Shown here: positions 1 through 64,000 of the stretch, piece by piece | Position numbering within the stretch: position 1 is the stretch's first letter | How the letters are laid out: each line of letters opens with the position of its first letter | Assembly: GCA_031282735.1 (NCBI GenBank) | Contig: JAITDE010000018.1 | Location: 30,057-94,056, forward strand | DNA from: Oscillospiraceae bacterium | GTDB lineage: Bacteria > Bacillota > Clostridia > Oscillospirales > Acutalibacteraceae | DNA length: 64,000 nt | Direction of reading: 5' to 3' | The notes under the pieces: model-generated | The model's input: only the letters and a program-made list of their open reading frames with translations | What the model was told of the DNA's origin: nothing | Databases searched by the model: none | Translations under genes and position numbers: made by a program

Positions 1-427
1 GCTGGAGTATTTGCTCCGCGCTTTCGCGTGCCGATTGCGTAATGACATGCTCCTGCACCAACTGTACCGCCTGCGCCTCCGCTTGGGCAATGATATTCGC
101 GCTCTGCTGGTGCGACTGCATAACATGTTCCTTCGCCTGCGCAACGACCTCATGCACCTTGTTGTTGGCATGCGTTTCAATTTGATCCGCGCGGTCTTGG
201 GCTTCCTGCACGAGCCGTTCCGCCTGTGTGCGGGCATCGGTAAGGAGCTTGCCGCGTTCCGCCACAATTTTTTTTGCCTCTTCGATCACGCCAGGCAATG
301 AGGCTCGCAAGGATTCCAGTAAATCGCCCAAGATTTCCGGATTCACGATGCGTAGTTTGGCCAACTTTTTGCCGTTTTCGATTTGTTCTTGGATTTGCAA
401 CAGCAATGTATCCGCTTGATCAGCCAT
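1..427 (-). CDS. Coiled-coil Ala/Gln/Glu-rich protein of unknown function, 3' end cut by window edge
   Basis: ATG at 427-425 preceded by AGAGG RBS. The open frame MADQADTLLLQIQEQIENGKKLAKLRIV... runs to position 1. It is absent from the ORF track only because no stop lies in the window. Confidence 0.6.
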   Translation of the reverse strand, partial: MADQADTLLLQIQEQIENGKKLAKLRIVNPEILGDLLESLRASLPGVIEEAKKIVAERGKLLTDARTQAERLVQEAQDRADQIETHANNKVHEVVAQAKEHVMQSHQQSANIIAQAEAQAVQLVQEHVITQSARESAEQILQ

Positions 428-503
428 TGGATTACCTCTTTCACATTTATTTTTTATCTTTTACGACTATTGCGTTATTACATCAAAAGCAAAAAAGCGG
501 GGG

Positions 504-977
504 TTACCTTGCATTTTCCAGCGCGTTCAATGCTTCCGGCGGCACGAAGCCGCTCACATCGCCGCCCAAAAAGAACACCTGCTTCACCATGCTGGACGAC
601 AAAAACATACTTTCTCCGTCGGCGGCAAAAAATACGGTTTCAATCGCGTTGTTCAGCTTGCGGTTTGTTAACGCTTGCTGGAATTCGTAATCAAAATCCG
701 ACATGGCGCGCAAGCCTTTCACAATTGCCATCGCGCCCACGCGCTGGGCATAATGCGCAATCAAACCCGCGTCGGCATCCACACGCACATTGGGCAAATC
801 CGACGTGCAACGCCGCAATAAAGCGACCCGCTCTTCCATGGTGAACAGAGTTTCTTTGCGCACATTGGACGCAACGACCACAATCAGCCGGTCAAAAACC
901 CGCACCGCGCGGCGAATGATATCCACATGCCCGTTTGTGACGGGATCAAAACTGCCCGGGTAAATCGCAATTTTCAC
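504..977 (-). CDS. coaD: Phosphopantetheine adenylyltransferase
   Basis: VKIAIYPGSFDPVTNGHVDII... matches the canonical CoaD N-terminus. GTG start at 977 lies behind AAAGGA, 8 nt after the rsmD stop. The longer ATG at 1031 would overlap rsmD. Confidence 0.93.
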   Translation of the reverse strand: MKIAIYPGSFDPVTNGHVDIIRRAVRVFDRLIVVVASNVRKETLFTMEERVALLRRCTSDLPNVRVDADAGLIAHYAQRVGAMAIVKGLRAMSDFDYEFQQALTNRKLNNAIETVFFAADGESMFLSSSMVKQVFFLGGDVSGFVPPEALNALENAR

Positions 978-984
978 GCACCAC

Positions 985-1545
985 TCATCCTTTCGCGGTA
1001 TTTCGATAACGGTGGACGGATGTTTTGCCATGGTGATAGCTACGCTCCAAAACGACCGTGCCGATCTGATCTTGCAACGATTCGCCCTTGGGCGCTTCGC
1101 ACAAAATCACGCCGTTGGGACGCAAACGCGCCGCCGCAAAAGGCAAAGCGGCCTGCAAAATTTGCTTGCCGTAGGGCGGATCTAAAAAAATCACATCAAA
1201 CAGCAAAACGGTGTTGCGCAAAAACAGCAGAGCGTCCGCTTGCAACACTTTGCTTTGGGCGGATAGTTGCGTATGCTCGAGGTTTTGCCGAAGCACCGCT
1301 TGCGCCTGTGCGTTTTGCTCAAGAAAATGGCAAATGACCGCGCCGCGGCTGAGCGCCTCAATCCCCAATTGCCCCGTGCCCGCAAAAGCGTCGAGAACCT
1401 CACGACCCGCAATTTCAAATTGCACGGAGCTGAACATGGCTTCTTTGACGCGCTGTGAAGTTGGTCGAATCACGTCGCCGCCGGCCAGCGTTTGTAACTT
1501 TGCGCCTCGCGCACTTCCGGTAATCACTCTCACGGGATACTCCAA
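985..1545 (-). CDS. rsmD: 16S rRNA (guanine966-N2)-methyltransferase RsmD
   Basis: 186 aa with FAGTGQLGIEALSRGA SAM motif and DPPY motif. rsmD-coaD pairing is typical. Confidence 0.9.
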   Translation of the reverse strand: MEYPVRVITGSARGAKLQTLAGGDVIRPTSQRVKEAMFSSVQFEIAGREVLDAFAGTGQLGIEALSRGAVICHFLEQNAQAQAVLRQNLEHTQLSAQSKVLQADALLFLRNTVLLFDVIFLDPPYGKQILQAALPFAAARLRPNGVILCEAPKGESLQDQIGTVVLERSYHHGKTSVHRYRNTAKG

Positions 1546-1682
1546 TCTTAATCATGCTCATCCCTTTTCACACTCAAATTATGTCACGTTTTGCTATGCC
1601 TTGTCAAGCATTCTTTGCAAATTTTTCAATTTTTTTGCAAAATTTCACCTGTTTCTTCGGTAATAAATCCCAATATGCGGAA

Positions 1683-1708
1683 AGCGAGCAGATTTTTCAC
1701 TGCTCGCT
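1683..1708 (-). terminator. Stem-loop downstream of ftsZ (possible terminator)
   Basis: AGCGAGCAG-N8-CTGCTCGCT, a 9-bp stem 38 nt after the ftsZ stop. The U-run on the minus strand is weak. Confidence 0.35.
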
Positions 1709-1745
1709 CTATTTTTGCAGTCGGTTTTCGTTCCCGTCACTCGCT

Positions 1746-2912
1746 TTATTTGCTCTGATGATGCCTGTGCGTGTCCAGCATGTTCAAAAGGCTTTCGTGC
1801 TGGCGGTCGATGTCGGCGTCGGTTTCAAGTTGTGTGCGAACCGGCGTTTGTGCGGTGGGTTGCTGCGGCGCAATCGCGGCGGCAAGCGAGGGCGTGAGAT
1901 ATTGACCCGCTATGCTTCCCGTTTGAATTTTCGGCACTTGCTGGGCATCCGCTTGGTGCTTTAACCCCGTAGCGACCACGGTGATTGCAATCTCGTCTTT
2001 CATCCCGTCATCCATGGCAAGACCCCAAATGATGTGCGCTTCTTTGTCGGCGCTCTCCGAGATCATGCCGACAGCTTCTTCTACATCGCCCAAATCAATA
2101 TCCTCACTCGCGCGGATGTTGATGATCAGACCGTGTGCGCCTTCAAGGGATGTTTCGAGCAGGGGACTGGAGATTGCCGCCTGCGCGGCATCGTGCGCCA
2201 TGTTTTCGCCTTGACCGTATCCCACGCCGAGGTGCGCGAAGCCCGCGTCTTTCATAACGGCGACGACATCGGCGAAATCCAAATTGATATAACTGGGGTT
2301 TTTGATGAGATCTGAGATATTGCGCACACCCTCAAGCAAAACTTGATCCGCCAACTGGAACGCTTGCTTGATAGGCAGTTTTTGATCGCTCAGGCGGCGC
2401 AGATATTCGTTTGGTATTACAATCAGGCTATCGACCGTTTTTGAGAGCTTTTCGATGCCTTCCAACGCTTGGCGCATGCGCGGCAGACCTTCAAATTTGA
2501 ACGGCTTCGTTACAACCGCGACCGTCAAAATGCCCAATTCCTTCGCCGCTTGCGCCACCACGGGAGCCGCGCCCGTGCCCGTTCCGCCGCCCATGCCGGC
2601 GGTGATGAAAACCATGTCGGCACCCCGCAACAAATCGGTGATCACTTCGCGGCTTTCTTCCGCCGCTTTCGCACCGATTTCGGGACGTCCGCCCGCACCC
2701 ATGCCGCGGGTCGTCTTGTCGCCAATTTGAATTTTGTGCGTCGCGGACGAACGGTTCAATATTTGCCGATCGGTGTTCACGGCGATGAACTCCGCGCCCT
2801 GCACCCCGCTTTCGACCATACGGTTCACGGCGTTGCCGCCGCCGCCGCCAACACCAATCACTTTTATTTGCACTGTTTCGCAGATATCATTCGCAATTTC
2901 AAAAACCGACAT
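1746..2912 (-). CDS. ftsZ: Cell division GTPase FtsZ
   Basis: 388 aa. [13 protein letters not shown] tubulin signature and N-terminal [17 protein letters not shown]. Confidence 0.97.
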
Positions 2913-3015
2913 GGGGATCCTCCCTAAATATTTGTTTCGGATATCACATCATAACACAATACGGCTGAAAATTCAAGTGAAAACGGACACAACATACAAA
3001 AATTTGCAAAAAAAT

Positions 3016-3948
3016 TTATCGGATGCTCCAATCGCTTCGAAAATAGCCCTTTCCCGCGGTTGATAAATCCAATATGCCGTGCTGCAAATCGTCCTGCGCG
3101 TCAAGTTTTTGCAATATCGTTTCGGCGATTTTGAGTTTTCCATACAGATTTTGTTCCATATCCGCCGTTTGCGCCGTAACCGCGTTGCCAAAATCCAACG
3201 CGATACGATTTTGATATATGAAATAGGGCAGACCCGCTTTTTGAAGCGTCACGCCTGTGATATCCGCACTGAACGACGAATTGCGCACAAGCGTATATAA
3301 CAACGCCAACGCGCCGCCCTGCGCACCGTACCATTTGGCCTGCGCACCCGCCTGCGGGTGATCCAGGAACGCGCCGCGCACGGCAATCAAACCGTCGGGA
3401 CACACCGCCGCGCGCTCCAATAAAACGCCGTCGGCATCCATCAGCCACCAGTGCGGTTTTGGATTTTCGGCCGAAAGCACGTCCAAAAGCGGCGACAACG
3501 CCGCAAACTGCCACCATATGACGCTGTCCTGCAGCGTTGTGTAGCCCAATTGGCTCAGCAATTCTTTCACCGGCTGTAAATGCCGAAAAATCACGCTGTC
3601 ATATTGCGCGAACGCCGCCTGACGTTCCGAGACGATCAAGCGCAGTGTGCCGGGCGGTTCGGCATAAATTTTGACCGAGTCAATATACGGCAGTTGCTTT
3701 TTGATTTTTTGCGCGAGCTCTTTTTTGTTGCTTGTGAATATGTTTTGCGATTGCTTGTCCAGTTGCATTGCCGACCAAAAGTCCCGCTTTGTGTAGCGCG
3801 TTTTCCCCTCAATACTGCATTGCTCCGCCGAAAACCAAATGGTGAGCGAAAGCACGACCAAAACAATTGCCGCGGTGAAAAGGAACGCACAACCGATCAG
3901 CTTCCTATGATTTCGTTTTGCTTTTGATTTTTTCTCTTGTGCCGTCAT
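3016..3948 (-). CDS. ftsQ: FtsQ/DivIB-type cell division protein
   Basis: 310 aa. Basic N-terminus, a single TM (LIGCAFLFTAAIVLVVLSLTIWF) and an extracytoplasmic domain. Positioned between murA and ftsZ. Start overlaps the murA stop by 4 nt. Confidence 0.75.
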   Translation of the reverse strand: MTAQEKKSKAKRNHRKLIGCAFLFTAAIVLVVLSLTIWFSAEQCSIEGKTRYTKRDFWSAMQLDKQSQNIFTSNKKELAQKIKKQLPYIDSVKIYAEPPGTLRLIVSERQAAFAQYDSVIFRHLQPVKELLSQLGYTTLQDSVIWWQFAALSPLLDVLSAENPKPHWWLMDADGVLLERAAVCPDGLIAVRGAFLDHPQAGAQAKWYGAQGGALALLYTLVRNSSFSADITGVTLQKAGLPYFIYQNRIALDFGNAVTAQTADMEQNLYGKLKIAETILQKLDAQDDLQHGILDLSTAGKGYFRSDWSIR

Positions 3949-5207
3949 ACTTCCTCCCTCTTGATATCGGCTCCCAATTGTTTTAACGTGATTTCAAACT
4001 GCTCACAACCGCGGTCAATATGCCAAATATTGTTGACGACCGTCGTGCCTTCCGCCGCCAAACCCGCCAAAACCAACGCCGAGCCCGCGCGCAAATCGCA
4101 GGCATCCACATGTGCGCCATGGAGTTTTTCCACGCCCTCCACCACTGCGACGCGTTCTTCAACACGGATACGCGCACCCATGCGCCGCAATTCGCTCACG
4201 TGGCGGAAGCGGTTTTCAAAAATAGTTTCCTTGATGATTGCCGTGCCATTCGCCAAGCTCGCAAGCACCATTGCCGCCGCTTGCGCATCGGTCGGAAAGC
4301 CGGGATACGGCGCGGTATGTATGGATGGAAAAGAATCGAGACGTCGCTTCAGCTTCAGTGCCAGATCCCCGTTCGGAAATTGGCGCAGGGTGCATCCAAT
4401 GCGTTCCAAGAGGTTACGCATGGCGTCCATGTGATCCTGCGCCGCGCCGCGCAGGAGGATTTCGCCTTTTGTGACCGCCGCCGCGCAAAGCAACGTCATT
4501 GCCGCAATGCGGTCGGGGATCACCGTGTGTTCCGCGCCGTGCAGGGTTTTAACACCCTCCACCACGATCACGCCCTCCCCCGCGCCGTGGATGCGCGCGC
4601 CGCATCGGTTGAGAAAACGCGCCAAATCGGCGATCTCAGGTTCACGCGCCGCGTTGCTGATCACTGTTACGCCCCGTGCCGCCGTTGCGGCGATCATTGC
4701 GTTTTCGGTTGCGCCGACGCTTGCGAATTGCAGTGCGATACGCGCACCGATTAGTCCGTTCGGCACGGTGCATCGCAACAATCCGTTCTGCTCGTCAATT
4801 TGTACGCCGAGTGCGCACAAGGCATCCACATGCATATCAATGGGGCGCAAGCCAATCTCGCACCCTCCGGGCGCACACAGCGTCGCCTCGCCCACCGCGC
4901 ACAAGAGCGGTCCCATAAAAATGATGGACGAGCGCATTTCGCGCATCAAACACATGGGAATTTCCGCGCTTGTCAGCGTGCTTGCGTCGACTTCCACACA
5001 ACCATTTGTCTGCGTGACACGGCAGCCCAAATGCCGCAGGATTTGCAAAGTCGCCGTCACGTCGCTGAGCATGGGGCAACGATGGACGACGCATTTTGAT
5101 TTCGTCGCGACAGCCGCCGCCAAAATGGGCAACGCGCTGTTTTTTGCCCCCTGCACCGTATGTTCGCCCCGTAAGGGGTTGCCGCCATGAATCACAAAAG
5201 ACGCCAT
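3945..5207 (-). CDS. murA: UDP-N-acetylglucosamine 1-carboxyvinyltransferase
   Basis: MASFVIHGGNPLRGEHTVQGAKNSALPILAAA... is the canonical MurA N-terminus. ATG at 5207 lies behind AAGGAGGGAAG. Confidence 0.93.
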   Translation of the reverse strand: MASFVIHGGNPLRGEHTVQGAKNSALPILAAAVATKSKCVVHRCPMLSDVTATLQILRHLGCRVTQTNGCVEVDASTLTSAEIPMCLMREMRSSIIFMGPLLCAVGEATLCAPGGCEIGLRPIDMHVDALCALGVQIDEQNGLLRCTVPNGLIGARIALQFASVGATENAMIAATAARGVTVISNAAREPEIADLARFLNRCGARIHGAGEGVIVVEGVKTLHGAEHTVIPDRIAAMTLLCAAAVTKGEILLRGAAQDHMDAMRNLLERIGCTLRQFPNGDLALKLKRRLDSFPSIHTAPYPGFPTDAQAAAMVLASLANGTAIIKETIFENRFRHVSELRRMGARIRVEERVAVVEGVEKLHGAHVDACDLRAGSALVLAGLAAEGTTVVNNIWHIDRGCEQFEITLKQLGADIKREEV

Positions 5208-5285
5208 GCAATACTTCCCTCCTTGCAGTGCATAAAGTTGTATCATACTATTTTATGCAAAGGCAAGGAATATGTGACTCAATCT

Positions 5286-6419
5286 TTAATTGACAATGGA
5301 TAATAACGAAACGATCACGTCATAAATCCGTTCCGCCGCGTCCGCAATCGCCATCGCTTTTGCCGCCGCCGCCATCGAACTGCGCTTTTCAGGATTGGAA
5401 ATTAGTTCCTCAACGACTGCGGCAAGCAATTGCGGCGTGAGATCTTTTTCCTCAATCAAAACCGCCGCGCCCGCGTCCGCCAAAGCCTTGGCGTTATGGT
5501 ATTGATGATTTTCGGAAACATTCGGCGACGGCACAAGAATGGACGGCTTGCCCATCGCCTGCAATTCGCTGATCGCGCTTGCGCCCGCGCGGCTGATCAC
5601 CAAATCCGCCGCATTCATGCATCGCGGCATGTCGTCGATGTATTCCCGCAAAACAAGCGCGGGCGGCGCGATTGTAAGACCCTTTTTTGCAACCGCTTCG
5701 GGTACCCATTTGCCGTATTGCCCATAGGCGTGATGAAAACAAATCTTTTTATCCGTCAGCAAGCCCAGCATACCAACAACCGCGTCGTTCATCGCCCGTG
5801 CGCCGAGCGAACCGCCCATCGACAAAACCATCGGGCGTTCGTCCAGCCCCAATTCCCTGCGGCAGAGCGCGGATTGTGCCAAAAACATCTCACGCCGCAC
5901 AGGGATACCCGTGACAATCGGCGGATTCTTGCACCGCATGTGCGCCTGCGCCTGCGCGGCACCGAGCATCACGGCGTCAACATGTTTTGCCAGGGTTTTG
6001 TTCGTCACGCCAGGGAACGCGTTTTGCTCATGGATTGCGGTGGGTATTCCCTTTTTGTATGCCAAGCGCAGAACAGGTCCGCTCACATAACCGCCGAAAC
6101 CCACGACGACATCGGGTTTCACGCGGTCGAATATCTTCCCGACCGATCCCGTCACGCGCAACAACCGCTTGATTGTGCCGAGGTTGCGCTTGATGTTCTC
6201 CAAACGCATGCTCCGCTGGAAGCCGCTGATGTCGATGGTCTCCAACGCAAAACCGGCCGCCGGCACAAGACGGGCCTCCATGTGATCCGCCGTGCCGACA
6301 AAAACGATCTTTGCTTCAGGGTGCAGGTAGCGGATGATCCCCGCCACCGCGAGCGCGGGGTTAATATGCCCCGCCGTGCCGCCTGCCGCGATGAGATAGG
6401 TTGTCTTTTCTACGTTCAT
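5286..6419 (-). CDS. murG: Undecaprenyldiphospho-muramoylpentapeptide beta-N-acetylglucosaminyltransferase
   Basis: 377 aa. AAGGTAGHINPALAV motif and dcw context. Confidence 0.93.
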   Translation of the reverse strand: MNVEKTTYLIAAGGTAGHINPALAVAGIIRYLHPEAKIVFVGTADHMEARLVPAAGFALETIDISGFQRSMRLENIKRNLGTIKRLLRVTGSVGKIFDRVKPDVVVGFGGYVSGPVLRLAYKKGIPTAIHEQNAFPGVTNKTLAKHVDAVMLGAAQAQAHMRCKNPPIVTGIPVRREMFLAQSALCRRELGLDERPMVLSMGGSLGARAMNDAVVGMLGLLTDKKICFHHAYGQYGKWVPEAVAKKGLTIAPPALVLREYIDDMPRCMNAADLVISRAGASAISELQAMGKPSILVPSPNVSENHQYHNAKALADAGAAVLIEEKDLTPQLLAAVVEELISNPEKRSSMAAAAKAMAIADAAERIYDVIVSLLSIVN

Positions 6420-7653
6420 TTCGCCATGTCTCCTTCACTCTTACGCGCGGGGCGATGCGCGAAACGCCAAGCACAATACCCATTTCGGCAAGCAAGATCA
6501 CCAACCCCGTGCCTCCGTAGCTGAAAAACGGCAACAGCACACCCGTGTTCGGAATCACCGCCGTCGCCACGCCCACATTGAGAACCGCCTGCAAACCGAC
6601 ATGTAACATGATACCAATCACAAGCAACGACGCAAAGCGGTTGCGGGTTGCGTGCAAAGCAATCAAAAAACCGCGCGCAATCAGCGCGACGAATAACAGC
6701 AAAATAAAAAACGCGCCGCAAAAGCCGAGTTCTTCGCAGACGACCGAAAAAATGAAATCTGTGTAAGGATACGGCAGAAATGACAGCTTTTGCTACGATT
6801 GCCCGGGACCCTGCCCGAACAATCCCCCCGAACCGATGGCGTTGAGCGATTGGATGGTTTGCCAACCGTCGCCCTGCGGATCGCTTGTGACATCTTTGAA
6901 CGAAATGATGCGCGCGCTCCAATAGTTGCCCAGCAGTTCGGGCTTGTTCAAAAAAAACAAGACGACCGCAACGGCGCAAACGCCGATGAGAACATACATT
7001 TTGGTCGAAAATTTTTGTTCGCCGATAAAAAACATCGTCGCGCCGATCCCCAGCGTAATGATCATCCCCGAAAGATGCTTTTCAAGCAAAATCAGCCCGC
7101 CGAACATGGCAAGAATACCCAGCAAAACCCATGGCGCCGCGCCTTTGATCATCCATTTTGCGAATTTGCTTGCCGTAGGCTCAAGCGACTTGCGTTCGGT
7201 CGCGGATTTTTGGTATTGATCCATTGCGTAGGCGAAAAACAGGATCAGAGAGAGCTTCGCGATTTCGGACGGCTGAATCTGACCGATAATCGGGATCGGA
7301 ATCCACCGTTTGAAATCGCCGGTTCCCTTGTAGTAAAACAGAACCAACACGAGCAATCCTGTTGCAACGATGAGGGCGGGCCACGAAAGCTTGCGCAGGA
7401 ATTTGAGATTGACCTTCGACATGAACAGCATCGCCGCCAAACCGATCACCGCGAACATCAGCTGTTTGGATAGATAGACATATGGATTGCCGTCGTTTTC
7501 TTTGATTGACGTATACATACTCGCGGAGAACAGCATGAGCAAACCAATCACGAGCAGCACCAGCACCAGCACCATGAACGGCGGGTCGAACGCGCCCTGT
7601 TCAGGCGTGATAAGATCTTTCAGGGCACTCCATTTCCCCTTGCGTTTTTGCAT
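6361..7653 (-). CDS. ftsW: SEDS-family peptidoglycan polymerase FtsW/SpoVE, reading frame interrupted by one in-frame TAG at 6793-6795
   Basis: ORFs 6793..7716 and 6361..6702 are in the same frame. Direct translation across the junction gives ...GSGGLFGQGPGQS-TAG-QKLSFLPYPYTDFIFSVVCEELGFCGAFFILLLFVALIARG..., the conserved SEDS G-x-G-x-S-x-QK...LP-x-x-x-TDFIF block. ATG at 7653 lies behind GAAGGAGG. Confidence 0.85.
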
Positions 7654-7678
7654 GTGCAGTCCTCCTTCTTTTGCAAAT

Positions 7679-8734
7679 TTATGAAAGCCGAGGCACACCG
7701 AACCACACCGCCGCAATGCCTGCGATACAGCCGATTAGATTGACAAGCGATAGCACCAATGTGATTTTTTTCTCATTCCATCCGCCGCGCTCCAAGTGGT
7801 GGTGGAACGGTGCCATGCGGAAAATTCGCTTGCCATGCGTGAGCTTGAAGTATCCAATCTGTATGACATCGGACATACCTTCAATCACATAAACCAAACC
7901 GACCAACAGCAAAATAATCGGCATATCCAGCGCAAAGGTGATTGCGATAAGCAATCCGCCCAAAAACAGTGCGCCCGTGTCGCCCATAAAAACCTTTGCG
8001 GGGTTGCGATTCCACACCAAAAAGCCCGCGCAGCCGCCGACCATCGCCGCCGCCAAAACGCCCGCGCCGAACAGCCCGCGCATGACGGCAATCACGGCCA
8101 GCGCAACCCCCGCGGTCACTGTCACGCTGGAACACAATCCATCCACGCCGTCGGTGAAATTCACCGCGTTGGTTGTGGCATACAGCACACAAAAGCCGAA
8201 AATCCAAAAAAACCAGCCCAAATGCACTGAGCCGACAAAAGGAATGACGGTGTAAGGGCTTTTGTGCATAGCCAAATAAAGGCTATAAAGATAGCCGACG
8301 CTGATTAAAATTTGCAAAACGGATTTTTGGCTGATCGACAACCCCTTGTTACGCTTTTTGACGACTTTCACATAGTCGTCGGCAAAACCCAACAATCCGA
8401 ACGTGACAGCCATGATCAATCCCGCAACCAGTTTGATGGTGATTTCGCGCGAAGTCCGCAACGTGAACACGCCTATGTCGGGCACGTCAAAAAGCCCAAG
8501 ACCGAGCCATACGTTTGCCGCGAACGCCGTCGCCGCGCTGAGCGCAATCCCCGCAATGAACATCATGCCGCCCATTGTCGGCGTGCCTTGTTTGTGCTTG
8601 TGCCATTTGGGACCAATGTCTAAAATAATCTGCCCGAATTTGAGCTTGCGCAGCCACGGAATCACCGGATAACCCAACAGTGCCGTGATGCCGAACGCGC
8701 CGCAAGCCGCCAAAATCAACAAGGTCAACCGCAA
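7679..8734 (-). CDS. mraY: Phospho-N-acetylmuramoyl-pentapeptide transferase
   Basis: 351 aa polytopic protein with NAVNFTDGVDGL and MGDTGALFLGG motifs. TTG start behind GGAGGTGGG. Confidence 0.95.
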   Translation of the reverse strand: MRLTLLILAACGAFGITALLGYPVIPWLRKLKFGQIILDIGPKWHKHKQGTPTMGGMMFIAGIALSAATAFAANVWLGLGLFDVPDIGVFTLRTSREITIKLVAGLIMAVTFGLLGFADDYVKVVKKRNKGLSISQKSVLQILISVGYLYSLYLAMHKSPYTVIPFVGSVHLGWFFWIFGFCVLYATTNAVNFTDGVDGLCSSVTVTAGVALAVIAVMRGLFGAGVLAAAMVGGCAGFLVWNRNPAKVFMGDTGALFLGGLLIAITFALDMPIILLLVGLVYVIEGMSDVIQIGYFKLTHGKRIFRMAPFHHHLERGGWNEKKITLVLSLVNLIGCIAGIAAVWFGVPRLS

Positions 8735-8761
8735 TCAACCCACCTCCACGCCCGTGTTTTT

Positions 8762-10198
8762 TCACACGCCCAAAATATTGCGCACAACTTCGCGTTCATC
8801 CAAATGTATTTTTCCGGAAGCCAAAATCTGATAGGTTTCCTGCCCTTTGCCCGCAAGCACGACAACGTCGTCTTTTTTGGCGAGTTTGAGCGCAAGCGCG
8901 ATCGCTTTGATGCGGTCCGGCTCTGTATGCACGTGATTGGAATGTTTCATGCCCGCAAGAATATCGGCTATAATCGCAAGGGGATCTTCGGAACGCGGGT
9001 TATCCGAACTGACAATGACGATGTTGGCGTATTCCTGCGCGATTTTACCCATGATGGGGCGTTTGGTTTTGTCGCGGTCGCCCCCGCAACCAAACACCAA
9101 CAGTATACGCCCTTTTGCCGTGTTTTGCAAGGCTTTTAGTATATTTTCCAAACCGTCGGGCGTGTGAGCATAGTCGATCAAAACGGTGAAGCCAGTGTCA
9201 ACCGGCACGACTTCCATGCGCCCCCTCACGCCGCGCGATTGCGCAAGCGATGTGAGCGTTTGATGCAAATCCAAACCGAGTTCCACCGCGGTGCATGCCG
9301 CCGCCATGGAGTTATAAACCGAAAACGCGCCCGGCACGGCAAAGCGAAGTCTACCGATGGTTTGCCGTCCGACGAGTTCATACACAACGCCGTTCATGGC
9401 ATACTGCACGTTTTTCGCGGTATAATCCGCGCGCATTTCGCGAATCGAATATGTGACGACACGGGCGTTAGAGCCATCGACCATGGTTTCGCTGGCGGAG
9501 TCGTCGAGGTTGACGACCGCAAATTTTGTTTGACGGAAAAGCCTCTGTTTCGCGCTTGCATAGGCTTGGAACGACCCATGATAATCCAAATGATCCTGCG
9601 TCAGGTTGGTGAATATTGCCGCTTCAAACGTCAAGCCGCAAACGCGATCCTGCGCCAAGGCTTGGGAGGATACTTCCATAAAGCAATATGCGCAACCCTC
9701 TTCGGCCATCCGCGCAAACAAGCCGTGCAGTTCCCAAGGATCGGGCGTCGTTAGGCATGCTTCCTTGGATTCGGTGCCGACCATATTGACCAGCGTACCG
9801 ATCAAGCCTGTTTTATAGCCCGCGGCATCGAAGATCTCTTTGAGCAAAAAAGCGATCGTCGTCTTTCCGTTTGTTCCTGTTACGCCAATCAATTTGAGTT
9901 TGCGTGCCGGATAGCCAAAAAACGCCGCGCAGAGCGACGCATAGGCAGCACGGGTGTTTTTGGTGATGATTTCACGATCCGCGCCCGTTTTCTTTTGGGC
10001 GACGACACACAGCGCGCCAGCCGCAAGGGCTTCCCGCGCCATTGTGTGACCGTCGAACCGCGCACCCTTGACGCAGACAAAAACCGCGCCTCGGCTCACT
10101 TTGCGTGAGTCGTCCGTCACACATGTTACCATTTCCTCCAACGGCAAGTCTGTTGTGCCGCTGTATTCCAAATCATGCAAAAGTTCGCCTAAACGCAC
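8762..10198 (-). CDS. murE: UDP-N-acetylmuramoyl-L-alanyl-D-glutamate--2,6-diaminopimelate ligase
   Basis: 478 aa. GVTGTNGKTT P-loop and DNPR motif (SDNPRSEDP) typical of DAP-adding MurE. Confidence 0.92.
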   Translation of the reverse strand: MRLGELLHDLEYSGTTDLPLEEMVTCVTDDSRKVSRGAVFVCVKGARFDGHTMAREALAAGALCVVAQKKTGADREIITKNTRAAYASLCAAFFGYPARKLKLIGVTGTNGKTTIAFLLKEIFDAAGYKTGLIGTLVNMVGTESKEACLTTPDPWELHGLFARMAEEGCAYCFMEVSSQALAQDRVCGLTFEAAIFTNLTQDHLDYHGSFQAYASAKQRLFRQTKFAVVNLDDSASETMVDGSNARVVTYSIREMRADYTAKNVQYAMNGVVYELVGRQTIGRLRFAVPGAFSVYNSMAAACTAVELGLDLHQTLTSLAQSRGVRGRMEVVPVDTGFTVLIDYAHTPDGLENILKALQNTAKGRILLVFGCGGDRDKTKRPIMGKIAQEYANIVIVSSDNPRSEDPLAIIADILAGMKHSNHVHTEPDRIKAIALALKLAKKDDVVVLAGKGQETYQILASGKIHLDEREVVRNILGV

Positions 10199-10227
10199 GT
10201 TTCGTTTCCATCCTCTTCTGTTTTTTT

Positions 10228-12528
10228 TCAGCGATCAATTACGCCGTTGTTCGACACAAAATGCACCGTCACCGTCGTGCCCAGCGGTACTTTGTCGCCC
10301 TCGGCAATGCTTTGACGATATGTTGTAAGATAATTGCTGTCAAAATTGCCTGTTAGCGTGATATTCAGCCCCGCCTCCGCGGCGATGCGGTTCGCTTCGC
10401 TGATTGACATTGATGTCAGTTTTGGTACGACGGTCGTTTGGTTTTCCGCCGATGCGTCGGTATAGAGCACAAGCAGACCGTTTTTCGCAATGCTCTGCCC
10501 GTTTTCGGGCAGTTGGCGCACGACGGACGCGCCGCCGCCGATCACACGCACTTGATAACCGTCGTTCCGCGCGTTTTCGCGAGCCTTTTCAACCGTCAAT
10601 CCCGTCATTTTCGGCGTGATGCCGCCAAGTTCCGCCTGCTCTTTTTCATTGTAGCGCATTTCGATGTTTTTATACACCAAAACTTCTTCCATTATTTCAG
10701 CGGCCGGCGGCGCGGCAATCTGACCGCCGTTGATTAGTCCAACAGGTTCGTCGATGGCAATCAGCATCGCGACTTCGGGAGCGTCGACAGGGGCAAACGC
10801 GCAAAAGGAGGCGACATAGCCTTCACCCGCCGAGAGTTTTTCGGAAGTTCCTGTTTTGCCCGCGACGCGCGCGCCCGCCACATAGCCGTTTTTGCCCGTT
10901 CCGGCGATCACGACCTGTTCCATCATGCCGGCGACCTTTTCGGCCGTTTGCGCGGATATGACCTGCCGCCGCACCGTGGGGACGGTTTGACTGACGACGC
11001 GGTTATCGGCATCGATGATTTTATCAACCACATACGGCTTCATCAATTTTCCGCCGTTGGCGATTGCCGCAACCGCGCTGAGAATTTGGATGGGCGAGGC
11101 TTCGAACGATTGCCCGAACGAACAGGAGGCAAGCTCGACCGTGCCCATTTTGTTTTTTGCGTGGATGGTAAGCCCTTCGGTTGGCTTGGCTTCGCCGGGC
11201 AGGTCGATACCCGTTTTTTCCGTGAAGCCGAATCCTGAAAAATACTTATAAAACCGTTCGACTCCCAGCTTTTGACCGATATTGATCATGAACGGGTTGC
11301 ACGAATTCATCAGTCCTTTTGTCAAATCCTGTGTGCCGTGCCCTGAGCGGTTGTGGCAGGAGATGGTGCGGTTGGCAATATGGATACTCCCCGTGCAGGT
11401 GTAAGTTTCATCCATGGAGATGACGTTTTCTTCGAGCGCCGCCGCGACGGTGACGGTTTTGAAGACTGAGCCGGGTTCATACGTCAATTCAATCGCGCCG
11501 TTGCGCCATTGGGCGAACATCGCGTTGTTATATTCTTTTTTGCGTTCGGTTTCATCCGTGATCGCTTCAATTTCGGCGCGTTTTTTCTCGTCCGCAATCC
11601 TTTCATAATCCCCGGGATCATAACTGGTGACGCTTGCCATGCCGAGGATTTTTCCTGTTTTGACTTCCATCACAATGCCGTAAGCCGCTTTTGCCTGCGC
11701 GTCCGTTTTGGCTTGTTCCAAGGATCGCTCCAAAAACTCCTGTATTTTTTCGTCGATCGTGAGCACAAGGCTGTTGCCGGGTGTCGGCGCTTGCATTTCG
11801 TCATACGCCGCGGAGAACAAATCGCTTTCCACGTTGGGCGATTCCAGCACGCGCCCCGCCGTGCCGATCAGCTGTTTGTTGTAGTAAAGTTCCAAACCTG
11901 TGCGCCCGATATCGCCCATGCCGGTGAAGCCAATCACATTGCCCGCGAACGAACCCTTTGGATATTCGCGGATCACGTCGGGTTGCGTTCCCACGTAGTG
12001 GCTGTAAGTCTGCATCACAGGTTTGTTTTTTGAATCCCGTTTCAACTCAAATTCAGTGGACAAAAACGCGTTGACCTTCTGCATGGTGAGGTAACCCACC
12101 TGCCCTTTGAGCGTCATATCCTGATATGCCGTGTAACTCGCCTGTTTGCGGATTTTTTCCTCTGTAATCCCAAGCAACGGGGCAAGATTTTTGCAAAGCG
12201 CATCAAGGACTTCCTCTTTTTTGGGGCAGTTGTCCAATCGGCTGGGGTTGATGTAGACCCTGTCGGCCGTCGCGCTCTGCGCAATGGGGGTTTGCAGGTT
12301 GTTTGCCGTGTAAATCGCGCCGCGCGGCGCGGGAACTTCCTTGCTGCTTTGCTGGATGGCTTTTGCGTCTTCGGCGTATTCCTTGCCATGGATGAGCATA
12401 ACATTCACAAGACCATAGCCGCCAAAGCCGATAAAGCCAACGATGGTTAGCAGGAACAAGACGATCATCGCGCGCAAATAGAGACGTTCGCTTTGCCCGG
12501 TTTTTCGTTTTTGTTTTTGCTTTGCCAA
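10228..12528 (-). CDS. Class B penicillin-binding protein (SpoVD/FtsI type) with C-terminal PASTA-like repeats
   Basis: Motifs seen: transpeptidase SxxK (GSVFK), SCN, KTGT. dcw position after ftsL. Proposed TTG start at 12528 lies behind GGGGG. The ATG at 12603 would add an implausible Cys/Phe-rich leader that lies inside a repeat element. Confidence 0.88.
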   Translation of the reverse strand: MAKQKQKRKTGQSERLYLRAMIVLFLLTIVGFIGFGGYGLVNVMLIHGKEYAEDAKAIQQSSKEVPAPRGAIYTANNLQTPIAQSATADRVYINPSRLDNCPKKEEVLDALCKNLAPLLGITEEKIRKQASYTAYQDMTLKGQVGYLTMQKVNAFLSTEFELKRDSKNKPVMQTYSHYVGTQPDVIREYPKGSFAGNVIGFTGMGDIGRTGLELYYNKQLIGTAGRVLESPNVESDLFSAAYDEMQAPTPGNSLVLTIDEKIQEFLERSLEQAKTDAQAKAAYGIVMEVKTGKILGMASVTSYDPGDYERIADEKKRAEIEAITDETERKKEYNNAMFAQWRNGAIELTYEPGSVFKTVTVAAALEENVISMDETYTCTGSIHIANRTISCHNRSGHGTQDLTKGLMNSCNPFMINIGQKLGVERFYKYFSGFGFTEKTGIDLPGEAKPTEGLTIHAKNKMGTVELASCSFGQSFEASPIQILSAVAAIANGGKLMKPYVVDKIIDADNRVVSQTVPTVRRQVISAQTAEKVAGMMEQVVIAGTGKNGYVAGARVAGKTGTSEKLSAGEGYVASFCAFAPVDAPEVAMLIAIDEPVGLINGGQIAAPPAAEIMEEVLVYKNIEMRYNEKEQAELGGITPKMTGLTVEKARENARNDGYQVRVIGGGASVVRQLPENGQSIAKNGLLVLYTDASAENQTTVVPKLTSMSISEANRIAAEAGLNITLTGNFDSNYLTTYRQSIAEGDKVPLGTTVTVHFVSNNGVIDR

Positions 12529-12559
12529 GCAAACGCCCCCTTTTGCGATGATACATAGT

Positions 12560-12595
12560 CTTCTTTTTTTGAAGAAAAAGAAGCAAAAAGACTTT
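12560..12595 (+). repeat. Hairpin repeat family, copy D (truncated)
   Basis: CTTCTTTTTTTGAAGAAAAAGAAG-CAAAAAGACTTT. It shares the stem-loop plus CAAAAAGACTTT tail with copies at 31197, 54951 and 58251. Confidence 0.7.
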
Positions 12596-12652
12596 CCACA
12601 CAAATATATGCGCCGTCAAATAGAATAGACGCGTTGAATAGACGCAAGACGG

Positions 12653-13129
12653 TTACTCGGTGATATCAAGCACCTTGTCCGTGCGGTTGGCGGTGATATA
12701 AACCATGCGTCCGCCCTCAATCGGCTTCATGTGCAACACGTTTTCAGCGTAGTCCCGAATGGCGTTGAGGGAATATTTTTGCGCAATTTGCGTTTGCAGG
12801 CTGATCCGCTTGCGTTGGGCGGCTTCCAGCTGTTCCGTCTGTGTTTCGTATACGCTCCGCGCAACCGCCGTTTTGGCGTAGGAATTCAGCGCGGCGCCGA
12901 ACAAAGTGCCGACAATCGCGATCACACAAAACACCTTGATCACGCGTATCCACGCAAGGCGGGCTTCCGCTTTTTTTCTCGCGACGGATACGCTGCGCGA
13001 TGGTACGGGTTTTAATTGCGGCTCGGGTTGCGATTGCGTGGCATCGTGAGGCAAAGCGCGCGCGACCGCCGCGATACCGGCGAGATTTTCAATTCCCAAA
13101 AAATCGTAGTCTTCTTGCGTCAACGGCAT
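12653..13129 (-). CDS. ftsL: FtsL-like septal membrane protein
   Basis: Single TM (VIKVFCVIAIVGTLFGAAL) followed by a coiled segment. Position between rsmH and the PBP. ATG at 13129 lies behind GAAGGAGGG. Confidence 0.7.
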   Translation of the reverse strand: MPLTQEDYDFLGIENLAGIAAVARALPHDATQSQPEPQLKPVPSRSVSVARKKAEARLAWIRVIKVFCVIAIVGTLFGAALNSYAKTAVARSVYETQTEQLEAAQRKRISLQTQIAQKYSLNAIRDYAENVLHMKPIEGGRMVYITANRTDKVLDITE

Positions 13130-13180
13130 TTTCGCGCCCTCCTTCTTGATTCCGGATTTCATTTTGGGTTTTATACCCAA

Positions 13181-14131
13181 TTATTCATTCTCAATTATTC
13201 TTGGTATTTTTTCAATCACGCGCAATTTTGCGCTGCGGCTACGCGGATTGCGCTGGATTTCCGCGTCGGACGGCGTTCGGGGCTTCTGCGCGGTTCTTGC
13301 CCTCGGCTTTTTTCCGCAAACGCAGACGGGAAAATCTTTGGGACAGGTGCACCCGACAAGCAACGGCGCAAACGTGCGTTTGACAATGCCGTCTTCGAGG
13401 CTGTTGAAGCTGATTACGGCCATGCGCCCATTGGGGTTGAGGGAATCGAACAACGACAGCAGCGCGTCGGATAAACCATCGATTTCGCCGTTGCAGTAAT
13501 AGCGCAACGCCATAAACGCGCGTTTGGCGGGATGACCGCCGCGCCGCGCCGCCGCAGGGACGGCGTTTGCGAGAATTTCGGCCAATTGCGTGGTCGTTTG
13601 AATCGCGCCGTGTGCGCGGGCGCGCAAAATCGCGCGCGCCATGGGGGCGGCATATGGCTCCTGCCCGTAATCGCGGAAAATATCGCGCAGGGCTTCCGCG
13701 GAAAGCGAATGAATGACATCCGCCGCCGTTTTTCCCGATTGATCCATGCGCATATCCAAAAAACCATCCGCGTGGTAGCTAAATCCCCGTTCGGGACGAT
13801 CGAGCTGGGGGGAACTGACACCCAAATCAAGCATCACGCCATCCAAGGCGGGAATCCCCATGCCGTGCAACACGTGCGCCGCCTCAAAAAAGTTGGCGTG
13901 CACAACTGTGGTCATGTGATCGTCCGCAAAACGCGCACGGAGCGCCGTGATAGCGTCGGGATCGCGGTCAAAGACAACGATGCGCCCCGTTTTGCCCAAG
14001 AGTTCACGCAAACGCGCCGTATGACCGCCGCCGCCGCCCGTGCCGTCCATATAAATTCCATCCGCACGAGGGTTGAGCGCTTGTACCGTTTCGTCCAAAA
14101 GCACGGATTCATGCGTGAAAGGTTGATCCAT
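13181..14131 (-). CDS. rsmH: 16S rRNA (cytosine1402-N4)-methyltransferase RsmH/MraW
   Basis: 316 aa. HESVLLDE, DGTGGGGGH and GVMLDLGVSSPQLD motifs. Confidence 0.95.
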   Translation of the reverse strand: MDQPFTHESVLLDETVQALNPRADGIYMDGTGGGGGHTARLRELLGKTGRIVVFDRDPDAITALRARFADDHMTTVVHANFFEAAHVLHGMGIPALDGVMLDLGVSSPQLDRPERGFSYHADGFLDMRMDQSGKTAADVIHSLSAEALRDIFRDYGQEPYAAPMARAILRARAHGAIQTTTQLAEILANAVPAAARRGGHPAKRAFMALRYYCNGEIDGLSDALLSLFDSLNPNGRMAVISFNSLEDGIVKRTFAPLLVGCTCPKDFPVCVCGKKPRARTAQKPRTPSDAEIQRNPRSRSAKLRVIEKIPRIIENE

Positions 14132-14629
14132 TTAGATTTCACCCTCTTCGTCTTCTTCCAAATCGGAGGGTTCGGGCGCGAAGTTGATTGGACACATGCT
14201 TTGCCCTGAAAAAATCCCCGCCATGAAGGCTTGTTCACGTTCTTTCCAAACATCCAAAGCCCAAATTTCCAAATGCGTGTCTTGCCCAACATAAAACGCC
14301 TTTTTTTCGCACTCCAGTTTGCTACGCTCCATAAAGGCGGGCGGAATCACAAAACGCGCGTTTTTGTCCAGCGCGACTGATTCGCTGTAGGCGTTGAACA
14401 GTCGGTTGACTTCGCTGCGTTTTTCTTGCGGCGCTCTTGCGTATTCGCGCTTTTTGATCTTGCGGAACACCGTTTCGTCCGCTAAAATCAAATAGGGGAA
14501 TTTCTCGCCGAACGGAAACCACAGCACGAGATTGGCATCTTCCTCAAAACAGGAACGGAAACGAGTCGGCATCGACACGCGTGATTTTGCGTCGATTGTA
14601 CCTTCCGCGTTTTTTTGAATCAACCGCAA
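14132..14629 (-). CDS. mraZ: Transcriptional regulator MraZ
   Basis: TIDAKSRVSMPTRFR and a second SpoVT/AbrB-like half. First gene of the dcw cluster. TTG start behind GGAGG. Acidic C-terminal tail EPSDLEEDEEGEI. Confidence 0.88.
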   Translation of the reverse strand: MRLIQKNAEGTIDAKSRVSMPTRFRSCFEEDANLVLWFPFGEKFPYLILADETVFRKIKKREYARAPQEKRSEVNRLFNAYSESVALDKNARFVIPPAFMERSKLECEKKAFYVGQDTHLEIWALDVWKEREQAFMAGIFSGQSMCPINFAPEPSDLEEDEEGEI

Positions 14630-14650
14630 GTCTTGCCGCCTCCTTTCGCG

Positions 14651-14700
14651 TTATTCACACTTTCCACAGGGTTTTCCACAATTGCACACTGAAAAGCGTT
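14651..14700 (-). promoter_or_regulatory. Candidate MraZ operator: four GTGG/GTGT repeats in the mraZ leader
   Basis: Minus strand reads cAGTGTGcaattGTGGaaaacccTGTGGaaAGTGTGaat, between the -10 box and the mraZ RBS. MraZ proteins are known to bind direct GTG-containing repeats in their own promoter region. Confidence 0.35.
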
Positions 14701-14748
14701 TTTTGAAGATATTTTTTCGTAATTTGGGCGAGATCCACTCGCTTTTTT

Positions 14749-14776
14749 TATTATATCACATTTTTTAGGCTTGTCA
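14749..14776 (-). promoter_or_regulatory. Sigma-70/SigA-type promoter of the dcw operon
   Basis: Minus strand has TTGACA, a 16-nt spacer and TGaTATAAT (extended -10), ~120 nt upstream of mraZ. Confidence 0.6.
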
Positions 14777-14958
14777 AGAGCGTTTCGTTGCATAAGAACC
14801 GAATATTCGCCCCGCTTTTGTAGTGCAAACCGATATCATCCAATTTTCACCGCTAGATATAGTTTTTTCTCCCAAAAAATGGGTTGTGAAATTATTACAC
14901 GGATTTGGCGAACGTTCTGCCGCGCAACGAATATAGTATAGTAATGATATGAGATGAA

Positions 14959-15795
14959 ATGAGATGGGAAGGATTGATGACCGTGTCCAACACGCAAGGA
15001 CAATTTGATCCATACGCCGTCGGGTTTGCTGAGCCGACATATTGCTGCAAATATTTTCGCGGCGTGACCGGTGCGCAAGGGGCGACAGGCGCAACAGGCG
15101 CACGGGGCGAAACGGGTCCGCAGGGCGAACAGGGACCGCAAGGACCTGCCGGAACGCCCGCGAGCGTTGAAATCTTGCGAACGATCACAGGCAAACCGGG
15201 CAGCAACGCGGCTGTGCTCAACGCCGGGAACGACACCAACGCGGAGCTTACATTTGTTATCCCCGCCGGTGCGGCGGGAGTGCGCGGCGCGACAGGTCCG
15301 CAAGGTTTGCCTGGAATTCCGGGAGCGCGCGGCGCTACAGGCATCGGCGCGGCGCAAGTTTTCGGCGGTCTCTACAACGTCTCGGCGGATAGCTTCAAAA
15401 TCAGCGCGGACGAAATCGTTACAATCAAATTTTCGGACGTATTGCCCAATTTTGGCATTTTGTACGACGAACGCCACTCGATTGTTACAAAAGAAAACGG
15501 CGTTTATGAGATTCATTTTACCCTGCGGGCGGAAGGGCGGGCGAACGGTGCGCTCCATGTTGGGATTGCCAACGACGGTATGCTGATTCCTTGCACTGAC
15601 ATCGTGAAGCAAGTCAATTGCGGCGATCATTTTGAATTGCACGGCAAGGCATTCGCCGAGATTGGCGGCGGCGCACATCTGCACATGATCCTCTTCACCA
15701 ATCAAAATGTCGAATTGTCGCTGCACGCGGGCGTGAACATCATGCTCACGGCAAAAAAGATCGCGAACCGGAGCCTAGACGCGAGGCGCGATTGA
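14959..15795 (+). CDS. Collagen-like (GXY) protein with C-terminal BclA/C1q-like globular domain
   Basis: Two G-X-Y runs (11 and 9 triplets) followed by a ~150-aa beta-rich C-terminal domain. This architecture resembles the exosporium BclA family. The start may be the downstream ATG at 14977. Confidence 0.8.
   Translation: MRWEGLMTVSNTQGQFDPYAVGFAEPTYCCKYFRGVTGAQGATGATGARGETGPQGEQGPQGPAGTPASVEILRTITGKPGSNAAVLNAGNDTNAELTFVIPAGAAGVRGATGPQGLPGIPGARGATGIGAAQVFGGLYNVSADSFKISADEIVTIKFSDVLPNFGILYDERHSIVTKENGVYEIHFTLRAEGRANGALHVGIANDGMLIPCTDIVKQVNCGDHFELHGKAFAEIGGGAHLHMILFTNQNVELSLHAGVNIMLTAKKIANRSLDARRD
15061..15159 (+). repeat. Collagen triplet run 1 (11 x GXY)
   Basis: GVTGAQGATGATGARGETGPQGEQGPQGPAGTP. 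Confidence 0.9.
15268..15348 (+). repeat. Collagen triplet run 2 (9 x GXY)
   Basis: GAAGVRGATGPQGLPGIPGARGATGIG. A 36-aa non-collagen insert separates it from run 1. Confidence 0.9.
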
Positions 15796-15856
15796 GCGGG
15801 TATTCGGGTATTACAAAAACGCGAGGGTTAAGCGTTCAACGACCAAATAAAATAAC

Positions 15857-15887
15857 GCAAGCCGGTGAAAAATTTTCACTGGCTTGC
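15857..15887. terminator. Bidirectional intrinsic terminator between the collagen-like gene and tmRNA
   Basis: GCAAGCCGGTGAAAA/ATTTTCACTGGCTTGC long stem, flanked by an A-run upstream and GTTTG downstream. Confidence 0.6.
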
Positions 15888-15892
15888 GTTTG

Positions 15893-16247
15893 TGGTGGAG
15901 ATGGCGGTAATTGAAACCGCGTCCGAAAATCGATTCACCAAGGTTTCTACGAGCGTATCCCGATGTTTGGAATTCCCTTCACGCACCGCCAACGGGCAGG
16001 CTGTGCGCTACGGTAGCCCTGTTTATTCATGACGCGCCGCAAGACGACGAACGCATGCACGTGCACTGCTGAATGACGCACCATCCCAAGCCGCAGTACT
16101 CTCGGGGGGTACGCAAGCCGCTAATTAAGCAGCTTGGAGTTGATAATTATCTGTGTCGTTTATTTCTAAACTGCGGCTTTTATAGCGGGTCCGCGCCGCT
16201 GCTCGCTTCCTTGATTGCACAATCCCCGTCGAAATCCTTTCATCCCC
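15893..16247 (-). ncRNA. ssrA: tmRNA (SsrA)
   Basis: Minus strand begins GGGGATGAAAGGATTTCGACGGGG and ends GGACGCGGTTTCAATTACCGCCATCTCCACCA (tRNA-Ala-like acceptor/T-arm). The internal tag frame ends ...DTDNYQLQAA-TAA. Lies adjacent to smpB. Confidence 0.92.
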
Positions 16248-16281
16248 ATATCGTTTTGGAGCGGAACGCCGGAAAATCGGG

Positions 16282-16743
16282 TTATCGGCCGCGCATGTGG
16301 CGGTCGATGTCGCGCATGGCATCGCGTTTTGCGGCGACTTCGCGCTTGTCATAGAGTTTTTTGCCTTTGCAAAGCCCGATTTGCAATTTGGCTTTGCCAC
16401 GTGAAAAATAGAGACTCAGCGGGATAATGGTCAGCCCTTGCTGTTTGAATTCCTGAAACAAGTGCAGAATTTCGCGTTTGTGCATGAGCAATTTGCGCAC
16501 ACGCACGGGATCGCGGTTGAAAATATTGCCTTGTTCGTAGGGACTGATGTGCATGCCGTGCACAAAAAGTTCGCCGTCCTTGATGGAACACCAGCCATCC
16601 TTAAGATTGCATTTGCCTTGCCGCAGGGATTTGACCTCCGTGCCGCTCAGCGCAATGCCGGCTTCAAAGCTCTCAATGATAAAATATTCGTGGTAGGCTT
16701 TTTTGTTCTGCGCCACGCGTTCTATCTGTTTGTCGTTTTTCAT
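16282..16743 (-). CDS. smpB: SsrA-binding protein SmpB
   Basis: 153 aa. NKKAYHEYFI, GTEVKSLR and RKLLMHKREI motifs. Confidence 0.96.
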   Translation of the reverse strand: MKNDKQIERVAQNKKAYHEYFIIESFEAGIALSGTEVKSLRQGKCNLKDGWCSIKDGELFVHGMHISPYEQGNIFNRDPVRVRKLLMHKREILHLFQEFKQQGLTIIPLSLYFSRGKAKLQIGLCKGKKLYDKREVAAKRDAMRDIDRHMRGR

Positions 16744-16816
16744 CTCCTTACTCCTTATTGGTCAGACGGCGGCTACGCTTATCAGGTGGATTATAATGAA
16801 CACAAAAGAATACGAC

Positions 16817-16893
16817 TGGCACGCCTGGCGCGATTCGAACGCGCGACCTTCCGCTTAGGAGGCGGACGCTCTATCCTGCTGAGCTACAGGCGC
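16817..16893 (-). tRNA. tRNA-Arg (anticodon CCT)
   Basis: Hand-folded cloverleaf: GCGCCTG/TA/GCTC-AGCAGGATA-GAGC/G/TCCGC-CTCCTAA-GCGGA/AGGTC/GCGCG-TTCGAAT-CGCGC/CAGGCGT/G/CCA. 77 nt with encoded CCA. Confidence 0.9.
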
Positions 16894-16903
16894 GCAAGGG
16901 GGA

Positions 16904-17443
16904 TCAATAATTTTCGCTGTGCAGCACAAAATATGCCTGCGGATGTGTGCATACGGGGCAGATCTTCGGCGCGTTTTGCCCAATGTGGATGTGTCCGCAA
17001 TTGCTGCACTCCCAAATTTGATCGCCATCGCGTGAAAAAACAATGCCGCCCTGCACATTGGCAAGCAGTTTGCGGTAACGCTCTTCGTGCGTCTTTTCGA
17101 TTTTGCCGACTTCGTCAAACAAAAACGCGATGTGGTCAAAGCCTTCTTCGCGGGCGATCCGCGCGAATTGGGCATACATGTCCGTCCATTCGTAGCGTTC
17201 GCCGTCGGCGGCATCGTTCAGATTTTGCGCGGTGTTCGGCAACGCGCCGCCCACGAGGATTTTGTACCAAATCTCAGCGTGTTCTTTTTCGTTCGCGGCG
17301 GTTTGCTCAAATATTTGAGCAATTTGCACATAGCCGTCCTTGCGTGCCTTGCTTGCAAAAAAGGTGTATTTGTTCCTTGCCTGTGATTCGCCCGCAAATG
17401 CTGTCCATAGGTTTTGTTCAGTGCGGCTTCCGGTTAATTCCAT
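16904..17443 (-). CDS. rbr: Rubrerythrin
   Basis: N-terminal ferritin-like diiron domain ([26 protein letters not shown]) plus a C-terminal rubredoxin-type CxxC...CxxC (CSNCGH...CPVC). Confidence 0.93.
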
Positions 17444-17506
17444 CTTTTTCCTCCTTTTTTAATTGACACCACATGAATTGCGCTATTATCAACTGTTCTC
17501 TCTGGA

Positions 17507-17535
17507 AGTATATCAAATTTTGAGACAATTGTCAA
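17507..17535 (-). promoter_or_regulatory. Promoter of rubrerythrin gene
   Basis: Minus strand has TTGACA, a 17-nt spacer and TATACT. The -35 box is embedded in the 10-bp palindrome GACAATTGTC. Confidence 0.5.
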
Positions 17536-17587
17536 ATGTCTTTTTTGCTTCATTTTGATTTTCATGACAGCGTGAAGGGGAAAAACT

Positions 17588-18952
17588 TCATATTTCTTTT
17601 TGGGAACAACGTCCAAGCATCGCCATTGTCGTCGGGAGTGAACTCGCGTTGCACTGTTTGTGCAAAAAGGCGATAAACAACGGCAGTCCATAGTGAAGGG
17701 TGTCGGCATCGGCGGCCTGAATGGCTCGCAAGCCGCTGTGATACAAGTAAGCGTCGAACGCTTCACGCGAACCAAGCCCGCAGGCGAGGGCGGTGCTCAT
17801 AAAACGCCGCAGATTTACACGCGCGTTCACGCCGAGACTCAAGCACAGATGTTCGGCGGCATAACGTTCCATCGCGTCGAACGCCGCCGCAATTTTTTCA
17901 GGAATGTCGTAGATATCATCGGCGCGTGCGAATAGATCGCGCAAATGCGCCGCCGAAACGTGCATGGGTTCGGTCCAGGGGACCAAAAAAGGGCGCGTCT
18001 CGCTTTGAGGCAACGAAAAACACACCGCCGCCGTTTGTACGCGCGCGGACATGGGCGGCGTGGCAACGGACACCGTGCCGAACACCCAAAGATTGTTCGG
18101 CAACGGCAGTGTGCCGTTTTCGAGCAACAGGGGATCGTTCGGCCACGAGCCATCCGCCAAACGCAAGCCGCCGCAGGCGATATCGGTCGGATGTTTTTCG
18201 TATTGCGTGAGCATCGGCGAAAAATAATCCTCAGGGTTTGCGGCAAAAAAGTTCTCCAGCGTGGCAAAACAGGCGTGCGCGTTGCGCCGCGCTTGATAAA
18301 CACAAAGCAAAAAGTCACGCTCTTCATAGCGCTTATGCAACGCGTGTGCCTGACCGATCAGCAGCGCGGGCGTCGTCCAATTGGATGAAACGGCGAATAA
18401 ATCCATTGGATTACCCAACGCTTTTGCCATAGCGTCCAAAAATGGAAGCGCTTTCAGCGTGTTTGAATCGTGCGCGATCACGAAATTTCCGCATGCCAGC
18501 GTCGCCAAATAGCCGCCGAAAAGCGAACGCGGCGCGTAAATGCCATACCGAGCCGCCGCAAACCGCTGCAGATGCACCATGAGCGCGGGCAGCGACGTTT
18601 TTTCGTTCGCAATAACAGGCGGGAGCGCGTCCAACGTGCGTAGTTGTGGAAAACGGCTCATCGGCGTGGGCAACCGCTCGTCTTCGGGCGCGGCGAAGCC
18701 GGAAGGGCTGTCGTGCGGCGCGGGATTTTCCGGCGACACGCCGTTTGGCAAAAGTGAACGCATACGCGCGTTTGCCAAGCGAAATTCCAGCATTTGGGCT
18801 TGCGTACGCGCGATTTCATCCAAAAACAGCTGATGGTCGGCGTTGAGCAGTTTCCATTTGCGCCGCACGATCAGCCCGACACAAAGCATCACCGACAATG
18901 CCGCCGCCGCTGCGACCAGCGCGGGCAACCAAGCATACAAAAGTGTGTCCAA
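17588..18952 (-). CDS. Membrane-anchored hypothetical protein (454 aa)
   Basis: N-terminal TM (LPALVAAAAALSVMLCVGLIV), a short coiled segment, a Pro-rich linker and a ~330-aa domain with no motif I recognise. Confidence 0.7.
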   Translation of the reverse strand: MDTLLYAWLPALVAAAAALSVMLCVGLIVRRKWKLLNADHQLFLDEIARTQAQMLEFRLANARMRSLLPNGVSPENPAPHDSPSGFAAPEDERLPTPMSRFPQLRTLDALPPVIANEKTSLPALMVHLQRFAAARYGIYAPRSLFGGYLATLACGNFVIAHDSNTLKALPFLDAMAKALGNPMDLFAVSSNWTTPALLIGQAHALHKRYEERDFLLCVYQARRNAHACFATLENFFAANPEDYFSPMLTQYEKHPTDIACGGLRLADGSWPNDPLLLENGTLPLPNNLWVFGTVSVATPPMSARVQTAAVCFSLPQSETRPFLVPWTEPMHVSAAHLRDLFARADDIYDIPEKIAAAFDAMERYAAEHLCLSLGVNARVNLRRFMSTALACGLGSREAFDAYLYHSGLRAIQAADADTLHYGLPLFIAFLHKQCNASSLPTTMAMLGRCSQKEI

Positions 18953-19192
18953 ATTTCACATCCTTTCTTCTTCTCCGCGAAGAAAACGCGCACTGCACAC
19001 CCAACCGCGCAAATGCGTTTGCTAAATCTGTAAATTACAGTATAACACCTTTACCGCGATAATGCAAGAGGGATTTTATATTTTCTCAAAAAAAAGATGC
19101 GGCAAAGAAAAGCATTGCTCGATTTCCCTAAGATTATGCGTAAAAGCCCGCGCGTATGCATTTAAAGATGTGAAAAAAGAAAAAAAGATGTC

Positions 19193-19220
19193 TTGCATTT
19201 TTCTTTCTTCATGGTATAAT
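19193..19220 (+). promoter_or_regulatory. Promoter upstream of 19244 ORF
   Basis: TTGCAT, a 16-nt spacer and TGgTATAAT (extended -10). Confidence 0.5.
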
Positions 19221-19243
19221 AAATGCGATAATCTATTTTCAGG

Positions 19244-20071
19244 ATGATTGGAACATATCGAATGGCTGAGAACAATGCGAATGCGGCAAAACCAATCAAA
19301 AAAAAGGCAGGGTTAACTCTTATAATTGCAATCTCCTTATTCGCAATCTCCTTATTGGCGACAAGCGTAACAGGTCAGCTTTTGAAGCGACACGATGGAA
19401 CTAAAAAAGATTTTTCCGGCAACCATGCGTTGGGTGTGTGCCGGGTTCAGCGATATGCAGACCCTAAAGATGCAAATGCGAGGCCCCATCAAATTGGATC
19501 GAATGATATTTTAGCAATCAAAAACCTTCTGTCGGGCGAATATAAAAACACAGCCCAAGTGATACCGATATATCGGTCGAATGGACAAATTTATTCCGAC
19601 GAATTGAAGAAATCCGTTGTTTTATATGGTATTGCAGCAGAACATGCTTTTCTTTTGAACGAAAAATTGGATCGCCTTGCCGACGACACGTTCTATACGG
19701 CGGGAACTTCAAAGGATTCCATAGAAGCATCAATCGGTGTTTTGGGGGATGAAGATAAACACGGAGTCACAATGACGGATCTAGTCAAAAAAGAATTTTC
19801 GTGCGTTTCAGTGATTGCGGAAGATTCGCCTTTATTGCCCGATGCTGAATTGGAAAGCGAAACGTTGCTTTCTTGTTTCGTCTCAATGGATACTTTTTTA
19901 GAGGTGTTGGAGATTGAGGTGAACCGAGATGTTTCCGATCTTGACAAAGAACTGGAATCCGACAGTTTGTTGTCGCCCATCATCAGTGAGACAATCGTTT
20001 ATGTCTCGGACAATACTTTGACGGATCGTGTCGATACGCTTCTCAAAAGCGCAGGTTATCTTGCGCAGTGA
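19244..20071 (+). CDS. Hypothetical membrane-anchored protein in AT-rich islet
   Basis: 275 aa with one N-terminal TM (LTLIIAISLFAISLLATSV) and an acidic C-terminal half. Codon usage is visibly more AT-rich than the neighbours. The start may be ATG 19262. Confidence 0.6.
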   Translation: MIGTYRMAENNANAAKPIKKKAGLTLIIAISLFAISLLATSVTGQLLKRHDGTKKDFSGNHALGVCRVQRYADPKDANARPHQIGSNDILAIKNLLSGEYKNTAQVIPIYRSNGQIYSDELKKSVVLYGIAAEHAFLLNEKLDRLADDTFYTAGTSKDSIEASIGVLGDEDKHGVTMTDLVKKEFSCVSVIAEDSPLLPDAELESETLLSCFVSMDTFLEVLEIEVNRDVSDLDKELESDSLLSPIISETIVYVSDNTLTDRVDTLLKSAGYLAQ

Positions 20072-20189
20072 TGGGCAATTTTGCAAAACCAGCAACTACG
20101 GAAAAAATACAGTAGGCATAGTAGCATCAGGAACGGACAAAATTAGTGCCATTTCTGTGCCAAGTAATGACCGCACCGGAAATCAAGGA

Positions 20190-20231
20190 ACAAGTCCTTG
20201 ATTCGGCGCGGTCATGAATATAGTTGCTACA
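20190..20231 (+). repeat. 42-nt direct repeat, copy 1
   Basis: ACAAGTCCTTGATTCGGCGCGGTCATGAATATAGTTGCTACA. Its left part also pairs with 20167-20188 to form an imperfect hairpin. Confidence 0.85.
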
Positions 20232-20472
20232 CCCTAGGAGCTTTTGCTACTACCCAAACAAGAAAGCCAATCACAATAACAATACAAATGAATATGGGTA
20301 TCATTGGCACATAAATGGGTAGCTCCAAAAATGGGGTTGCTATCAGTAGAGCTAGAACAATCAGACCAAAAATCGTGATTCCCTTGAAAAACACACGTGT
20401 GCGCGGATGACTTTCTAACAATTGATGCGTATCCACTTTAGCTAGCAACGCCTGTTTGATCTCATTCATCAC
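20227..20472 (-). CDS. Small two-TM membrane protein (81 aa)
   Basis: ORF with two clear hydrophobic helices, bracketed by the 42-nt direct repeats. No recognisable family. Confidence 0.45.
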   Translation of the reverse strand: MMNEIKQALLAKVDTHQLLESHPRTRVFFKGITIFGLIVLALLIATPFLELPIYVPMIPIFICIVIVIGFLVWVVAKAPRV

Positions 20473-20502
20473 GACAGGCTCTCAACTCCTTTCATTCCCT
20501 AC

Positions 20503-20545
20503 ACAAGCCCTCGATTCGGCGCGGTCATGAATATTAGTTGCTACA
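20503..20545 (+). repeat. 42-nt direct repeat, copy 2
   Basis: ACAAGCCCTCGATTCGGCGCGGTCATGAATATTAGTTGCTACA. Has a 22-nt identical core with copy 1, 313 bp away. Confidence 0.85.
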
Positions 20546-20630
20546 ATATTATAAATGATATCGCACAGGGAAACAAAAAAATCAGGTGCACATCATCTGC
20601 ACTCCCCGATTTTTTTTAAAGGTGAATTTC

Positions 20631-20706
20631 TGGCAGGGGCAGAAGGACTTGAACCCTCGACACGCGGTTTTGGAGACCGCTGCTCTACCAACTGAGCTAT
20701 ACCCCT
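20631..20706 (-). tRNA. tRNA-Trp (anticodon CCA)
   Basis: Hand-folded: AGGGGTA/TA/GCTC-AGTTGGTA-GAGC/A/GCGGT-CTCCAAA-ACCGC/GTGTC/GAGGG-TTCAAGT-CCTTC/TGCCCCT/G/CCA. 76 nt. Confidence 0.9.
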
Positions 20707-20764
20707 AATTTGATGAATCGAATAAGGATCGAACGTGATCGCAGTCCGCGCCTCAACAACACAA

Positions 20765-20793
20765 AGTATAACTTTTTTTGTTGCGTTTGTCAA
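20765..20793 (-). promoter_or_regulatory. Promoter of tRNA-Trp
   Basis: Minus strand has TTGACA, a 17-nt spacer and TATACT, ~55 nt upstream of the tRNA 5' end. Confidence 0.5.
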
Positions 20794-20894
20794 GGGGTTT
20801 GCGGATATTTCTCGCGGCAATTTGCAGGGAACGCGGTATGTTCCCTGCAAAATCCACGATCACCGATGTGACATCATGCATTTTTGGCATGATC

Positions 20895-21137
20895 TTACAA
20901 TAAATCCTCCAGCACATCGAGTAAATGGACAGGCGAGAGCTGGATGCGGTTGAATTTGATCGCTAGCGTTTCGACTTTCCTGCGATTGACGGAAACGTCT
21001 GGCGCAAAGCGAACGGGTTTGCCATTGAACATAGCGATCAAGCCGTAGGTGTCGTATGTGCCAACATCAGGATTGTGTCCCTTTGTCATAACGACGGCAT
21101 ATTGGATACTGGTTTGCAGTGCTTTTGGACGTAACAT
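20895..21137 (-). CDS. Small hypothetical protein (80 aa)
   Basis: ORF directly downstream of the GRE gene. It resembles small clostridial proteins of the DUF6514 type from memory only (unverified). Confidence 0.5.
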   Translation of the reverse strand: MLRPKALQTSIQYAVVMTKGHNPDVGTYDTYGLIAMFNGKPVRFAPDVSVNRRKVETLAIKFNRIQLSPVHLLDVLEDLL

Positions 21138-21251
21138 GCTGTGCAGTCCTCCTCTTCATAGTTGTTGCATCCAATATTAAAGAGTTGCGACGCAAAAAAA
21201 AACACCCGAAAGGGTGTTTTTTACAGAATATGTGTTTTTTTATATCGGTAA

Positions 21252-23660
21252 TCAAATTTGATAATCCGCAGCCCAGCCGTGTTGGGTGCGAGCGATGATG
21301 TCGTCTTGTAAATCGCGCGTCAACTGCGTGAAATACGCGGAATACCCGGCGATCCGCACAAGCAAATCGCGGTGATTTTCGGGATCGTTCTGCGCGTCGT
21401 ACAATGTTTTTTGCTCCAGCACGTTGAATTGTATATGCCAGAGCCGCAAATCACGCCATGACTCGATGAACGCCTCAAGTTTTTCGGTGCCGGATTCCCC
21501 CGCAACGCACGCGGGGCTAAGCTTGATGTTGAGCAGACGTGACGCGCGTTCGCGCCGCCCTTGGTTTTTGCTGCTGAAATTGGAAAGCAACACGGCCGTC
21601 GGACCGTTGATGTCCGCGCCCTGCGAGGCACTGCTGCCGTCGCTGAGCGGCGTGAACGCGCGGCGACCGTTCGGCGTTGCGCCGACGACCTTGCCGAACG
21701 GCACATGGCTGGTGAACGGCACCAAACGCAAATCCAAATGCACGCCCAATTCGTGCGAATACCGCGCCGTGTAATCGATCGCGTGGCGATCGAGGAGTTG
21801 CGCGATGGTGTCGGCGTAATCGTCGTCATTGCCGTATTTTGGCGCATGGATCAGCGCTTGCCGCAGGTCTTCAAAGCCGTCAAAATCGGCGCGCAGGGCG
21901 GCTTTTAGCTCGTCGAGCGAAAATAGCTTTTCTTCAAAAATCACTTTTTTGATTGCCGCCAAGCTGTCAACCACAGTTGCGTAGCCGATATATTCAAAAT
22001 AACCCAAATCAATGCCGCAGGGGATGTGCGGTTGGTGGAGATCCACCAAATTTTCGCGGCAGAGCTTGTGTAAAATACTGCCCAGCGGCGTTGCAAAATG
22101 CCGCGCCCGCAGACGGATGATGTGATATTGCTGTTGAAACGCGTGGCGCAGAAAATAGGTTTGTTGCTGCAGAAACGCCTGCAAAAAAGCGTCGTAATCA
22201 GCAAAATCGTCTCCCAAATCCAAACCGATTTTTTCATCGCCGTATTTCCGCATCGTCCCGCCGAAGAGCGTTATTTCGAGCGCGGCGGCAAAGTTGATGT
22301 AGGCGCATGGGGATGTGAACGTGTCGCGGTTCGGCATACGGCATTCCGAACAGCCCGATACGGCGTAATCAAGCGCTTCATCGTATTTTGCGCCTTTTGC
22401 GAGCAGAAGCGGGACCACCTCCTCGTCGTTGATGAGTTTCGGGAATCCGCCGCCGGCTTTGATTGTCTCCGCCACTTCGCGCAGGTAACGCTTCGGGCTG
22501 AGGGTGTGTATACGCGCCGCCAAATCGGGATAATGCAAGGGGAAATCCCGCTTGCTCTTGAGCAATAAATAGGTCAATTCGTTTGTCGCGTCGCGCCCCT
22601 CGGGTGTCTGCCCGCCGATGGTCACCGCCTCCCAATGCGCGTAGCCCTCGTTGAACGCGCCGCCCGTTTCGCTCAAATAAAGGTCGATAAACTGCGCCAT
22701 TTGTACCCATAGGCATTCAAACAACTCCTGCGCCTGCGCCGCCGTGATCGTGCCGTTTGCAATATCCCGCTCATAAAACGGTCGGAGGAATTGATCCATC
22801 CTGCCGTTGGAGATCACTGTTCCCGTCTTTTGTTCGATCCTTGAAAACATTGCAACAAACCATTGGCTTTGAACCGCTTCGCGGAAATCCCGCGCGGGAT
22901 AGGCGGGCACGTGCCTGCAAATTCGGGCAATTTGCCGCAGTTCCGTTTTTCGGATTGCGTCTTTTTCTTTGCCCGCAAGTTCCTCGGCGAGGTCGGCATA
23001 GCGGTTAGCCCACAAGATAATCGCGTCGCCCGCGAGCAGCAAGGCTTCGATGAACGGTCGTTTTTCGCTTTGATCCACAGGACTGTCCGGGTCAAGGGCG
23101 TTCAGCCGCGCAAAGAGTTCCGCCTGTATGCCTGTTAACCCTTTTTGCAGAACAATTTCGTAGTCGTGTACCCATTGGATGGACGAACGGAAAGAACTTG
23201 TTTCGTTGACGATAAAGCGCGAGCTGAGATCCGTGTTGTATGTCAGTTTTACGGTTTCGGGCGATAGGGCTTGCGCAAGGGCCTCATGGTAGGTTTTTCC
23301 CTGCCAATACGGCGCGATATCGCGCTGAATCGCAAGCGCGTCCGCTGGTGCGATATCAAAGGGCGAATAAGCGCGTTCGGGCAATTTTGCAACCGCGTCC
23401 CCCAGCACGTTGCCGTCCAATTCGGGATAGAGTATGCCGTAACGTCCCGGTTTTGCGCTTGCGCGCCCAACGATCAGCTGATCTTCATCAATTGAAATGC
23501 TTGCGTTTTGCGCATAACGCAAGAGCGCTTTCGCCCAGCGAAGAGGCAACGCCTGCCCCTCGGTTTGTTTGAACGATTGTGTAAAATACAAGCTCCGTTC
23601 AATGTCGATTGTCGGTTTTTGGTCTTGGATTTTTTGCAGGAGCACTTTTGCGCGGCTCAT
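21252..23660 (-). CDS. Glycyl radical enzyme, PFL2/1,2-eliminase-like (802 aa), substrate unknown
   Basis: C-terminal glycyl loop LVRIAGYSAYFTQLTRDLQDDIIARTQH. Thiyl loop VSGCSECRMPN (G-C-x-E, not the Cys-Cys of true PFL). Length is typical of HypD/IslA/GD-type enzymes. The ATG overlaps the upstream stop (ATGA). Confidence 0.92.
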   Translation of the reverse strand: MSRAKVLLQKIQDQKPTIDIERSLYFTQSFKQTEGQALPLRWAKALLRYAQNASISIDEDQLIVGRASAKPGRYGILYPELDGNVLGDAVAKLPERAYSPFDIAPADALAIQRDIAPYWQGKTYHEALAQALSPETVKLTYNTDLSSRFIVNETSSFRSSIQWVHDYEIVLQKGLTGIQAELFARLNALDPDSPVDQSEKRPFIEALLLAGDAIILWANRYADLAEELAGKEKDAIRKTELRQIARICRHVPAYPARDFREAVQSQWFVAMFSRIEQKTGTVISNGRMDQFLRPFYERDIANGTITAAQAQELFECLWVQMAQFIDLYLSETGGAFNEGYAHWEAVTIGGQTPEGRDATNELTYLLLKSKRDFPLHYPDLAARIHTLSPKRYLREVAETIKAGGGFPKLINDEEVVPLLLAKGAKYDEALDYAVSGCSECRMPNRDTFTSPCAYINFAAALEITLFGGTMRKYGDEKIGLDLGDDFADYDAFLQAFLQQQTYFLRHAFQQQYHIIRLRARHFATPLGSILHKLCRENLVDLHQPHIPCGIDLGYFEYIGYATVVDSLAAIKKVIFEEKLFSLDELKAALRADFDGFEDLRQALIHAPKYGNDDDYADTIAQLLDRHAIDYTARYSHELGVHLDLRLVPFTSHVPFGKVVGATPNGRRAFTPLSDGSSASQGADINGPTAVLLSNFSSKNQGRRERASRLLNIKLSPACVAGESGTEKLEAFIESWRDLRLWHIQFNVLEQKTLYDAQNDPENHRDLLVRIAGYSAYFTQLTRDLQDDIIARTQHGWAADYQI

Positions 23661-24961
23661 CCCTCCACCTCCTGATCAATAATGGAAAGCACGTCGTCCA
23701 GCACCTCAAACGCGCCGCGCAGTTCCGCTTCAGTGATAATCAGCGGCGGCGTGATGTTGATGTTGTTTTCGCGCCCGTATGTTGAAAATCCGCGTTCGCG
23801 CAGCAGTTTGAAGACGCGCGGCATGATTGTGTTCGGCTGACCGTAGGGCGCGATCGGCTCTTTTTTCGCGCGGTTTTTCACCAGTTCAACCGCCGAAAAC
23901 AAACCGATATAGCGCACGTCGCCGACGCAGGGATGTTTGCTTTTTTGTTCTTCGAGCAACGCGCCCAAGAGCTTGCCGCGCGCGGCGGTTTGCGCAAAAA
24001 TCGCGTTGTCTTCGTAATATTGCAGTGTCGCAAGCCCCGCCGCGCAGGCGAGCGCGTGCCCCGAATAGGTCAATCCAAATTGAAACACCCTGTCCTGATA
24101 AAAACGCGCGACCGCGTCCGAAACAATCACGCCGCCCAGCGGCACGTAACCGCAGGTGATCCCCTTCGCAAAACTGACAATATCCGGCTCAATATCCCAG
24201 TGCCGGAATCCGAACGCTTTGCCCGTGCGTCCAAATCCCGCCATGACTTCATCGCAGACAAGCAGAATGCCATATTTTTTTGTCAATGCGCGCAATCCTT
24301 GCAAATAGCCGTCGGGCGGAATGATAATCCCGTTTGCGCCCGTGACGCTCTCGACGAATACCGCCGCAATCTCTTTTGGGTTCTCGTGTTGTATCTGCTC
24401 CTCAAGCTCAGCAAGATAGCTCTCCGCCGTTCCGCCGCGCCGATAGACATAGGGATCAAAAAACTTGAGGAAGCCGTTCGCGGCGGGGTTTTCGAGCGCA
24501 AAACGGCGGGGATCGCCCGAGATGTTCCCGCTGCCCAAGGTCGAGCCGTGGTAACTGCGGTAACGCGAGAGGATTTTTGAACGCCCCGTGACGGTACGCG
24601 CCATGTTCAGCGCGGCCTCGTTGGCATCGCTTCCGCCGCAGGTGAAGAACACCTTCGCAAAGTGTCCGCCCGCCAATTGCACCAGCTTTTGCGCCAAGCG
24701 GCTTTTCGTCTCAAAGGCGTGTGCCGGCGCGACATAGGCGAAATCGTCCAACTGCGCTTTGATTGCCTCTTTGATTGGATCAATCGAAAAGCCTAGGTTC
24801 GAACAGCTCAGCTGGCATGACATGTCATAATATCGTTTGCCGTCATAATCATAAAAGTATATTCCCTCGCCGCGGGCGATTGCAAGCGGTTCTGTGTTCC
24901 CGGGTAACCATGGATGCTGGTTGTATTGCTGATCCAAAAGCAATATTTCTTCTTTTTTCAT
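23657..24961 (-). CDS. Class III (omega-) aminotransferase, amine:pyruvate type
   Basis: 434 aa from ATG 24961 (ATGA overlap with the MFS stop). Motifs: GGSDANEAA, DEVMAGFGRTG, and the PLP-Lys motif SFAKGITCGYVPLGG typical of taurine/beta-alanine:pyruvate-type omega-transaminases. Confidence 0.88.
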   Translation of the reverse strand: MKKEEILLLDQQYNQHPWLPGNTEPLAIARGEGIYFYDYDGKRYYDMSCQLSCSNLGFSIDPIKEAIKAQLDDFAYVAPAHAFETKSRLAQKLVQLAGGHFAKVFFTCGGSDANEAALNMARTVTGRSKILSRYRSYHGSTLGSGNISGDPRRFALENPAANGFLKFFDPYVYRRGGTAESYLAELEEQIQHENPKEIAAVFVESVTGANGIIIPPDGYLQGLRALTKKYGILLVCDEVMAGFGRTGKAFGFRHWDIEPDIVSFAKGITCGYVPLGGVIVSDAVARFYQDRVFQFGLTYSGHALACAAGLATLQYYEDNAIFAQTAARGKLLGALLEEQKSKHPCVGDVRYIGLFSAVELVKNRAKKEPIAPYGQPNTIMPRVFKLLRERGFSTYGRENNINITPPLIITEAELRGAFEVLDDVLSIIDQEVEG

Positions 24962-26172
24962 GCCGTCTTTTTCCTTTCTTTGATGAACAGGACGGATAGG
25001 AAGCTCAAACCGAGCGACGCGATGCAGTAGGGAAACAAAATCTTGAGCCCCCAGCGCGTATGGTCGCTCAAAAAGCCGCTGGCAATGGGTGTGATCACCA
25101 TTGCAAGGGTCATCACCATGTTGAATGCGGCCGTTGCGCCGCCAATCTTTTTGCCGTCCGATAGTTCCAGCAAAAACGGATAAAGGTTTGTCAGCGCGGC
25201 GGCGAAACCCGCGCCTGTGAAGAAGAAACACGCGAACATCGCCAATCCCAATCCTTTTTGCAAACTTGCCAGCGCAAACGCCGCCGCCATGATAGCAATC
25301 CCCAGCAACAGCAAGCGTTTTCGCGCAAATCGTTTTGCCAGCTTTGCCGATGGGATGGAAAACAGCACCGCCGCCAACAGCGTCAGCCCCTGCGGCAGGA
25401 CGAATTGCTGCTTGTTCAGACGCAGTATGTCCACGGCGTAATTCGAGAGACTCGACACCAGCCCGTTGTAGGCAACATAAAAGAAGAACACGCCGGCCAG
25501 CAACAATATGCGGTTATTCGTTTGCGCGGAGTCGGTGGTGTTTTGTTCCGCCGTGGTTGCCGCTTGCGCCGTCCACGCGCGCTCTTTGACCGTGAAAAGA
25601 AACGCCGCAATCAACGGCAGCATCAATGCCGCGCTTGCGTAAAAAATGGTATGATACCCATGCGGAGCGGCAAGCGAAATCAACACGATCCCAGCGACCG
25701 TGCAAAGGATACTCACGATATCGGTGATTGCCTGGGCGGTGCGGCGGTGTTCCAAGGGCGTAAAATCGGGCAATATTGCAAGCGACGCGGGGCGCGAAAA
25801 AGCGATGCTCGCAAGCGATCCGCCGAGTAAAATCAAAAACAGCCATTTCGATTGCAATCCGAGCGCAAGTCCCGTGCCGATCCAAAGCAATGCCGCCAGC
25901 ACACCGCCGGCAATTGCGAAGGGCGTGCGCTTCCCCCACCGGGATTTGCTTTTGTCGCTCAGCCAGCCGAACAGCGGCAGCAAAAACAGCCCGAGGATAT
26001 TATCCAGCGCCATGACGATGCCTTTGAGTGTGAAGTTCAGAGCCAAGCCGCCGTCCTCAGGTGAGGCGGTTAGAATCACGGGCAAGCCGTTGTCCAGCAC
26101 GGCGTTGAAAATCGATATCCACGCATAGGGCAGCGAGAGCAACAGTGTGCGTTTGACTGAAAATTTTTCCAT
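24958..26172 (-). CDS. MFS transporter, GPH/MFSD2-like
   Basis: 12-TM-like hydrophobicity. Loop 2-3 motif GWLSDKSKSRWGKRTPF is characteristic of glycoside-pentoside-hexuronide-type symporters. ATG at 26172 (MEKFSVKRTLL...). Confidence 0.82.
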   Translation of the reverse strand: MEKFSVKRTLLLSLPYAWISIFNAVLDNGLPVILTASPEDGGLALNFTLKGIVMALDNILGLFLLPLFGWLSDKSKSRWGKRTPFAIAGGVLAALLWIGTGLALGLQSKWLFLILLGGSLASIAFSRPASLAILPDFTPLEHRRTAQAITDIVSILCTVAGIVLISLAAPHGYHTIFYASAALMLPLIAAFLFTVKERAWTAQAATTAEQNTTDSAQTNNRILLLAGVFFFYVAYNGLVSSLSNYAVDILRLNKQQFVLPQGLTLLAAVLFSIPSAKLAKRFARKRLLLLGIAIMAAAFALASLQKGLGLAMFACFFFTGAGFAAALTNLYPFLLELSDGKKIGGATAAFNMVMTLAMVITPIASGFLSDHTRWGLKILFPYCIASLGLSFLSVLFIKERKKTA

Positions 26173-26222
26173 AAAGATATTTCTCTCCCAATCGAATGAA
26201 TGATTTTTCTTAAATCCAGCGT

Positions 26223-27827
26223 CTAGCGTCCGGCACCGTAAAGGTTCCCTTCTAAAATATATGGCGCAATTTTGAAAATGGCGCGTGACAATAAGCACAG
26301 CAAGGGATTGTTGTTCAAATAGGCAAACGAAAGTTTGCACAAATTTGCGGCGATGCTTTCAAACGTCGGCGTGCTGCGCGGTGTGATTTTGACGCGCTTG
26401 CCGCGAAATTGAATGAGAAACGTGTTGCTCACGCAAGTTTGAATGGGTCTAATGTTGATGTAAAGTGTGTTTTCGTCGCGCCATTGCGCCCATGCGTAGG
26501 TATCAAACCGAAAGCCCGCCAACGCAACGCTTCCAACGCGGTATTGACCGTCCAAACCCAATGGAATCGTGTTTTTCCAATCGCCCTCCCGCCATGAAAA
26601 CCGCGCTTCGCCGTCCGAAAAATCAAATTGCAGGTCGGTCATGTTGCCCGCGCGATCAATGCACATTTGGTTGACCGTCATGGGTAGCAAGCCCTGCGGA
26701 TAACCCGCAACATTGAGCAAAAGCTGTTTGCGCAGTTTGATTGTTTTGCCGTTCAGCCAAGCCTCCCGCTTTGGAACGCGCGGGGATATCGGCGGCACCG
26801 GAAAACTGAGCGATTGCTCCCGTTCGCGCAAAGCCGCCAATACCTGCGGATCTGACGGACGATCGCCGTCAAAAAAGCCGACGGGGAAGTGCGGATAGAT
26901 CAAATCGAACGGCTTTTGCTCATCGGCATCCGCGCCGAAATAGACAAATACGGCGTCATAATCGCGCATAACGAAACCGTGCTGGCAGAACATACCACGC
27001 GCCGCAAACGCGTTTTGCTGTTGGCACATCCAAAATTGATAGCCGTAGCCTTTGTTGCTGTCGGCTTTGAGATTGTCCGCGTTGCCGCTTTGCTTGCGCG
27101 TCGCTTCCCGCGCCCACCAAGCGGGAATGATCTGTTTGCCCTGCCATCTGCCGTCGTCGAGATAACACTGCATGAACTTCGCGCTGTCTTCCAGTTTCCA
27201 GATCACGCCCCAACCGCCGCCGGGGTTTCCGTCGTGATCGGTTTCGGTGAACGGCACATCAATGCCAAGCGGTTCAAACAGGCGCGGTGTGAGATATTCC
27301 CACATGGTCTGCCCCGTCAGCTTGCGAATGAGCACACTGAACAGATAGGCGCATTCGTTTGTATAGTGGAAGATATTCCCCGGCGGATCGCGCAGCGGAC
27401 TTTGCAGATAGTCTTTGATCCAATCGGGAGAGCTATTTTGATGAAAAACGTCGAACGCCAAACCTGAAGTCATTGTTATCACGTGCCGCAGGGTGATCAT
27501 ATCCCATAATGCCGCTTTTTTGGCCGGTCTGTATTCAGGAAAATATTTGCCCAATTTGTCGTCGAGGGAAAACAAGCCATCATCCGCGGCAAAGCCCGCC
27601 GCCGTGGCGGCAATACTTTTGCTGAACGAGTAGATGCTGTGCGGGATTTCGGCGGCATACGGTTTGCGGTATTGCTCAAACACGATCTTGCCGTGGCGCA
27701 GGATCATCAATCCGTGGTGTTCAAACCGGTTGCGGTCGAACGTATCGAGTAAATCCAAAATATGCCGCGCGGACACGCCGACTTCTTCCGGTGTTTGCGC
27801 GCGCGGCAAGCGGCTAGTGTTATTCAA
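26223..27827 (-). CDS. Beta-lactamase-fold serine hydrolase (esterase/amidase) with ~200-aa C-terminal extra domain
   Basis: SxxK (YSFSKSIAA) and YxN (HYTNE) motifs. The TTG start overlaps the upstream stop by 8 nt. Ends with a normal TAG stop. Confidence 0.82.
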   Translation of the reverse strand: MNNTSRLPRAQTPEEVGVSARHILDLLDTFDRNRFEHHGLMILRHGKIVFEQYRKPYAAEIPHSIYSFSKSIAATAAGFAADDGLFSLDDKLGKYFPEYRPAKKAALWDMITLRHVITMTSGLAFDVFHQNSSPDWIKDYLQSPLRDPPGNIFHYTNECAYLFSVLIRKLTGQTMWEYLTPRLFEPLGIDVPFTETDHDGNPGGGWGVIWKLEDSAKFMQCYLDDGRWQGKQIIPAWWAREATRKQSGNADNLKADSNKGYGYQFWMCQQQNAFAARGMFCQHGFVMRDYDAVFVYFGADADEQKPFDLIYPHFPVGFFDGDRPSDPQVLAALREREQSLSFPVPPISPRVPKREAWLNGKTIKLRKQLLLNVAGYPQGLLPMTVNQMCIDRAGNMTDLQFDFSDGEARFSWREGDWKNTIPLGLDGQYRVGSVALAGFRFDTYAWAQWRDENTLYINIRPIQTCVSNTFLIQFRGKRVKITPRSTPTFESIAANLCKLSFAYLNNNPLLCLLSRAIFKIAPYILEGNLYGAGR

Positions 27828-29160
27828 ATGAAAACACCCCGCCGTCTGTCATAAAACGACTGTATGCGCCCTTGATCAATTGATTCACGACGGATGGGTC
27901 GTTGACGGCGGCGCGCATGCCATATAAGGCGGCGCTGCCCTGCGCAAATTGTTCCGGATGCGCTTTGACCTCGGCGACGGCATCCCGCAAGTCGTTCAAA
28001 AAATCATCCGCGACATCCGCGTGGGCAGGTGTTACCATGAAGTGCAGATTTGCGGGATTCACCTGTTGGTCGATCACCCAACCTTTGCGCTCCAGCGCGT
28101 CGGCGAGCGCATGCACGTTGAGGATATCGCTGGCAAAAGCGAAAATGCCCGCAGGGGGATCTCCGAGCACGTGCAGTTCGGGGATTGCCCGAATGCCCGC
28201 AAGCAGTTTTTGGGTTGTTTCCAATACGCCTTGGGTGATGCGCAGGTAGCCGTCGCGCCCAATACAGCGCAACGCCGCCCAAGCCGACGCAATTGCCCCG
28301 CCCGGCCGCGTGCCTGTCGCGCTGGGCGAAATGAATAACCCGCCCGGCCAATCGCCGTAGGCAAAATATTGATACTCCCGCAGTGCGGCATCACGATAAA
28401 GCAGTGCCGAAACGCCCTTTGCGGCGAAAGCATATTTGTGCAAATCGGCTGAAATACTACTGACGCCAGGCAGTTCAAAATCGAACGCGGGCACGTCGCC
28501 GCCCAACGCGCGGATAAACGGCAGTGTAAATCCACCGAGGCAGGCATCCACATGCAGGCGCAAATGGTATTTGAGCGCAAGCTGAGATAGCTCTTCAATC
28601 GGATCAATCACGCCGTGCGGATATTGCGGCGCGGAACCGACGAGCAAAATCGTGTTGGGTGTGATCAATTGTTCGATGGCGTTCACGTCCGCGCGGTAGT
28701 CGTCGGCAAGGGGGGCGTGGATCAGCCTCAATCCAAAGTAGTGCGCGGCCTTTTCAAACGCCGCGTGGACGCTAATGGGCACAATGACCTCAGGCTGTGC
28801 AATTTCGGGTTTCAGTGCGCGCGCTTCATCGCGGTATGTTTTGAGCGCCATCAAGATGCTCTCGCTGCCGCCGCTTGTGAGCGCTCCAACCACAGACGCA
28901 TCGCCGTGGAAAAGATCCGCCGTCATGGAAAGCGTTTCGGTCTCAAGCCGTTTGAGGCTTTGGAACACGAAAGGATTCAATCCGTTGGCGTGAAAATATT
29001 TCAAGTATGCTTCTTCCGCCAATTGGGTGATTTCGTCCCCCGCGTAGTACACCAAGCTCCAAGTTTTGCCGCCTTTCCAGTCGCCGTCCTGCTTTTTGTA
29101 GTCGTCCAGTGCTTGCAGGACTTCCGCGCGTGGCAAACCTTCCTGCGGAAATTTCGTCAT
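27820..29160 (-). CDS. Fold-type I PLP enzyme, sphingosine-1-phosphate-lyase-like / group II decarboxylase family
   Basis: PLP-Lys block SISADLHKYAFAAKGVSALLYRD closely resembles the S1P-lyase consensus (SISADxHKYGFAPKG.S.LLY). No N-terminal TM. ATG 29160 (or GTG 29163) lies behind GGAG. Confidence 0.8.
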   Translation of the reverse strand: MTKFPQEGLPRAEVLQALDDYKKQDGDWKGGKTWSLVYYAGDEITQLAEEAYLKYFHANGLNPFVFQSLKRLETETLSMTADLFHGDASVVGALTSGGSESILMALKTYRDEARALKPEIAQPEVIVPISVHAAFEKAAHYFGLRLIHAPLADDYRADVNAIEQLITPNTILLVGSAPQYPHGVIDPIEELSQLALKYHLRLHVDACLGGFTLPFIRALGGDVPAFDFELPGVSSISADLHKYAFAAKGVSALLYRDAALREYQYFAYGDWPGGLFISPSATGTRPGGAIASAWAALRCIGRDGYLRITQGVLETTQKLLAGIRAIPELHVLGDPPAGIFAFASDILNVHALADALERKGWVIDQQVNPANLHFMVTPAHADVADDFLNDLRDAVAEVKAHPEQFAQGSAALYGMRAAVNDPSVVNQLIKGAYSRFMTDGGVFSFE

Positions 29161-29220
29161 CACGATCGCTCCATTCTAAATCATTCATAATCATTCATAA
29201 ACCGTGCGCACGATGCGCGG

Positions 29221-29241
29221 GGAAATAATCATATTATTTCC
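29221..29241. promoter_or_regulatory. Perfect palindrome in the leader of the GRE operon (candidate operator or RNA hairpin)
   Basis: GGAAATAAT-CAT-ATTATTTCC, 7 nt downstream of the -10 box. Confidence 0.45.
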
Positions 29242-29247
29242 ATATGA

Positions 29248-29276
29248 ATTATATGATAACGCATTGCGCTTGTCAA
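29248..29276 (-). promoter_or_regulatory. Promoter of the 5-gene GRE operon
   Basis: Minus strand has TTGACA, a 17-nt spacer and TATAAT (full consensus). Confidence 0.65.
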
Positions 29277-29348
29277 GCGGTTCAACTGAAAAACATAGTA
29301 TACATATGGGATTGCTTTTTGTGTAAATTGCTATATTTTAAAAAACAG

Positions 29349-29377
29349 TTGACAGCACCGCGTGAACGCGCTATAAT
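29349..29377 (+). promoter_or_regulatory. Promoter of the ABC/MetY/sulfur-carrier operon
   Basis: TTGACA, a 17-nt spacer and TATAAT (full consensus), 20-30 nt upstream of the first start codon. Confidence 0.65.
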
Positions 29378-29406
29378 CATATTAAATCTGTAGGAATATG
29401 GTATTT

Positions 29407-30282
29407 ATGCAAAAGACGATTTCAAAGATGATTGCGTTGCTTTCGGCACTGTTGTTTTTGTCCGCCTGCGGCGCGTCGGGAGTTTCAACGCCCAAGACCG
29501 CACAAGCGCAAACGCAAGCGAAAACGCCGCGGCGCGTGGTTTCGCTCTATGCCTCCTACAGCGCGGCATGGCTGGCGGCGGGCGGATCCCTTGCGGGCGT
29601 TACGGACGACGCGGTCAACGAACGCCATTTGGATGTTGGTGGCGCCGCGTTGGTGGGCAGTCTCACGCGCCCGAGTTTGGAAAAAATCCTAGCCCTTGAG
29701 CCCGATTTAATTCTCGCGTCGCCCGATGTTCCTGGGCAATTGGCGTTACAAGCGCAATTTTTGAATCTGCAAATTGACGCGCGCTATTACGGTTGCGACA
29801 CGTTTGAGGCATACAAGGTGATGATGGAAGATTTTTTGTCGTCCACGGGACGCGACGATCTGCGCGAAAAGCTGATCGGCACACCCGAAGCGCAGATCAA
29901 ACAGGCAAAAGTCCTCGCGCAGGGCAAAACGCCGCGCAGCGTGTTGTTATTGCGGGCAAATTCCTCCGGCGTGCAAGTCAAAAGCGAGGGTACGGTCGCC
30001 GCAGAGATTTTGCGGGATTTGGGCGCGGTCAATATTGCGCAAAAAGAGCCGTCGCTGTTGCGGGAGCTATCGCTTGAAATCATCCTGCGGGAAAATCCGC
30101 AGTTCATTTTTGTTGTGCCGCAGGGTATCGACGATGCGCAAACGGCGATTGACGCGCTCGATCCGTCGTGGAGAAGCCTGACGGGGCAATTTATCGCACT
30201 GCCGAAAGATCTTTATCATTACAAGCCGAACGAACGCTGGGGGGAAGCCTATGCACAGCTTGCGGCAATCCTTTACGATTAA
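29407..30282 (+). CDS. ABC transporter substrate-binding lipoprotein, Fe-siderophore/heme/cobalamin (cluster A, PF01497-like) type
   Basis: Lipobox LLFLSAC and typical class III SBP layout. ATG 29407 has better RBS spacing than 29398. Confidence 0.8.
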   Translation: MQKTISKMIALLSALLFLSACGASGVSTPKTAQAQTQAKTPRRVVSLYASYSAAWLAAGGSLAGVTDDAVNERHLDVGGAALVGSLTRPSLEKILALEPDLILASPDVPGQLALQAQFLNLQIDARYYGCDTFEAYKVMMEDFLSSTGRDDLREKLIGTPEAQIKQAKVLAQGKTPRSVLLLRANSSGVQVKSEGTVAAEILRDLGAVNIAQKEPSLLRELSLEIILRENPQFIFVVPQGIDDAQTAIDALDPSWRSLTGQFIALPKDLYHYKPNERWGEAYAQLAAILYD

Positions 30283-31246
30283 GTTCGGCGCACTGGCGGC
30301 GGCGTTGATTGCCGCGATTTTTCTGGGATTTTCGTTGGGTGCGGTGCGTCTTCCCGCGTGGGACAGCCCCATTTTTTTGCAGGTGCGTTTGCCGCGCGTT
30401 TGCGCGTGTATTTTATGCGGGGCGGCGTTGGCGGCGGCGGGATTGCTTAGCCAAACATTGCTGGGCAATCCGCTTGCGAGCCCTGCTTTGTTGGGCGTGA
30501 ACGCGGGCGCGGGTTTGGCGATTGCGGGCGCGGGTGTGCTTGCGTTGGCGGCAAAACATCTGCCATTGGTTGCGTTCGCCGGCGCGGTGGTCGCCTCGTT
30601 GCTGATTTTTTGTTTGAGCCTGCGCACCAAACGCAGCGCGTTGCTGTTGGCCGGCGCGGCAATCTTGAGCATGTTTTCGGCGGCGATCGACGCGGTGCAC
30701 ACGCTTTTTCCCGCGGCGTTGCCAAGTTACAGCGCGTTCATGCTGGGCAACTTCAGTTCGGTCAGCTGGCGACGCATCACGCCGTCATATCTTTTTGTGG
30801 TCGCGGGGATCATAACGGCTTTTTTGCTTTGCGGGCAGTTGGATGTTTTCGCGCTTGGCGATGAAACGGCACGATCCTTGGGGCAACGCGTGCATGTTGT
30901 TCGCGCGGCGGCGTTGCTTGCGGGGGCGGTTCTTGCGGGCGCGGCGGTGAGCATCTGCGGTCTTTTGGGCTTTGTGGGGCTAATGAGCCCGCACTTGGCG
31001 CGGATGATTTTCCGCACGGCAAAGCACAGTGTTCTGTTGCCCGCGTGCTTGCTGTTGGGTGCGGCGCTTGTCACGTTTTGCGACACCATGAGCCGCACGT
31101 TGTTCGCGCCCTACGAACTCCCCGCAGGCATTGCGCTCAGTCTTATCGGCGGTCCGTTTTTTCTTTATTTGCTTCTCCACAAACGCCCTGCTTTTTCTTC
31201 AGAAAAATCTACTTTTTCTGAAGAAAAAGTAGCAAAAAGACTTTAG
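30251..31246 (+). CDS. FecCD-family ABC permease; last ~20 codons and the stop are supplied by a repeat element
   Basis: LRLPRV..., GAALAAAG and GGPFFLYLLL are FecCD/BtuC hallmarks. The tail PAFSSEKSTFSEEKVAKRL-TAG lies in hairpin repeat copy A. Confidence 0.88.
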   Translation: MHSLRQSFTIKFGALAAALIAAIFLGFSLGAVRLPAWDSPIFLQVRLPRVCACILCGAALAAAGLLSQTLLGNPLASPALLGVNAGAGLAIAGAGVLALAAKHLPLVAFAGAVVASLLIFCLSLRTKRSALLLAGAAILSMFSAAIDAVHTLFPAALPSYSAFMLGNFSSVSWRRITPSYLFVVAGIITAFLLCGQLDVFALGDETARSLGQRVHVVRAAALLAGAVLAGAAVSICGLLGFVGLMSPHLARMIFRTAKHSVLLPACLLLGAALVTFCDTMSRTLFAPYELPAGIALSLIGGPFFLYLLLHKRPAFSSEKSTFSEEKVAKRL

Positions 31247-31256
31247 CCGCTTCGCG
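31197..31256 (+). repeat. Hairpin repeat family, copy A
   Basis: CTTCAGAAAAATCTACTTTTTCTGAAGAAAAAGTAGCAAAAAGACTTTAGCCGCTTCGCG. Core 11-bp stem CTACTTTTTCT/AGAAAAAGTAG. Confidence 0.85.
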
Positions 31257-31299
31257 TATCCGGATTCATCCGGCAAAAATTTTCTTTGGAGGAAACATC

Positions 31300-32013
31300 G
31301 TGCTCTCGTTTTGTCATGTTGATTTTGCATATGATAAACCCGTTCTGCACGACGTTTCGTTTGCGTTGCGCACCGGAATGACATGCGTACTTTCGCCCAA
31401 CGCGGGCGGCAAGAGCACACTGCTCAAACTCGCGGCCGGATTGCTGAAACCGCAAAGCGGTCAAATCCTGCCGCAATACAAGTCTCCGAAAATCCGTGCG
31501 CAAAACGTTGCCTTGCTCCCGCAGTGGAATCGCGTGCCGGAACTGACGGTTTATGAACTCGCGGCCCACGGACGCTACCCGCATCTTTCGGCGGGGCACG
31601 TGCTCCGCGCGCGCGACAAGGAGATCATCGGCGCGGCGTTGGAACAAACGGGCGCAATCGCGTTCCTCCACAGGAAGCTGGGGGAAATTTCAGGCGGACA
31701 GCGGCAAAAAGCCGCGCTCGCCATGGCGCTGGCGCAGGAAACCCCCTTGCTGTTGCTCGATGAACCGACGACATACCTTGATATCAAAGTGCAGTTGGAA
31801 TTGATGGAACTGTTGCAAAGCTTGCCGAACAAAAAGATATTGATGGCAATCCACGATATTCCCCTCGCGCTGCGGTTTTGCGATTATGCCATGGTGTTGC
31901 GTGACGGGCGGTTGATATTTGACGGCGCGTGTGCGGATCTTCCCGCAAGCGGCGCGTTGGAATCGGCATTCGGTGTCACAAATTTGGAAAGGAGCTCGGT
32001 GCATGCGTTTTAA
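31300..32013 (+). CDS. ABC transporter ATP-binding protein (FecE/BtuD type)
   Basis: Walker A SPNAGGKSTLL, signature ISGGQRQ, Walker B LLLLDEP. GTG start behind GGAGG. Confidence 0.9.
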   Translation: MLSFCHVDFAYDKPVLHDVSFALRTGMTCVLSPNAGGKSTLLKLAAGLLKPQSGQILPQYKSPKIRAQNVALLPQWNRVPELTVYELAAHGRYPHLSAGHVLRARDKEIIGAALEQTGAIAFLHRKLGEISGGQRQKAALAMALAQETPLLLLDEPTTYLDIKVQLELMELLQSLPNKKILMAIHDIPLALRFCDYAMVLRDGRLIFDGACADLPASGALESAFGVTNLERSSVHAF

Positions 32014-33160
32014 TACACGGCTTTTGCATGGCGACGCGCAAACGAATCCCTATGGAGCGACACTGCCGCCGATTGTGCAAAGTTCCGCCTTTGCGCACGA
32101 GAGCGCGGAACAGCTCGAAAAAATATTTGAGAACAAAGCGCCCGGATTTGCCTATTCGCGCATCGGTAATCCAACCGTCGCGGCTTTTGAAAAACGGATG
32201 TCCGTGCTTGAGGGCGGCATTGACGCGATCGCCTGTGCCAGTGGGATGGCGGCGGTCAGCATGGCACTGTTGGCGTTCCTGCGAAGCGGCGACGAAATCA
32301 TAGCCGGCAGTGGATTGTTCGGCGGCACACTGGATCTGTTGGGCAATTTTGCGGCGTTTGGTATCAAGACTACGTTTCTTGAAAGCGTCACGGCCGAAGC
32401 TGTTCACTCGGCGGTCACGCCGAACACCCGCGTTATTTTTGCGGAATACATCGGCAATCCCAAATTGGATGTAACGAATATCCGCGCCGTTGCGCAAGCC
32501 GCCGACGCGCACGGCATTGCGTTGGTCGTCGACAGCACGACGGCGACGCCCGCGCTGATTAGACCTTTGGAGGAGGGTGCGCATGTGGTTGTGCACAGCA
32601 GTTCAAAATACATCAACGGCGGCGGCAGCGGCATTTCGGGCGTGATCATCCCGGGTGCGCGTGTTCCGGCGACGCCCGCGCTGGAAGCGTTTCAAAAATA
32701 CGGCAAATTTGCCTATGTGCAGCGGATACGACAAGATATTTGGCGCAACTTCGGTCCTTGCCTCGCGCCCGAAAACGCCTATCTCAACTGTTTGGGGCTT
32801 GAAACGCTTGGATTGCGTATGGAGCGACTTTGCGCCAACGCGGCGGAACTCGCGGCGTATCTGGAACAGCAGGGTTTGGAGGTGCGGTATCCCGCGATCG
32901 GTGCGATTCTAACCGTGCGGGCGGGGACGAAAGCGCGGGCGTTCGCGCTCATCAACGCGCTGCGCTATGCGAAAATCGCGTCGAACATCGGCGATGTGCG
33001 CACCTTGGTGATCCATCCGTCCAGCACGATTTATCTCCACAGCAGCGAAGCGCAAAAACGCGCGGCGGGCGTATATGACGACCTCATCCGCGTGAGCGTC
33101 GGCATTGAAGACATTGCGGATCTCAAAGAGGATTGGAGGCGAGCGATTGATGCCACCTGA
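32003..33160 (+). CDS. metY: O-acetylhomoserine sulfhydrylase-family PLP enzyme (MetY/CysD type)
   Basis: FNTRLLHGD..., YSRIGNPT and the PLP-Lys region HSSSKYINGGG. The ATG overlaps the ATPase gene end by 11 nt. Confidence 0.88.
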   Translation: MRFNTRLLHGDAQTNPYGATLPPIVQSSAFAHESAEQLEKIFENKAPGFAYSRIGNPTVAAFEKRMSVLEGGIDAIACASGMAAVSMALLAFLRSGDEIIAGSGLFGGTLDLLGNFAAFGIKTTFLESVTAEAVHSAVTPNTRVIFAEYIGNPKLDVTNIRAVAQAADAHGIALVVDSTTATPALIRPLEEGAHVVVHSSSKYINGGGSGISGVIIPGARVPATPALEAFQKYGKFAYVQRIRQDIWRNFGPCLAPENAYLNCLGLETLGLRMERLCANAAELAAYLEQQGLEVRYPAIGAILTVRAGTKARAFALINALRYAKIASNIGDVRTLVIHPSSTIYLHSSEAQKRAAGVYDDLIRVSVGIEDIADLKEDWRRAIDAT

Positions 33161-34010
33161 TTACAAGGCACTCAAAAACGGCGGATTCATGCGCCAAGTG
33201 CAAAAAAATTGTTTCAGTTTGCGGCTCAAGGTCGTGGGCGGAAATTTAACGGCGGAACAGCTTTGCGTGATTGCCGAAATCAGCCGCAAATACGGGCGAG
33301 GCACGGTTCACCTAACTTCACGGCAGGGCGTGGAAATTCCGTTTATCAAGTTGGATGATGTGGAACGTGTTCGGACGGAATTGGCGGAGGGCGGTGTGGA
33401 TACAGGTGTTTGCGGTCCGCGTGTGCGCACGGTGACGGCTTGCCAAGGGAGGGCGATTTGCCCTGGCGGATGCATTGAGACATATCCGCTGGCGGAAGCG
33501 ATCAGCGAACGCTATTTTGGGCGCGCATTGCCGCATAAATTCAAGTTCGGCGTCGTCGGATGCGTGAACAACTGCCTCAAAGCGGAGGAAAACGACATCG
33601 GTATCAAAGGCGGTTATGCCGTATCTTGGCTACCCGAAAAATGCACGCTGTGCGGCGTTTGTGTGCCCGCTTGCCGCGAAAACGCGATTGCAATCGACGG
33701 CGGCGGTCTGTCAATGGACGATACGCGATGCAATCACTGCGGGCGATGCGTGAAGAGTTGTCCATTTGACGCTTGGAGCGGAGAACCTGTATATTTGCTC
33801 AGTTTCGGCGGCACGTTCGGCAATTTGATTGCAAAGGGCGAAGCGATTTTGCCCATCCTGCACACCGAAGAAGAGATTTTCCGCGCGAGCGACGCCGCCT
33901 TGGCTTTTTTTGATCAATATGGAAAACCCGGCGAACGTTTTCGTGTCTCGATTGAACGCGAAGGTTGGGCAAGCTTTCAAAAATATATAACGGAGGCAGT
34001 GTATGGCTGA
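33150..34010 (+). CDS. Small sulfite/nitrite-reductase-like protein with inserted 2x[4Fe-4S] ferredoxin domain
   Basis: Siroheme-[4Fe-4S] Cys pattern (CGPRVRTVTAC...CPGGC..., GCVNNC) plus CTLCGVCVPAC and CNHCGRCVKSC. 286 aa. Confidence 0.75.
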   Translation: MPPDYKALKNGGFMRQVQKNCFSLRLKVVGGNLTAEQLCVIAEISRKYGRGTVHLTSRQGVEIPFIKLDDVERVRTELAEGGVDTGVCGPRVRTVTACQGRAICPGGCIETYPLAEAISERYFGRALPHKFKFGVVGCVNNCLKAEENDIGIKGGYAVSWLPEKCTLCGVCVPACRENAIAIDGGGLSMDDTRCNHCGRCVKSCPFDAWSGEPVYLLSFGGTFGNLIAKGEAILPILHTEEEIFRASDAALAFFDQYGKPGERFRVSIEREGWASFQKYITEAVYG

Positions 34011-34233
34011 ATTTGTGGACATCACGGATGTCGTTTGTCCCGTGACATTCGTCAAAGTTAAAGTTGCGCTGGAGGAGCTTGACGATGGGCAGGAATTGCA
34101 AATCAGGCTCAACGGCGGCGAACCCGTGCAAAACGTGCCGCGCAGCATCAAGGAAGAGGGGCATCAGGTGCTCAAGCTGACGCAAAATGAGGACGGCACT
34201 TACAACCTGCTTGTGCGGAAGGAGGGTGATTAA
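34003..34233 (+). CDS. TusA/SirA-family sulfurtransferase
   Basis: 76 aa with the conserved Cys-Pro motif (DVVCPVTFVKVKVAL). Confidence 0.8.
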   Translation: MAEFVDITDVVCPVTFVKVKVALEELDDGQELQIRLNGGEPVQNVPRSIKEEGHQVLKLTQNEDGTYNLLVRKEGD

Positions 34234-34234
34234 T

Positions 34235-34531
34235 ATGCCGGCAATCACGGCTCAAACGCCCGTTCTGCTTGATTTTTACAGCGAGAGCTGCGCCCCGTGC
34301 AGGCGGCTCAAACCCGTATTGGCGGCATTGGCGCAAATGTTTGAGGGGCGCGTGGAAATCCAAAAAATCAACGCGGGCAATCATCCCGAACTGGCGGAGG
34401 CATACGACGTGCAAACCCTGCCGACCCTGCTTTTGCTCCATTGCGGCAAAGAACTCTGGCGCGGCACGGGATTCATCACGCAGGAAATACTTGACGCGAA
34501 GCTCAATCAAATATTGGAGGGAATGCAATGA
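34235..34531 (+). CDS. Thioredoxin-family protein
   Basis: LLDFYSESCAPCRRLKP (CxxC), ~98 aa from ATG 34235. Confidence 0.85.
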   Translation: MPAITAQTPVLLDFYSESCAPCRRLKPVLAALAQMFEGRVEIQKINAGNHPELAEAYDVQTLPTLLLLHCGKELWRGTGFITQEILDAKLNQILEGMQ

Positions 34532-34752
34532 AAATTGTGGTAACAGGCATCGAAAAACAAGCGGCGGAGGGACTGACAATCGCCCAATTGATTGCGGATG
34601 AAAATGTGGAAAGCCCCGCGTATGTGACCGTTTCGCTCAACGATACGTTCGTTGAACAGGGTGCGTTCCCGCACACCGTGCTCCATGAGGGAGACAGTGT
34701 GGAATTTTTATATTTCATGGGCGGAGGGCGACCGTATGCCATTCACCAATGA
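34528..34752 (+). CDS. ThiS/MoaD-like sulfur-carrier protein with C-terminal extension after GGG
   Basis: 74 aa beta-grasp-size protein ending ...VEFLYFMGGG-RPYAIHQ. The ATG overlaps the trx stop (ATGA). Confidence 0.75.
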   Translation: MKIVVTGIEKQAAEGLTIAQLIADENVESPAYVTVSLNDTFVEQGAFPHTVLHEGDSVEFLYFMGGGRPYAIHQ

Positions 34753-35545
34753 ACAGCTCGAACGGTATTCGCGGCATATTTTGCTCAGCGAAGTGGGCGT
34801 AAAAGGGCAACGCAAACTGATGAACGCCAAAGTGCTGATCATCGGCGCGGGCGGTTTGGGCGCACCCGCGGCACTCTACTTGGCGGCGGCAGGCGTTGGA
34901 ACAATCGGCATTGCTGACGCGGACGAAGTGGATCTTTCAAATCTGCAAAGGCAGGTGATCCACACGACAGCCGATATTGGCAAAGCCAAAGCGCTTTCGT
35001 CCAAAGAGACTATGCTGGCGATCAATCCGGAAATCACCGTCAACACGTATTTCATGTTTGCGGACGCTTCAAATATTTTGGATTTGATTGCCGATTATGA
35101 TTTTATCATAGACGGCACGGATAATTTTCCCGCAAAATTTTTGATTAACGACGCGTGTGTGCTGGCGGGCAAGCCGTTTTCGCACGCGGGGATACTGCGT
35201 TTCGGCGGGCAATTGACGACCTATGTGCCGGGGCAAGGAGCGTGCTACCGTTGTATATTCAAAGAACCACCGCCCAAGGACGCCGTTCCCACCTGCAAAC
35301 AAGCGGGCGTGATCGGCGCGATGGGCGGTGTGATTGGATCGCTCCAAGCAATGGAGGCGGTCAAATATGTGATCGGCAAAGGCGATTTGCTCACGGGGCG
35401 GTTACTGACATATGACGCTTTGAAGATGGATTTTCGCACAATCCGCGTGCCGCGCCGTGCAAATTGTGCGGTTTGCGGGGAACATCCGACCATCACAAAA
35501 CCCGTCGATTACGAACAAACGGAGTGTGATTTGCGTGCGGATTGA
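34736..35545 (+). CDS. ThiF/MoeB/HesA-family adenylyltransferase (E1-like)
   Basis: YSRHILLSEVGVKGQ, the GAGGLGAPAALYLAAAG nucleotide loop and CxxC pairs (CYRC, CAVC). Confidence 0.9.
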   Translation: MPFTNEQLERYSRHILLSEVGVKGQRKLMNAKVLIIGAGGLGAPAALYLAAAGVGTIGIADADEVDLSNLQRQVIHTTADIGKAKALSSKETMLAINPEITVNTYFMFADASNILDLIADYDFIIDGTDNFPAKFLINDACVLAGKPFSHAGILRFGGQLTTYVPGQGACYRCIFKEPPPKDAVPTCKQAGVIGAMGGVIGSLQAMEAVKYVIGKGDLLTGRLLTYDALKMDFRTIRVPRRANCAVCGEHPTITKPVDYEQTECDLRAD

Positions 35546-35966
35546 ATTGCGGCGGATCGATTTTGACGCCATGGTGGCATACGCGCAAGCCCAGTTGCCG
35601 AATGAGGCTTGCGGATTGATTGGTGGGATAATCTGCGGAAAAACAAAGTACGTCAAAAAAATCTATCAATTGACGAACTTAGATCACAGCCCTGAACATT
35701 TTTCCCTTGATCCCAAAGAACAGTTGATCGCGCTCAAAGACGCAAGGAGCGGCGGCTTGCAATTGATCGGCAACTGGCACAGTCACCCATCCACGCCCGC
35801 GCGCCCGTCGGAGGAGGACATTCGGCTGGCGTTTGATCCAACGGCAAGCTACCTCATTTTGTCGCTGGCGGCGGAAAAACCCACGCTGAAAAGCTTTTGC
35901 ATCACCGGAGGAATCGCGGCGGCGGAAGATTTGGTGATTGACAATGAATATCGGACGTTAGGATAG
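35535..35966 (+). CDS. JAMM/MPN+ metalloprotease (Mec+/HcyD/QbsD type)
   Basis: EACG...GNWHSHPSTPARPSEEDI matches the E...HxHx7Sx2D JAMM motif. Proposed GTG start at 35535. Confidence 0.85.
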   Translation: MRIELRRIDFDAMVAYAQAQLPNEACGLIGGIICGKTKYVKKIYQLTNLDHSPEHFSLDPKEQLIALKDARSGGLQLIGNWHSHPSTPARPSEEDIRLAFDPTASYLILSLAAEKPTLKSFCITGGIAAAEDLVIDNEYRTLG

Positions 35967-37898
35967 AAAGAATTCATCCAGATCGTTTTTGAGCCTGTGC
36001 GCGATCGTCGCCTGCATAATCGCCGGATTCATAGGATCGCTCACGGCATCTTTTTGCATCAGAGCAATTGACTGCGCTTGCACACTGCTGCGCAGACCAT
36101 AGAGCATCAGCGATAAGCGGGTGGGATCCAAGTTTTTGGCACCATTTGGGGCGATCGGTATGTTCAGCATCGTTCGCGCAAGCGCGATATCTTCGGCATC
36201 AACCAAGCCGTTCGGCGAACAATCGCCGAAGATGATCACTGTATAAGAAGCGACCGAGTTGCCGTTTTGGGTGAGTGTAATCACGTCGCCTGTGGCGATA
36301 TAATCATGCGTGCCCGTGGTTGTCAACGCGCCTTTGGCATCTGCAATCGCCAAATAATTGGCCAGACTGAAGCGGTCAACTTTGTTTTCTTCTGTCAATT
36401 GCTGAAACGGTATGCGTTCGAGCAAACCATAAATCAGACGGCGGTCGTCGTCCACGACCGTACCCGCATGGATGGATTCGAGTGTGGGAATGACGCGCGG
36501 CGAGGGTATCTGTTTTGTGTTGGCAAGGTAGGCAGTCACGCCGAGTTCATCCGCACCATCCACAACGATCCATTCCCAAATGGGTGTCAAGCGGTCAAAG
36601 CCCGCAAAATTCTCCCAATCCGACAACTGATCATCCCGCAAAACGATGGCAGCCCTTGTGCTACTGCCATAGGCGGAATCCGCCGTCCCTTGAAGCATAT
36701 AGCAGTTCACGGAATAATCCGCACCCGCAGTCGCCGCATAGACATAACCAATCAGTGCGCCGACGTTGTTTGCGGCATTTTCACTGTTGGAATCAATCGC
36801 GCCTGTCGCGTAGCAGTTGTAGGGCGCGGCATCGTGCGCGTAGCCGATCAACCCGCCCGCCGCCGCCTGACGCGATGAAGCGCCGTTGCTGTTTGCGGTT
36901 ACCGTGCCGAAGTTGACCGCGTTTTCAAGCGGAGTGGAAACGAAACGTCCGCCAATCCCGCCAACATAGGCGTTGTGGCTTGCGCTTTCGCCTGCGATTT
37001 GTCCAAAATTGGCGCATCGTTCAATCAAAGTGACGCTCGAAACATCGCCTACAATGCCGCCCGCCAAACATTGCATACTGCCGCTGGCGGCCAAAACGTT
37101 GCCGCGGTTGACGCAGTTGGAAAGCAACACGCCATAGGACGGCGCGGCGACCTCCGCATAGCCCGCGATCCCTCCCGCGTATGTGCGGTATGTTCCGCTT
37201 GCGCTGACGGCGGCATCGTTGCGCACGTTGCAAATATCCGCTTGCGTGACGCCGCCCAAGTTGAATCCTGTCACGCCGCCGGCGTAGAGCGTTACGGATT
37301 GCAGGGTGTCGATTGAATCAAGCGTCAAATCGCCTTGCAGGTAGCAGTCTTCAATCAACCCCGCGTTCATGCCCGCAATGAGTCCCGCATAAACCGTCGT
37401 CGCGCCAATTGTTTGCGCGCTTTCGATGTGCACTCGAACGCTGCAATTTTCGAGCCAAAGACCTGTGATTTCGCCTTGATTTTTGGCGAAGATACCATAG
37501 GACGCAACCGCGCCCGTGCCTAGCGAAACGGTTTGGTTGACCGCAAGTCCACTGATTTTGAATCCGTTGCCGTTCAATGTGCCTGTGAACGGGTTTTCGG
37601 CGCTACCGATCGGCGTGAGAACGCCGCCGCTCCAAACGATGTTTTTCATTAAAATATAAGTGCCGTTGAGGTTGTGCGCAATGGCGCGGAAGTCGTTCGC
37701 TGTGCGGATTTCGATGGGTTCGGTTTCCTGCGGTGCAACGGTTTGCGCGGTGACCGCCGTTTGAATCAACTGCGAATAATCCACCAATCCTTGCGCAACG
37801 GACGCGGCAGGCGGCAAATCCGCCGTTTGATCCGCCGTGCTGTTCGGCAAAAACCAGAACAACAGCGACACAAAAAAGCTGATGAACGATTGAAACAT
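35958..37898 (-). CDS. Secreted GLUG-motif repeat protein with C-terminal dockerin/EF-hand-like loop
   Basis: Signal-like N-terminus. Many GG(I/L)xG repeats (AGGIAGY, AGGIVGD, VGGIGGR, AGGLIGY). C-terminal GDCSPNGLVDAEDIALARTML. ATG 37898 lies behind GGGGG. Confidence 0.7.
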   Translation of the reverse strand: MFQSFISFFVSLLFWFLPNSTADQTADLPPAASVAQGLVDYSQLIQTAVTAQTVAPQETEPIEIRTANDFRAIAHNLNGTYILMKNIVWSGGVLTPIGSAENPFTGTLNGNGFKISGLAVNQTVSLGTGAVASYGIFAKNQGEITGLWLENCSVRVHIESAQTIGATTVYAGLIAGMNAGLIEDCYLQGDLTLDSIDTLQSVTLYAGGVTGFNLGGVTQADICNVRNDAAVSASGTYRTYAGGIAGYAEVAAPSYGVLLSNCVNRGNVLAASGSMQCLAGGIVGDVSSVTLIERCANFGQIAGESASHNAYVGGIGGRFVSTPLENAVNFGTVTANSNGASSRQAAAGGLIGYAHDAAPYNCYATGAIDSNSENAANNVGALIGYVYAATAGADYSVNCYMLQGTADSAYGSSTRAAIVLRDDQLSDWENFAGFDRLTPIWEWIVVDGADELGVTAYLANTKQIPSPRVIPTLESIHAGTVVDDDRRLIYGLLERIPFQQLTEENKVDRFSLANYLAIADAKGALTTTGTHDYIATGDVITLTQNGNSVASYTVIIFGDCSPNGLVDAEDIALARTMLNIPIAPNGAKNLDPTRLSLMLYGLRSSVQAQSIALMQKDAVSDPMNPAIMQATIAHRLKNDLDEFFLS

Positions 37899-38037
37899 AC
37901 AAATCCCCCTATTCCACACCTACTATAGCACATGAGGAAACGAAACGCAAGAGGAAGAAATGCGTTTGGGCGCTAAAAATAAAAATTTCCCTTTTATTGC
38001 GTTGTTGTGTTCATGAAAAAAGAGAACCGTAGTTGTA

Positions 38038-39534
38038 TCAAACAGGCAGCAGCACCGCAAACTCGGTGTATGTTTCGCCGTCGCTGTCCGCTTTGATTTG
38101 CCCGCCGTGCATTTCCACAATCGTTTTTGTCAAATATAGACCCAATCCCGCGCCTTTGACATCGTAGCTCCGCGATCGATCCGTTTTGTAAAACCGCTCA
38201 AAAATCCGCGCGATTTCCTCCGACGAAATACCAACGCCGGTGTTGCGCAATCCAAAGCAAAAAATCCGCTCTGTCTTGTCGTCTTTTTGGGAAGCGTGCA
38301 ACTGCACATAAAATTCCATCCGTTCGCCGGGCGGTGTGAATTTGACGGCGTTGTCAATCAAATTATAAAACACTTGCGTGAGCATGTCTTTGTCGCCCCT
38401 GATTTTCATGGGTTCCAGTTCTTCCAATCCAACCAAAAGGATATTTTTCCGCGCAATGAGCTGCTCAAACGAAAGAATGGTGTGGAAAAGCAACTCACTC
38501 ACGTCGAATTGCACGGGATTCAGCTGGAGTTCGCCCGCTTCGATTTTGGACATATTGAGCATCCCCGTCACCAAACGCGAAAGACGTTTGACCTCCTCCG
38601 AGACAACCCCGAGGTAGTGCGCGTGTTTTTCGTGCGGAATCGTGCCGTCCAGCATGCCGTCGATGAACCCGCCGATGGTGGTCATGGGGGTTTTCAGTTC
38701 ATGCGACACATTCGCCACAAAATTGCGGCGCGAAGCTTCCAGCGTCGCTAAGCTCACCGCCATGGCGTTGAATTCATCCGCTAACGCGCCTAATTCGTCT
38801 TCGTCCTTTGTCTTCACGCGGAAACTGAAATCGCCTTTCGCGTAGTGCTTGGTCGCGCGCAGCATCTCGCGCACGGGGCACACCAAACGGAATGAAATAT
38901 AATACACCACAACGAACGAAAAGGCAAAACACAAAATGCTCGAAAGGAAAAACAGCCGCATGATACTGCCCAAATAGGTGAAAAGACCCTCGTTCACAGG
39001 TTGCACGGCGACCACAAAACCCGCCGCCTTGCCATTCAAAAAATAAGGATTGGTGGCGACCAGCATTTGCTCCTCGAATGCGCCGTCCAACGTGCTGTTG
39101 ACCGTGTAAGGTCCCGCAAGAGCGCGGGCGATGACTTTTTCGGACAGCGTGAGCGTCGCGTGTTTGACGCAATGCACGGGCGCCGGCAAAAAGGTGGTGG
39201 GAACTTCATCACGGCACGCGACGACGCGCCCTTGCGCGTTGCACACAAAAAAATCCGCGTCAACCGCATCCGATGTCGTCTGCAAAAGCGATCGCAACAC
39301 CTGTTGATTCGCCGTGGGGGAACTGTCAGCATCCGGCTGATAAATCAGTTCCGCCAAATTGGTGGCGCGTTTGGTGTTTTCGGCGAGCAGTGTCAGTTTA
39401 TCACGCGTCCAATAGCGCAATGAGAACGCCAAAAATGCCGAGCCCAAAAAAAGAAAACTCGACAGCAACATTGCCATGAACGCCAAAAAATATTTGCGAA
39501 AAAGGCGCGATCCTCTGCGTTTGAGTTGCATCAT
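38038..39534 (-). CDS. Sensor histidine kinase (2 TM, HAMP, HisKA, HATPase_c)
   Basis: H-box VSHELKTPMT, N-box NLIDNAVKFT, G-boxes GVGIS and GAGLGLYL. Confidence 0.92.
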   Translation of the reverse strand: MMQLKRRGSRLFRKYFLAFMAMLLSSFLFLGSAFLAFSLRYWTRDKLTLLAENTKRATNLAELIYQPDADSSPTANQQVLRSLLQTTSDAVDADFFVCNAQGRVVACRDEVPTTFLPAPVHCVKHATLTLSEKVIARALAGPYTVNSTLDGAFEEQMLVATNPYFLNGKAAGFVVAVQPVNEGLFTYLGSIMRLFFLSSILCFAFSFVVVYYISFRLVCPVREMLRATKHYAKGDFSFRVKTKDEDELGALADEFNAMAVSLATLEASRRNFVANVSHELKTPMTTIGGFIDGMLDGTIPHEKHAHYLGVVSEEVKRLSRLVTGMLNMSKIEAGELQLNPVQFDVSELLFHTILSFEQLIARKNILLVGLEELEPMKIRGDKDMLTQVFYNLIDNAVKFTPPGERMEFYVQLHASQKDDKTERIFCFGLRNTGVGISSEEIARIFERFYKTDRSRSYDVKGAGLGLYLTKTIVEMHGGQIKADSDGETYTEFAVLLPV

Positions 39535-39672
39535 CCAATCTCACCTCTTATAGCATCATAGCATAAAACACGTATTTCGTCAAGTAAATTTCTTGAATAG
39601 CCTATTCAAAAAAAGATTTATGCGCATACCCGCAAAAATCCTTCCCATACTACAACCATGGGAGGGATTTGG

Positions 39673-40500
39673 ATGGTTCACACCGACGCTATCACAATCA
39701 ATGACGCAAAAGCCGCAAAATTGCGCGCAAAAAAAGTGTTGCAAGGGCATTGGGGCGCGGCATGCGGCATTTTATTCGCGGGATTGGTTACCGCCATCGG
39801 CGCGGGGTTGTTGCCATTGCTCACAGATCTGGCGGTGCGGCAAACGGCGTTGATATTCCCCGACACGGGCGACCCCATTGCCGCAATCAGCAAGGAATGG
39901 ATGCGAACCGTTCTGAGCGCGGTCGCCGTGCTTTTCGCCTGCCTAATTTGCGCACCGTTGCGCATGGGGCGTGAGGCATGGTACTTTGGCGGCGCGGACG
40001 GCAAAAAACGCACGTCTATGCGGGTATTGTTTTGGTTGATACCGCGTAACGCACTCAAAGCGACGCGATTTCTTTTCGCAGTCGGTATTCGCAAATTCTT
40101 GTGGGCGGTTCTTTATCTGTTGCCCGGCACTTTTTTGCTGATTGGAACAATCACGCAATCGCAAAGTGCCGCCTTGGACGCGGCGCTTTTCTTTGCCGCG
40201 ATTGGTTGCGGCGCGGTTCTTTTGGCGGTAGGGTTTGGCTTCTATCTTGCAACGGTGCAGCGTTACGCGCTGGTTCCGGCGATTCTCGCAAAACAGCCCG
40301 CCGCAAAATGCAAAAACGCACTGCGGCTCAGCGCGGCGCGTATGGAGGGCAATTGCGCAAAGATGTTACGTTTCCGCGCGGGATTCATTCCATGGTTTTT
40401 GCTGTGCTTCTTTGTTGTTCCCGCGGGTTATGTGCTGCCATACTACACCCAAAGCTGCGCTTGCAGGCACAAAAATTTGTTGCTGGACATTCGTGTGTAA
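39673..40500 (+). CDS. DUF975-like integral membrane protein
   Basis: N-terminal AKLRAKKVLQGHWGAACGILFAGLV and a multi-TM profile. ATG 39673 lies behind GGGAGGG. Confidence 0.7.
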   Translation: MVHTDAITINDAKAAKLRAKKVLQGHWGAACGILFAGLVTAIGAGLLPLLTDLAVRQTALIFPDTGDPIAAISKEWMRTVLSAVAVLFACLICAPLRMGREAWYFGGADGKKRTSMRVLFWLIPRNALKATRFLFAVGIRKFLWAVLYLLPGTFLLIGTITQSQSAALDAALFFAAIGCGAVLLAVGFGFYLATVQRYALVPAILAKQPAAKCKNALRLSAARMEGNCAKMLRFRAGFIPWFLLCFFVVPAGYVLPYYTQSCACRHKNLLLDIRV

Positions 40501-40512
40501 CACAAAAAAACG

Positions 40513-40552
40513 CAGGAACACGGCATTTCATGTTCCTGTGTTTTATTTTTTT
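40513..40552 (+). terminator. Intrinsic terminator (bidirectional) between DUF975 and YbjN-like genes
   Basis: CAGGAACA-N10-TGTTCCTG followed by TGTTTTATTTTTTT, with an A-run on the other side. Confidence 0.7.
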
Positions 40553-40555
40553 AAA

Positions 40556-41035
40556 TCAGTCTTCAATCTTCGCGATTTCCTGCGCGGGATCAGCATCCGT
40601 GAAGATCACCGACAGCAAACCATTTCCATAGCGATTGAGCATGAGATAGGGGATATCCACAACGCGTTCCACAACGTCGAGGTCGGGAATCGACGATCCG
40701 CAAAAATGCGAACTCTTGTAGCGCACCTCGCCGTCTCGGTAATCAAGCTCAAAGTTGCCAAAGCGCAAATTATAATTGGCACGGGTGATGAACTCATTCA
40801 CTCTACCGATTGCGGCACGGTCTTTGTGGTCGCAGTTGATTGGGCAAATGGCATATGTGCAAATATGTTCGTCGCCAACCAAAATCAAGACGCGGCAGGT
40901 CTTCATTTTATTGCTGAGCGACATACCGAACTTGAAGGTCCCATCCTCATCGTTGAACTCAAATTTCCAGTTTTGACTGCGCAAATAGGCATTAACCTGT
41001 CTTGCCAACTGCACATTATATTCATCGACAGCCAT
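40556..41035 (-). CDS. YbjN-domain protein
   Basis: RANYNLRFGNFELDYRDGEVRYK is a typical YbjN-family block. ATG 41035 lies behind AAGGGA. Confidence 0.7.
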   Translation of the reverse strand: MAVDEYNVQLARQVNAYLRSQNWKFEFNDEDGTFKFGMSLSNKMKTCRVLILVGDEHICTYAICPINCDHKDRAAIGRVNEFITRANYNLRFGNFELDYRDGEVRYKSSHFCGSSIPDLDVVERVVDIPYLMLNRYGNGLLSVIFTDADPAQEIAKIED

Positions 41036-41162
41036 TGTATCATCCCTTTTACTGCAAATACTTACATGCGTATTATACTGCAATCGAACGGGCGTGTCAA
41101 GCAAAAATTACAAATCAAAAAACAAAGGTACGCATTATGTGATGTTTTCCCGTATCGCACAA

Positions 41163-42392
41163 TTATTTCTTCTTTGAATATTTAAACTTGTATACCAAAC
41201 GCATAATCGTTGCGTCGATCGTGCCGATTGATTTGACTTTGGCGAACAAATCCGCCGAAAGCGACGTTGCGCAGTTTTTCTCCACAACGGTTTCCACGGC
41301 GCGGGCCTCGTCAAGGCTCGAACCAACGCATAACGCGCCGTTGTCTTCGAGCATCACGGCACTGCGCCCTTTCAATTGCTTGACGACATATTTTGCGCTT
41401 TCAAGCCGATTGTTGGGATTAAAGCGGGCAAAACGAAGGTTGATACCCGCAATTTGGGCAAAATCGTCCAGATACGGCAGGAGTTTTTTTGCGCCGCCGG
41501 CAGATGCACGGACGATATCGGACTGTTGGCTATGTACAATCGCGTTGACACTGTTGTCTTTTTTGTAGATCGCGCGATGGATCTCCAACGTGTCGGGCTC
41601 ATCAAAATCACCATTGAGAATTTGCCCTGTGGGCAGTGAAACATCCAAAAGCGCACCGCCATGGGGTTCGCGTTCCATGCAGAACGCGTCGCCGCTCCGA
41701 AAACTCGTGAACGACTGCACTTGCGGCGCTTCAACGCGCGGATGTTCCGTTTGGCGTTTTGCGGCAATCACAGCGTGGATGCCGTTGATGGTTTCCATGA
41801 ATTCGCCCGTGGCGGAAAGCAGTTTGCGCGTGAGGAAATTGGAGCAAACGTGTTCCAGCGCGTCGGCGACTTTGAATGCGTCCTCCGCGCTCGCGCCCAC
41901 GCAAAGCGCGCCATGGTGCGCCATCAGGATAGCGTTCGAGCCGGGATTGTTTTTGAGTGCCGCGACCACGCCGCCGCGCAGTTTTTTTGTGCCGGGAAGT
42001 CCGTAAGTTGCAAGGGGGATTTTCTCCCCGATCACATCGGTATACCAACCGGCGACTTCGTCGATTTCGGTTTGCATCACGCTGATGATTGACGCGTTGT
42101 GCTGGTGGGTGTGTATTACAAAATTGACATTGCCGCGCAACGCGTAAGCCTGTGCGTGAATGCCTTTTTCGCTGGATGGCTTGACATCGCCGTCGTAACT
42201 CAAATCGGCAATGTTGACCAAAACGATCTCGTCGGGGGTGAGGTTTTCATACGCGCGCCCTGAGGGCGTAATCACAAATTGCGTTTCGTTCACGCGGCAA
42301 CTGACGTTGCCCCACGTGCGGGCAATCAAGCCTGTTTCGAGCAACCGTTTCCCTGCGGCAATCACCGCAAGCTTGGCTTCCTGCAGTTCCAT
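41163..42392 (-). CDS. Tandem class II aldolase/adducin-domain protein
   Basis: The N-domain carries a metal triad region (VIHTHQHNA). The second domain is homologous but degenerate (IVHSQQSD). 409 aa. Confidence 0.8.
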   Translation of the reverse strand: MELQEAKLAVIAAGKRLLETGLIARTWGNVSCRVNETQFVITPSGRAYENLTPDEIVLVNIADLSYDGDVKPSSEKGIHAQAYALRGNVNFVIHTHQHNASIISVMQTEIDEVAGWYTDVIGEKIPLATYGLPGTKKLRGGVVAALKNNPGSNAILMAHHGALCVGASAEDAFKVADALEHVCSNFLTRKLLSATGEFMETINGIHAVIAAKRQTEHPRVEAPQVQSFTSFRSGDAFCMEREPHGGALLDVSLPTGQILNGDFDEPDTLEIHRAIYKKDNSVNAIVHSQQSDIVRASAGGAKKLLPYLDDFAQIAGINLRFARFNPNNRLESAKYVVKQLKGRSAVMLEDNGALCVGSSLDEARAVETVVEKNCATSLSADLFAKVKSIGTIDATIMRLVYKFKYSKKK

Positions 42393-42417
42393 CTAACTAG
42401 AGTCCTCCTTCAGATTT

Positions 42418-43908
42418 TTATGCCCCTGTTTCAATGCGCACACAGTTGGCGAAAACGCGCTCAAAACGGTTGAGTGCTTCTTGAATCAGTTCAGGCGTGT
42501 AGGATGCCGAGGTGTAAAGACGGCTGCCCGCAAGGGTGACAATGCCCTCCGCCATGTATGCCGCGCCGATGTGTTCCATCTCTTTTTTGCGCACGTCGGT
42601 GGCTTTGAGCACGCTTGGGATCGTCCATGGTTTTGTCCAGTCGATCGAAAAGTGCATCGTGCCGGCGTTGTCCAAATGGCAGATTGAGCCTTGGTTAAAC
42701 ACGACAAACGGCAAGTTGTATTTTGCGATAAGCACTCTTAGCCCCGCGCAGAGGAGATCGCCCATTTTTCCCGCTTTTTGGCAGGCGTTGGTGCGTTCAA
42801 TTTCTTCCAGCGTGTAATAACCCGCAACACAGCTGATCGGCGTCGCCGCCATTGTGCCGCCGATGAGCGCCTTTTTGACTTTCGTCGAACCGTCCAGACC
42901 CGCGCCAAGGTATTTCATGTATTCTTTTTTGCCGCCGATACCGCCCGCACCCGGGTATCCTCCCGCAATCACCTTGCCGAAAATCGTGAGATCCGGCGAG
43001 ACGCCGAAGAAGCCCTGCGCACCCGCCATGCCAATGCGGAATCCCGTGACGACTTCGTCGAAAATCATCAGCGCACCGTATTTGCGGCAAAGACGCTCCA
43101 CGCCTTTGTTGAAGTCAAAATCCAGCGGGCGCGTGCCGCTCTCCGGTCCGACCGGCTCGATGAACACAGCCGCCGTGCCGCCGCGGAACCGATTGGCGAA
43201 AAGAACGCGCTCCAGTGAATCCAAATCGTTTGGGAAAAACTCCTGCGTGTGTTTGAACAGATAGAGCGGTACGCCGTTCGCTTGTGTGAATTTTGATCCC
43301 GGCACACGGATGCCGTATGCCAACTGATCGGACCAGCCGTGATACGCGCCGCCCATTTTAACGATATTCTTCTTTTTCGTCGCCAGACGCGCCACGCGCA
43401 CCGCCGCCATGCAAGCTTCTGAACCCGAACCCAACATGCGGAACATGTCGACCGTTTCGATGCTGTCGGCGACCTTTTTTGCCAATTTGTATTCAAATTC
43501 ATGGAACAATCCCGTGGATGGTCCGCAGGTGTCGAGCAATTCTTTCACCTGCGCGCGCACGGCGGGAGGATTTGAACCCAACACAGTCGGTCCGCCCGCC
43601 TGCAAAAAGTCGAAATATTCGTTGCCGTCGGCATCAACGAGCAAATGCTCCTGTGCGCGGGTGAACACCAGCGGAAAAGGGTAGTTGAACGCAAGATTAT
43701 GCTGGACGCCTCCTGGGATAATTCCGCGTGCTTCGTCGATGATCTTTTTGGATTTTTTGCATTTTTCGCCGTAATATTCCGCTTTATAGCGCTCCAAAAC
43801 AGCGGGGCGCACAGAATAAATGGGTTTTTTTATGAGCTCGTCAAGCTCTTTGGTAACCGCTTGGGCGTCGAGGTATTCCGTAATGGCAAAACGCGTGTCC
43901 ATTGGCAA
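42418..43908 (-). CDS. Class III aminotransferase, glutamate-1-semialdehyde-aminomutase-like
   Basis: GSGSEACMAA, FDEVVTGFR and the PLP-Lys motif IFGKVIAGGYP. Confidence 0.85.
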   Translation of the reverse strand: MPMDTRFAITEYLDAQAVTKELDELIKKPIYSVRPAVLERYKAEYYGEKCKKSKKIIDEARGIIPGGVQHNLAFNYPFPLVFTRAQEHLLVDADGNEYFDFLQAGGPTVLGSNPPAVRAQVKELLDTCGPSTGLFHEFEYKLAKKVADSIETVDMFRMLGSGSEACMAAVRVARLATKKKNIVKMGGAYHGWSDQLAYGIRVPGSKFTQANGVPLYLFKHTQEFFPNDLDSLERVLFANRFRGGTAAVFIEPVGPESGTRPLDFDFNKGVERLCRKYGALMIFDEVVTGFRIGMAGAQGFFGVSPDLTIFGKVIAGGYPGAGGIGGKKEYMKYLGAGLDGSTKVKKALIGGTMAATPISCVAGYYTLEEIERTNACQKAGKMGDLLCAGLRVLIAKYNLPFVVFNQGSICHLDNAGTMHFSIDWTKPWTIPSVLKATDVRKKEMEHIGAAYMAEGIVTLAGSRLYTSASYTPELIQEALNRFERVFANCVRIETGA

Positions 43909-43927
43909 ATCTCCTTTAATCTTAGTG

Positions 43928-43943
43928 GTGAATTAAAATTCAC
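43928..43943. promoter_or_regulatory. 16-bp palindrome GTGAATTAAAATTCAC in the leader of the aminotransferase-aldolase unit
   Basis: Inverted hexamers GTGAAT/ATTCAC between the -10 box and the RBS. Confidence 0.4.
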
Positions 43944-43951
43944 TTTTCTCT

Positions 43952-43980
43952 ATTGTAAACGTTTGCGGGGCAAAAGTCAA
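43952..43980 (-). promoter_or_regulatory. Promoter of aminotransferase-aldolase unit
   Basis: Minus strand has TTGACT, a 17-nt spacer and TACAAT. Confidence 0.55.
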
Positions 43981-44030
43981 GAGAGCGCGTTTGAATGTTA
44001 CAGGTTGTTCACAAATAAATCACCCCGCAG

Positions 44031-44054
44031 GGATCATCCTGCGGGGAGACGCAT
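44031..44054 (-). terminator. Intrinsic terminator after the oxidoreductase/isomerase genes
   Basis: CCCCGCAGG-N6-CCTGCGGGG, followed on the minus strand by TGATTTATTTGTG. Confidence 0.6.
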
Positions 44055-44128
44055 TTTGCTGTTGATGACATAACGATCTTGGACATTTGATCAAATTGAG
44101 ATTTTGTTTTTGCGTGTTTTTGAAAAAA

Positions 44129-45208
44129 TCAGATCAAATCCTCAAACGCCACAACGCGGTTGGTTTCGCCTGATTCAAAAATTGCCTCAATCAAACGGAT
44201 GAGCCTGCGCTGTTGGTTGTAGGTGATCAATTGCTTTTCTTCGCCGCGCAGAACGGCGACGATGTTGTGATAGTATTGAATCCAGTTTTTCGTGCCGTCG
44301 CTGTCGTAGTCGGGCAGCGGGAAGCGCTCAATTGTTTCGTCGGTGCGCGGCGCCATGGTTTTGGTGATGCCGACGCCGGCTTGAATGGGTACACTGTCGC
44401 GGTTTTCCCAATCCGAAACCATCACAATCTCGCCGTCCAAATTCCAATCGCGCACAATCGCCGTGCCGTTTTCGCCGCAGACATACCAGCGCGGCAATTC
44501 GATGAAGTTGTTCGTGAGCACCTCAACCAAAAAAGAATAACCGCCCTCAAACAACACAATCACACGGAAGCCGTCGTCGCACTCTTCGTTTGTGACATTG
44601 GTCAACTGCGCATAAACCGTCAACAAGCGGTTATGTTCCATGAGCATGAGCATTTGATCGAGCAGATGGATGCCCCAATCCAGCAACATGCCGCCGCCCT
44701 GCGCCTTGCGGTTGCGCCAATCGCCCGGAATGCCGCGCGAACCATGCACGCGCGATTCAATTTGAAACACCCGACCCAGCGTATTGTTATCGAAAATATG
44801 CTTGACGGTCAAATAGTCGGGATCCCAGCGGCGGTTTTGGTGGACCGTGAAGAGCTTGCCTGTCTCTTCCGCAACGGCGATCATGTCTTCCAAATCCGCG
44901 CTTGTCATGGTAACGGGTTTTTCGCTAATGACATTTTTGCCGTGGCGCAAGACATCAATAACGATTTCCTTATGCAAATCATTGGGTGTGGCAACCACGA
45001 CGAGATCAATTTCGGGTGCGTTGAGCAAATCCTCGCGGGACGCAAAGGAAAACCAATCGTTTTTGCGCGCGTATTCCTGCCGTTCCTCTTTGATATCGAA
45101 AACGCCAACCACGATTACGTCGTCTGGCATTAAAGCCCGCAACTGACGCGCGTGGAAGCTGCCCATGCCGCCGAATCCAATAATGCCCACACCAATTTTT
45201 CGTTCCAT
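44129..45208 (-). CDS. Gfo/Idh/MocA-family NAD(P)-dependent oxidoreductase
   Basis: IGVGIIGFGGMGSFHA Rossmann N-terminus, 359 aa. Confidence 0.88.
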   Translation of the reverse strand: MERKIGVGIIGFGGMGSFHARQLRALMPDDVIVVGVFDIKEERQEYARKNDWFSFASREDLLNAPEIDLVVVATPNDLHKEIVIDVLRHGKNVISEKPVTMTSADLEDMIAVAEETGKLFTVHQNRRWDPDYLTVKHIFDNNTLGRVFQIESRVHGSRGIPGDWRNRKAQGGGMLLDWGIHLLDQMLMLMEHNRLLTVYAQLTNVTNEECDDGFRVIVLFEGGYSFLVEVLTNNFIELPRWYVCGENGTAIVRDWNLDGEIVMVSDWENRDSVPIQAGVGITKTMAPRTDETIERFPLPDYDSDGTKNWIQYYHNIVAVLRGEEKQLITYNQQRRLIRLIEAIFESGETNRVVAFEDLI

Positions 45209-45267
45209 ACTTCCTCCTGAAAATTAAAATCGAATATGCTGATAATTGATCATGATCATTGCCTCAT

Positions 45268-46233
45268 TCAAACCCACCACATCGCGCCTGTTTCTTCCGT
45301 GATCAGCACGTCTTGGAGCATGGCGACGGCTTTGCGCAAGCCTTCGTTCTGGCTCATGAGGCTGTCTTCGTGCTCAATACTCACCGCATAATCGTAGCCG
45401 ACCATGCGCAGGTTAGAGATAATATCTTTCCAATATTGCGCGTCGCGCCCGTAACCGACCGATCTGAAAATCCACGAGCGGTGGATTTCGTCGCCGTAAG
45501 GTTTGACATCAAGCACGCCGTTCAGCGCCGTGTTGGCGGGATCAAGCTTGGTATCTTTGGCATGGAAGTGGAAAATGGCGTCGCCCAGTGCGCGGATGCA
45601 TGTGACGGGATCCATACCCTGCCAAACCAGATGGCTCGGGTCGAAGTTCGCGCCGATTTCCTCGCCGACAGCCTCGCGCAAACGCAGGAGACTTTCGGTG
45701 TTGTAAACGCAAAATCCGGGATGCAGCTCAAGCCCGATTTTGTTCACGCCGTGCAATTTGGCAAACGCGACGAAGTCTTTCCAATAGGGAATCAACCGTT
45801 CGTTCCATTGCCAATCCAGAATTGCGCCGAAGTCGTTCGGCCAAGGGCAAGTGACCCAGTTGGGATATTTTGCGCCCTCCCAGTCGCCGGGACAACCCGA
45901 AAATGTGTTGATTTGATGCAAGCCGATGGCTTCCGCCAAAAGCACGGCATCGCGCATGGTGTCGTCGAACTCTTTGGCGATTGCCTGATTGGGATGCAAA
46001 GGGTTGCCGTGGCAGCTCAGGGCGCTCACCTGCATGCCGCTGTCGGCGATGGTCTTTTGGAATGCCGTCAGTTTCGTTTGATCGGCAAGCAATTCCCGCG
46101 GGTTTGCGTGGGCGTTGCCGGGGTAGCCGCCGGCCCCCAATTCAATCATTTCGATGCCGAGGCTTTTGAAGTAAGCAAGTGAATCCTGCAAACTCAAGTT
46201 GCTCAGCAGGGTTGTAAAAACGCCAAGTTTCAT
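45268..46233 (-). CDS. Sugar phosphate isomerase/epimerase (xylose-isomerase-like TIM barrel)
   Basis: MKLGVFTTLL... and family-typical length and pattern. ATG 46233 lies behind GGAG. Confidence 0.8.
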   Translation of the reverse strand: MKLGVFTTLLSNLSLQDSLAYFKSLGIEMIELGAGGYPGNAHANPRELLADQTKLTAFQKTIADSGMQVSALSCHGNPLHPNQAIAKEFDDTMRDAVLLAEAIGLHQINTFSGCPGDWEGAKYPNWVTCPWPNDFGAILDWQWNERLIPYWKDFVAFAKLHGVNKIGLELHPGFCVYNTESLLRLREAVGEEIGANFDPSHLVWQGMDPVTCIRALGDAIFHFHAKDTKLDPANTALNGVLDVKPYGDEIHRSWIFRSVGYGRDAQYWKDIISNLRMVGYDYAVSIEHEDSLMSQNEGLRKAVAMLQDVLITEETGAMWWV

Positions 46234-46265
46234 CGTGAACTCCAATCATTTTTATTTTGTATCCA

Positions 46266-46988
46266 TCAAACGTTACGTTTCAGCCATTCCATGCTGCGGG
46301 CGATGTCGTTCAAGCCATATGGCTTGGGGTTGTCGTTTTCGAGAACAAGCCATTCGATGCCGGCGGTTTTTGCGCCGCGCACGACCGCCGCCAAGTCGCA
46401 TTCGCCTTCGCCCAGAGCCAACGGATTGTGACCGATACCATCTTTGATATGAATCAGGCGGATTTTATCTTTGTGCGCCGTGATGTAAGCCTCGTTGTCG
46501 ATGCCCGCGCAAAAGCTCCAATAGGTGTCAAGCTCAACCGAACAAGCGTCAAAGAGCGCGTCCATCGCAACCGTGCCGTCGGCATAGGGCGTAAATTCGT
46601 CGACATGGTTGTGATAATAGATTGTAACGCCCTGTTCGGCGGCAAGCTTGGAGGCATAGGCGAAAACAGCGCAGGTAACACGGATTTCGTCGGGCGTATG
46701 GTGCGGCGCGCCGCCCGTGCCCGAGTAGGGCATGCCGAGCACACGGGCGTATTCCAGCGTCTCTTTCAAGTTGTAGGGCATATAGTTTTCAATACCGATA
46801 TGCGTGCCGATGGCGACAAGCCCCGCTTCATCCAGCGCACAGCGGATTTTTGCGGCGGGCAAGCCGAAATATCCCGCGAATTCAACGCCGTCAAAGCCGA
46901 TCGCCTTGATTTTGGGGAACAACGCCAAAAGATCTTCGCCCGTTTGGATATGGTCTCGCAGGGAATAAAGTTGCACGGCTAATTTCAT
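46266..46988 (-). CDS. Sugar phosphate isomerase/epimerase (xylose-isomerase-like TIM barrel)
   Basis: MKLAVQLYSLRD... is the typical N-terminus of this family. 240 aa. Confidence 0.8.
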   Translation of the reverse strand: MKLAVQLYSLRDHIQTGEDLLALFPKIKAIGFDGVEFAGYFGLPAAKIRCALDEAGLVAIGTHIGIENYMPYNLKETLEYARVLGMPYSGTGGAPHHTPDEIRVTCAVFAYASKLAAEQGVTIYYHNHVDEFTPYADGTVAMDALFDACSVELDTYWSFCAGIDNEAYITAHKDKIRLIHIKDGIGHNPLALGEGECDLAAVVRGAKTAGIEWLVLENDNPKPYGLNDIARSMEWLKRNV

Positions 46989-46999
46989 GTTGTATCCTC

Positions 47000-48097
47000 T
47001 CAGCTTAAAAACACAGGTTGCCCTGTTTTTGCGGATTCATAGATGGCTTCCAAAATTTGCGTGACGACAATGGCTTGATCGGCTCGCGTGGGCGGATCTG
47101 TGTCGTCGATCACGGATTGAATCCACGCGCGGGCTTCCAGTTCGGAGGGTTCGGAGCTTGAGCCCTCAAAGAAGGCCGCGCCGCCCGAATTGAAATCAGG
47201 CGTTTCGATGCATTGACGCCCGTATTGAACGCGATTGATGCGGAGTTTGCCTTCGGTTAGCATATCCGCACCCGCTTTGTCGCCGCAAAGAAGACAAACG
47301 GATTCGCGTGGCTCGGCATGGTTGAGAGCCCAACTGCTTTCCAGCACAATCGTCGCGCCGTTTTCCATTACAACAAAGCCAAACGCGGAATCCTCCGTGG
47401 TAAACTTGTCGGGATCCCACTCGCCCCAAGCGTTGGCGGTGCGGGTTTGCTTGCCGAGTTTTTTGTAGGTCGTGCCAACCACCATCCGCGGCTTGTAGTT
47501 GTTCATCGTCCAAAGTGTCAAATCCAAAGCGTGTGTGCCGATGTCGATCAGCGGACCGCCGCCCTGTTCATATTCGTTGAGGAAAACGCCCCATGTCGGC
47601 ACGGCGCGGCGGCGAATGGCGATCGCCCGCGCGTAGTAGATTTCGCCCAAATCGCCCGCCTGAACGGCTTCGCGCAAATAGAGCGAATCGCTGCGCCAAC
47701 GCCCTTGATAGCCAATCGTGAGTTTTTTGCCCGTGCGGATAGACGCCTCCAACATTGCTTGCGCCTCTTTGTAAGTTTTTGCCATTGGCTTTTCGCACAT
47801 CACGTGCTTGCCCGCCTCCAGCGCGTCGACGGTGATAAAGCTGTGCGAACGGTTGGGTGTGCACACGTGCACCACTTCAATTGTGGGGTCGGCAAGCAAT
47901 TCTTTGTAGTCAACATAGACTTTCGCTTCGGGTGTGCCGAATTTTTTTGCGGCTTCCGTTGCTTTTTCTTCAATGATGTCGCAAAACGCGACAAGTTCAA
48001 CAGTGTCAATTTTGATCAGATTGGGCATGTGCTTGCCATTGGCGATACCGCCGCAACCGATGATACCGATGCGGACTTTTTTTGTGATTTCTGGCAT
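47000..48097 (-). CDS. Gfo/Idh/MocA-family oxidoreductase
   Basis: VRIGIIGCGGIANGKH Rossmann N-terminus. ATG 48097 lies behind GAGGAG. The 80-codon upstream extension in the ORF track has no RBS. Confidence 0.88.
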   Translation of the reverse strand: MPEITKKVRIGIIGCGGIANGKHMPNLIKIDTVELVAFCDIIEEKATEAAKKFGTPEAKVYVDYKELLADPTIEVVHVCTPNRSHSFITVDALEAGKHVMCEKPMAKTYKEAQAMLEASIRTGKKLTIGYQGRWRSDSLYLREAVQAGDLGEIYYARAIAIRRRAVPTWGVFLNEYEQGGGPLIDIGTHALDLTLWTMNNYKPRMVVGTTYKKLGKQTRTANAWGEWDPDKFTTEDSAFGFVVMENGATIVLESSWALNHAEPRESVCLLCGDKAGADMLTEGKLRINRVQYGRQCIETPDFNSGGAAFFEGSSSEPSELEARAWIQSVIDDTDPPTRADQAIVVTQILEAIYESAKTGQPVFLS

Positions 48098-48251
48098 AAA
48101 AACGCTCCTCTTATTTGTAATTTGGGACTTTTCTATTATAAACGATTGCGGCGAAATTGCAAGGGGGTTTGCGTAAAATTTTTGCTTTTGTGATGCATAC
48201 GCAAAAAAATCTGGCGGTTGACCATCCAAGCAGGATTGTGCGCCCACATCC

Positions 48252-48289
48252 AAAAGCCCATCCACTTTTGCAAAAGAGGATGGGCTTTT
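48252..48289 (-). terminator. Intrinsic terminator after the giant surface-protein gene
   Basis: AAAAGCCCATCC-N14-GGATGGGCTTTT, with U-runs on both strands. Confidence 0.7.
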
Positions 48290-48303
48290 GGCGGTTTTCT
48301 TCT

Positions 48304-51300
48304 CTACCCCACCAACCCGAGCAATTTTCTCAGCCAATCCAAAATAATCTGGAGGAGGGACTTTTTCTTTGCCGCCGCTGTGGCGGACGGTTGCTGAGCC
48401 GCAGGCGCTTGAGGCGCTTCCTCTTGCGGCGAGGATTCGCCGTCAGACGGCAGATCGGGGTTTGGCGCGGGTTGCTCTTCGTTCGGAACGATTGGATCGA
48501 CCGCCGGATTTTGCGGAACTTCGGGCGGCAACGCGGGATCGACTGTCGGTTCAACAAAATTCTGCGTCAAATCATTGCCCTCGCCCTCCGCGCTGTCGGT
48601 ATCGGCGTAGGCCACGGTCTCAAGCCACTCGCCGTCGATTTGCACAAAAATTTGCAATTGTCCGGCGGCTGTAATCCCCTCGATCGTCCAAATCAGCATG
48701 TCGTACGGCGCGGATTCTATCGTCACATGCGGGCTTGTTTCGCGGTATGTCACCGCCGCGCCCGTCGCCAAATCCTTGACCAAAAGTGCTTCGGCATTGG
48801 CAGTCGTGAGCACGCGTAATTGCCAAGAATCACCAATTTGTGCCGGTTCTACCATCGCCACAATGCCGTCGGCGAGCGCAAATATTTCGTGAGTCTGACC
48901 GTTGAACGCGGCCTCCATCGGTTGGTTATCAACAGGCAAGCTGATCTCCTGCGCCGCAAAAGCCTGCTGGATATCAGCATTTTGCGCGCCAAACGAAACA
49001 TCGTTGTTGGCTGTTTGCTGGGTATTGTAACCATCCACAAGCTTGAGTTTCAGCGGCAACGGCACGTTGTTTTCGCCCATTTCGAGATGAATGGTCGTTG
49101 TCGCCGAGTTCCCCGCTTTGTCCGTAACCAGAATCGTCACGCGGTTGTCGTTTTTGGGCAACGGACCGCTGAACGAATATGCAAAGCTATCTTGACAGTT
49201 GCTCCACTTGGTGTCCGAACCCAAAAGCGTACCGAACGGTCGGACATACTCAACACCGCCGTCGTAGGCGTTTTGATAAATCGAAACCTCGTTGAATCCC
49301 GCGCCGCCCTGTTCTGTAATCGTCACAGTTGTGCTTTCGCTCGGATTTTTCGCTTGTTGAATGATCGGCGCACGCGCGTCGTGGTTGTTCAGGCGCAGCA
49401 AATCGGAATTCACCACATTGCCGAAACGATCCGTGATACGCACGTAGACAAGCTCGCGGTTATAGGCGGTATCGCTGCCTGTTTTCGCTTTCAAGGATGT
49501 ATCGCCAAGCAGTTTTTGCGATGGTTGGGACTGAATCCACTTGCTCACCTTGCCTTTGCCATCACCAGTGCTATAGTATATATAGGCGTTTTCTTTTGCG
49601 GTTTTGAGCGATCCACTGGAATATTCTTGAATAATCGCGTTTTCGGCCGGAACATTCGGGTCAAGTTTTGCCAGATAGCTTTGCGATTCAAGGAGTTCCC
49701 ACGTTTGCGTTAGACCAATATCGCGGGTGATGAGTTCGCCCGGCACCCATTTGTCCGGCTCGACGAGCACATTGTTGAAAACTTTGATATCCTGCTTACA
49801 ATAAATGACATAAATTGTGAAACTTTTCACACTGTCTTTTGTGTCAAAGTGCACCTGCTTCGCATTTTCTCGCCTAGCTCCGTTTTCAAAAAATCCGTTA
49901 GCCGCCGGTTGATTCCCCGCCATGTCGGACACAACCACACGATACGATGCCGCAACTTTATTTGTTTTGCTCCCAAAATCGCACTCAATCTTAGCATAAG
50001 CTTTCGTGTCAACAATTTCTATTCCAGCCACACGCACAGGCGTTGTTACAGTTGAACCGCCCGCCACTTGACTTTCCTCAATGCTTACGACCACGTTCTT
50101 TCTGCTCGCGTCGCCGTCAGGGAAGTTGTCGCAAATTTCCATCACAATATATGTCTTTGAATTGTTGGTATAGAAGCAGAAATCCGCCGCCTGCGCCTCG
50201 TGGAATGCCTTTGCTGCCCAAGTGTAGTCCTTGATCTCTGTCGCTGTGCTTGACGCTATCCAACCGTTGTGCAATCCGGCTTCGCCGTCTCTCGGCGTTT
50301 TGCCGATAAAGTTCGCGGCACTGAACAGCACGCCGGAACTGCCATAATCCGCCGTATTTGCGCTGCCCAATCCGTAATAGGGCAGATGCGTCGTCCAGTC
50401 CTCAGGTAATGCGGGCAACACAGTCGTTGTGCCGTCGGTCTTCGTTTTGGTGTAGAAGTTGACGGTGGGGGGGCATTTGTCGATCTGTTGCGCATAAACC
50501 GTTATTGCTTTGGTGATCGGGGTTTTCACATTAAAAGGTTTGGTCAATTCTGCATCGCTATACCAAGCTTTGACGGATTCCTTTGTGTTCAGAGCTACTA
50601 GACCGTCCCAACTGTCAAAAGTATCCTCATACGTGTAGTCATGGGTGCCTACCGGCGTGTCGTTTTTGACGAACGTGACGGTGAATTGACTGCGCGACCA
50701 CTGGGCATAAAGCGTGATATCACTTGTATATTCCCATTTGAACTCCGTGCCTGCAGGATAGGCAGCACCCCCGCCGTCGGGTTTGGTGTTCCAAGTGGTG
50801 AAATACCAACCGTATTTCTCGTAATCGTTTGCTTTCGGCGTGTAGTTTGCGTCATAAGTCGCTTGATCGCCCGCAACCGTACCCGTTGCGTCGGGCAGTT
50901 CGGTCAACTTGTTGTTGGGATTGTAAGTCACGTTGTACGTATTCGGTGTCCATTGGGCATAAAGGTCAAACACATCGTAGTTGTTCGGGCGCAATTGGCT
51001 GACTAGCTGTTGGTCGTTGTAGTTCGTCCCCGTGCCGTTCGCCGCCGTGTTCCACTTGAGGAACGTATACCCCGTGCGTATGAACGTGTTGGGGGTCAGT
51101 TGTTTGGTTTCCGCGAACGTGAAGCGCTGATCGTAGCTCGGATCGGTATTGTCGTCGGGGTTGCGGTGGAATTGCACATAGTAAGTGTTTTCAATCCACT
51201 GCGCGTAGAGTTGCACTATGCCGCCATCGGTTGGCGTCAATTGCCACACCGATTGCCCCGGTGTATACGATGTCCCCGAACCGTTTACAGCGGTGTTCCA

Positions 51301-54300
51301 TCCGTTGAATGTGTAACCAGCTCTTGTGAACGTGTTATTCGCGATTGGATAACGCTGATCATACTGGCACGTTTGTGTGTTGACTGTGCCGCTCCCGCCA
51401 TTGGGGGAATACGTGATTGAATACGTGTTCGGCGTGTAGTAGAAATTCCAAACCAATTGATTGCCGCGCCCAAAAACAGAAGAACTGACCTCATTGATAT
51501 GCTGGGTTTCGTTGCCTGTGACCGCGTAGCAGGTGTGGTAGCCGGCGTAAGTGAAGCCGGGGATATTGTTCTTTGACGCAATCACTTTTTCGCCGTATTG
51601 ATAATCCATGCTTTCGGTTTCAATCAACTTGTTCGTGTATCCGCTCTGCTCGTTCAGGCTGAAGTGATTTGCATGGGCGGTTAACGGTTGCGCCGACACC
51701 GCGTTGGATGCCGCGTTCACATTGTTGGTCAACGTGGTTACTTCTTCCGCGGTCAGCTCGGCATCGGGTTGGCAAAGTTCTTGCGCGAGCGCATTCAAGT
51801 TGTTGATGTAAGTCGTCCATTGTGCGTTGCTCACATACCTTTGTTGCACGCTCTTTTTAATCTGCTCCTGCAAAGTGGTGCGCAGGTTTGCTTTGTTCAC
51901 AAAGGTGGCTTGCAAAACAGCTTTCGCTATTTTGCGGACTTCGGTTGTCCCCCAGTTGTCATTCTTTCCCAATGCAACCCAACGGACGTTAAAAGTTGCG
52001 GTGTCGAAATCCGTAACTGTTTTGAAGTAGGTTGTATTCGTTAAATCTAGATCCTGCTTATCGTCAGTTACGCTACTTACATTCCAACCAACTTTATCGT
52101 CGTTGTGTGACATTTGTCCGTAACTGCTTTGTTCTGCTTTGTAATTTTCGCCGTTTGAACCCTTAACTGAAAATGACCAGTCGTTATTTCCACCATTGTT
52201 TATGCGCATATCGGTCGTCATTATGTTGAACGACAAATTTGGAATTTGCTTCAAATTGCTATAACGTGAACGATCAATTGTGATGAACGCGTCAGGGCTT
52301 GTTACACTGTCACCATAGCCATTTCCTTCTTTTTGGCTTATATAGGCAAACCCGCCTTTGCCGTCACCCATTGCGGAAGTGTTAGAAAGCCATTCTCTTA
52401 CATCTGTATTACTGGTGGCACTGTCATTTGCCAACAGTAATGTTTGCAATTTCCTTGACCCTGTCGTATTCCAATCGTAATAGGTAGTGGTGTTCGAATC
52501 GTCTGCGGCATAACTGCCATTTAAGGTTTGACGTGCCACGCTGTGTGCGCCGACCCACCAAGAAATACCGCCAATCCATACATTGGTGGTGGAGCCCATT
52601 GCGGTGCGAGAAGTATGCCCTTTCACTGCCGCGCCCGCAATCCCGATGTAGGGCGTGTAAATGTAACTGTAGGTGTATGCCGTGTAGGATACGTCGCCAA
52701 TTTTATAATCCGCGCGCCAGCGCAAAAGACCGCTTGTGCTGATTTGCGCAAGATGCGTGTTGTCGAGCGCAATGCGCCCCGCAAGTTTGTTGGTGTTGTA
52801 GCTGATGTTGTGTTGCGGGTTGAAAGCGTCGCCCCAATCGCCGGCTTGACCCATCCCCCTTGAGTTGTCATCTCCGATCAAAGTCGTGCCAATCAGCAAT
52901 TGCGCGGTTCGGATAAAGACCTGCCCGCCCCAGTCTGCGATGGGGTTAGTAGGTTTATCCGTGAGATCGGTGTCCCAAACGTCGCTACCTGTAGGCTTGA
53001 AAGCTTCGGCATAAACGCGCACGTTCGTCGCCTGTTGGTTGTAGAAATAAACCCAGCCAATCGTGTTCTCCGCCGATTGACCAGTGCCAGGGGAACTTGC
53101 GTTGCCAAACGACGGCACTGCGTTCATTACGCTCGTTTTATCCATTTGGTCGGCGAAGTATTGCACACGCAAGCCGAGATTGTTTTCAAGCTGCTTCGGG
53201 TTAAGAGCGTCGGTCGGTGCGGTGTAAAACACTTCGGGCGCGGAAAAGAATGTTTCGGAAGCTTCGGGCGCGGGCAAATTGGCGACAAGCTTGCTTTGTA
53301 ATTCCAGTTGTTGTGCGTTGAAATCCGCCTCGCGCGGGTTGCCAAGTTTCGTGCAAGCGGCTCTGAGTGCCGTGTCAACATTCGAGGCGTTGCTGAACAT
53401 TGATATCGGCGTATTCGTCGCCGCCAAAACGGCTTGCCGCAAGCCGGATTTATCCACCATGTTGATGCTCAAATTGAGCGTCAGGTTGAGCCGCGAATTT
53501 GCGTTGCCGTCAACCCCATAGCATACATGCGAGAACATGGAAGTGGTGTGCGGTCCCGTGCCGTTCACGGGAAAATCAAGTGATTTGCTCGACCAATTCA
53601 ACCGTTCGGAGGTGTTGCCCGAGAATGTAAACACGGTGTTGCCTTTCGGCACTTCAATGTGCGAACTGTCGCGCCACGAACCGCTGCTGCGCTCATCGTC
53701 TGTCGTCACGTAGGCGGCATACAGATTCGGGACTTGTTTTAAGTTCGAAAAACGGCTCGTGTCCACTGTAATATAACCCGTGCCGCCGTTGACATTCGCC
53801 GTGGCCTTGCCCTGGTCGCCGCTTGATGACCCTTGATCAACGTAATCGTAACCGCGCTCATTGTCAAAGCTGTCTTTTTGCGTCAGCCAGTGGGTTGTCG
53901 GGCGGGCGTTGTCTACGTTGGGAATTTGGGTTTCGGCCAGAATCGCGGCTTGACCAGCGTCAGTCAAAGAGTATAATCCGCCGCCGACGTTGTGAAAACC
54001 GCGCATCATGAGGATACCGCCGACCCAGTGTTCCCAAGCGGCACCAAAGTAGTAAGAGTGCGCCTCGCCCGCCGCGCCCGCGCTTTTGTAGGACGGCGCG
54101 TAGCAGTAGGTGTAATTATAGATGGTGCAGCTTGTGCCGCCCGCCGTGAACGTGGCTCTCCATTGGATGAGCGAACCGCTGTTCTGCCCGACGGCGGTGT
54201 TCAGCGAGCCGCCCGTGATGGTGACCTCAGCCGCGTTGTTTGTGCCTGTTTGGCTCATTTGAACCGACGCCCCGTTGGCGCAACTGATGGAAATATTGGT

Positions 54301-54636
54301 TGCGCCAGCGTAGCTGAAGTAGATTTTGCCTTGCGTGCTTGTCGTACCCTCGGCAGTGCCGAGCGCGGTCACGTTGGAGTATGTGCCGAAACTGCTGAAC
54401 GAACCGGTGGTGTTCCATGCGAGCCATACCGTTTCGGGCACGGCGAACACCGCTTGCGGCAGGCTGGATTCCTTGCTGAGTTGCGCGCTCACGGGTGTGA
54501 TGAACAGCGTGAGTACACTCAGACACGAAGCCAGCATGAGCATGGCGAGCAAAAGCCCCATGCCGCGTTTGCCGAGTTTTTTGACTTTTGCGATACCCGG
54601 CAACTCCTTCAAACCGTTGCACTTATATTTTTGCAT
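48304..54636 (-). CDS. Giant (~2110 aa) secreted/cell-surface protein
   Basis: Layout: signal peptide (GLLLAMLMLASCLSVLTLFITPVSAQ), two paralogous ~400-520-aa modules (coordinates 53272-54459 and 51697-53256), Listeria-Bacteroides repeats (50488-51426), a ~600-aa unknown region, a Pro-rich stalk and a short amphipathic tail. The repeats show GYTFNGWNT...LYAQW three to four times. There is no LPXTG. ATG 54636 lies behind GGGGGAAGGGG. Confidence 0.85.
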   Translation of the reverse strand: MQKYKCNGLKELPGIAKVKKLGKRGMGLLLAMLMLASCLSVLTLFITPVSAQLSKESSLPQAVFAVPETVWLAWNTTGSFSSFGTYSNVTALGTAEGTTSTQGKIYFSYAGATNISISCANGASVQMSQTGTNNAAEVTITGGSLNTAVGQNSGSLIQWRATFTAGGTSCTIYNYTYCYAPSYKSAGAAGEAHSYYFGAAWEHWVGGILMMRGFHNVGGGLYSLTDAGQAAILAETQIPNVDNARPTTHWLTQKDSFDNERGYDYVDQGSSSGDQGKATANVNGGTGYITVDTSRFSNLKQVPNLYAAYVTTDDERSSGSWRDSSHIEVPKGNTVFTFSGNTSERLNWSSKSLDFPVNGTGPHTTSMFSHVCYGVDGNANSRLNLTLNLSINMVDKSGLRQAVLAATNTPISMFSNASNVDTALRAACTKLGNPREADFNAQQLELQSKLVANLPAPEASETFFSAPEVFYTAPTDALNPKQLENNLGLRVQYFADQMDKTSVMNAVPSFGNASSPGTGQSAENTIGWVYFYNQQATNVRVYAEAFKPTGSDVWDTDLTDKPTNPIADWGGQVFIRTAQLLIGTTLIGDDNSRGMGQAGDWGDAFNPQHNISYNTNKLAGRIALDNTHLAQISTSGLLRWRADYKIGDVSYTAYTYSYIYTPYIGIAGAAVKGHTSRTAMGSTTNVWIGGISWWVGAHSVARQTLNGSYAADDSNTTTYYDWNTTGSRKLQTLLLANDSATSNTDVREWLSNTSAMGDGKGGFAYISQKEGNGYGDSVTSPDAFITIDRSRYSNLKQIPNLSFNIMTTDMRINNGGNNDWSFSVKGSNGENYKAEQSSYGQMSHNDDKVGWNVSSVTDDKQDLDLTNTTYFKTVTDFDTATFNVRWVALGKNDNWGTTEVRKIAKAVLQATFVNKANLRTTLQEQIKKSVQQRYVSNAQWTTYINNLNALAQELCQPDAELTAEEVTTLTNNVNAASNAVSAQPLTAHANHFSLNEQSGYTNKLIETESMDYQYGEKVIASKNNIPGFTYAGYHTCYAVTGNETQHINEVSSSVFGRGNQLVWNFYYTPNTYSITYSPNGGSGTVNTQTCQYDQRYPIANNTFTRAGYTFNGWNTAVNGSGTSYTPGQSVWQLTPTDGGIVQLYAQWIENTYYVQFHRNPDDNTDPSYDQRFTFAETKQLTPNTFIRTGYTFLKWNTAANGTGTNYNDQQLVSQLRPNNYDVFDLYAQWTPNTYNVTYNPNNKLTELPDATGTVAGDQATYDANYTPKANDYEKYGWYFTTWNTKPDGGGAAYPAGTEFKWEYTSDITLYAQWSRSQFTVTFVKNDTPVGTHDYTYEDTFDSWDGLVALNTKESVKAWYSDAELTKPFNVKTPITKAITVYAQQIDKCPPTVNFYTKTKTDGTTTVLPALPEDWTTHLPYYGLGSANTADYGSSGVLFSAANFIGKTPRDGEAGLHNGWIASSTATEIKDYTWAAKAFHEAQAADFCFYTNNSKTYIVMEICDNFPDGDASRKNVVVSIEESQVAGGSTVTTPVRVAGIEIVDTKAYAKIECDFGSKTNKVAASYRVVVSDMAGNQPAANGFFENGARRENAKQVHFDTKDSVKSFTIYVIYCKQDIKVFNNVLVEPDKWVPGELITRDIGLTQTWELLESQSYLAKLDPNVPAENAIIQEYSSGSLKTAKENAYIYYSTGDGKGKVSKWIQSQPSQKLLGDTSLKAKTGSDTAYNRELVYVRITDRFGNVVNSDLLRLNNHDARAPIIQQAKNPSESTTVTITEQGGAGFNEVSIYQNAYDGGVEYVRPFGTLLGSDTKWSNCQDSFAYSFSGPLPKNDNRVTILVTDKAGNSATTTIHLEMGENNVPLPLKLKLVDGYNTQQTANNDVSFGAQNADIQQAFAAQEISLPVDNQPMEAAFNGQTHEIFALADGIVAMVEPAQIGDSWQLRVLTTANAEALLVKDLATGAAVTYRETSPHVTIESAPYDMLIWTIEGITAAGQLQIFVQIDGEWLETVAYADTDSAEGEGNDLTQNFVEPTVDPALPPEVPQNPAVDPIVPNEEQPAPNPDLPSDGESSPQEEAPQAPAAQQPSATAAAKKKSLLQIILDWLRKLLGLVG

Positions 54637-54807
54637 ATCAATATGTGCCCCTTCCCCCTTGCAGATACTCTCATACAAGGATACTGTACACGAAAACGGT
54701 AAAAATTGCAAGCCCTTTCCTTACGATTTGTGTACTATTTTATATTTACCCCTTATTTTTTATGAAATATTGCCAAAGATATGCGGACAATCCGATGAAG
54801 GCACAGC

Positions 54808-54837
54808 AAAAGCCCGTGAAATTTTTCACGGGCTTTT
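54808..54837. terminator. Bidirectional terminator hairpin downstream of mnmG
   Basis: AAAAGCCCGTGAAA/TTTTTCACGGGCTTTT. Near-identical to the hairpin at 62585. Confidence 0.65.
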
Positions 54838-54843
54838 AGTGAT

Positions 54844-54879
54844 CGCGCAAATATATATCAGCCTAAAAATGACCGCGCG
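54844..54879. repeat. 36-nt direct repeat, unit 1
   Basis: CGCGCAAATATATATCAGCCTAAAAATGACCGCGCG. Confidence 0.85.
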
Positions 54880-54920
54880 CCCCTGCGGGGAGCAGTCGCT
54901 TCGCGCTGTCATATTTAGTC

Positions 54921-54956
54921 CGCGCAAATATATATCAGTCTAAAAATGATCGCGCG
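54921..54956. repeat. 36-nt direct repeat, unit 2
   Basis: CGCGCAAATATATATCAGTCTAAAAATGATCGCGCG (34/36 identical, 77-nt period). Contains the mnmG stop codon. Confidence 0.85.
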
Positions 54957-56832
54957 AAGCGGCAAAAGTCTTTTTGCTTACTTTTTCTTCAGAAAAAGTA
55001 GACGCAATCAGCAACGCGGTTATATCGGCGGGGTTAACGCCCGAAATCCGCGCTGCGCCGCCTATGGTTTCGGGACGGGCGGCTTGCAGACGTTGCCGCG
55101 CTTCGGTGCGCAGGGACGCCACTTTTTCATAATCGAAATCCTGCGGAATCGGCAAATCGTTGAGCCGCTCCGCTTCGCGCATTTGAGCTTGCTGACGCTT
55201 GATGTATCCGTCATATTTGAGACAATTTTCAACTTCTTCAAAAATTTCAGGCGCATAAGCGGGACGGGTTGGATCGAAAGCTTGCAGATCCGCATAGCGC
55301 AATTGGGGACGGCGCAGAAGTTCCGCAAGTTTGCATCCCGTTTGCAGCGGCGCGGTATTTTGCCGTGCCAATAGGGCGTTCAGGTCGGCGGACGGCGCAA
55401 TGCTGGTCGATTCCGCGCGCTTGCGTTCTTGCTCAATTTGACGGATTTTTTCATCCAACCGCGCTTTTTTTTCGTCCGAAACCAAACCGATGGCATGACC
55501 AATCGGCAAGAGACGTTGATCGGCCGTTCCATGGCGCAGCAGCAAACGGAATTCCGAACGTGAGGTCATCATGCGATAGGGTTCGGTGCATCCTTTGTGG
55601 ACCAAGTCGTCAATCATTGTGCCGATATAAGACGACGCGCGGGGCAAAACGAGCGGTGTTTTCCGCTGTGCGAAACGCGCCGCGTTGATCCCCGCGATCA
55701 ATCCCTGCGCGGCGGCTTCTTCATAGCCGCTTGAGCCGTTGAACTGCCCCGCGCCGAACAATCCATCCAAATCACGGAACTGCAAAGTCGGGCGCAAGAT
55801 CAGCGGATCGACGCAATCATATTCAATCGCGTAAGCGACGCGCGTTATTTGCGCGTTTTCAAGCCCCGGAATCGTGCGCAAAAAAGCGGATTGCACATCT
55901 TCGGGAAGCGACGACGACAGACCCTGCAAATACACCTCACGTGTGCGCAATCCACAGGGTTCTAAAAAAACAGGATGCCGCTGCTTATCAGGAAACCGCA
56001 CCATTTTGTCCTCAATACTGGGGCAATAGCGCGGACCGACGCCTTTGATTTCGCCCGAAAATAAAGGCGATCGGTGGAGATTGTTCATGATCACACGCCG
56101 GGTTTCGGGTGTGGTGTATGTCAAATGGCAGGCGGTTTGCTGGGTTGGTTTGTCGGATGTTCCAAACGTGAAACAAACCGCCGCGTCGTCGCCGTCCTGC
56201 CGCTCAGTTTTTGAAAAATCAATGCTGTTTTTGTGCACACGCGGCGGCGTTCCTGTTTTAAAGCGGCGAAGCGGAATCGAGAGAGCCTCTAACGAATCCG
56301 ATAGCGTTGCGGCGGGAGGCATACCGTCAGGTCCCGCGCTGTAGTGCAAATTGCCCACATGAACCATCCCGCGCAAAAAAGTGCCCGTCGCAAGCACGAC
56401 ACTTTTTGTTTTGTAGCAAGTGCCTGTGCGGATTGTAACCATCCAATTTGCGCCGTTTTGGGCGAGCGCGATCGCTTCCGCTTGACGAATTTCGAGATTT
56501 TCTTGACGTTCCAAACCGTATTTCATGGCGTCGGCGTAGGCGCGGCGGTCAATTTGCGCGCGGGGGCTTTGCACCGCGGGTCCTTTGCCGAGGTTGAGCA
56601 TACGGCACTGAATGGCGGTTTTGTCCGCAACGATTGGCATTTCACCGCCAAGGGCGGCGATCTCACGCACCAAATGTCCCTTGCAGCTGCCGCCGATGGA
56701 AGGATTGCACGGCATATTGCCGACCCAATCCAAATTGATCGTCAACACCAGTGTGCGGCAACCCAATCGCGCGGCGGCAAGTGCGGCCTTAATTCCCGCG
56801 TGTCCCGCGCCGATGACAATCACGTCAAACAA
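54940..56832 (-). CDS. mnmG: tRNA uridine-5-carboxymethylaminomethyl modification enzyme MnmG (GidA)
   Basis: FDVIVIGAGHAG..., the family-wide conserved core and RISGVNPADI near the C-terminus. TTG start 56832 lies behind GGAG. The tail STFSEEKVSKKTFAASRDHF comes from the repeat element. Confidence 0.93.
   Translation of the reverse strand: MFDVIVIGAGHAGIKAALAAARLGCRTLVLTINLDWVGNMPCNPSIGGSCKGHLVREIAALGGEMPIVADKTAIQCRMLNLGKGPAVQSPRAQIDRRAYADAMKYGLERQENLEIRQAEAIALAQNGANWMVTIRTGTCYKTKSVVLATGTFLRGMVHVGNLHYSAGPDGMPPAATLSDSLEALSIPLRRFKTGTPPRVHKNSIDFSKTERQDGDDAAVCFTFGTSDKPTQQTACHLTYTTPETRRVIMNNLHRSPLFSGEIKGVGPRYCPSIEDKMVRFPDKQRHPVFLEPCGLRTREVYLQGLSSSLPEDVQSAFLRTIPGLENAQITRVAYAIEYDCVDPLILRPTLQFRDLDGLFGAGQFNGSSGYEEAAAQGLIAGINAARFAQRKTPLVLPRASSYIGTMIDDLVHKGCTEPYRMMTSRSEFRLLLRHGTADQRLLPIGHAIGLVSDEKKARLDEKIRQIEQERKRAESTSIAPSADLNALLARQNTAPLQTGCKLAELLRRPQLRYADLQAFDPTRPAYAPEIFEEVENCLKYDGYIKRQQAQMREAERLNDLPIPQDFDYEKVASLRTEARQRLQAARPETIGGAARISGVNPADITALLIASTFSEEKVSKKTFAASRDHF
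54951..55001 (-). repeat. Hairpin repeat family, copy B
   Basis: Minus strand reads CTACTTTTTCTGAAGAAAAAGTAAGCAAAAAGACTTTTGCCGCTTCGCGCG. Encodes the last residues of MnmG. Confidence 0.85.
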
Positions 56833-56863
56833 GGCGAATCTCCTTTTTTTGAAACTATATTTT

Positions 56864-58234
56864 TTATTTCCCCACACAAAAACTGCGAAAAACCTCATCT
56901 ACAACGGCAACCGACGCCCGTTCCCCCGTGAGAACAAAAAGTGCCTGGATTGCGTCTTCAAGGCAGATTTGCAACGCGTCGTAGGTCAAATCGGATTCCA
57001 AACAGGCGGTGCAGTCGTCCAAATACGCAACGGCGGATTTTACCGCGTCAATCTGCCGTTCGGTGCTTAAGATTGGTTCGTCCGGCAGAACATCTTCGGC
57101 CGCAAAAAGATTTTCGATCGCGTCTGTCAGCGCGTCAAGCCCAATTCGTCGGGTAGCGGAAATTTCAACAACGGTATGTTCACGTAAAACGGATCGGTCA
57201 AATTGCGCGGGAAGATCCGTTTTGTTGAGCAAAACGATGGTGTGCGGCGTTTTGTAGGTGTGAAGCAATGTCAAATCGTCGGATGTCGCGGCACGGGAAG
57301 CGTCCATCAAAAGCAAAATGAGCGCGGCATTGTCGGCGGCTTGCCGGCTGCGGACGACGCCGAGACGTTCCGCCGTGTTTCCTGTGTCGCGCACGCCTGC
57401 GGTGTCGGTCAGGCGCAAAGAAAATTGCCCAAGCAAGGCAAGCTCTGTAACCGTATCGCGCGTTGTGCCCGCCTCGTCGGTGACAATCGACCGTTCAAAG
57501 CCGAGCAGGAGGTTCATCAACGTGGATTTGCCAACGTTCGGGCTGCCGAGCAAAACGGTTGGTATACCGCCCATCAGCGGTGCAAGCGCGTTACTGCGGC
57601 GTATAAGTTGCGTGAGTTTGCCGCGAACGCTATCAATTAGACGTGTCATTTGCTCTTTTGAGGGCAATTGGGTGTCTTCGTCCGGGTCGTCCATCCAAAC
57701 GGATAATTGCGCGGCAAGCACGACAAGTTGATTGCGCAAGCAGGCAATTTCCGCCGAAAGCGCACCTGCCATTGTCGCGTTGGCGGCGCGTAGGGTTTGC
57801 TCCGTTTGGGCTTGTATGAGTTGCAAAACGCTTTCGGCTTGCGCGAGATCCATTTTTCCCGCGCGAAACGCGCGCTGTGTGAATTCGCCGGGCTTCGCCA
57901 AACGCGCGCCTGCGGCAAGCACGGCTTGCAGAACGTTTTGCAACACCCGTATACCGCCATGGCATTGGAATTCCGCAACGTCTTCGGACGTATAGCTGCG
58001 CGGTGCGCAAAAGACGAGGCAGATTGCCTCGTCCACACGCGCGTTTCCCGTCATTTCCGCCGTTTGAAGTGTGCCGTATGCCGCTTTTGGGGAATGCGAA
58101 CGCGCCCAGATGCTTTGATTTTTCGTGCGGAAAAGCGATTTTGCAATCGAAAACGCGTCGTCGCCGCTGATGCGCACAATGCCGATTCCCCCGGGCGCAT
58201 GGGGTGTCGAAATGGCCGCAATGGTGTCTGTCAT
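56864..58234 (-). CDS. mnmE: tRNA modification GTPase MnmE (TrmE)
   Basis: DTIAAISTP, GSPNVGKSTL, DTAG and the C-terminal FCVGK motif. Confidence 0.95.
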   Translation of the reverse strand: MTDTIAAISTPHAPGGIGIVRISGDDAFSIAKSLFRTKNQSIWARSHSPKAAYGTLQTAEMTGNARVDEAICLVFCAPRSYTSEDVAEFQCHGGIRVLQNVLQAVLAAGARLAKPGEFTQRAFRAGKMDLAQAESVLQLIQAQTEQTLRAANATMAGALSAEIACLRNQLVVLAAQLSVWMDDPDEDTQLPSKEQMTRLIDSVRGKLTQLIRRSNALAPLMGGIPTVLLGSPNVGKSTLMNLLLGFERSIVTDEAGTTRDTVTELALLGQFSLRLTDTAGVRDTGNTAERLGVVRSRQAADNAALILLLMDASRAATSDDLTLLHTYKTPHTIVLLNKTDLPAQFDRSVLREHTVVEISATRRIGLDALTDAIENLFAAEDVLPDEPILSTERQIDAVKSAVAYLDDCTACLESDLTYDALQICLEDAIQALFVLTGERASVAVVDEVFRSFCVGK

Positions 58235-58250
58235 GTGATCTCCATTCCTT

Positions 58251-58300
58251 CTTCTTTTCTTGAAAGAAAAGAAGCAAAAGAACTTTTGCCGCTTCGCGCG
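58251..58300 (+). repeat. Hairpin repeat family, copy C (in mnmE 5' UTR, opposite orientation to the gene)
   Basis: CTTCTTTTCTT-GA-AAGAAAAGAAG-CAAAAGAACTTTTGCCGCTTCGCGCG. Confidence 0.8.
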
Positions 58301-58379
58301 TCAGCCGAAACCTATGCGATTCAAAATCACACATATCGTGTAATCAATAGTAACACAAATCCAAATTTTTGTCAATCTA

Positions 58380-59873
58380 TCAAGCAATCTTTTGTTCGGA
58401 TCGTTTTGACGTAATTGTGCTCACTGTAAAACACACGGCAAGTGAAATACACATTGCCGTCACCGCAAACTGCGTGCCGTAACCCGCCAACGTGCAGATC
58501 GTGTCGTTCGCAAGCCCCGCAACATCAAGAATTTTGCATACAGCGGGCACAAGCGCAATCGTGAAGCCTGTGAGCGCCGAACTCCACGCGCCGGTTTTGT
58601 TGGTCTTTTTGTAATAGAGCGACAGTAAATAGGGCGCCAAAAACGAACTGGAGATAATCCCCCACGAATAGCTCATCAAATCCAAAATCGGCGTTTGGCT
58701 ATTGGCGACAAAATACGAAATCAGAACAAAAACAAGGCAAACGAGCTTTGTTGAACGTTTTAGCTTTTGGTCGGACGTCTTGGGATGGACGACTTTCCAA
58801 AAATCCAGCACGATGGTGGAACTTGCCGTCAATGTGACGGAACACAGCGTTGAAATGGACGCGGCCAGCAGCAAAACAATCACGACACCCAACAAAACGG
58901 ATGAAATTTGCGCTTTTTCCAGCATCGTCGGCACGATGTAATCTTTGAACGTTTTGCCGAAAGTGGATTGCATTGTGCCAAAATCGGCCTTGCTGAAAAA
59001 CAAATGGCACAGCGATCCGATAAAATATCCGCCGCCGGCGACCAAAAGAGCAAAAAAAGTGGATATCACAATGCCTCTTTTTGCTTGCGCGTTGCTGCGG
59101 ATACCGAAAAATTTTTGGATCATGTGCGGCAATCCCCACGTGCCGAAGCTTGTCATGAGCACCAGCGACGACAACGCCCACCACTCCTTGCCGCTGAGCT
59201 TTGGCAAGCCTTCCGCGGTTTTCGCGTATTCGATAATGCCGTCGACACCGCCGACCGTTTGTGTGCGCACGACAAAAAAGATGAGCATCGCCACGCCGAA
59301 TATCATGATGATGCCTTGCACAAAATCAGCCCGTGCCTGCACAAGATAGCCGCCGAGGAGAAGCAACAGCGCGGCGACCACGGCGATGATAATCATGAAT
59401 ATTGTGTCGTCGATGCCGAGCAAAATGCTTGCCAGCGATCCAAGCCCTTTGTAGACAGACGCGGAGTAAGGAATCAAAAACACAAAAATGACGATGCAGG
59501 AAAACAGACGCATCGCTTTGCTGTTGTAGCGCTTTTCCAAAAATTCCGGCATGGTGTGCAGATTATATTCCGCCGCAATGGCGCGTGTGCGCCGCGCAAG
59601 CACCATCCACGCGAGCAGCGAGCCGAACACCATGTTGCCAAGCCCCGCCAAAACGCCCCACAACCCAAAACTATAGCCCGCCGAACCCGCGTAGCCGACA
59701 AACATCACCGCCGAAAAATACGCGGTGCCGTAGCTTAAAGCCGAAAGCCAAGCGCCCGCCTGACGACCTCCCACTGTCAAATCCGCCACGCTTTTGCTGC
59801 TGCGAGAACCCAACACCGCAACCACAACCAACGCGACGATGTAAACCGCAATCGTTACCCACATACCCAACAT
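58380..59873 (-). CDS. Sodium:solute symporter family (SSF) transporter
   Basis: 497 aa with ~13 TM segments and an SSF-typical N-terminal region (GGRQAGAWLSALSYGTAYFSAVMFVGYAG). Confidence 0.85.
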   Translation of the reverse strand: MLGMWVTIAVYIVALVVVAVLGSRSSKSVADLTVGGRQAGAWLSALSYGTAYFSAVMFVGYAGSAGYSFGLWGVLAGLGNMVFGSLLAWMVLARRTRAIAAEYNLHTMPEFLEKRYNSKAMRLFSCIVIFVFLIPYSASVYKGLGSLASILLGIDDTIFMIIIAVVAALLLLLGGYLVQARADFVQGIIMIFGVAMLIFFVVRTQTVGGVDGIIEYAKTAEGLPKLSGKEWWALSSLVLMTSFGTWGLPHMIQKFFGIRSNAQAKRGIVISTFFALLVAGGGYFIGSLCHLFFSKADFGTMQSTFGKTFKDYIVPTMLEKAQISSVLLGVVIVLLLAASISTLCSVTLTASSTIVLDFWKVVHPKTSDQKLKRSTKLVCLVFVLISYFVANSQTPILDLMSYSWGIISSSFLAPYLLSLYYKKTNKTGAWSSALTGFTIALVPAVCKILDVAGLANDTICTLAGYGTQFAVTAMCISLAVCFTVSTITSKRSEQKIA

Positions 59874-59935
59874 TGTTCTGCTCCTTACACTCTATTGCTT
59901 TACCGCTTGAAAGCGTTAAAGCGTCCGTTGCATCT

Positions 59936-59964
59936 ATTATACACCGAAATTTAACAGCTGTCAA
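59936..59964 (-). promoter_or_regulatory. Promoter of the symporter gene
   Basis: Minus strand has TTGACA, a 17-nt spacer and TATAAT. Confidence 0.55.
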
Positions 59965-60055
59965 GCTTTTAACGGAACTTTCCAAATTGTGGATGCGCAT
60001 AAATTGCACTTTTTTGTCGATTTCGCGTTCGATTTGCGGTCAATTGAATTTACAG

Positions 60056-60084
60056 TTGACACAACGGTCAATACTATGTATAAT
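60056..60084 (+). promoter_or_regulatory. Promoter of the CNNM/CorC-mreB unit
   Basis: TTGACA, a 17-nt spacer and TATAAT. Confidence 0.55.
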
Positions 60085-60130
60085 AAAACCGCGTATATTA
60101 TTATTTAAAAAGCGAAGGAGCATTTCCGTT

Positions 60131-61525
60131 ATGCAACCCGATCCTGACCCTGACCCTGCAAATTTGTTGGCACAGATCCTGCTGTTGTTTTTGCTCATCC
60201 TCATCAACGCCTTTTTTGCCATGAGCGAAATTGCCGTCATATCTCTCAACCAAACCAAAATTGACCGCATGGCGGCGGACGGAAACAAACGTGCGCGGCG
60301 CATCCAAAAACTCACCGAAAGCACGGGGCGTTTTTTGTCCATGATTCAAATCGGTGTTACGCTCGCCGGCTTTTTGGCGTCCTCCAGCGCGGCGCAAATT
60401 TTCGTGCTGCGGATCGAAAGCCTTTTGCGTCCCATCCTATCCGCCCGGTTCCATAACATCTTGACGGGCACGGCGACCCTTTTGGTCACGCTGTTGATTT
60501 CTTATTTGTCATTGGTGTTCGGCGAACTCGTGCCGAAACGCGTCGCCATGAAGTATCCCGAACGCATCTCGCTCAAAATTGCGGGTGCGCTGGCGTTTTG
60601 TTCCGTCTTGCTCCGCCCGTTGGTTTGGGCGGTGTCCTCCGGCGCGAACAGGGTGCTCCGCCTGATTGGGATCGATCCCCATGCCGACGACGAAACCGTG
60701 ACCGAAGAAGACATTCGTCTGATGGTGGATGAGGGCACTGAAATCGGCGTGATCGAAAAAACGCAGAACGTGATGATCAACAATATTTTTGAGTTTGACG
60801 ACATCGACGCGGGGGATATCATGACGCACCGCACCGACATCGTCGCCGTGGAAGCGGACGACGCACTCGAAAAAGTGATCGCCTGCGCCATTGAAGAGGG
60901 TTGCTCTCGCATTCCCGTCTATGAGCAGGACATCGATAAAATCATCGGTATTGTTTATGTGAAAGATTTGCTCAAATTTATTGGGCGCACGTTGCCGGAG
61001 GAGCAATCCCTGCGCAGTGTAATGCGCGAACCGCAGTTTGTGCCCGAAAGCAAAAGCTGCGGCGAATTGTTCCAGCAAATGACCGCCAAGCACATTCAAA
61101 TTGCGGTTGTGGTGGACGAATACGGCGGCACGGCGGGGCTTGTGACGTTGGAAGACGTGATTGAATCCATCGTCGGCAATATTCAGGACGAATACGACGA
61201 CGAAGAAGAGGAAATCTGCCGCATCGACGACCATACCTTTTCGCTGGACGGCGCGACGGACATTGAGGAGATCGAAACGCTGACGGGCACGGCGCTGCCG
61301 GAAGGGGAATATGACACCATCGCGGGCTTTGTGATTCACCAATTGGGTTATTTGCCCGGCGAATCGGAGCGTCCCGTTGTGGAATATGAAAACCTACGGT
61401 TTTGCGTGGAAGCGGTGGAAGACAAACGTCTCGCGCGCATTCAGGTGGAAATTTCAAAGAAAATTGCGGCGGAAGATCAGCAACGCTTGGGAGAGACGCA
61501 TGGCAAGTTTGCAAATCGGGATTGA
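60131..61525 (+). CDS. CNNM/HlyC/CorC-family protein (DUF21 + CBS pair + CorC_HlyC)
   Basis: ATG 60131 lies behind GAAGGAG. Motifs: LLLFLLILINAFFAMSEIA, the CBS region and the C-terminal transporter-associated domain. Confidence 0.88.
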   Translation: MQPDPDPDPANLLAQILLLFLLILINAFFAMSEIAVISLNQTKIDRMAADGNKRARRIQKLTESTGRFLSMIQIGVTLAGFLASSSAAQIFVLRIESLLRPILSARFHNILTGTATLLVTLLISYLSLVFGELVPKRVAMKYPERISLKIAGALAFCSVLLRPLVWAVSSGANRVLRLIGIDPHADDETVTEEDIRLMVDEGTEIGVIEKTQNVMINNIFEFDDIDAGDIMTHRTDIVAVEADDALEKVIACAIEEGCSRIPVYEQDIDKIIGIVYVKDLLKFIGRTLPEEQSLRSVMREPQFVPESKSCGELFQQMTAKHIQIAVVVDEYGGTAGLVTLEDVIESIVGNIQDEYDDEEEEICRIDDHTFSLDGATDIEEIETLTGTALPEGEYDTIAGFVIHQLGYLPGESERPVVEYENLRFCVEAVEDKRLARIQVEISKKIAAEDQQRLGETHGKFANRD

Positions 61526-62546
61526 TTTGGGTACGACGTCTATTTTGATCCACGTAAAAGGAAAAGGCATCGTTTTGCAGGAAGCCTCCATTGCCGCGTT
61601 GGACGCTGTGACGGGGGACGTGCTGGCACTGGGCAACCGCGTCTATCAAATGGTGGGTCGCAACCCCGATTCCCTGCGCGTCGTGCACCCCATGCGCGAC
61701 GGCGTGATTTCGGATTTCACGGTGATCCACGCCATGATCGCGTATTATATCAAAAAAATCTGCGGCAACCGATTGCTCAAGCCAAGCGTGATGATTTGCA
61801 TGCCGGCATCCGTGACGGGTTTGGAGCGCAACACCATTTTGGAGCTTGCCATCGCGGCGGGTGCGGCGCGGGTTTGTCTTGTGGAAGAACCCTTTGCGGC
61901 GGCTCTGGGCGCGGGCTTGAACATCGCTTCGCTGGGCGGGCAAATGATTGTTGATATCGGCGGCGGCACGACGGATGTCGCGGTCATCACGATGGGATCA
62001 ATTGTCCTCTCGCGCAGCGGCAAATCGGCCGGCAACAAACTCAACGAATCCATTCAACGCTATTTGCGCCGCGAACGGCACATGATTGTGGGTGATTTGA
62101 CGGCGGAGACCATCAAAAAAAAGGTTGGATTCGCTCGCTTGCACTCCCCTGAATTGGGCATCATGGTGCGCGGGCAAAACTACATTACCCGCATGCCCGT
62201 TTGCAATGAAGTCACATCCACGCAAGCCTATTTGGCCATGCGCGAAACAATCGGAGAGATGATTTCGGTCGTTCGCCGTGTATTTGAAGAAACGCCGCCC
62301 GAAATGGCGGGGGATATTTTAGACCAAGGTATTGTGCTCACGGGAGGTGGATCGCTTTTGCGCGATTTTGACGCGGTATTGCACCTTGAAACGGGATTGC
62401 ATGTGCGCGTTGCGCGCGATCCGATTGAATGCGTCGCCCGCGGTATGGGGCTGATGATGGAACACAATTCCATTTTGGAGGGCAACAATTATTACTACCG
62501 CACGGATGACGACATCGGTGAATACGCACGCAACCGTGCGTTGTGA
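61500..62546 (+). CDS. mreB: Actin-like rod-shape protein MreB/Mbl
   Basis: IGIDLGTTSILIHVKGKGIVLQEAS, DIGGGTTDVAV and LTGGGSLLRDFD. The start overlaps the preceding gene by 26 nt. Confidence 0.9.
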   Translation: MASLQIGIDLGTTSILIHVKGKGIVLQEASIAALDAVTGDVLALGNRVYQMVGRNPDSLRVVHPMRDGVISDFTVIHAMIAYYIKKICGNRLLKPSVMICMPASVTGLERNTILELAIAAGAARVCLVEEPFAAALGAGLNIASLGGQMIVDIGGGTTDVAVITMGSIVLSRSGKSAGNKLNESIQRYLRRERHMIVGDLTAETIKKKVGFARLHSPELGIMVRGQNYITRMPVCNEVTSTQAYLAMRETIGEMISVVRRVFEETPPEMAGDILDQGIVLTGGGSLLRDFDAVLHLETGLHVRVARDPIECVARGMGLMMEHNSILEGNNYYYRTDDDIGEYARNRAL

Positions 62547-62584
62547 GCCGGCTTGGCATCCAAACAGGGGTGGGAGCGCAAAAA

Positions 62585-62614
62585 CACAGCCCGTGAAAAT
62601 TTTCACGGGCTGTG
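62585..62614. terminator. Bidirectional terminator between mreB and feoA
   Basis: CACAGCCCGTGAAAA/TTTTCACGGGCTGTG. Confidence 0.6.
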
Positions 62615-62635
62615 ACCTTTAACGTACGTACGCAA

Positions 62636-62857
62636 TCATATCATGATTTTGTTTGCCATCTCGCGGCTGATTGCCACACGGGATTCTTTGACGCTCACAA
62701 TCACGTTGCCGCCCAATTGGGTAATCACCGTTACAATACTGCCAACAACAAACCCCAGGTTTTCAAGATGCTTGCGCATTTCGGGTTGTCCGCCTATTTT
62801 TTTTACCGAATGCTGTTCCCCAACACCCGCCATCGTCAAGGGCATCATGATCACCAT
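62636..62857 (-). CDS. feoA: FeoA-family small protein
   Basis: 73 aa SH3-like FeoA pattern (LTMAGVGEQHSVKKIGG...LENLGFVVGSIVTVI...). No feoB is adjacent. Confidence 0.8.
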   Translation of the reverse strand: MVIMMPLTMAGVGEQHSVKKIGGQPEMRKHLENLGFVVGSIVTVITQLGGNVIVSVKESRVAISREMANKIMI

Positions 62858-62911
62858 CCTCCGTCGCGTTTGCAGTTAGTCAAAACAAACATATAAATAT
62901 AAACACAAGCC

Positions 62912-62941
62912 ACCAGTAGTTAGCAATTGCTAACTACTGGT
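62912..62941. promoter_or_regulatory. 30-bp perfect palindrome (candidate repressor operator) abutting the feoA -10 box
   Basis: ACCAGTAGTTAGCAA/TTGCTAACTACTGGT, verified base by base. Confidence 0.6.
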
Positions 62942-62970
62942 AGTATAGCATGCGTTTGCACGGTTGTCAA
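62942..62970 (-). promoter_or_regulatory. Promoter of feoA
   Basis: Minus strand has TTGACA, a 17-nt spacer and TATACT. Confidence 0.55.
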
Positions 62971-63036
62971 GAAAAAACGGCAATTTTTTTACATCTTTTT
63001 TCGGCGGTGATGAAGCCGCCGGGTTTGTCTTGGGAG

Positions 63037-63579
63037 TTATTCCGCAGTGGGAACAAGCACGCCGTAACCGCCGTCGCGCCTACGGTAAACCACGCATACA
63101 AGGTCGTTTTCGGCGTTTTGGAAGACGAAAAACTGATGCCCGAGCAAGTTCATTTGCAGGATGGCTTCCTCCACATCAATGGGTTTGCAAGGCACTTGTT
63201 TGATGCGCACAATGTCAAATGATGTTTCTTCCTCCACATGCGGCTCTGCTTCAAAATGCATGGCGGAAAATTGCGTGTTGCGGATTTTGCGCTCCACGCG
63301 CGTTTTGTTTTTGCGCAGTTGCCGAATGAGGACATCCACGCAGTCGTCCAGCGCGTCGTTGATTTGCTGTGCGCGTTCCTCCGCGCGGACGGTGACGCCC
63401 TGATGGGTGACGGTGACCTCCACCACCATTCCGTTCTTCTCCGCCGTTGCTGTGATTTTTGCGGTTGCGAGTTCGCTGTCGCCGCCCAAAAGACGTTCGA
63501 TTTTGGCAAGTTTCTTTTCGGCGTGCGCTTGGAATTGAGGTCCTGCCGCGCATTTGCGCCCGATTACGGTCGTTTTCAT
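63037..63579 (-). CDS. hpf: Ribosome hibernation promoting factor (long HPF)
   Basis: 180 aa. N-terminal RaiA/S30AE domain (VEVTVTHQGVTVRAEE...DVLIRQLRKNK) plus the C-terminal dimerisation domain (EAILQMNLLGHQFFVFQN). Confidence 0.93.
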   Translation of the reverse strand: MKTTVIGRKCAAGPQFQAHAEKKLAKIERLLGGDSELATAKITATAEKNGMVVEVTVTHQGVTVRAEERAQQINDALDDCVDVLIRQLRKNKTRVERKIRNTQFSAMHFEAEPHVEEETSFDIVRIKQVPCKPIDVEEAILQMNLLGHQFFVFQNAENDLVCVVYRRRDGGYGVLVPTAE

Positions 63580-63825
63580 CGTAACGCATCCTTTCGCTTA
63601 TTTTTGCAAGGTATTATTTTGTATCCTTGCATGTTTAGTATAGCACAAAATAGCGGCAAAGTAAATAAATATTTGCTTGCCATTTGTGAATTTTTAGTAA
63701 AATATCAATTATGTTTTTGAATTGAATCGTCATATTTGAAAATCACAGTGCACAAAATATAGTCAGAACGCCGTGATTTACAAAAAAAGGCACATGATGT
63801 TGTGGTTTGTTTTGAAGATTGCCTA

Positions 63826-63854
63826 TTGACTTGCGCAACGCATCGTAGTATACT
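63826..63854 (+). promoter_or_regulatory. Promoter of the last (partial) gene
   Basis: TTGACT, a 17-nt spacer and TATACT. Confidence 0.45.
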
Positions 63855-63885
63855 AGAGGCAAGGAAAAGGAGCGTGAGATACGAT

Positions 63886-64000
63886 ATGGAACAAGAATTG
63901 CAATTGATTGCGCAGAGGTTGAACAAAGCGCTTTACCGCAGAGGCGAGGAAACCATCAAGCTGTTTGACGACTGCATCGCCGCGCCCGATGTTTTGAGTG
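63886..64000 (+). CDS. 5' fragment of an unidentified gene (runs off the window)
   Basis: ATG 63886 lies 13 nt after AAGGAG. Open frame MEQELQLIAQRLNKALYRRGEETIKLFDDCIAAPDVLS... Confidence 0.4.
   Translation, partial: MEQELQLIAQRLNKALYRRGEETIKLFDDCIAAPDVLS

Follow-up and report, generated by a model that had tools for sequence, protein, structure and literature searches.

Published work on the isethionate sulfite-lyase IslA has assigned roles to its key residues: a sulfonate triad, three further isethionate contacts, an essential V680 and catalytic Cys, Glu and Gly residues. We compared this enzyme and its relatives with a glycyl radical enzyme (GRE) encoded in a 64-kb window (the whole stretch of DNA analysed here, part of a contig listed at 111 kb in the protein database). 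According to the ORF list of the window, the GRE gene is the last of five intact, co-directional minus-strand genes bounded by a consensus promoter and a hairpin terminator. This operon and the divergent one beside it comprise the following features.

21190..21220, minus strand: intrinsic terminator (hairpin and U-run) at the operon end, read in the sequence and by folding
21252..23660, minus strand: GRE, 802 aa, predicted isethionate sulfite-lyase of the IslA/IseG type (Pfam PFL-like and Gly_radical)
23657..24961, minus strand: taurine:2-oxoglutarate aminotransferase orthologue, 434 aa (Pfam Aminotran_3)
24958..26172, minus strand: MFS transporter, 404 aa, with GPH-type loop motif, predicted substrate importer (Pfam MFS_1, 7e-31; MFS_2, 2e-18)
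26223..27827, minus strand: cytoplasmic beta-lactamase-fold serine hydrolase, 534 aa, with C-terminal beta-rich domain, predicted N-deacylase (Pfam Beta-lactamase)
27820..29163, minus strand: S1P-lyase-like PLP enzyme, 447 aa, predicted capnine-type 2-amino-3-hydroxyalkane-1-sulfonate lyase yielding taurine (Pfam Pyridoxal_deC)
29248..29276, minus strand: sigma-70-type promoter of the five-gene operon, TTGACA-17-TATAAT, 12/12 consensus positions matched
29349..29377, plus strand: divergent promoter of the associated sulfite-to-homocysteine operon, 12/12 consensus match
29398..32013, plus strand: ABC transporter with Peripla_BP_2 binding protein (assigned by Pfam), FecCD permease and ATPase
32003..33160, plus strand: O-acetylhomoserine sulfhydrylase-like enzyme, MetY type (Pfam Cys_Met_Meta_PP)
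33105..34010, plus strand: small sulfite reductase with NIR_SIR and ferredoxin domains (Pfam NIR_SIR, NIR_SIR_ferr, Fer4)
34003..35966, plus strand: TusA-like, thioredoxin, ThiS-like (…GGG), ThiF and JAB/JAMM genes, a sulfur-carrier thiocarboxylate set (ORFs; ThiF by Pfam)

The layout agreed with the original prediction of five co-directional genes behind one full-consensus promoter: all ORFs were found on the minus strand where it had placed them, the start/stop overlaps (27820/27827, ATGA at 24958-24961 and ATGA at 23657-23660) were all present, and a Pfam search returned the families it had expected for the five proteins. Between the hydrolase and MFS genes there is no overlap but a gap of 50 nt that contains a GGGAGAG ribosome-binding site; the MFS gene, served by this site, starts at the ATG of MEKFSV. 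The leader between promoter and start codon, approximately 85 nt long, matched no Rfam family, and the second 12/12 promoter (29349-29377) points the opposite way from the operon promoter (29276-29248). Directly 3′ of the GRE stop codon, the terminator hairpin with its U-run folds at -14.4 kcal/mol (z = -3.4; no shuffle was as good), and a consensus terminator scan did not list it.

The GRE carries both motifs previously noted in it, RIAGYSAYF and G-C-S-E-C. Its solved relatives are IseG (5YMR, 1142 bits, 63% identity), IslA (7KQ3, 1120 bits, 61%) and HpsG (6LON, 1030 bits, 57%). Residues R189, I192, Q193, T312, C468, E470, R678, V680, F682 and G805 (IslA numbering) are all kept, and at nearly every position that discriminates IslA from HpsG (188, 191, 192, 196, 310-312, 365-368 and 682) the window enzyme has the IslA residue. 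Judged by its sequence, then, this GRE is an isethionate sulfite-lyase of the IslA/IseG type, with all isethionate-contact and catalytic residues retained. The idea of an orphan enzyme from a possibly new GRE clade was not borne out: the protein belongs with the characterised C-S lyases and has a pocket to match, and its 'orphan' status is a local gene-order variant, because orthologous clusters place the activase directly after the GRE.

Upstream of the GRE gene, the aminotransferase scored 482 bits against NCBIfam PRK06062, over the cut-off of 472, and its best solved relative was taurine:2-oxoglutarate aminotransferase (6JIX) with 488 bits, the second match reaching 268. Within the 64-kb window covered by our absence searches, no ORF of ≥ 100 aa had an N-terminal CxxxCxxC motif, in agreement with the reported lack of an activase, and tblastn with the activases and Fe-ADH of orthologous clusters gave nothing at E < 0.7. 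Likewise, tblastn with an approximate PduA shell protein sequence found nothing in the window, as expected from the claim that microcompartment shell genes are absent. A reduction step had been proposed to be encoded elsewhere, and a TauF-like Fe-ADH (sulfoacetaldehyde reductase), nearest to BkTauF (6JKO), was indeed found in orthologous clusters.

Conservation of the five-gene context in relatives had been in question. At least nine further contigs, most of them from Oscillospiraceae genomes that apparently derive from termite or cockroach guts, carry the same gene set, in three different arrangements; the lyase-like, hydrolase and MFS genes are colinear with the aminotransferase (Toa) and GRE genes in at least eight species. 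Fuller copies also hold the activase, which then follows the GRE (loci L001, L003, L012, L086 and L173), and the TauF-like reductase. L086 has the lyase-like and hydrolase genes in a different order, and no homologue of the MFS gene could be detected in that cluster. Several copies adjoin or fuse with sulfite reductase and thiocarboxylate-type homocysteine synthesis genes. A sulfite reductase homologue adjoins the cluster in L011, L013, L014, L086 and L173, and by tblastn the same three ABC genes lie beside it in L003/L009 and L086. In L173 the sulfite reductase, MetY, TusA, ThiS, ThiF and JAB genes form a single fused string with the cluster, and genes for sirohaem synthesis lie ahead of it. 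For the window proteins, the best NCBIfam models were OAH/OAS sulfhydrylase (MetY type) and sulfite reductase subunit C, each under its cut-off; of the sulfur-carrier set, only ThiF was assigned by a Pfam scan and the TusA-like, thioredoxin, ThiS-like and JAB/JAMM genes were recognised by their motifs, and in L166 and L173 Pfam families were assigned to the same string of genes. Elsewhere in this Firmicutes GRE clade, the neighbouring genes encode ABC importers of the sulfonate type together with this homocysteine set.

These data suggest a pathway in which the Toa-type aminotransferase would convert taurine to sulfoacetaldehyde, a TauF-type Fe-ADH, encoded in the orthologous clusters and not in the window, would reduce this to isethionate, and the IslA/IseG-type GRE, an oxygen-sensitive enzyme with its activase gene outside the window, would release sulfite and acetaldehyde. 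The divergent neighbour operon would reduce the sulfite and carry it into homocysteine via the sulfur-carrier thiocarboxylate, and the whole would scavenge sulfur and nitrogen in an anaerobic gut member of the Oscillospiraceae. The downstream half of the originally predicted route (transamination, reduction, GRE elimination) is strongly supported by the Toa match and the IslA/IseG isethionate-binding residues. Sulfur (and nitrogen) assimilation from taurine as the core function is well supported, because the GRE and Toa identities, the TauF and activase genes of fuller copies, and the adjoining sulfite reductase and homocysteine genes all point to it.

How taurine would be supplied turns on the other three genes. 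The PLP enzyme matched solved S1P lyases with 418 (StSPL), 365 (human) and 343 bits (yeast), compared with 115 for the decarboxylase MfnA; these scores mark it as truly homologous to S1P lyases rather than to decarboxylases. Its identity to StSPL, 48%, is little lower than the 51-53% that it shares with distant members of its own subfamily. PLP and catalytic residues are kept, and the head-group residues are changed (A103L, H129N, D131F, S353T), with changes concentrated where S1P lyases bind the phosphate of S1P. Among the 80 closest genomic homologues, all have the changes at 103 and 129 and all but a few have that at 353. Position 103 is Leu in 81/81 subfamily members examined, compared with Ala or Thr in 6/6 verified lyases of a published table; position 353 is Thr in nearly all members and Ser in verified lyases. 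This signature is suggestive but not diagnostic, since verified Burkholderia S1P lyases also lack His129 (Gln or Arg there). Homologues elsewhere adjoin TauE/SafE permeases (8 loci), NMT1/TauA-type ABC transporters (9 loci) and MFS_2 transporters (9 loci); in L035 the lyase-like gene adjoins a Toa-family aminotransferase and an aldehyde:ferredoxin oxidoreductase, neighbours that fit an enzyme producing an amine and an aldehyde.

The hydrolase scored far under every NCBIfam beta-lactamase cut-off, and its orthologues retain the SxxK (SFSK) and YxN (YTN) motifs. Its AlphaFold model (pLDDT 89.9, pTM 0.90) is nearest to Lsa45 esterase, PIB-1, 6-aminohexanoate-dimer hydrolase and family VIII esterases; as modelled, the fold says amidase or esterase and nothing more. 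The N-terminus has no hydrophobic stretch. No solved relative of the MFS transporter was found by sequence; its SDxxKxxWGxRxP loop is shared with MFS_2 transporters paired with S1P-lyase-like genes in Bacilli.

Capnine, 2-amino-3-hydroxy-15-methylhexadecane-1-sulfonate, is described in PMC9304779 as the sulfur analogue of S1P, and its structure is such that C2-C3 cleavage yields taurine. We hypothesize that the MFS protein would import a Bacteroidota sulfonolipid (free capnine or an N-acyl-capnine of the sulfobacin type), that the hydrolase would strip the N-acyl chain, and that the S1P-lyase-like enzyme would split capnine by a retro-aldol reaction, as in S1P lyase, into a fatty aldehyde and taurine, which would enter the core. 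This proposal runs along the lines of the upstream half of the originally predicted route, in which an N-acylated amino-sulfonate lipid would be imported, deacylated and cleaved to a C2 amine by S1P-lyase-type chemistry, with capnine or sulfonolipid to taurine/isethionate among the candidates. From their gene context, the three conserved extra genes are thus predicted, and probably serve, to free taurine from the sulfonate lipids of other bacteria. Several points count against such a feeder: the clusters share no gene that would deal with a fatty aldehyde, the hydrolase is one of a large family of Clostridia enzymes that stand alone and show no link to lipids, and its cytoplasmic location requires that a two-chain lipid cross the membrane via an MFS carrier. 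We put the probability of taurine core and sulfonolipid feeder together at roughly 0.5.

A possible, if doubtful, alternative keeps the taurine-to-sulfite core and has the hydrolase and the lyase-like enzyme work side by side to supply taurine from other compounds, the former from amide conjugates such as N-acyl-taurines, the latter as a decarboxylase (cysteate to taurine) or by cleaving a short compound such as cysteinolate (to formaldehyde and taurine). Free taurine is abundant in insect tissues. The nearest folds of the hydrolase are those of amidases and esterases whose substrates are small or have a single chain, small or single-chain zwitterions are the more plausible cargo for an MFS carrier, and the S1P-lyase fold falls within the group II decarboxylases, with MfnA and GAD as detectable relatives. 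Published precedent exists as well: in genomes that also encode Tpa, SarD and IslA, metal-dependent bile salt hydrolases release taurine from its conjugates. However, the gap between 418 bits for a verified lyase and 115 for the nearest decarboxylase speaks against this reading; the L035 neighbours match amine and aldehyde products; the lyase-like and hydrolase genes are always together in the clusters, which fits sequential steps better; and the published cysteinolate route uses different enzymes, on a compound described there as predominantly marine in origin.

The remaining explanations fare worse. It is improbable that loss of the activase and reductase has left this genome with an operon that is decaying or no longer works. 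Both genes were missing from the 64 kb, a terminator directly follows the GRE and fuller clusters elsewhere hold the two; but none of the five ORFs is broken, their catalytic motifs are conserved, the promoter is perfect, the absence concerns 64 kb of the genome only, and the activase is not adjacent in four other species either (L005/L008, L007, L011, L013), so that encoding it elsewhere appears common. Still less probable is an ordinary S1P or dihydro-S1P lyase acting on host, protist or Bacteroidota sphingoid phosphates, with an independent taurine pathway loosely co-located. The StSPL identity, the retained PLP and catalytic residues, the tolerance of Gln or Arg at 129 in Burkholderia and the name sphinganine-1-phosphate aldolase that some sources give to relatives would suit it; yet phosphoethanolamine, as the product, calls for neither a Toa-type aminotransferase nor an isethionate lyase, the gene is linked to taurine genes across the three gene orders, its subfamily differs from verified lyases at 103 and 353, and the recurrent neighbours are sulfonate-type transporters. 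We give the least credence to a GRE that is a dihydroxypropanesulfonate (DHPS) sulfolyase or dehydratase in an operon handling a C3 sulfonate. Apart from its HpsG identity, the GRE matches the NCBIfam equivalog NF048011, '(2S)-3-sulfopropanediol dehydratase' (1358 bits, cut-off 1000), and a 70%-identical UniRef relative carries that name. The same model, however, scores IslA at 1479, IseG at 1548 and HpsG at 1490 and hence cannot tell the activities apart, the pocket positions that differ in HpsG hold IslA residues, and the partners are C2 enzymes, Toa here and TauF in relatives.

Returning to the taurine core with its sulfonolipid feeder, our literature search turned up no description of sulfonolipid catabolism. 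Compared with known systems, the core from taurine through isethionate to sulfite is already known chemistry; the feeder from sulfonolipid to taurine, if true, would be a breakdown route not yet described.

Five minus-strand genes make up the operon, and re-reading of the ORFs, junctions and promoter bore out the overlapping arrangement described in the original prediction. Profile assignments also agreed with the Pfam families it had forecast for the five proteins.

Features of the operon and of its divergent neighbour
29349-29377, plus strand: second perfect promoter, opposite direction, 12 of 12 consensus positions
29276-29248, minus strand: operon promoter TTGACA-17-TATAAT, 12 of 12 consensus positions
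27820-29163, minus strand: S1P-lyase-like PLP enzyme, 447 aa, Pfam Pyridoxal_deC
26223-27827, minus strand: serine hydrolase, 534 aa, Pfam Beta-lactamase
24958-26172, minus strand: MFS transporter, 404 aa from the ATG of MEKFSV, Pfam MFS_1/MFS_2
23657-24961, minus strand: aminotransferase, 434 aa from MKKEEIL, Pfam Aminotran_3
21252-23660, minus strand: glycyl radical enzyme (GRE), 802 aa, Pfam PFL-like and Gly_radical
29398-35966, plus strand: divergent operon, ABC transporter through JAB protease
29398-32013, plus strand: ABC transporter (Peripla_BP_2/FecCD type) of the divergent operon

The lyase-like and hydrolase genes overlap by 8 nt (27820/27827), the MFS/aminotransferase and aminotransferase/GRE junctions are ATGA overlaps, and the 50 nt between the hydrolase and MFS genes contain a GGGAGAG ribosome-binding site. 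The longest ORF of the MFS gene extends further upstream than the MEKFSV start. Immediately 3′ of the GRE stop codon lies a hairpin with a U-run, which is absent from the consensus terminator scan list. The leader of ∼85 nt from promoter to start (29164-29247, minus strand) carries a tandem direct repeat, TTATGAATGA TTATGAATGA TT, possibly serving as an operator or as regulatory RNA; no Rfam family, riboswitch or other, reached its gathering score in this leader. Directly downstream of the operon are a small DUF6514 ORF (20895-21137, minus strand) and tRNA-Trp (20631-20706, minus strand), followed further on by a tmRNA gene and tRNA-Arg (listed at 15893-16247, minus strand). A division/cell-wall (mur/fts) cluster appears to occupy ∼1746-14629, as judged from the first residues of the ORFs only. 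Elsewhere in the window (41163-48337, minus strand), genes for a two-domain class II aldolase, a second aminotransferase of class III (496 aa), a pair of GFO/IDH/MocA oxidoreductases and a TIM-barrel protein resembling xylose isomerase form a separate cluster, which has the look of a catabolic set of the amino-sugar or inositol type. A 2135-aa ORF at 48304-54711 (minus strand), whose sole Pfam match is to Listeria-Bacteroides repeats, is probably a giant surface protein.

Among solved structures, the GRE scored highest with the isethionate sulfite-lyases IseG of Desulfovibrio vulgaris (5YMR, 1142 bits) and IslA of Bilophila wadsworthia (7KQ3, 1120 bits), followed by the DHPS sulfolyase HpsG (6LON, 1030 bits); CutC was a far more distant relative (514 bits). 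Identities were 63% to IseG, 61% to IslA and 57% to HpsG, values that cannot settle the substrate because IseG and HpsG are themselves 64% identical. By published accounts of the IslA pocket, R189/Q193/R678 form the sulfonate triad, I192, T312 and F682 make further contacts, V680 is essential, and C468/E470 and G805 are catalytic. The window GRE and its 120 closest relatives retain every one: the triad occurs in the window protein and in 120 of 120 closest database homologues, the van der Waals contacts Ile192, Thr312 and Phe682 and the essential Val680 are all present in the window GRE, and the glycyl loop RIAGYSAYF and thiyl loop GCSEC align with G805, C468 and E470 (IslA numbering). HpsG has Leu, Ala and Ile at 192, 312 and 682. 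Where the HpsG pocket reads Y188, A191, L192, P196, A310/S311/A312, N365/E366, Q368 and I682, the window GRE reads F, S, I, H, T/G/T, G/A, N and F, which is the IslA/IseG residue at nearly all HpsG-discriminating positions (188, 191, 192, 196, 310-312, 365-368 and 682). The Firmicutes branch that includes the window protein has its own invariant C471 and P482. On the strength of these residues we assign the GRE as a predicted isethionate sulfite-lyase of the IslA/IseG type, and not as an orphan.

The NCBIfam equivalog NF048011 (‘HpsG’, (2S)-3-sulfopropanediol dehydratase) scored the window GRE at 1358 bits, over its cut-off. We rejected the identity implied by this name, as the same model gives 1548 bits for IseG, 1490 for HpsG and 1479 for IslA. 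Because IslA and IseG score like HpsG, NF048011 is a marker for the C-S lyase group as a whole rather than for a single activity; since it does not separate them from the DHPS sulfolyase, isethionate lyases annotated automatically through it may carry a wrong name.

The reported lack of activase and shell genes was upheld by motif scan and tblastn. No ORF of 100 aa or more in the whole 64 kb has an N-terminal CxxxCxxC motif, the activases and Fe-ADH of orthologous clusters found no tblastn match there, and a PduA query detected no BMC shell homologue in the window. Thus, the GRE has no cognate radical-SAM activase beside it within the 64 kb and no shell genes near it in the window, and the called genes at orthologous loci contain no shell domains. 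A search 3′ of the GRE for activase remnants revealed none, the region holding the terminator, the DUF6514 ORF and tRNA-Trp only. The headline of an orphan GRE did not stand, given the IslA/IseG pocket and an activase that adjoins the GRE in orthologous clusters.

Conservation of the five-gene neighbourhood in related genomes, which the original prediction had set as a check, was confirmed. The colinear string of S1P-lyase-like, hydrolase, MFS, aminotransferase and GRE genes occurs in seven species-level genomes (contigs L001/L006, L003/L009, L005/L008, L007, L011, L012 and L013), and also in L173-L175. An activase lies directly 3′ of the GRE in L001, L003, L012 and L173 and is present in the L086 cluster too; none follows the GRE in the window, L005, L007, L011 or L013. 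An ADH resembling the sulfoacetaldehyde reductase TauF is divergent upstream in L001, L010 and L013, and downstream in L173. The L173 copy is the most complete, with a single co-directional string that runs from sirohaem synthesis genes, MetY, NIR_SIR sulfite reductase, TusA, ThiS, ThiF and JAB to S1P-lyase-like enzyme, hydrolase, MFS, aminotransferase, GRE, activase and Fe-ADH. L086, from a more distant genome (45-65% identity), encodes GRE, activase, ADH, aminotransferase, hydrolase, S1P-lyase-like enzyme and sulfite reductase in another order and orientation, and no MFS homologue was detected at this locus. Because linkage survives three gene orders, there is good evidence that these parts work together. 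The aminotransferase homologue of L086 (8826-10165, minus strand) is divided into two overlapping ORFs of 341 and 122 aa, suggesting a frameshift or sequencing error. The window comes from an Oscillospiraceae MAG, and isolate names such as Pc512, Hs463, Cf509 and Kf353 would, on our reading, point to termite or cockroach guts.

The aminotransferase is assigned by its matches to class III, closest to characterised Toa: it scored 488 bits with the solved taurine:2-oxoglutarate aminotransferase (6JIX; next structure, 268 bits) and passed the NCBIfam model PRK06062 (482 bits, cut-off 472). For the Fe-ADH of the orthologous clusters, the best solved relative was 6JKO (232 bits; next, 134), which the original structure paper describes as the sulfoacetaldehyde reductase TauF of Bifidobacterium kashiwanohense. 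From the Toa, TauF-like and GRE matches, the set of gene families therefore fully encodes the conversion of taurine via sulfoacetaldehyde and isethionate to sulfite and acetaldehyde, of which the window copy holds the first and last steps only. We regard this core pathway as highly probable. The pathway sketched in the original prediction was largely right, and its framing around an orphan GRE was not.

The remainder of the divergent operon would provide a use for sulfite: it encodes an O-acetylhomoserine sulfhydrylase resembling MetY, a small sulfite reductase with NIR_SIR and ferredoxin domains, a TusA-like protein, thioredoxin, a ThiS-like protein with a GGG C-terminus, ThiF and a JAB protease. 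In the window, the MetY-like, NIR_SIR and ThiF assignments come from family scans, and the TusA-like, thioredoxin, ThiS-like and JAB assignments from motif reading, the same string being Pfam-called in L166 and L173. At the domain level, MetY, sulfite reductase, a ThiS-like Gly-Gly carrier, ThiF adenylase and JAB are thus united in one operon, a set that we take to be the protein-thiocarboxylate route to homocysteine, as in Wolinella succinogenes. Two further loci of the same GRE clade show its usual context, combining a sulfonate-type (NMT1) ABC importer with GRE and activase, alone in L167 and followed by the MetY-to-JAB string in L166. These neighbours suggest that the GRE clade as a whole serves sulfur assimilation from isethionate. 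In the window cluster, the isethionate importer is replaced by a predicted intracellular taurine-producing module. Conservatively read, the locus joins an isethionate-lyase pathway directly to sulfite reductase and thiocarboxylate homocysteine synthesis, giving organosulfonate sulfur a complete and compact path to methionine in a habitat poor in sulfur. A FecCD/Peripla_BP_2 (siderophore/B12-type) ABC transporter adjoins the cluster in three arrangements (window, 29398-32013; L003, 2283-4261; L086, 329-3149). This transporter could be the real importer; L086 has it without a detected MFS gene.

The PLP enzyme is classed from its sequence as a genuine S1P-lyase homologue. It scored 418 bits with StSPL, a verified S1P lyase, 365 with human SGPL1 and 343 with yeast Dpl1p, compared with 115 for the nearest decarboxylase; it is 48% identical to StSPL, and 41-48% over full length to known S1P lyases, and lacks the N-terminal ∼65 residues of StSPL. 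The residues of fold-type I group II PLP enzymes are conserved (Schiff-base Lys311, H310, D274, H201 and G168, StSPL numbering), as are K317, Y105 and N126. The substrate-phosphate site, to which Y105, N126 and K317 also belong, differs in part: verified lyases have A/T at 103, H (or Q/R) at 129 and S353 in a published table, and the window enzyme has L, N and T at these positions, its changes from StSPL being A103L, H129N, S353T and D131F. Published tables list S353 as contacting both the PLP phosphate and a bound phosphate ion. Leu103 is universal among the 80 nearest genomic homologues, which belong to Bacillota, Chloroflexota, Myxococcota, Desulfobacterota and Bacteriovoracaceae; Thr353 is found in nearly all of them and His129 in none. 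We downgraded His129 as a diagnostic of phosphate versus sulfonate, as verified Burkholderia lyases have Q or R there.

Outside the taurine clusters, lyase-like homologues adjoin TauE/SafE permeases (eight loci), MFS_2 transporters (nine) and NMT1/TauA-type ABC transporters (nine). The permease lies within two genes of the lyase-like gene in L028, L029, L045, L050, L060, L062, L072 and L080, whose hosts are Bacteriovoracaceae, Anaerolineae and a Firmicutes MAG. Locus L035 of an uncultured bacterium (1808-7343) has no GRE; immediately after its lyase-like gene comes a PRK06062-type (Toa family) aminotransferase, with an aldehyde:ferredoxin oxidoreductase alongside on the opposite strand. Such neighbours would fit an enzyme giving an amine and an aldehyde. 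In L015-L026 (Ruminiclostridium cellobioparum and related Bacillota MAGs; e.g. L017, 5251-16750), two NMT1/TauA-type ABC transporters bracket the lyase-like gene, a GNAT acetyltransferase comes after it, and two proteins of ∼410 aa with weak radical-SAM matches flank it. These loci may be another anaerobic sulfonate-handling cluster. One ATPase gene of L017 (9108-9913) appears split into two ORFs.

The hydrolase carries conserved SxxK and YxN motifs and no signal peptide. A class C beta-lactamase was rejected, as the protein reached 20-37 bits with all beta-lactamase models (cut-offs 415-900) and its nearest folds are esterases and amidases; we take it as a serine hydrolase of the beta-lactamase fold rather than a beta-lactamase. 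With the confident structure model (pLDDT 89.9), a fold search places the N-terminal domain near the Lsa45 esterase, PIB-1, 6-aminohexanoate-dimer hydrolase and family VIII esterases; the C-terminal part consists of eight successive beta-strands, and the two-domain relatives Pab87 and SurE stand lower in the fold-search list. As a prediction, the model confirms an amidase/esterase-type fold plus a second domain. Close orthologues occur in the cluster only, homologues of 37-48% identity being common stand-alone Clostridia genes; a metagenome scan yielded one linked locus (L086) among 80, the others being unlinked and 27-39% identical. The more distant homologues likewise stood alone in contexts that gave no functional clue. 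The MFS carrier has the GPH-type loop SDxxKxxWGxRxP, and a sequence search found no match for it among solved structures.

S1P lyase cuts the C2-C3 bond of a 2-amino-3-hydroxy lipid with an anionic group on C1. Capnine (2-amino-3-hydroxy-15-methylhexadecane-1-sulfonate) has the same skeleton with a sulfonate on C1, and has been called the sulfur analogue of S1P (PMC9304779). We propose that the hydrolase, acting as an amidase, would first deacylate N-acyl-capnines (sulfobacins), whereupon the S1P-lyase-like enzyme would split capnine by the same retro-aldol cleavage into a fatty aldehyde and 2-aminoethanesulfonate, i.e. taurine, for the next operon enzyme, Toa. This single hypothesis would explain why the three additional genes are present, why they stay linked to the taurine genes and why the head-group site is altered. 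For the sulfonolipid feeder itself we rate the odds at slightly under even; for the whole explanation, core plus feeder, we estimate a probability of about 0.5.

The two feeder enzymes could instead work in parallel, the hydrolase on taurine amides, N-acyl-taurines among them, and the PLP enzyme as a cysteate decarboxylase or cysteinolate lyase. A precedent exists in the taurine-selective metallo bile salt hydrolases of genomes with taurine genes, but the scheme agrees less well with how strong the lyase homology is and with the lyase-like and hydrolase genes always being paired, and we consider it unlikely. Cysteinolate was ranked low as a substrate, the published route using a racemase, a dehydrogenase and CuyA and the compound being described there as predominantly marine. 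That the PLP enzyme is an ordinary S1P lyase, as its homology would allow, is quite improbable because the product has no place in the pathway. The absence of activase and reductase genes could also mean that the operon is decaying in the window genome, yet its genes are intact, its promoter is perfect and the same activase-less layout recurs in four other species, leaving little room for this explanation. A DHPS-specific GRE, as the NF048011 name would have it, is contradicted by the pocket residues and is the most improbable of these alternatives.

Sulfonolipids such as capnine and sulfobacins are abundant membrane lipids of Bacteroidota, whose biosynthesis was solved only recently. The literature links them to signalling and immune effects. 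Our search for capnine or sulfonolipid catabolism returned biosynthesis and signalling papers and no degradation paper, a search for termite-gut taurine or isethionate use returned Desulfovibrionaceae microcompartment loci only, and a 2026 GRE review did not mention sulfonolipids or capnine. We tentatively suggest, at somewhat less than even odds, that the S1P-lyase-like enzyme belongs to a large bacterial subfamily (L103, N/S129, usually T353) that has gone unrecognised and whose real substrates are sulfonosphingoid bases such as capnine and not S1P and that, with a recruited serine amidase, it would constitute the first described sulfonolipid catabolic pathway, leading from Bacteroidota membrane lipids through taurine to sulfite/sulfide. 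If the sulfonolipid feeder is true, it would supply the first enzyme and first gene marker for sulfonolipid turnover, add a source of taurine and sulfite in anoxic guts, and reassign a large family now annotated as decarboxylases or S1P lyases.

A close parallel is the taurine sulfur-assimilation cluster of Clostridium butyricum (Xing et al. 2019, Biochem J 476:2271), which reportedly comprises taurine aminotransferase, sulfoacetaldehyde reductase and IseG/IseH. It shares the enzyme families and the order taurine, sulfoacetaldehyde, isethionate, sulfite in a fermenting Firmicute, and in both clusters sulfur is assimilated, not respired, without a microcompartment. Because this IseG cluster is already published, the core is known biology. 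The C. butyricum cluster begins at free taurine, whereas the window adds the S1P-lyase-like enzyme, beta-lactamase-fold hydrolase and MFS upstream and lacks reductase and activase locally. IslA/IslB of Bilophila wadsworthia and IseG/IseH of Desulfovibrio have GREs that are 61-63% identical to the window protein with identical substrate-contact and catalytic residues. In those organisms sulfite is a respiratory electron acceptor and the activase is adjacent, the Bilophila gene lying in a microcompartment locus; in contrast, the window GRE has no shell genes, no local activase, assimilatory neighbours and the clade-own C471 and P482. Toa and TauF of B. kashiwanohense (6JIX, 6JKO) are the closest solved relatives of the aminotransferase and the orthologous Fe-ADH. 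Their taurine nitrogen-assimilation pathway ends at excreted isethionate, which here would be desulfonated.

The thiocarboxylate homocysteine synthesis of Wolinella succinogenes, said to have been worked out by Krishnamoorthy and Begley in 2011, reportedly involves MetY, HcyS, HcyF, HcyD and sulfite reductase. The neighbouring operon has the same domains (MetY-like, NIR_SIR, ThiS-like GGG, ThiF and JAB); unlike the Wolinella set, it is coupled to an organosulfonate source of sulfite and also contains TusA, thioredoxin and the ABC transporter. With the S1P lyases (StSPL, SGPL1, Dpl1p and Burkholderia S1PL), the window enzyme shares the fold, the PLP lysine, K317, Y105 and N126, and the same retro-aldol chemistry is predicted; it differs by L for A/T103, N for H129 and T for S353, and by having sulfonate rather than sphingolipid gene partners. 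Metal-dependent bile salt hydrolases free taurine from conjugates for Tpa/SarD/IslA-type pathways (bioRxiv 2026, PMC13081988) and thus share the concept of taurine liberation with the window hydrolase, but they have a metallohydrolase fold, act on bile acid amidates in the human gut and operate without a lyase step. The GRE, Toa and the general scheme leading from taurine to sulfite are already known; the feeder of S1P-lyase-like enzyme, hydrolase and MFS, and its fusion to sulfite-to-homocysteine genes, have no known precedent.

Follow-up and report, generated by a model that had tools for sequence, protein, structure and literature searches.

A probable sulfonate-sulfur scavenging island joining a glycyl radical enzyme operon to a sulfite reductase and thiocarboxylate operon in an Oscillospiraceae bacterium

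The locus considered here occupies positions 21252-35966 of a 64,000-nucleotide stretch of DNA from an Oscillospiraceae bacterium, hereafter the window, in which two operons can be found back to back. The left operon, on the minus strand, comprises five tightly packed genes, with a 4-nt overlap at the junction between the aminotransferase and major facilitator superfamily (MFS) genes, while the right operon, on the plus strand, comprises ten genes overlapping at most junctions. The features are the following.

21252..23660, minus, glycyl radical enzyme (GRE) of IslA/IseG (isethionate sulfite-lyase) type, 802 aa (PDB matches, residue conservation)
23657..24961, minus, class III aminotransferase of taurine:2-oxoglutarate/pyruvate type, 434 aa (PF00202; start mapped)
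24958..26172, minus, MFS transporter, about 404 aa from MEKFSV... (MFS_1, 107 bits; MFS_2, 66 bits)
26223..27827, minus, beta-lactamase-fold serine hydrolase, about 528-534 aa (PF00144)
27820..29160, minus, sphingosine-1-phosphate (S1P) lyase-like PLP enzyme, 446 aa, encoded at the head of the left operon (PDB scores, key residues)
29221..29241, unstranded, perfect palindrome GGAAATAAT-cat-ATTATTTCC, a candidate operator as read from the sequence
29248..29276, minus, left-operon promoter, perfect sigma-70 consensus
29349..29377, plus, right-operon promoter, perfect sigma-70 consensus
29407..30282, plus, lipoprotein substrate-binding protein of a type II (FecB/BtuF/IsdE-like) ABC importer (PF01497; weak IsdE and BtuF matches)
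30251..31246, plus, FecCD-family permease (PF01032, 252 bits)
31300..32013, plus, ABC ATPase (PF00005)
32003..33160, plus, MetY-type O-acetylhomoserine sulfhydrylase (PF01053, 308 bits; start mapped)
33150..34010, plus, small sulfite reductase (Sir), about 286 aa (NIR_SIR_ferr, NIR_SIR and Fer4)
34003..34233, plus, TusA-like sulfur-transfer protein, 76 aa (from sequence)
34235..34531, plus, thioredoxin with a CAPC motif (PF00085)
34528..34752, plus, ThiS/HcyS-like sulfur carrier (TIGR01683, 53 bits)
34736..35545, plus, ThiF/MoeB-type E1-like adenylyltransferase (PF00899, 281 bits; SAMP-activating E1, 325 bits)
35526..35966 (start approximate), plus, HcyD/Mec+-like JAB/MPN metalloprotease (PF14464; desampylase model, 67 bits)

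Both promoters match TTGACA-17-TATAAT at 12 of 12 positions and their -35 boxes are 72 bp apart, which bears out the first-pass annotation of divergent operons with consensus promoters about 70 bp apart. Six perfect sigma-70 sites can be found across the window, where shuffled sequence predicts 0.01, and the 235-bp spacer between the operons holds two of the six. The -35 and -10 blocks are also kept in the equivalent spacer of a relative with an identical layout (L025). The palindrome sits just 3' of the minus-strand -10 box and occurs once in the 1.79-Mb genome; its counterparts upstream of the gene in relatives are weak only. A search of the locus for a riboswitch or T-box found none.

The GRE, a radical enzyme of an oxygen-sensitive kind, scores 1142 bits against IseG (PDB 5ymr), 1120 against IslA (7kq3) and 1030 against HpsG (6lon). 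All nine catalytic and sulfonate-binding residues of IslA are retained: R158, Q162 and R645 make up the cationic sulfonate triad (IslA R189, Q193 and R678), and W343, C437, E439, V647, F649 and G772 correspond to IslA W374, C468, E470, V680, F682 and G805. Sulfonate specificity, earlier regarded as unproven for this enzyme, is supported by the pocket itself, and from these resemblances the enzyme probably releases sulfite and acetaldehyde from isethionate. A C3 sulfonate (DHPS, as for HpsG) or another hydroxysulfonate is a very unlikely substrate in its place. The NCBIfam model NF048011, '(2S)-3-sulfopropanediol dehydratase', does give 1358 bits with a cut-off of 1000, and similarity to HpsG is only slightly lower than to the isethionate enzymes; however, the same model gives 1464 bits on the human-gut GRE of a canonical taurine cluster (GRE-activase-aminotransferase-alcohol dehydrogenase). 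It therefore does not discriminate IslA from HpsG, and by that route leaves room for C3 sulfonates. The motifs FRSSIQW and VPF agree with IslA/IseG and not with HpsG, which has YRSALQW and VPI, and the gene adjoining that of the GRE encodes a taurine-type aminotransferase.

This aminotransferase scores 489 bits against taurine:2-oxoglutarate aminotransferase (PDB 6jix), the runner-up reaching 267 bits, and would convert taurine to sulfoacetaldehyde. The MFS transporter, for which a PDB search gave no relative at E<1e-3, is kept within the operon in eight relatives and is presumed to import the sulfonate substrate. The hydrolase has the SxxK (SFSK) and YxN (YTN) motifs, whereas a signal peptide, looked for in the sequence, is absent. 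Its C-terminus forms an eight-stranded lipocalin-like barrel in the AF2 model (pLDDT 90.8), the closest folds to which are the Lsa45 esterase, the NylB amidase, family VIII esterases and Pab87; the top NCBIfam match is BAS-suc (202 bits, under its cut-off). We propose that this cytoplasmic enzyme is an amidase or esterase freeing the amine of a conjugate.

The first gene of the left operon had implicitly been taken for a decarboxylase. Its product is far nearer to S1P lyases, with 418 bits against StSPL (PDB 3mad) and 365 against human SPL, as opposed to 115 against MfnA, and a plain decarboxylase identity was set aside. As in the S1P lyases StSPL, Dpl1p and human SGPL1, the fold, the PLP lysine (K242) and the substrate-entry tyrosine (Y413, equivalent to Y482) are present. 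Ten of the 14 published key residues are identical, K248 (equivalent to K317), Y38 and N59 being among those retained, and two more are conservative; the changed positions are H129 to N62, A103 to L36, T169 to S99 and S353 to T284. Unlike S1P lyases, the enzyme has no N-terminal membrane or flexible segment, differs at the head-group site (H129 to N, A103 to L) and lies in a sulfonate, not a sphingolipid, context. The product logic would nevertheless be shared, namely an aminoethyl unit carrying an anionic head group. Two ways in which it could yield taurine are proposed: it may split a 2-amino-3-hydroxy-alkanesulfonate such as capnine in a retro-aldol reaction, or it may decarboxylate cysteate.

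The first of these entry routes, which is a real but tentative possibility, has a bacterial sulfonolipid as the substrate: the hydrolase would strip the N-acyl chain, as a ceramidase analogue, and the S1P-lyase-like enzyme would then cleave the C2-C3 bond of capnine (2-amino-3-hydroxy-alkane-1-sulfonate) to give taurine and a fatty aldehyde, in parallel with S1P lyase, which forms phosphoethanolamine from sphingosine-1-phosphate. Membership of the family argues for it, the retro-aldol architecture being kept down to K248, as does Y413 on the C-terminal extension, a tyrosine that same-fold decarboxylases do not have. The changes at H129 and A103 concern positions that vary in bona fide S1P lyases too (the Burkholderia enzyme has Q and T) and would fit a smaller mono-anionic sulfonate. 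Moreover, the predicted product is the exact substrate of the next enzyme of the operon, and roles are given both to the transporter and to the acyl-hydrolase, a cytoplasmic protein that is strictly conserved and bears a lipocalin-like barrel. A literature search found no catabolic pathway for capnine or sulfonolipids. Against this route, the motifs TWSLVY and NxLNP extend across a very broad subfamily, with members in Actinomycetota, Myxococcota, Bdellovibrionota and Asgard archaea, and are therefore not specific to the sulfonate-operon context. The nearest relatives away from a GRE, in Ruminiclostridium cellobioparum and others, have as neighbors SsuABC/TauABC-type transporters, whose usual cargo is small soluble sulfonates. 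In addition, no resemblance of the MFS protein to MFSD2A-type lipid transporters could be detected in the PDB, and the operon lacks genes for lipid handling, for instance one for an aldehyde dehydrogenase.

The alternative, possible but rather doubtful, is that the enzyme is an acidic amino-acid decarboxylase converting L-cysteate (or cysteine sulfinate) to taurine (or hypotaurine), in which case the hydrolase would be a parallel feeder freeing taurine or cysteate from amide conjugates, for example N-acyl-taurines, or would stand outside the pathway. S1P lyases share the group II decarboxylase fold, with the leaving group in the carboxylate position, and among NCBIfam models that of the Tyr/Asp decarboxylase MfnA scores highest (238 bits, cut-off 299). 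A small soluble substrate would also fit a subfamily that is widespread in organisms without sphingolipids or sulfonolipids and that has SsuABC-type neighbors, and cysteate is described in the literature as a common sulfonate. Yet no proven decarboxylase exceeds 115 bits where proven S1P lyases reach 418, the S1P-lyase-specific equivalents of K317 and Y482 are kept, the strictly conserved hydrolase is left without a necessary role, and a literature search found no characterized cysteate decarboxylase in this family.

Regarding the right operon, MetY matches PDB 8sf5, 7kb0 and 3ri6, the last being Wolinella MetY (247 bits). Sir carries an inserted 2x[4Fe-4S] ferredoxin domain together with C-x5-C and C-x3-C motifs, and its closest structure is the sulfite-reductase half of the F420-dependent sulfite reductase Fsr (7np8, 127 bits). 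The siroheme-[4Fe-4S] core and the inserted domain are shared with the C-terminal half of Fsr and with small assimilatory-type Sirs, but unlike Fsr the enzyme is free-standing and has no F420H2 dehydrogenase half. Genomes encoding the small Sir appear unable to make tetrapyrroles. The TusA-like protein is 75-81% identical to PF01206-bearing neighbors of Sir on other contigs. The carrier ends in FLYFMGGG followed by a seven-residue cap, RPYAIHQ; the 11 homologues examined all end in MGGG plus one to seven further residues, and one of them is fused to ThiF. By analogy, the JAB protease would remove this cap.

In the genus, all six genomes with the GRE operon (the window genome and five genus-mates) also have Sir, whereas neither was found in the 10 other genomes searched, these counts coming from one genus and not being independent observations. 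The two operons lie side by side and diverge in five cases and three gene orders (the window, L185 and G010; G005; G009); in G006 they lie on separate contigs and in G013 they are not adjacent. MetY is absent from the clusters of G005, G006 and G009, and homocysteine therefore need not be the sole sink. Outside the genus, L102 carries a MetY-Sir-TusA-Trx-ThiS-ThiF-JAB block after the genes for an IslA-like GRE, the activase of this GRE and an SsuABC-like transporter, and parts of the block lie beside IslA-like GREs in L129, L135, L136, L140, L147, L150, L163 and L169, so that full or partial blocks are found on nine unrelated metagenome contigs. L163 has the whole set of GRE, activase, alcohol dehydrogenase, aminotransferase, hydrolase, SPL-like enzyme, Sir, TusA, ThiF, ThiS, JAB and FecCD.

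No activase or alcohol dehydrogenase is encoded in the left operon, as had been remarked before, and a search for an activase remnant 3' of the GRE gene found none. These apparent weak points are largely resolved by the gene content of relatives, in which an activase lies directly 3' of the GRE and an Fe-dependent alcohol dehydrogenase (Fe-ADH) lies beside or inside the Sir operon, as its head gene in G009 or between the ABC genes and Sir in G006. In the window genome (completeness 98.6%), the best match to the cognate activases of relatives, at 36-38% identity, is an orphan TIGR02494-type activase (G000:C18:5999-6886, 340 bits), and the Fe-ADH of relatives lacks a close orthologue, its top match (contig C49) being 35% identical. 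With neither a close Fe-ADH orthologue nor a cognate activase, the pathway here may therefore be incomplete or may use recruited enzymes.

No ATP sulfurylase or PAPS_reduct-family gene was found in this genome and the right-operon Sir is its single NIR_SIR protein, so no sulfite source other than the GRE is evident; MetA is present and could supply acyl-homoserine. The earlier proposal that the left operon liberates sulfite which the right operon reduces and assimilates is thus supported by co-occurrence, adjacency, the GRE pocket and the absence of sulfate activation. It is unlikely that the left operon serves instead for nitrogen, carbon or energy metabolism, with taurine donating amino groups and acetaldehyde available for fermentation, while Sir detoxifies sulfite and sulfur assimilation is incidental. 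Fsr, the closest structural relative of Sir, detoxifies sulfite in methanogens, the sample comes from a termite gut, an environment that is nitrogen-poor, and the modules of three relatives have no MetY. For detoxification, however, Sir alone would suffice; the capped carrier, E1, JAB protease, TusA and thioredoxin would be superfluous, as would MetY in at least six loci, and the genome has no other route from inorganic sources to reduced sulfur.

In the scavenging pathway, the MFS transporter would bring in a sulfonated amine conjugate, the amine of which would be freed by the cytoplasmic hydrolase and turned into taurine by the S1P-lyase-like enzyme. The Toa-like aminotransferase would then give sulfoacetaldehyde, an Fe-ADH (encoded in the cluster of relatives, not in that of this genome) would reduce it to isethionate, and the GRE would split isethionate into acetaldehyde and sulfite. 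In the right half, Sir would reduce sulfite to sulfide; the JAB protease would cut the cap from the carrier and ThiF would adenylate the carrier, after which sulfur handed on by TusA and thioredoxin would make it a protein thiocarboxylate; and MetY would form homocysteine from O-acylhomoserine and this thiocarboxylate, or from O-acylhomoserine and free sulfide. We infer each of these steps, as well as the entry substrate and the activase and reductase serving this genome.

Both halves have known counterparts. The GRE has the same catalytic and sulfonate-binding set as in IslA/IslB of Bilophila wadsworthia and IseG/IseH of Desulfovibrio vulgaris, and the taurine aminotransferase, together with the Fe-ADH and activase of relatives, is common to the isethionate sulfite-lyase pathway, for whose assimilatory use by fermenters a taurine sulfur-assimilation cluster of Clostridium butyricum is reportedly a precedent. 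In contrast to such systems, the island adds two strictly conserved upstream genes, for the S1P-lyase-like enzyme and the hydrolase, has an MFS protein instead of TRAP or ABC uptake, has neither activase nor reductase in the operon of this genome, and is coupled physically and phyletically to a Sir/thiocarboxylate module. The right half resembles the HcyS-HcyD-HcyF-MetY-Sir system of Wolinella succinogenes, said to perform protein-thiocarboxylate-dependent homocysteine/methionine synthesis, in clustering a ThiS-like carrier with residues past Gly-Gly, a JAB protease, a ThiF-type E1, MetY and a sulfite reductase; CysO/MoeZ/Mec+ of Mycobacterium tuberculosis is a related thiocarboxylate system. 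It differs from the Wolinella system in that sulfite would come from a sulfonate-cleaving GRE and not from sulfate activation, Sir is small and Fsr-C-like with its inserted ferredoxin domain, the operon also encodes TusA and thioredoxin and opens with the genes of a FecCD-type importer, and the carrier caps are one to seven residues long, with one carrier-E1 fusion.

Gene identities, catalytic residues, co-occurrence, synteny and the absence of sulfate activation form the basis for reading the two operons as, probably, one sulfur-scavenging island that carries sulfonate sulfur to homocysteine with taurine as the central intermediate. While the sulfonate-cleaving and thiocarboxylate halves are each known separately, their union, along with two extra entry enzymes, would be new.

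ORF listing and Pfam/NCBIfam scans bear out the layout of two divergent operons that the first-pass annotation had described. The left operon encodes a sphingosine-1-phosphate lyase (S1PL)-like PLP enzyme, a beta-lactamase-fold hydrolase, an MFS transporter, a class III aminotransferase and a glycyl radical enzyme (GRE), while the right operon encodes an importer, MetY, the small sulfite reductase Sir, TusA, a thioredoxin, a ThiS-like carrier, ThiF and JAB. The features concerned are as follows.

20634-20706: tRNA gene, 545 bp downstream of the GRE gene
29160 down to 21252, minus strand: left operon, five close-packed genes
21252-23660, minus strand: GRE gene
27820-29160, minus strand: S1PL-like gene
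29221-29241: perfect palindrome with 9-bp arms, immediately 3' of the minus-strand -10 box
29248-29276, minus strand: promoter of the left operon
29349-29377, plus strand: promoter of the right operon
29407-35966, plus strand: right operon, ten genes
29407-32013, plus strand: FecB/FecCD/ATPase importer genes

Both promoters are perfect TTGACA-17-TATAAT sites, as had been claimed, and only six such sites occur in the whole 64-kb window, where shuffled sequence would give 0.01; the promoter blocks are kept in a relative of identical layout (L025). Short inverted repeats rich in GC, AGCGCAATGCGTT and CGCGTGAACGCG, stand out from the AT-rich surroundings in the spacers of both promoters, and these repeats show no conservation in L025. 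The palindrome is present as a single copy in the genome and is echoed only weakly in relatives, so that it was rejected as a regulon marker. The island shows no evident regulator gene, and an Rfam scan of the window returned one tmRNA and two tRNAs and nothing else, hence no riboswitch or T-box. The window takes up positions 30057-94056 of contig C71. The genome itself (1.79 Mb, 98.6% complete, 108 contigs) has as closest relatives MAGs named 'Oscillospiraceae bacterium' from termite gut, and a termite-gut metagenome DNA run is probably the source of the window DNA.

The two operons travel together within the genus. The GRE can be found in five of 15 other species, each time within the complete five-gene operon, and Sir was found in exactly these five, the other ten yielding none. 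Adjacency of the GRE operon and the Sir unit is also kept despite rearrangement: in the window, in L185 and in genome G010, an SBP-permease-ATPase-MetY-Sir series is divergent from the GRE operon, in G005 Sir itself is directly divergent from it, and in G009 an alcohol dehydrogenase (ADH) gene followed by Sir takes this position. In G006, the GRE operon and the Sir unit are on different contigs, yet the Sir operon includes a gene for the Fe-ADH that the GRE route would require, flanked by the ABC ATPase and Sir genes (L187, contig C10, 8840-9829); its product is about 58-60% identical to the Fe-ADHs of G013 and G009 whose genes adjoin the S1PL-like one. G013 has its ADH and S1PL-like genes in divergent orientation, with an activase gene after the GRE. 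A class-wide sample of 400 genomes, searched at E<=1e-250, yielded the window's own GRE only; because two candidates were scored per genome, this sample speaks for the rarity of the GRE and is useless for co-occurrence.

Outside the genus, 82 loci harbor IslA-like GREs (62-75% identity), with an adjacent activase gene in 79 and a taurine aminotransferase (>=50% identity) in about 16. The Sir-TusA-(Trx)-ThiS-ThiF-JAB block, with or without MetY, lies within 10 kb in at least nine of the 82, a count that is a floor because many contigs are short. One locus (L163) unites GRE, activase, ADH, aminotransferase, hydrolase, S1PL-like enzyme, Sir, TusA, ThiF, ThiS, JAB and FecCD. On a Bacillota MAG contig (L102, 3866-13290), an SsuABC-like transporter is placed between two sulfonate-type GREs that have one activase apiece; immediately downstream come LacI-MetY-Sir-TusA-Trx-ThiS-ThiF-JAB, a thioredoxin-reductase-like gene and an SDR gene.

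The GRE (802 aa) matches the solved structures of IseG, IslA and HpsG with 1142, 1120 and 1030 bits, respectively. Alignments read against the published residue roles of IslA pair R158, Q162, W343, C437 and E439 with IslA R189, Q193, W374, C468 and E470, and R645, V647, F649 and G772 with R678, V680, F682 and G805; all nine are invariant among the 12 homologues compared. The glycyl radical motif RIAGY with G772 and the thiyl loop C437-S-E439 are present. The pocket thus keeps the sulfonate-binding residues for which it was to be inspected, namely the anchoring triad R158/Q162/R645 together with V647, F649 and W343. A pocket of the HpsG (DHPS sulfolyase) type is not indicated, as the GRE carries FRSSIQW and VPF, like IslA and IseG, in place of the YRSALQW and VPI of HpsG, and lacks the HpsG Ile at the position of IslA F682. 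On these alignments the enzyme is of the IslA/IseG type, a predicted isethionate sulfite-lyase. The NCBIfam model NF048011, named '(2S)-3-sulfopropanediol dehydratase', gives 1358 bits on the window GRE; this name does not discriminate, because the model scores higher (1464 bits) on a human-gut GRE (L112:10001-12388) in a canonical GRE-activase-aminotransferase-ADH taurine cluster. Automatic annotation therefore probably mislabels isethionate sulfite-lyases through NF048011, which scores above cut-off on IslA/IseG-type enzymes.

Regarding the aminotransferase, a full-length match of 489 bits to taurine:2-oxoglutarate aminotransferase (PDB 6jix), against 267 bits for the next PDB match, places it specifically close to that enzyme. 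In the right operon, Sir (286 aa) has NIR_SIR_ferr and NIR_SIR domains with an inserted ferredoxin domain, and the cysteines for siroheme and [4Fe-4S] (C-x5-C...C-x3-C) are kept in TACQGRAIC and GCVNNC; its closest structure is the reductase half of Fsr. MetY gives 247-259 bits against solved O-acetylhomoserine sulfhydrylases, including the Wolinella enzyme, and the thioredoxin motif is CAPC; genes for TusA, the carrier, ThiF and JAB complete the set. The carrier ends in MGGG-RPYAIHQ, with the JAB gene adjacent. As in the HcyS/HcyD system, a ThiS-fold Gly-Gly is followed by extra residues that would need a JAB protease, and, as in the HcyS/HcyF/HcyD/MetY route, a ThiF-type E1, MetY and sulfite reductase are clustered. 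All 11 homologous carriers examined end in FLYFMGGG plus 1-7 further residues, and in L020 (G005:C6, about 251-1255) carrier and ThiF form a single in-frame fusion (…FLYFMGGG-A-FTDEELERYSRHILL…), from which the carrier would have to be released by proteolysis. Since every examined carrier has residues after MGGG, uncapping by JAB appears to be a general feature. MetY is proposed to use the carrier thiocarboxylate as sulfur donor.

Neither ATP sulfurylase nor a PAPS_reduct-family protein was found in the 98.6% complete genome, MetA is present, and the only NIR_SIR protein is the Sir of the right operon, which is hence left with no evident sulfite source besides sulfonate cleavage. Co-occurrence, adjacency, the GRE pocket and this gene complement jointly support the earlier interpretation of the island as a sulfonate-to-homocysteine salvage module. 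The importer belongs, by family assignment, to the heme/B12/siderophore-type ABC transporters, and FecCD-type genes recur beside the Sir module (window, G010 (L018), L185, G006 (L187), L135, L136, L163 and L169). No porphobilinogen deaminase was found in any of the six genomes that carry Sir within the genus. Together, these two observations suggest that the importer may possibly salvage siroheme, another tetrapyrrole or iron for Sir.

The lack of an activase gene, named as a weak point in the first-pass annotation, holds for the window, where neither the gene nor a remnant 3' of the GRE was detected. In L017/L022, L025, L028 and L185, the activase gene is directly 3' of the GRE; in the window, this position is taken by the tRNA gene, and the 545-bp stretch up to it contains no ORF and no activase similarity. 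Both the cognate activase and the Fe-ADH of the relatives are absent from the genome, which has four GREs and only three activase-like genes. The only candidates for the two roles are a TIGR02494-type orphan activase with a ferredoxin insert (G000:C18:5999-6886) and an Fe-ADH on contig C49, 35% identical to that of the relatives. Within C18:5250-6886, the orphan activase gene adjoins a second small radical-SAM gene and htpG, distant from all four GRE genes.

The first two left-operon genes would provide the entry chemistry. The product of 27820-29160, previously called a decarboxylase, turns out to be an S1PL homologue, with 418 bits against StSPL (PDB 3mad) and 365 against human SPL, versus 115 against MfnA. 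Ten of 14 published S1PL key residues are identical, including the PLP Lys, K317, Y105, N126 and the substrate-entry Tyr. Residues K242, D205, H132, C207, G98 and H241 (PLP Lys/Asp, His/Cys sandwich, phosphate cup) are identical to S1PL, and T169->S99 and S353->T284 are conservative changes. Among head-group residues, Y38, N59 and K248 are kept, and H129->N62 and A103->L36 are changed, positions at which Burkholderia S1PL also varies (Q and T). The substrate-entry Tyr of the C-terminal extension is Y413 in ALYGM, and 78 of 81 members of the subfamily have Tyr there. Judged by its genomic context, the enzyme would more likely act on a sulfonate head group than on a phosphate one. The hydrolase is cytoplasmic with SxxK and YxN motifs; its predicted model (pLDDT 90.8) combines a beta-lactamase/PBP domain with a lipocalin-like barrel, the closest structures being esterases and amidases, and paralogues of up to 48% identity occur outside sulfonate contexts. 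A 'MFSD2-like' reading of the MFS transporter is unsupported because this protein has no PDB sequence relative.

The S1PL-like subfamily, with TWSLVY and NxLNP motifs, can be found in Bacillota, Actinomycetota, Myxococcota, Bdellovibrionota and Asgard archaea; as these motifs are subfamily-wide, their reading as an operon-specific head-group adaptation was dropped. Members with all catalytic residues are widespread in Actinomycetota (L043-L049), often near genes for a DUF819 membrane protein and a sulfite-oxidase-family molybdoenzyme, and in Promethearchaeota/Asgard archaea (L060-L099). A quick ML tree groups the Bacillota members into a single clade (SH-aLRT 99), with a sulfur-related context for all but one of its 23 members: 11 in a GRE operon, two immediately before Sir (L030 and L163, the latter also among the 11) and ten among SsuABC-type transporters, radical-SAM proteins, PNPOx-like proteins and GNAT. 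In Ruminiclostridium cellobioparum (L031/L033, 3900-21200), a 66% identical homologue is accompanied by MetK, three SsuABC/TauABC-like transporters, three radical-SAM proteins of about 400 aa, two PNPOx-like proteins and GNAT, a candidate anaerobic sulfonate-utilisation island recurring in about ten Bacillota genomes. The soluble-sulfonate transporters around the sister clade favor cysteate decarboxylation, by which the S1PL-like enzyme would yield taurine; the literature searched contained no bacterial cysteate decarboxylase from this family. Retro-aldol cleavage of capnine-type bases (2-amino-3-hydroxy-alkane-1-sulfonates) would equally yield taurine. This route is favored by the S1PL catalytic residues that are kept and by the presence of a transporter and an obligatory acyl-hydrolase. 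On the capnine route, the hydrolase would act as a 'sulfono-ceramidase' deacylating N-acyl-capnine, and the sulfonate-adapted S1PL homologue would split capnine into taurine and a fatty aldehyde. In the literature searched, a single paper treats capnine along with taurine and lyase, without describing a capnine lyase, and none ties capnine to S1P lyase or GREs to thiocarboxylate-dependent homocysteine synthesis. The published D-cysteinolate pathway runs on unrelated enzymes. We propose tentatively, at less than even confidence, that the first two left-operon genes constitute the first catabolic route for bacterial sulfonolipids; as a second element, the FecCD importer may salvage siroheme or another tetrapyrrole for Sir.

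The island is a combination of two known systems, with testable entry chemistry. Work on anaerobic sulfonate cleavage by GREs has mostly viewed it as a source of respiratory sulfite and H2S; here, it would be coupled to an assimilatory carrier-protein route in bacteria without sulfate activation, the GRE and thiocarboxylate modules being exchanged as a unit across Bacillota. On the practical side, the '(2S)-3-sulfopropanediol dehydratase' name reaches IslA-type enzymes. Cofactor salvage is suggested by the pairing of a siroheme enzyme with a heme/B12-type importer in bacteria that seem to be tetrapyrrole auxotrophs. To our knowledge, no pathway for sulfonolipid or capnine degradation is known, and the entry enzymes are a concrete, testable candidate for one; they also suggest what physiological role S1P-lyase homologues may have in the large subfamily found in prokaryotes and Asgard archaea. 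The island illustrates how fermenters of the termite hindgut, a sulfur-poor niche, may come by their sulfur; if the capnine route is true, Oscillospiraceae of wood-feeding termites would draw it from the membranes of neighbouring Bacteroidota.
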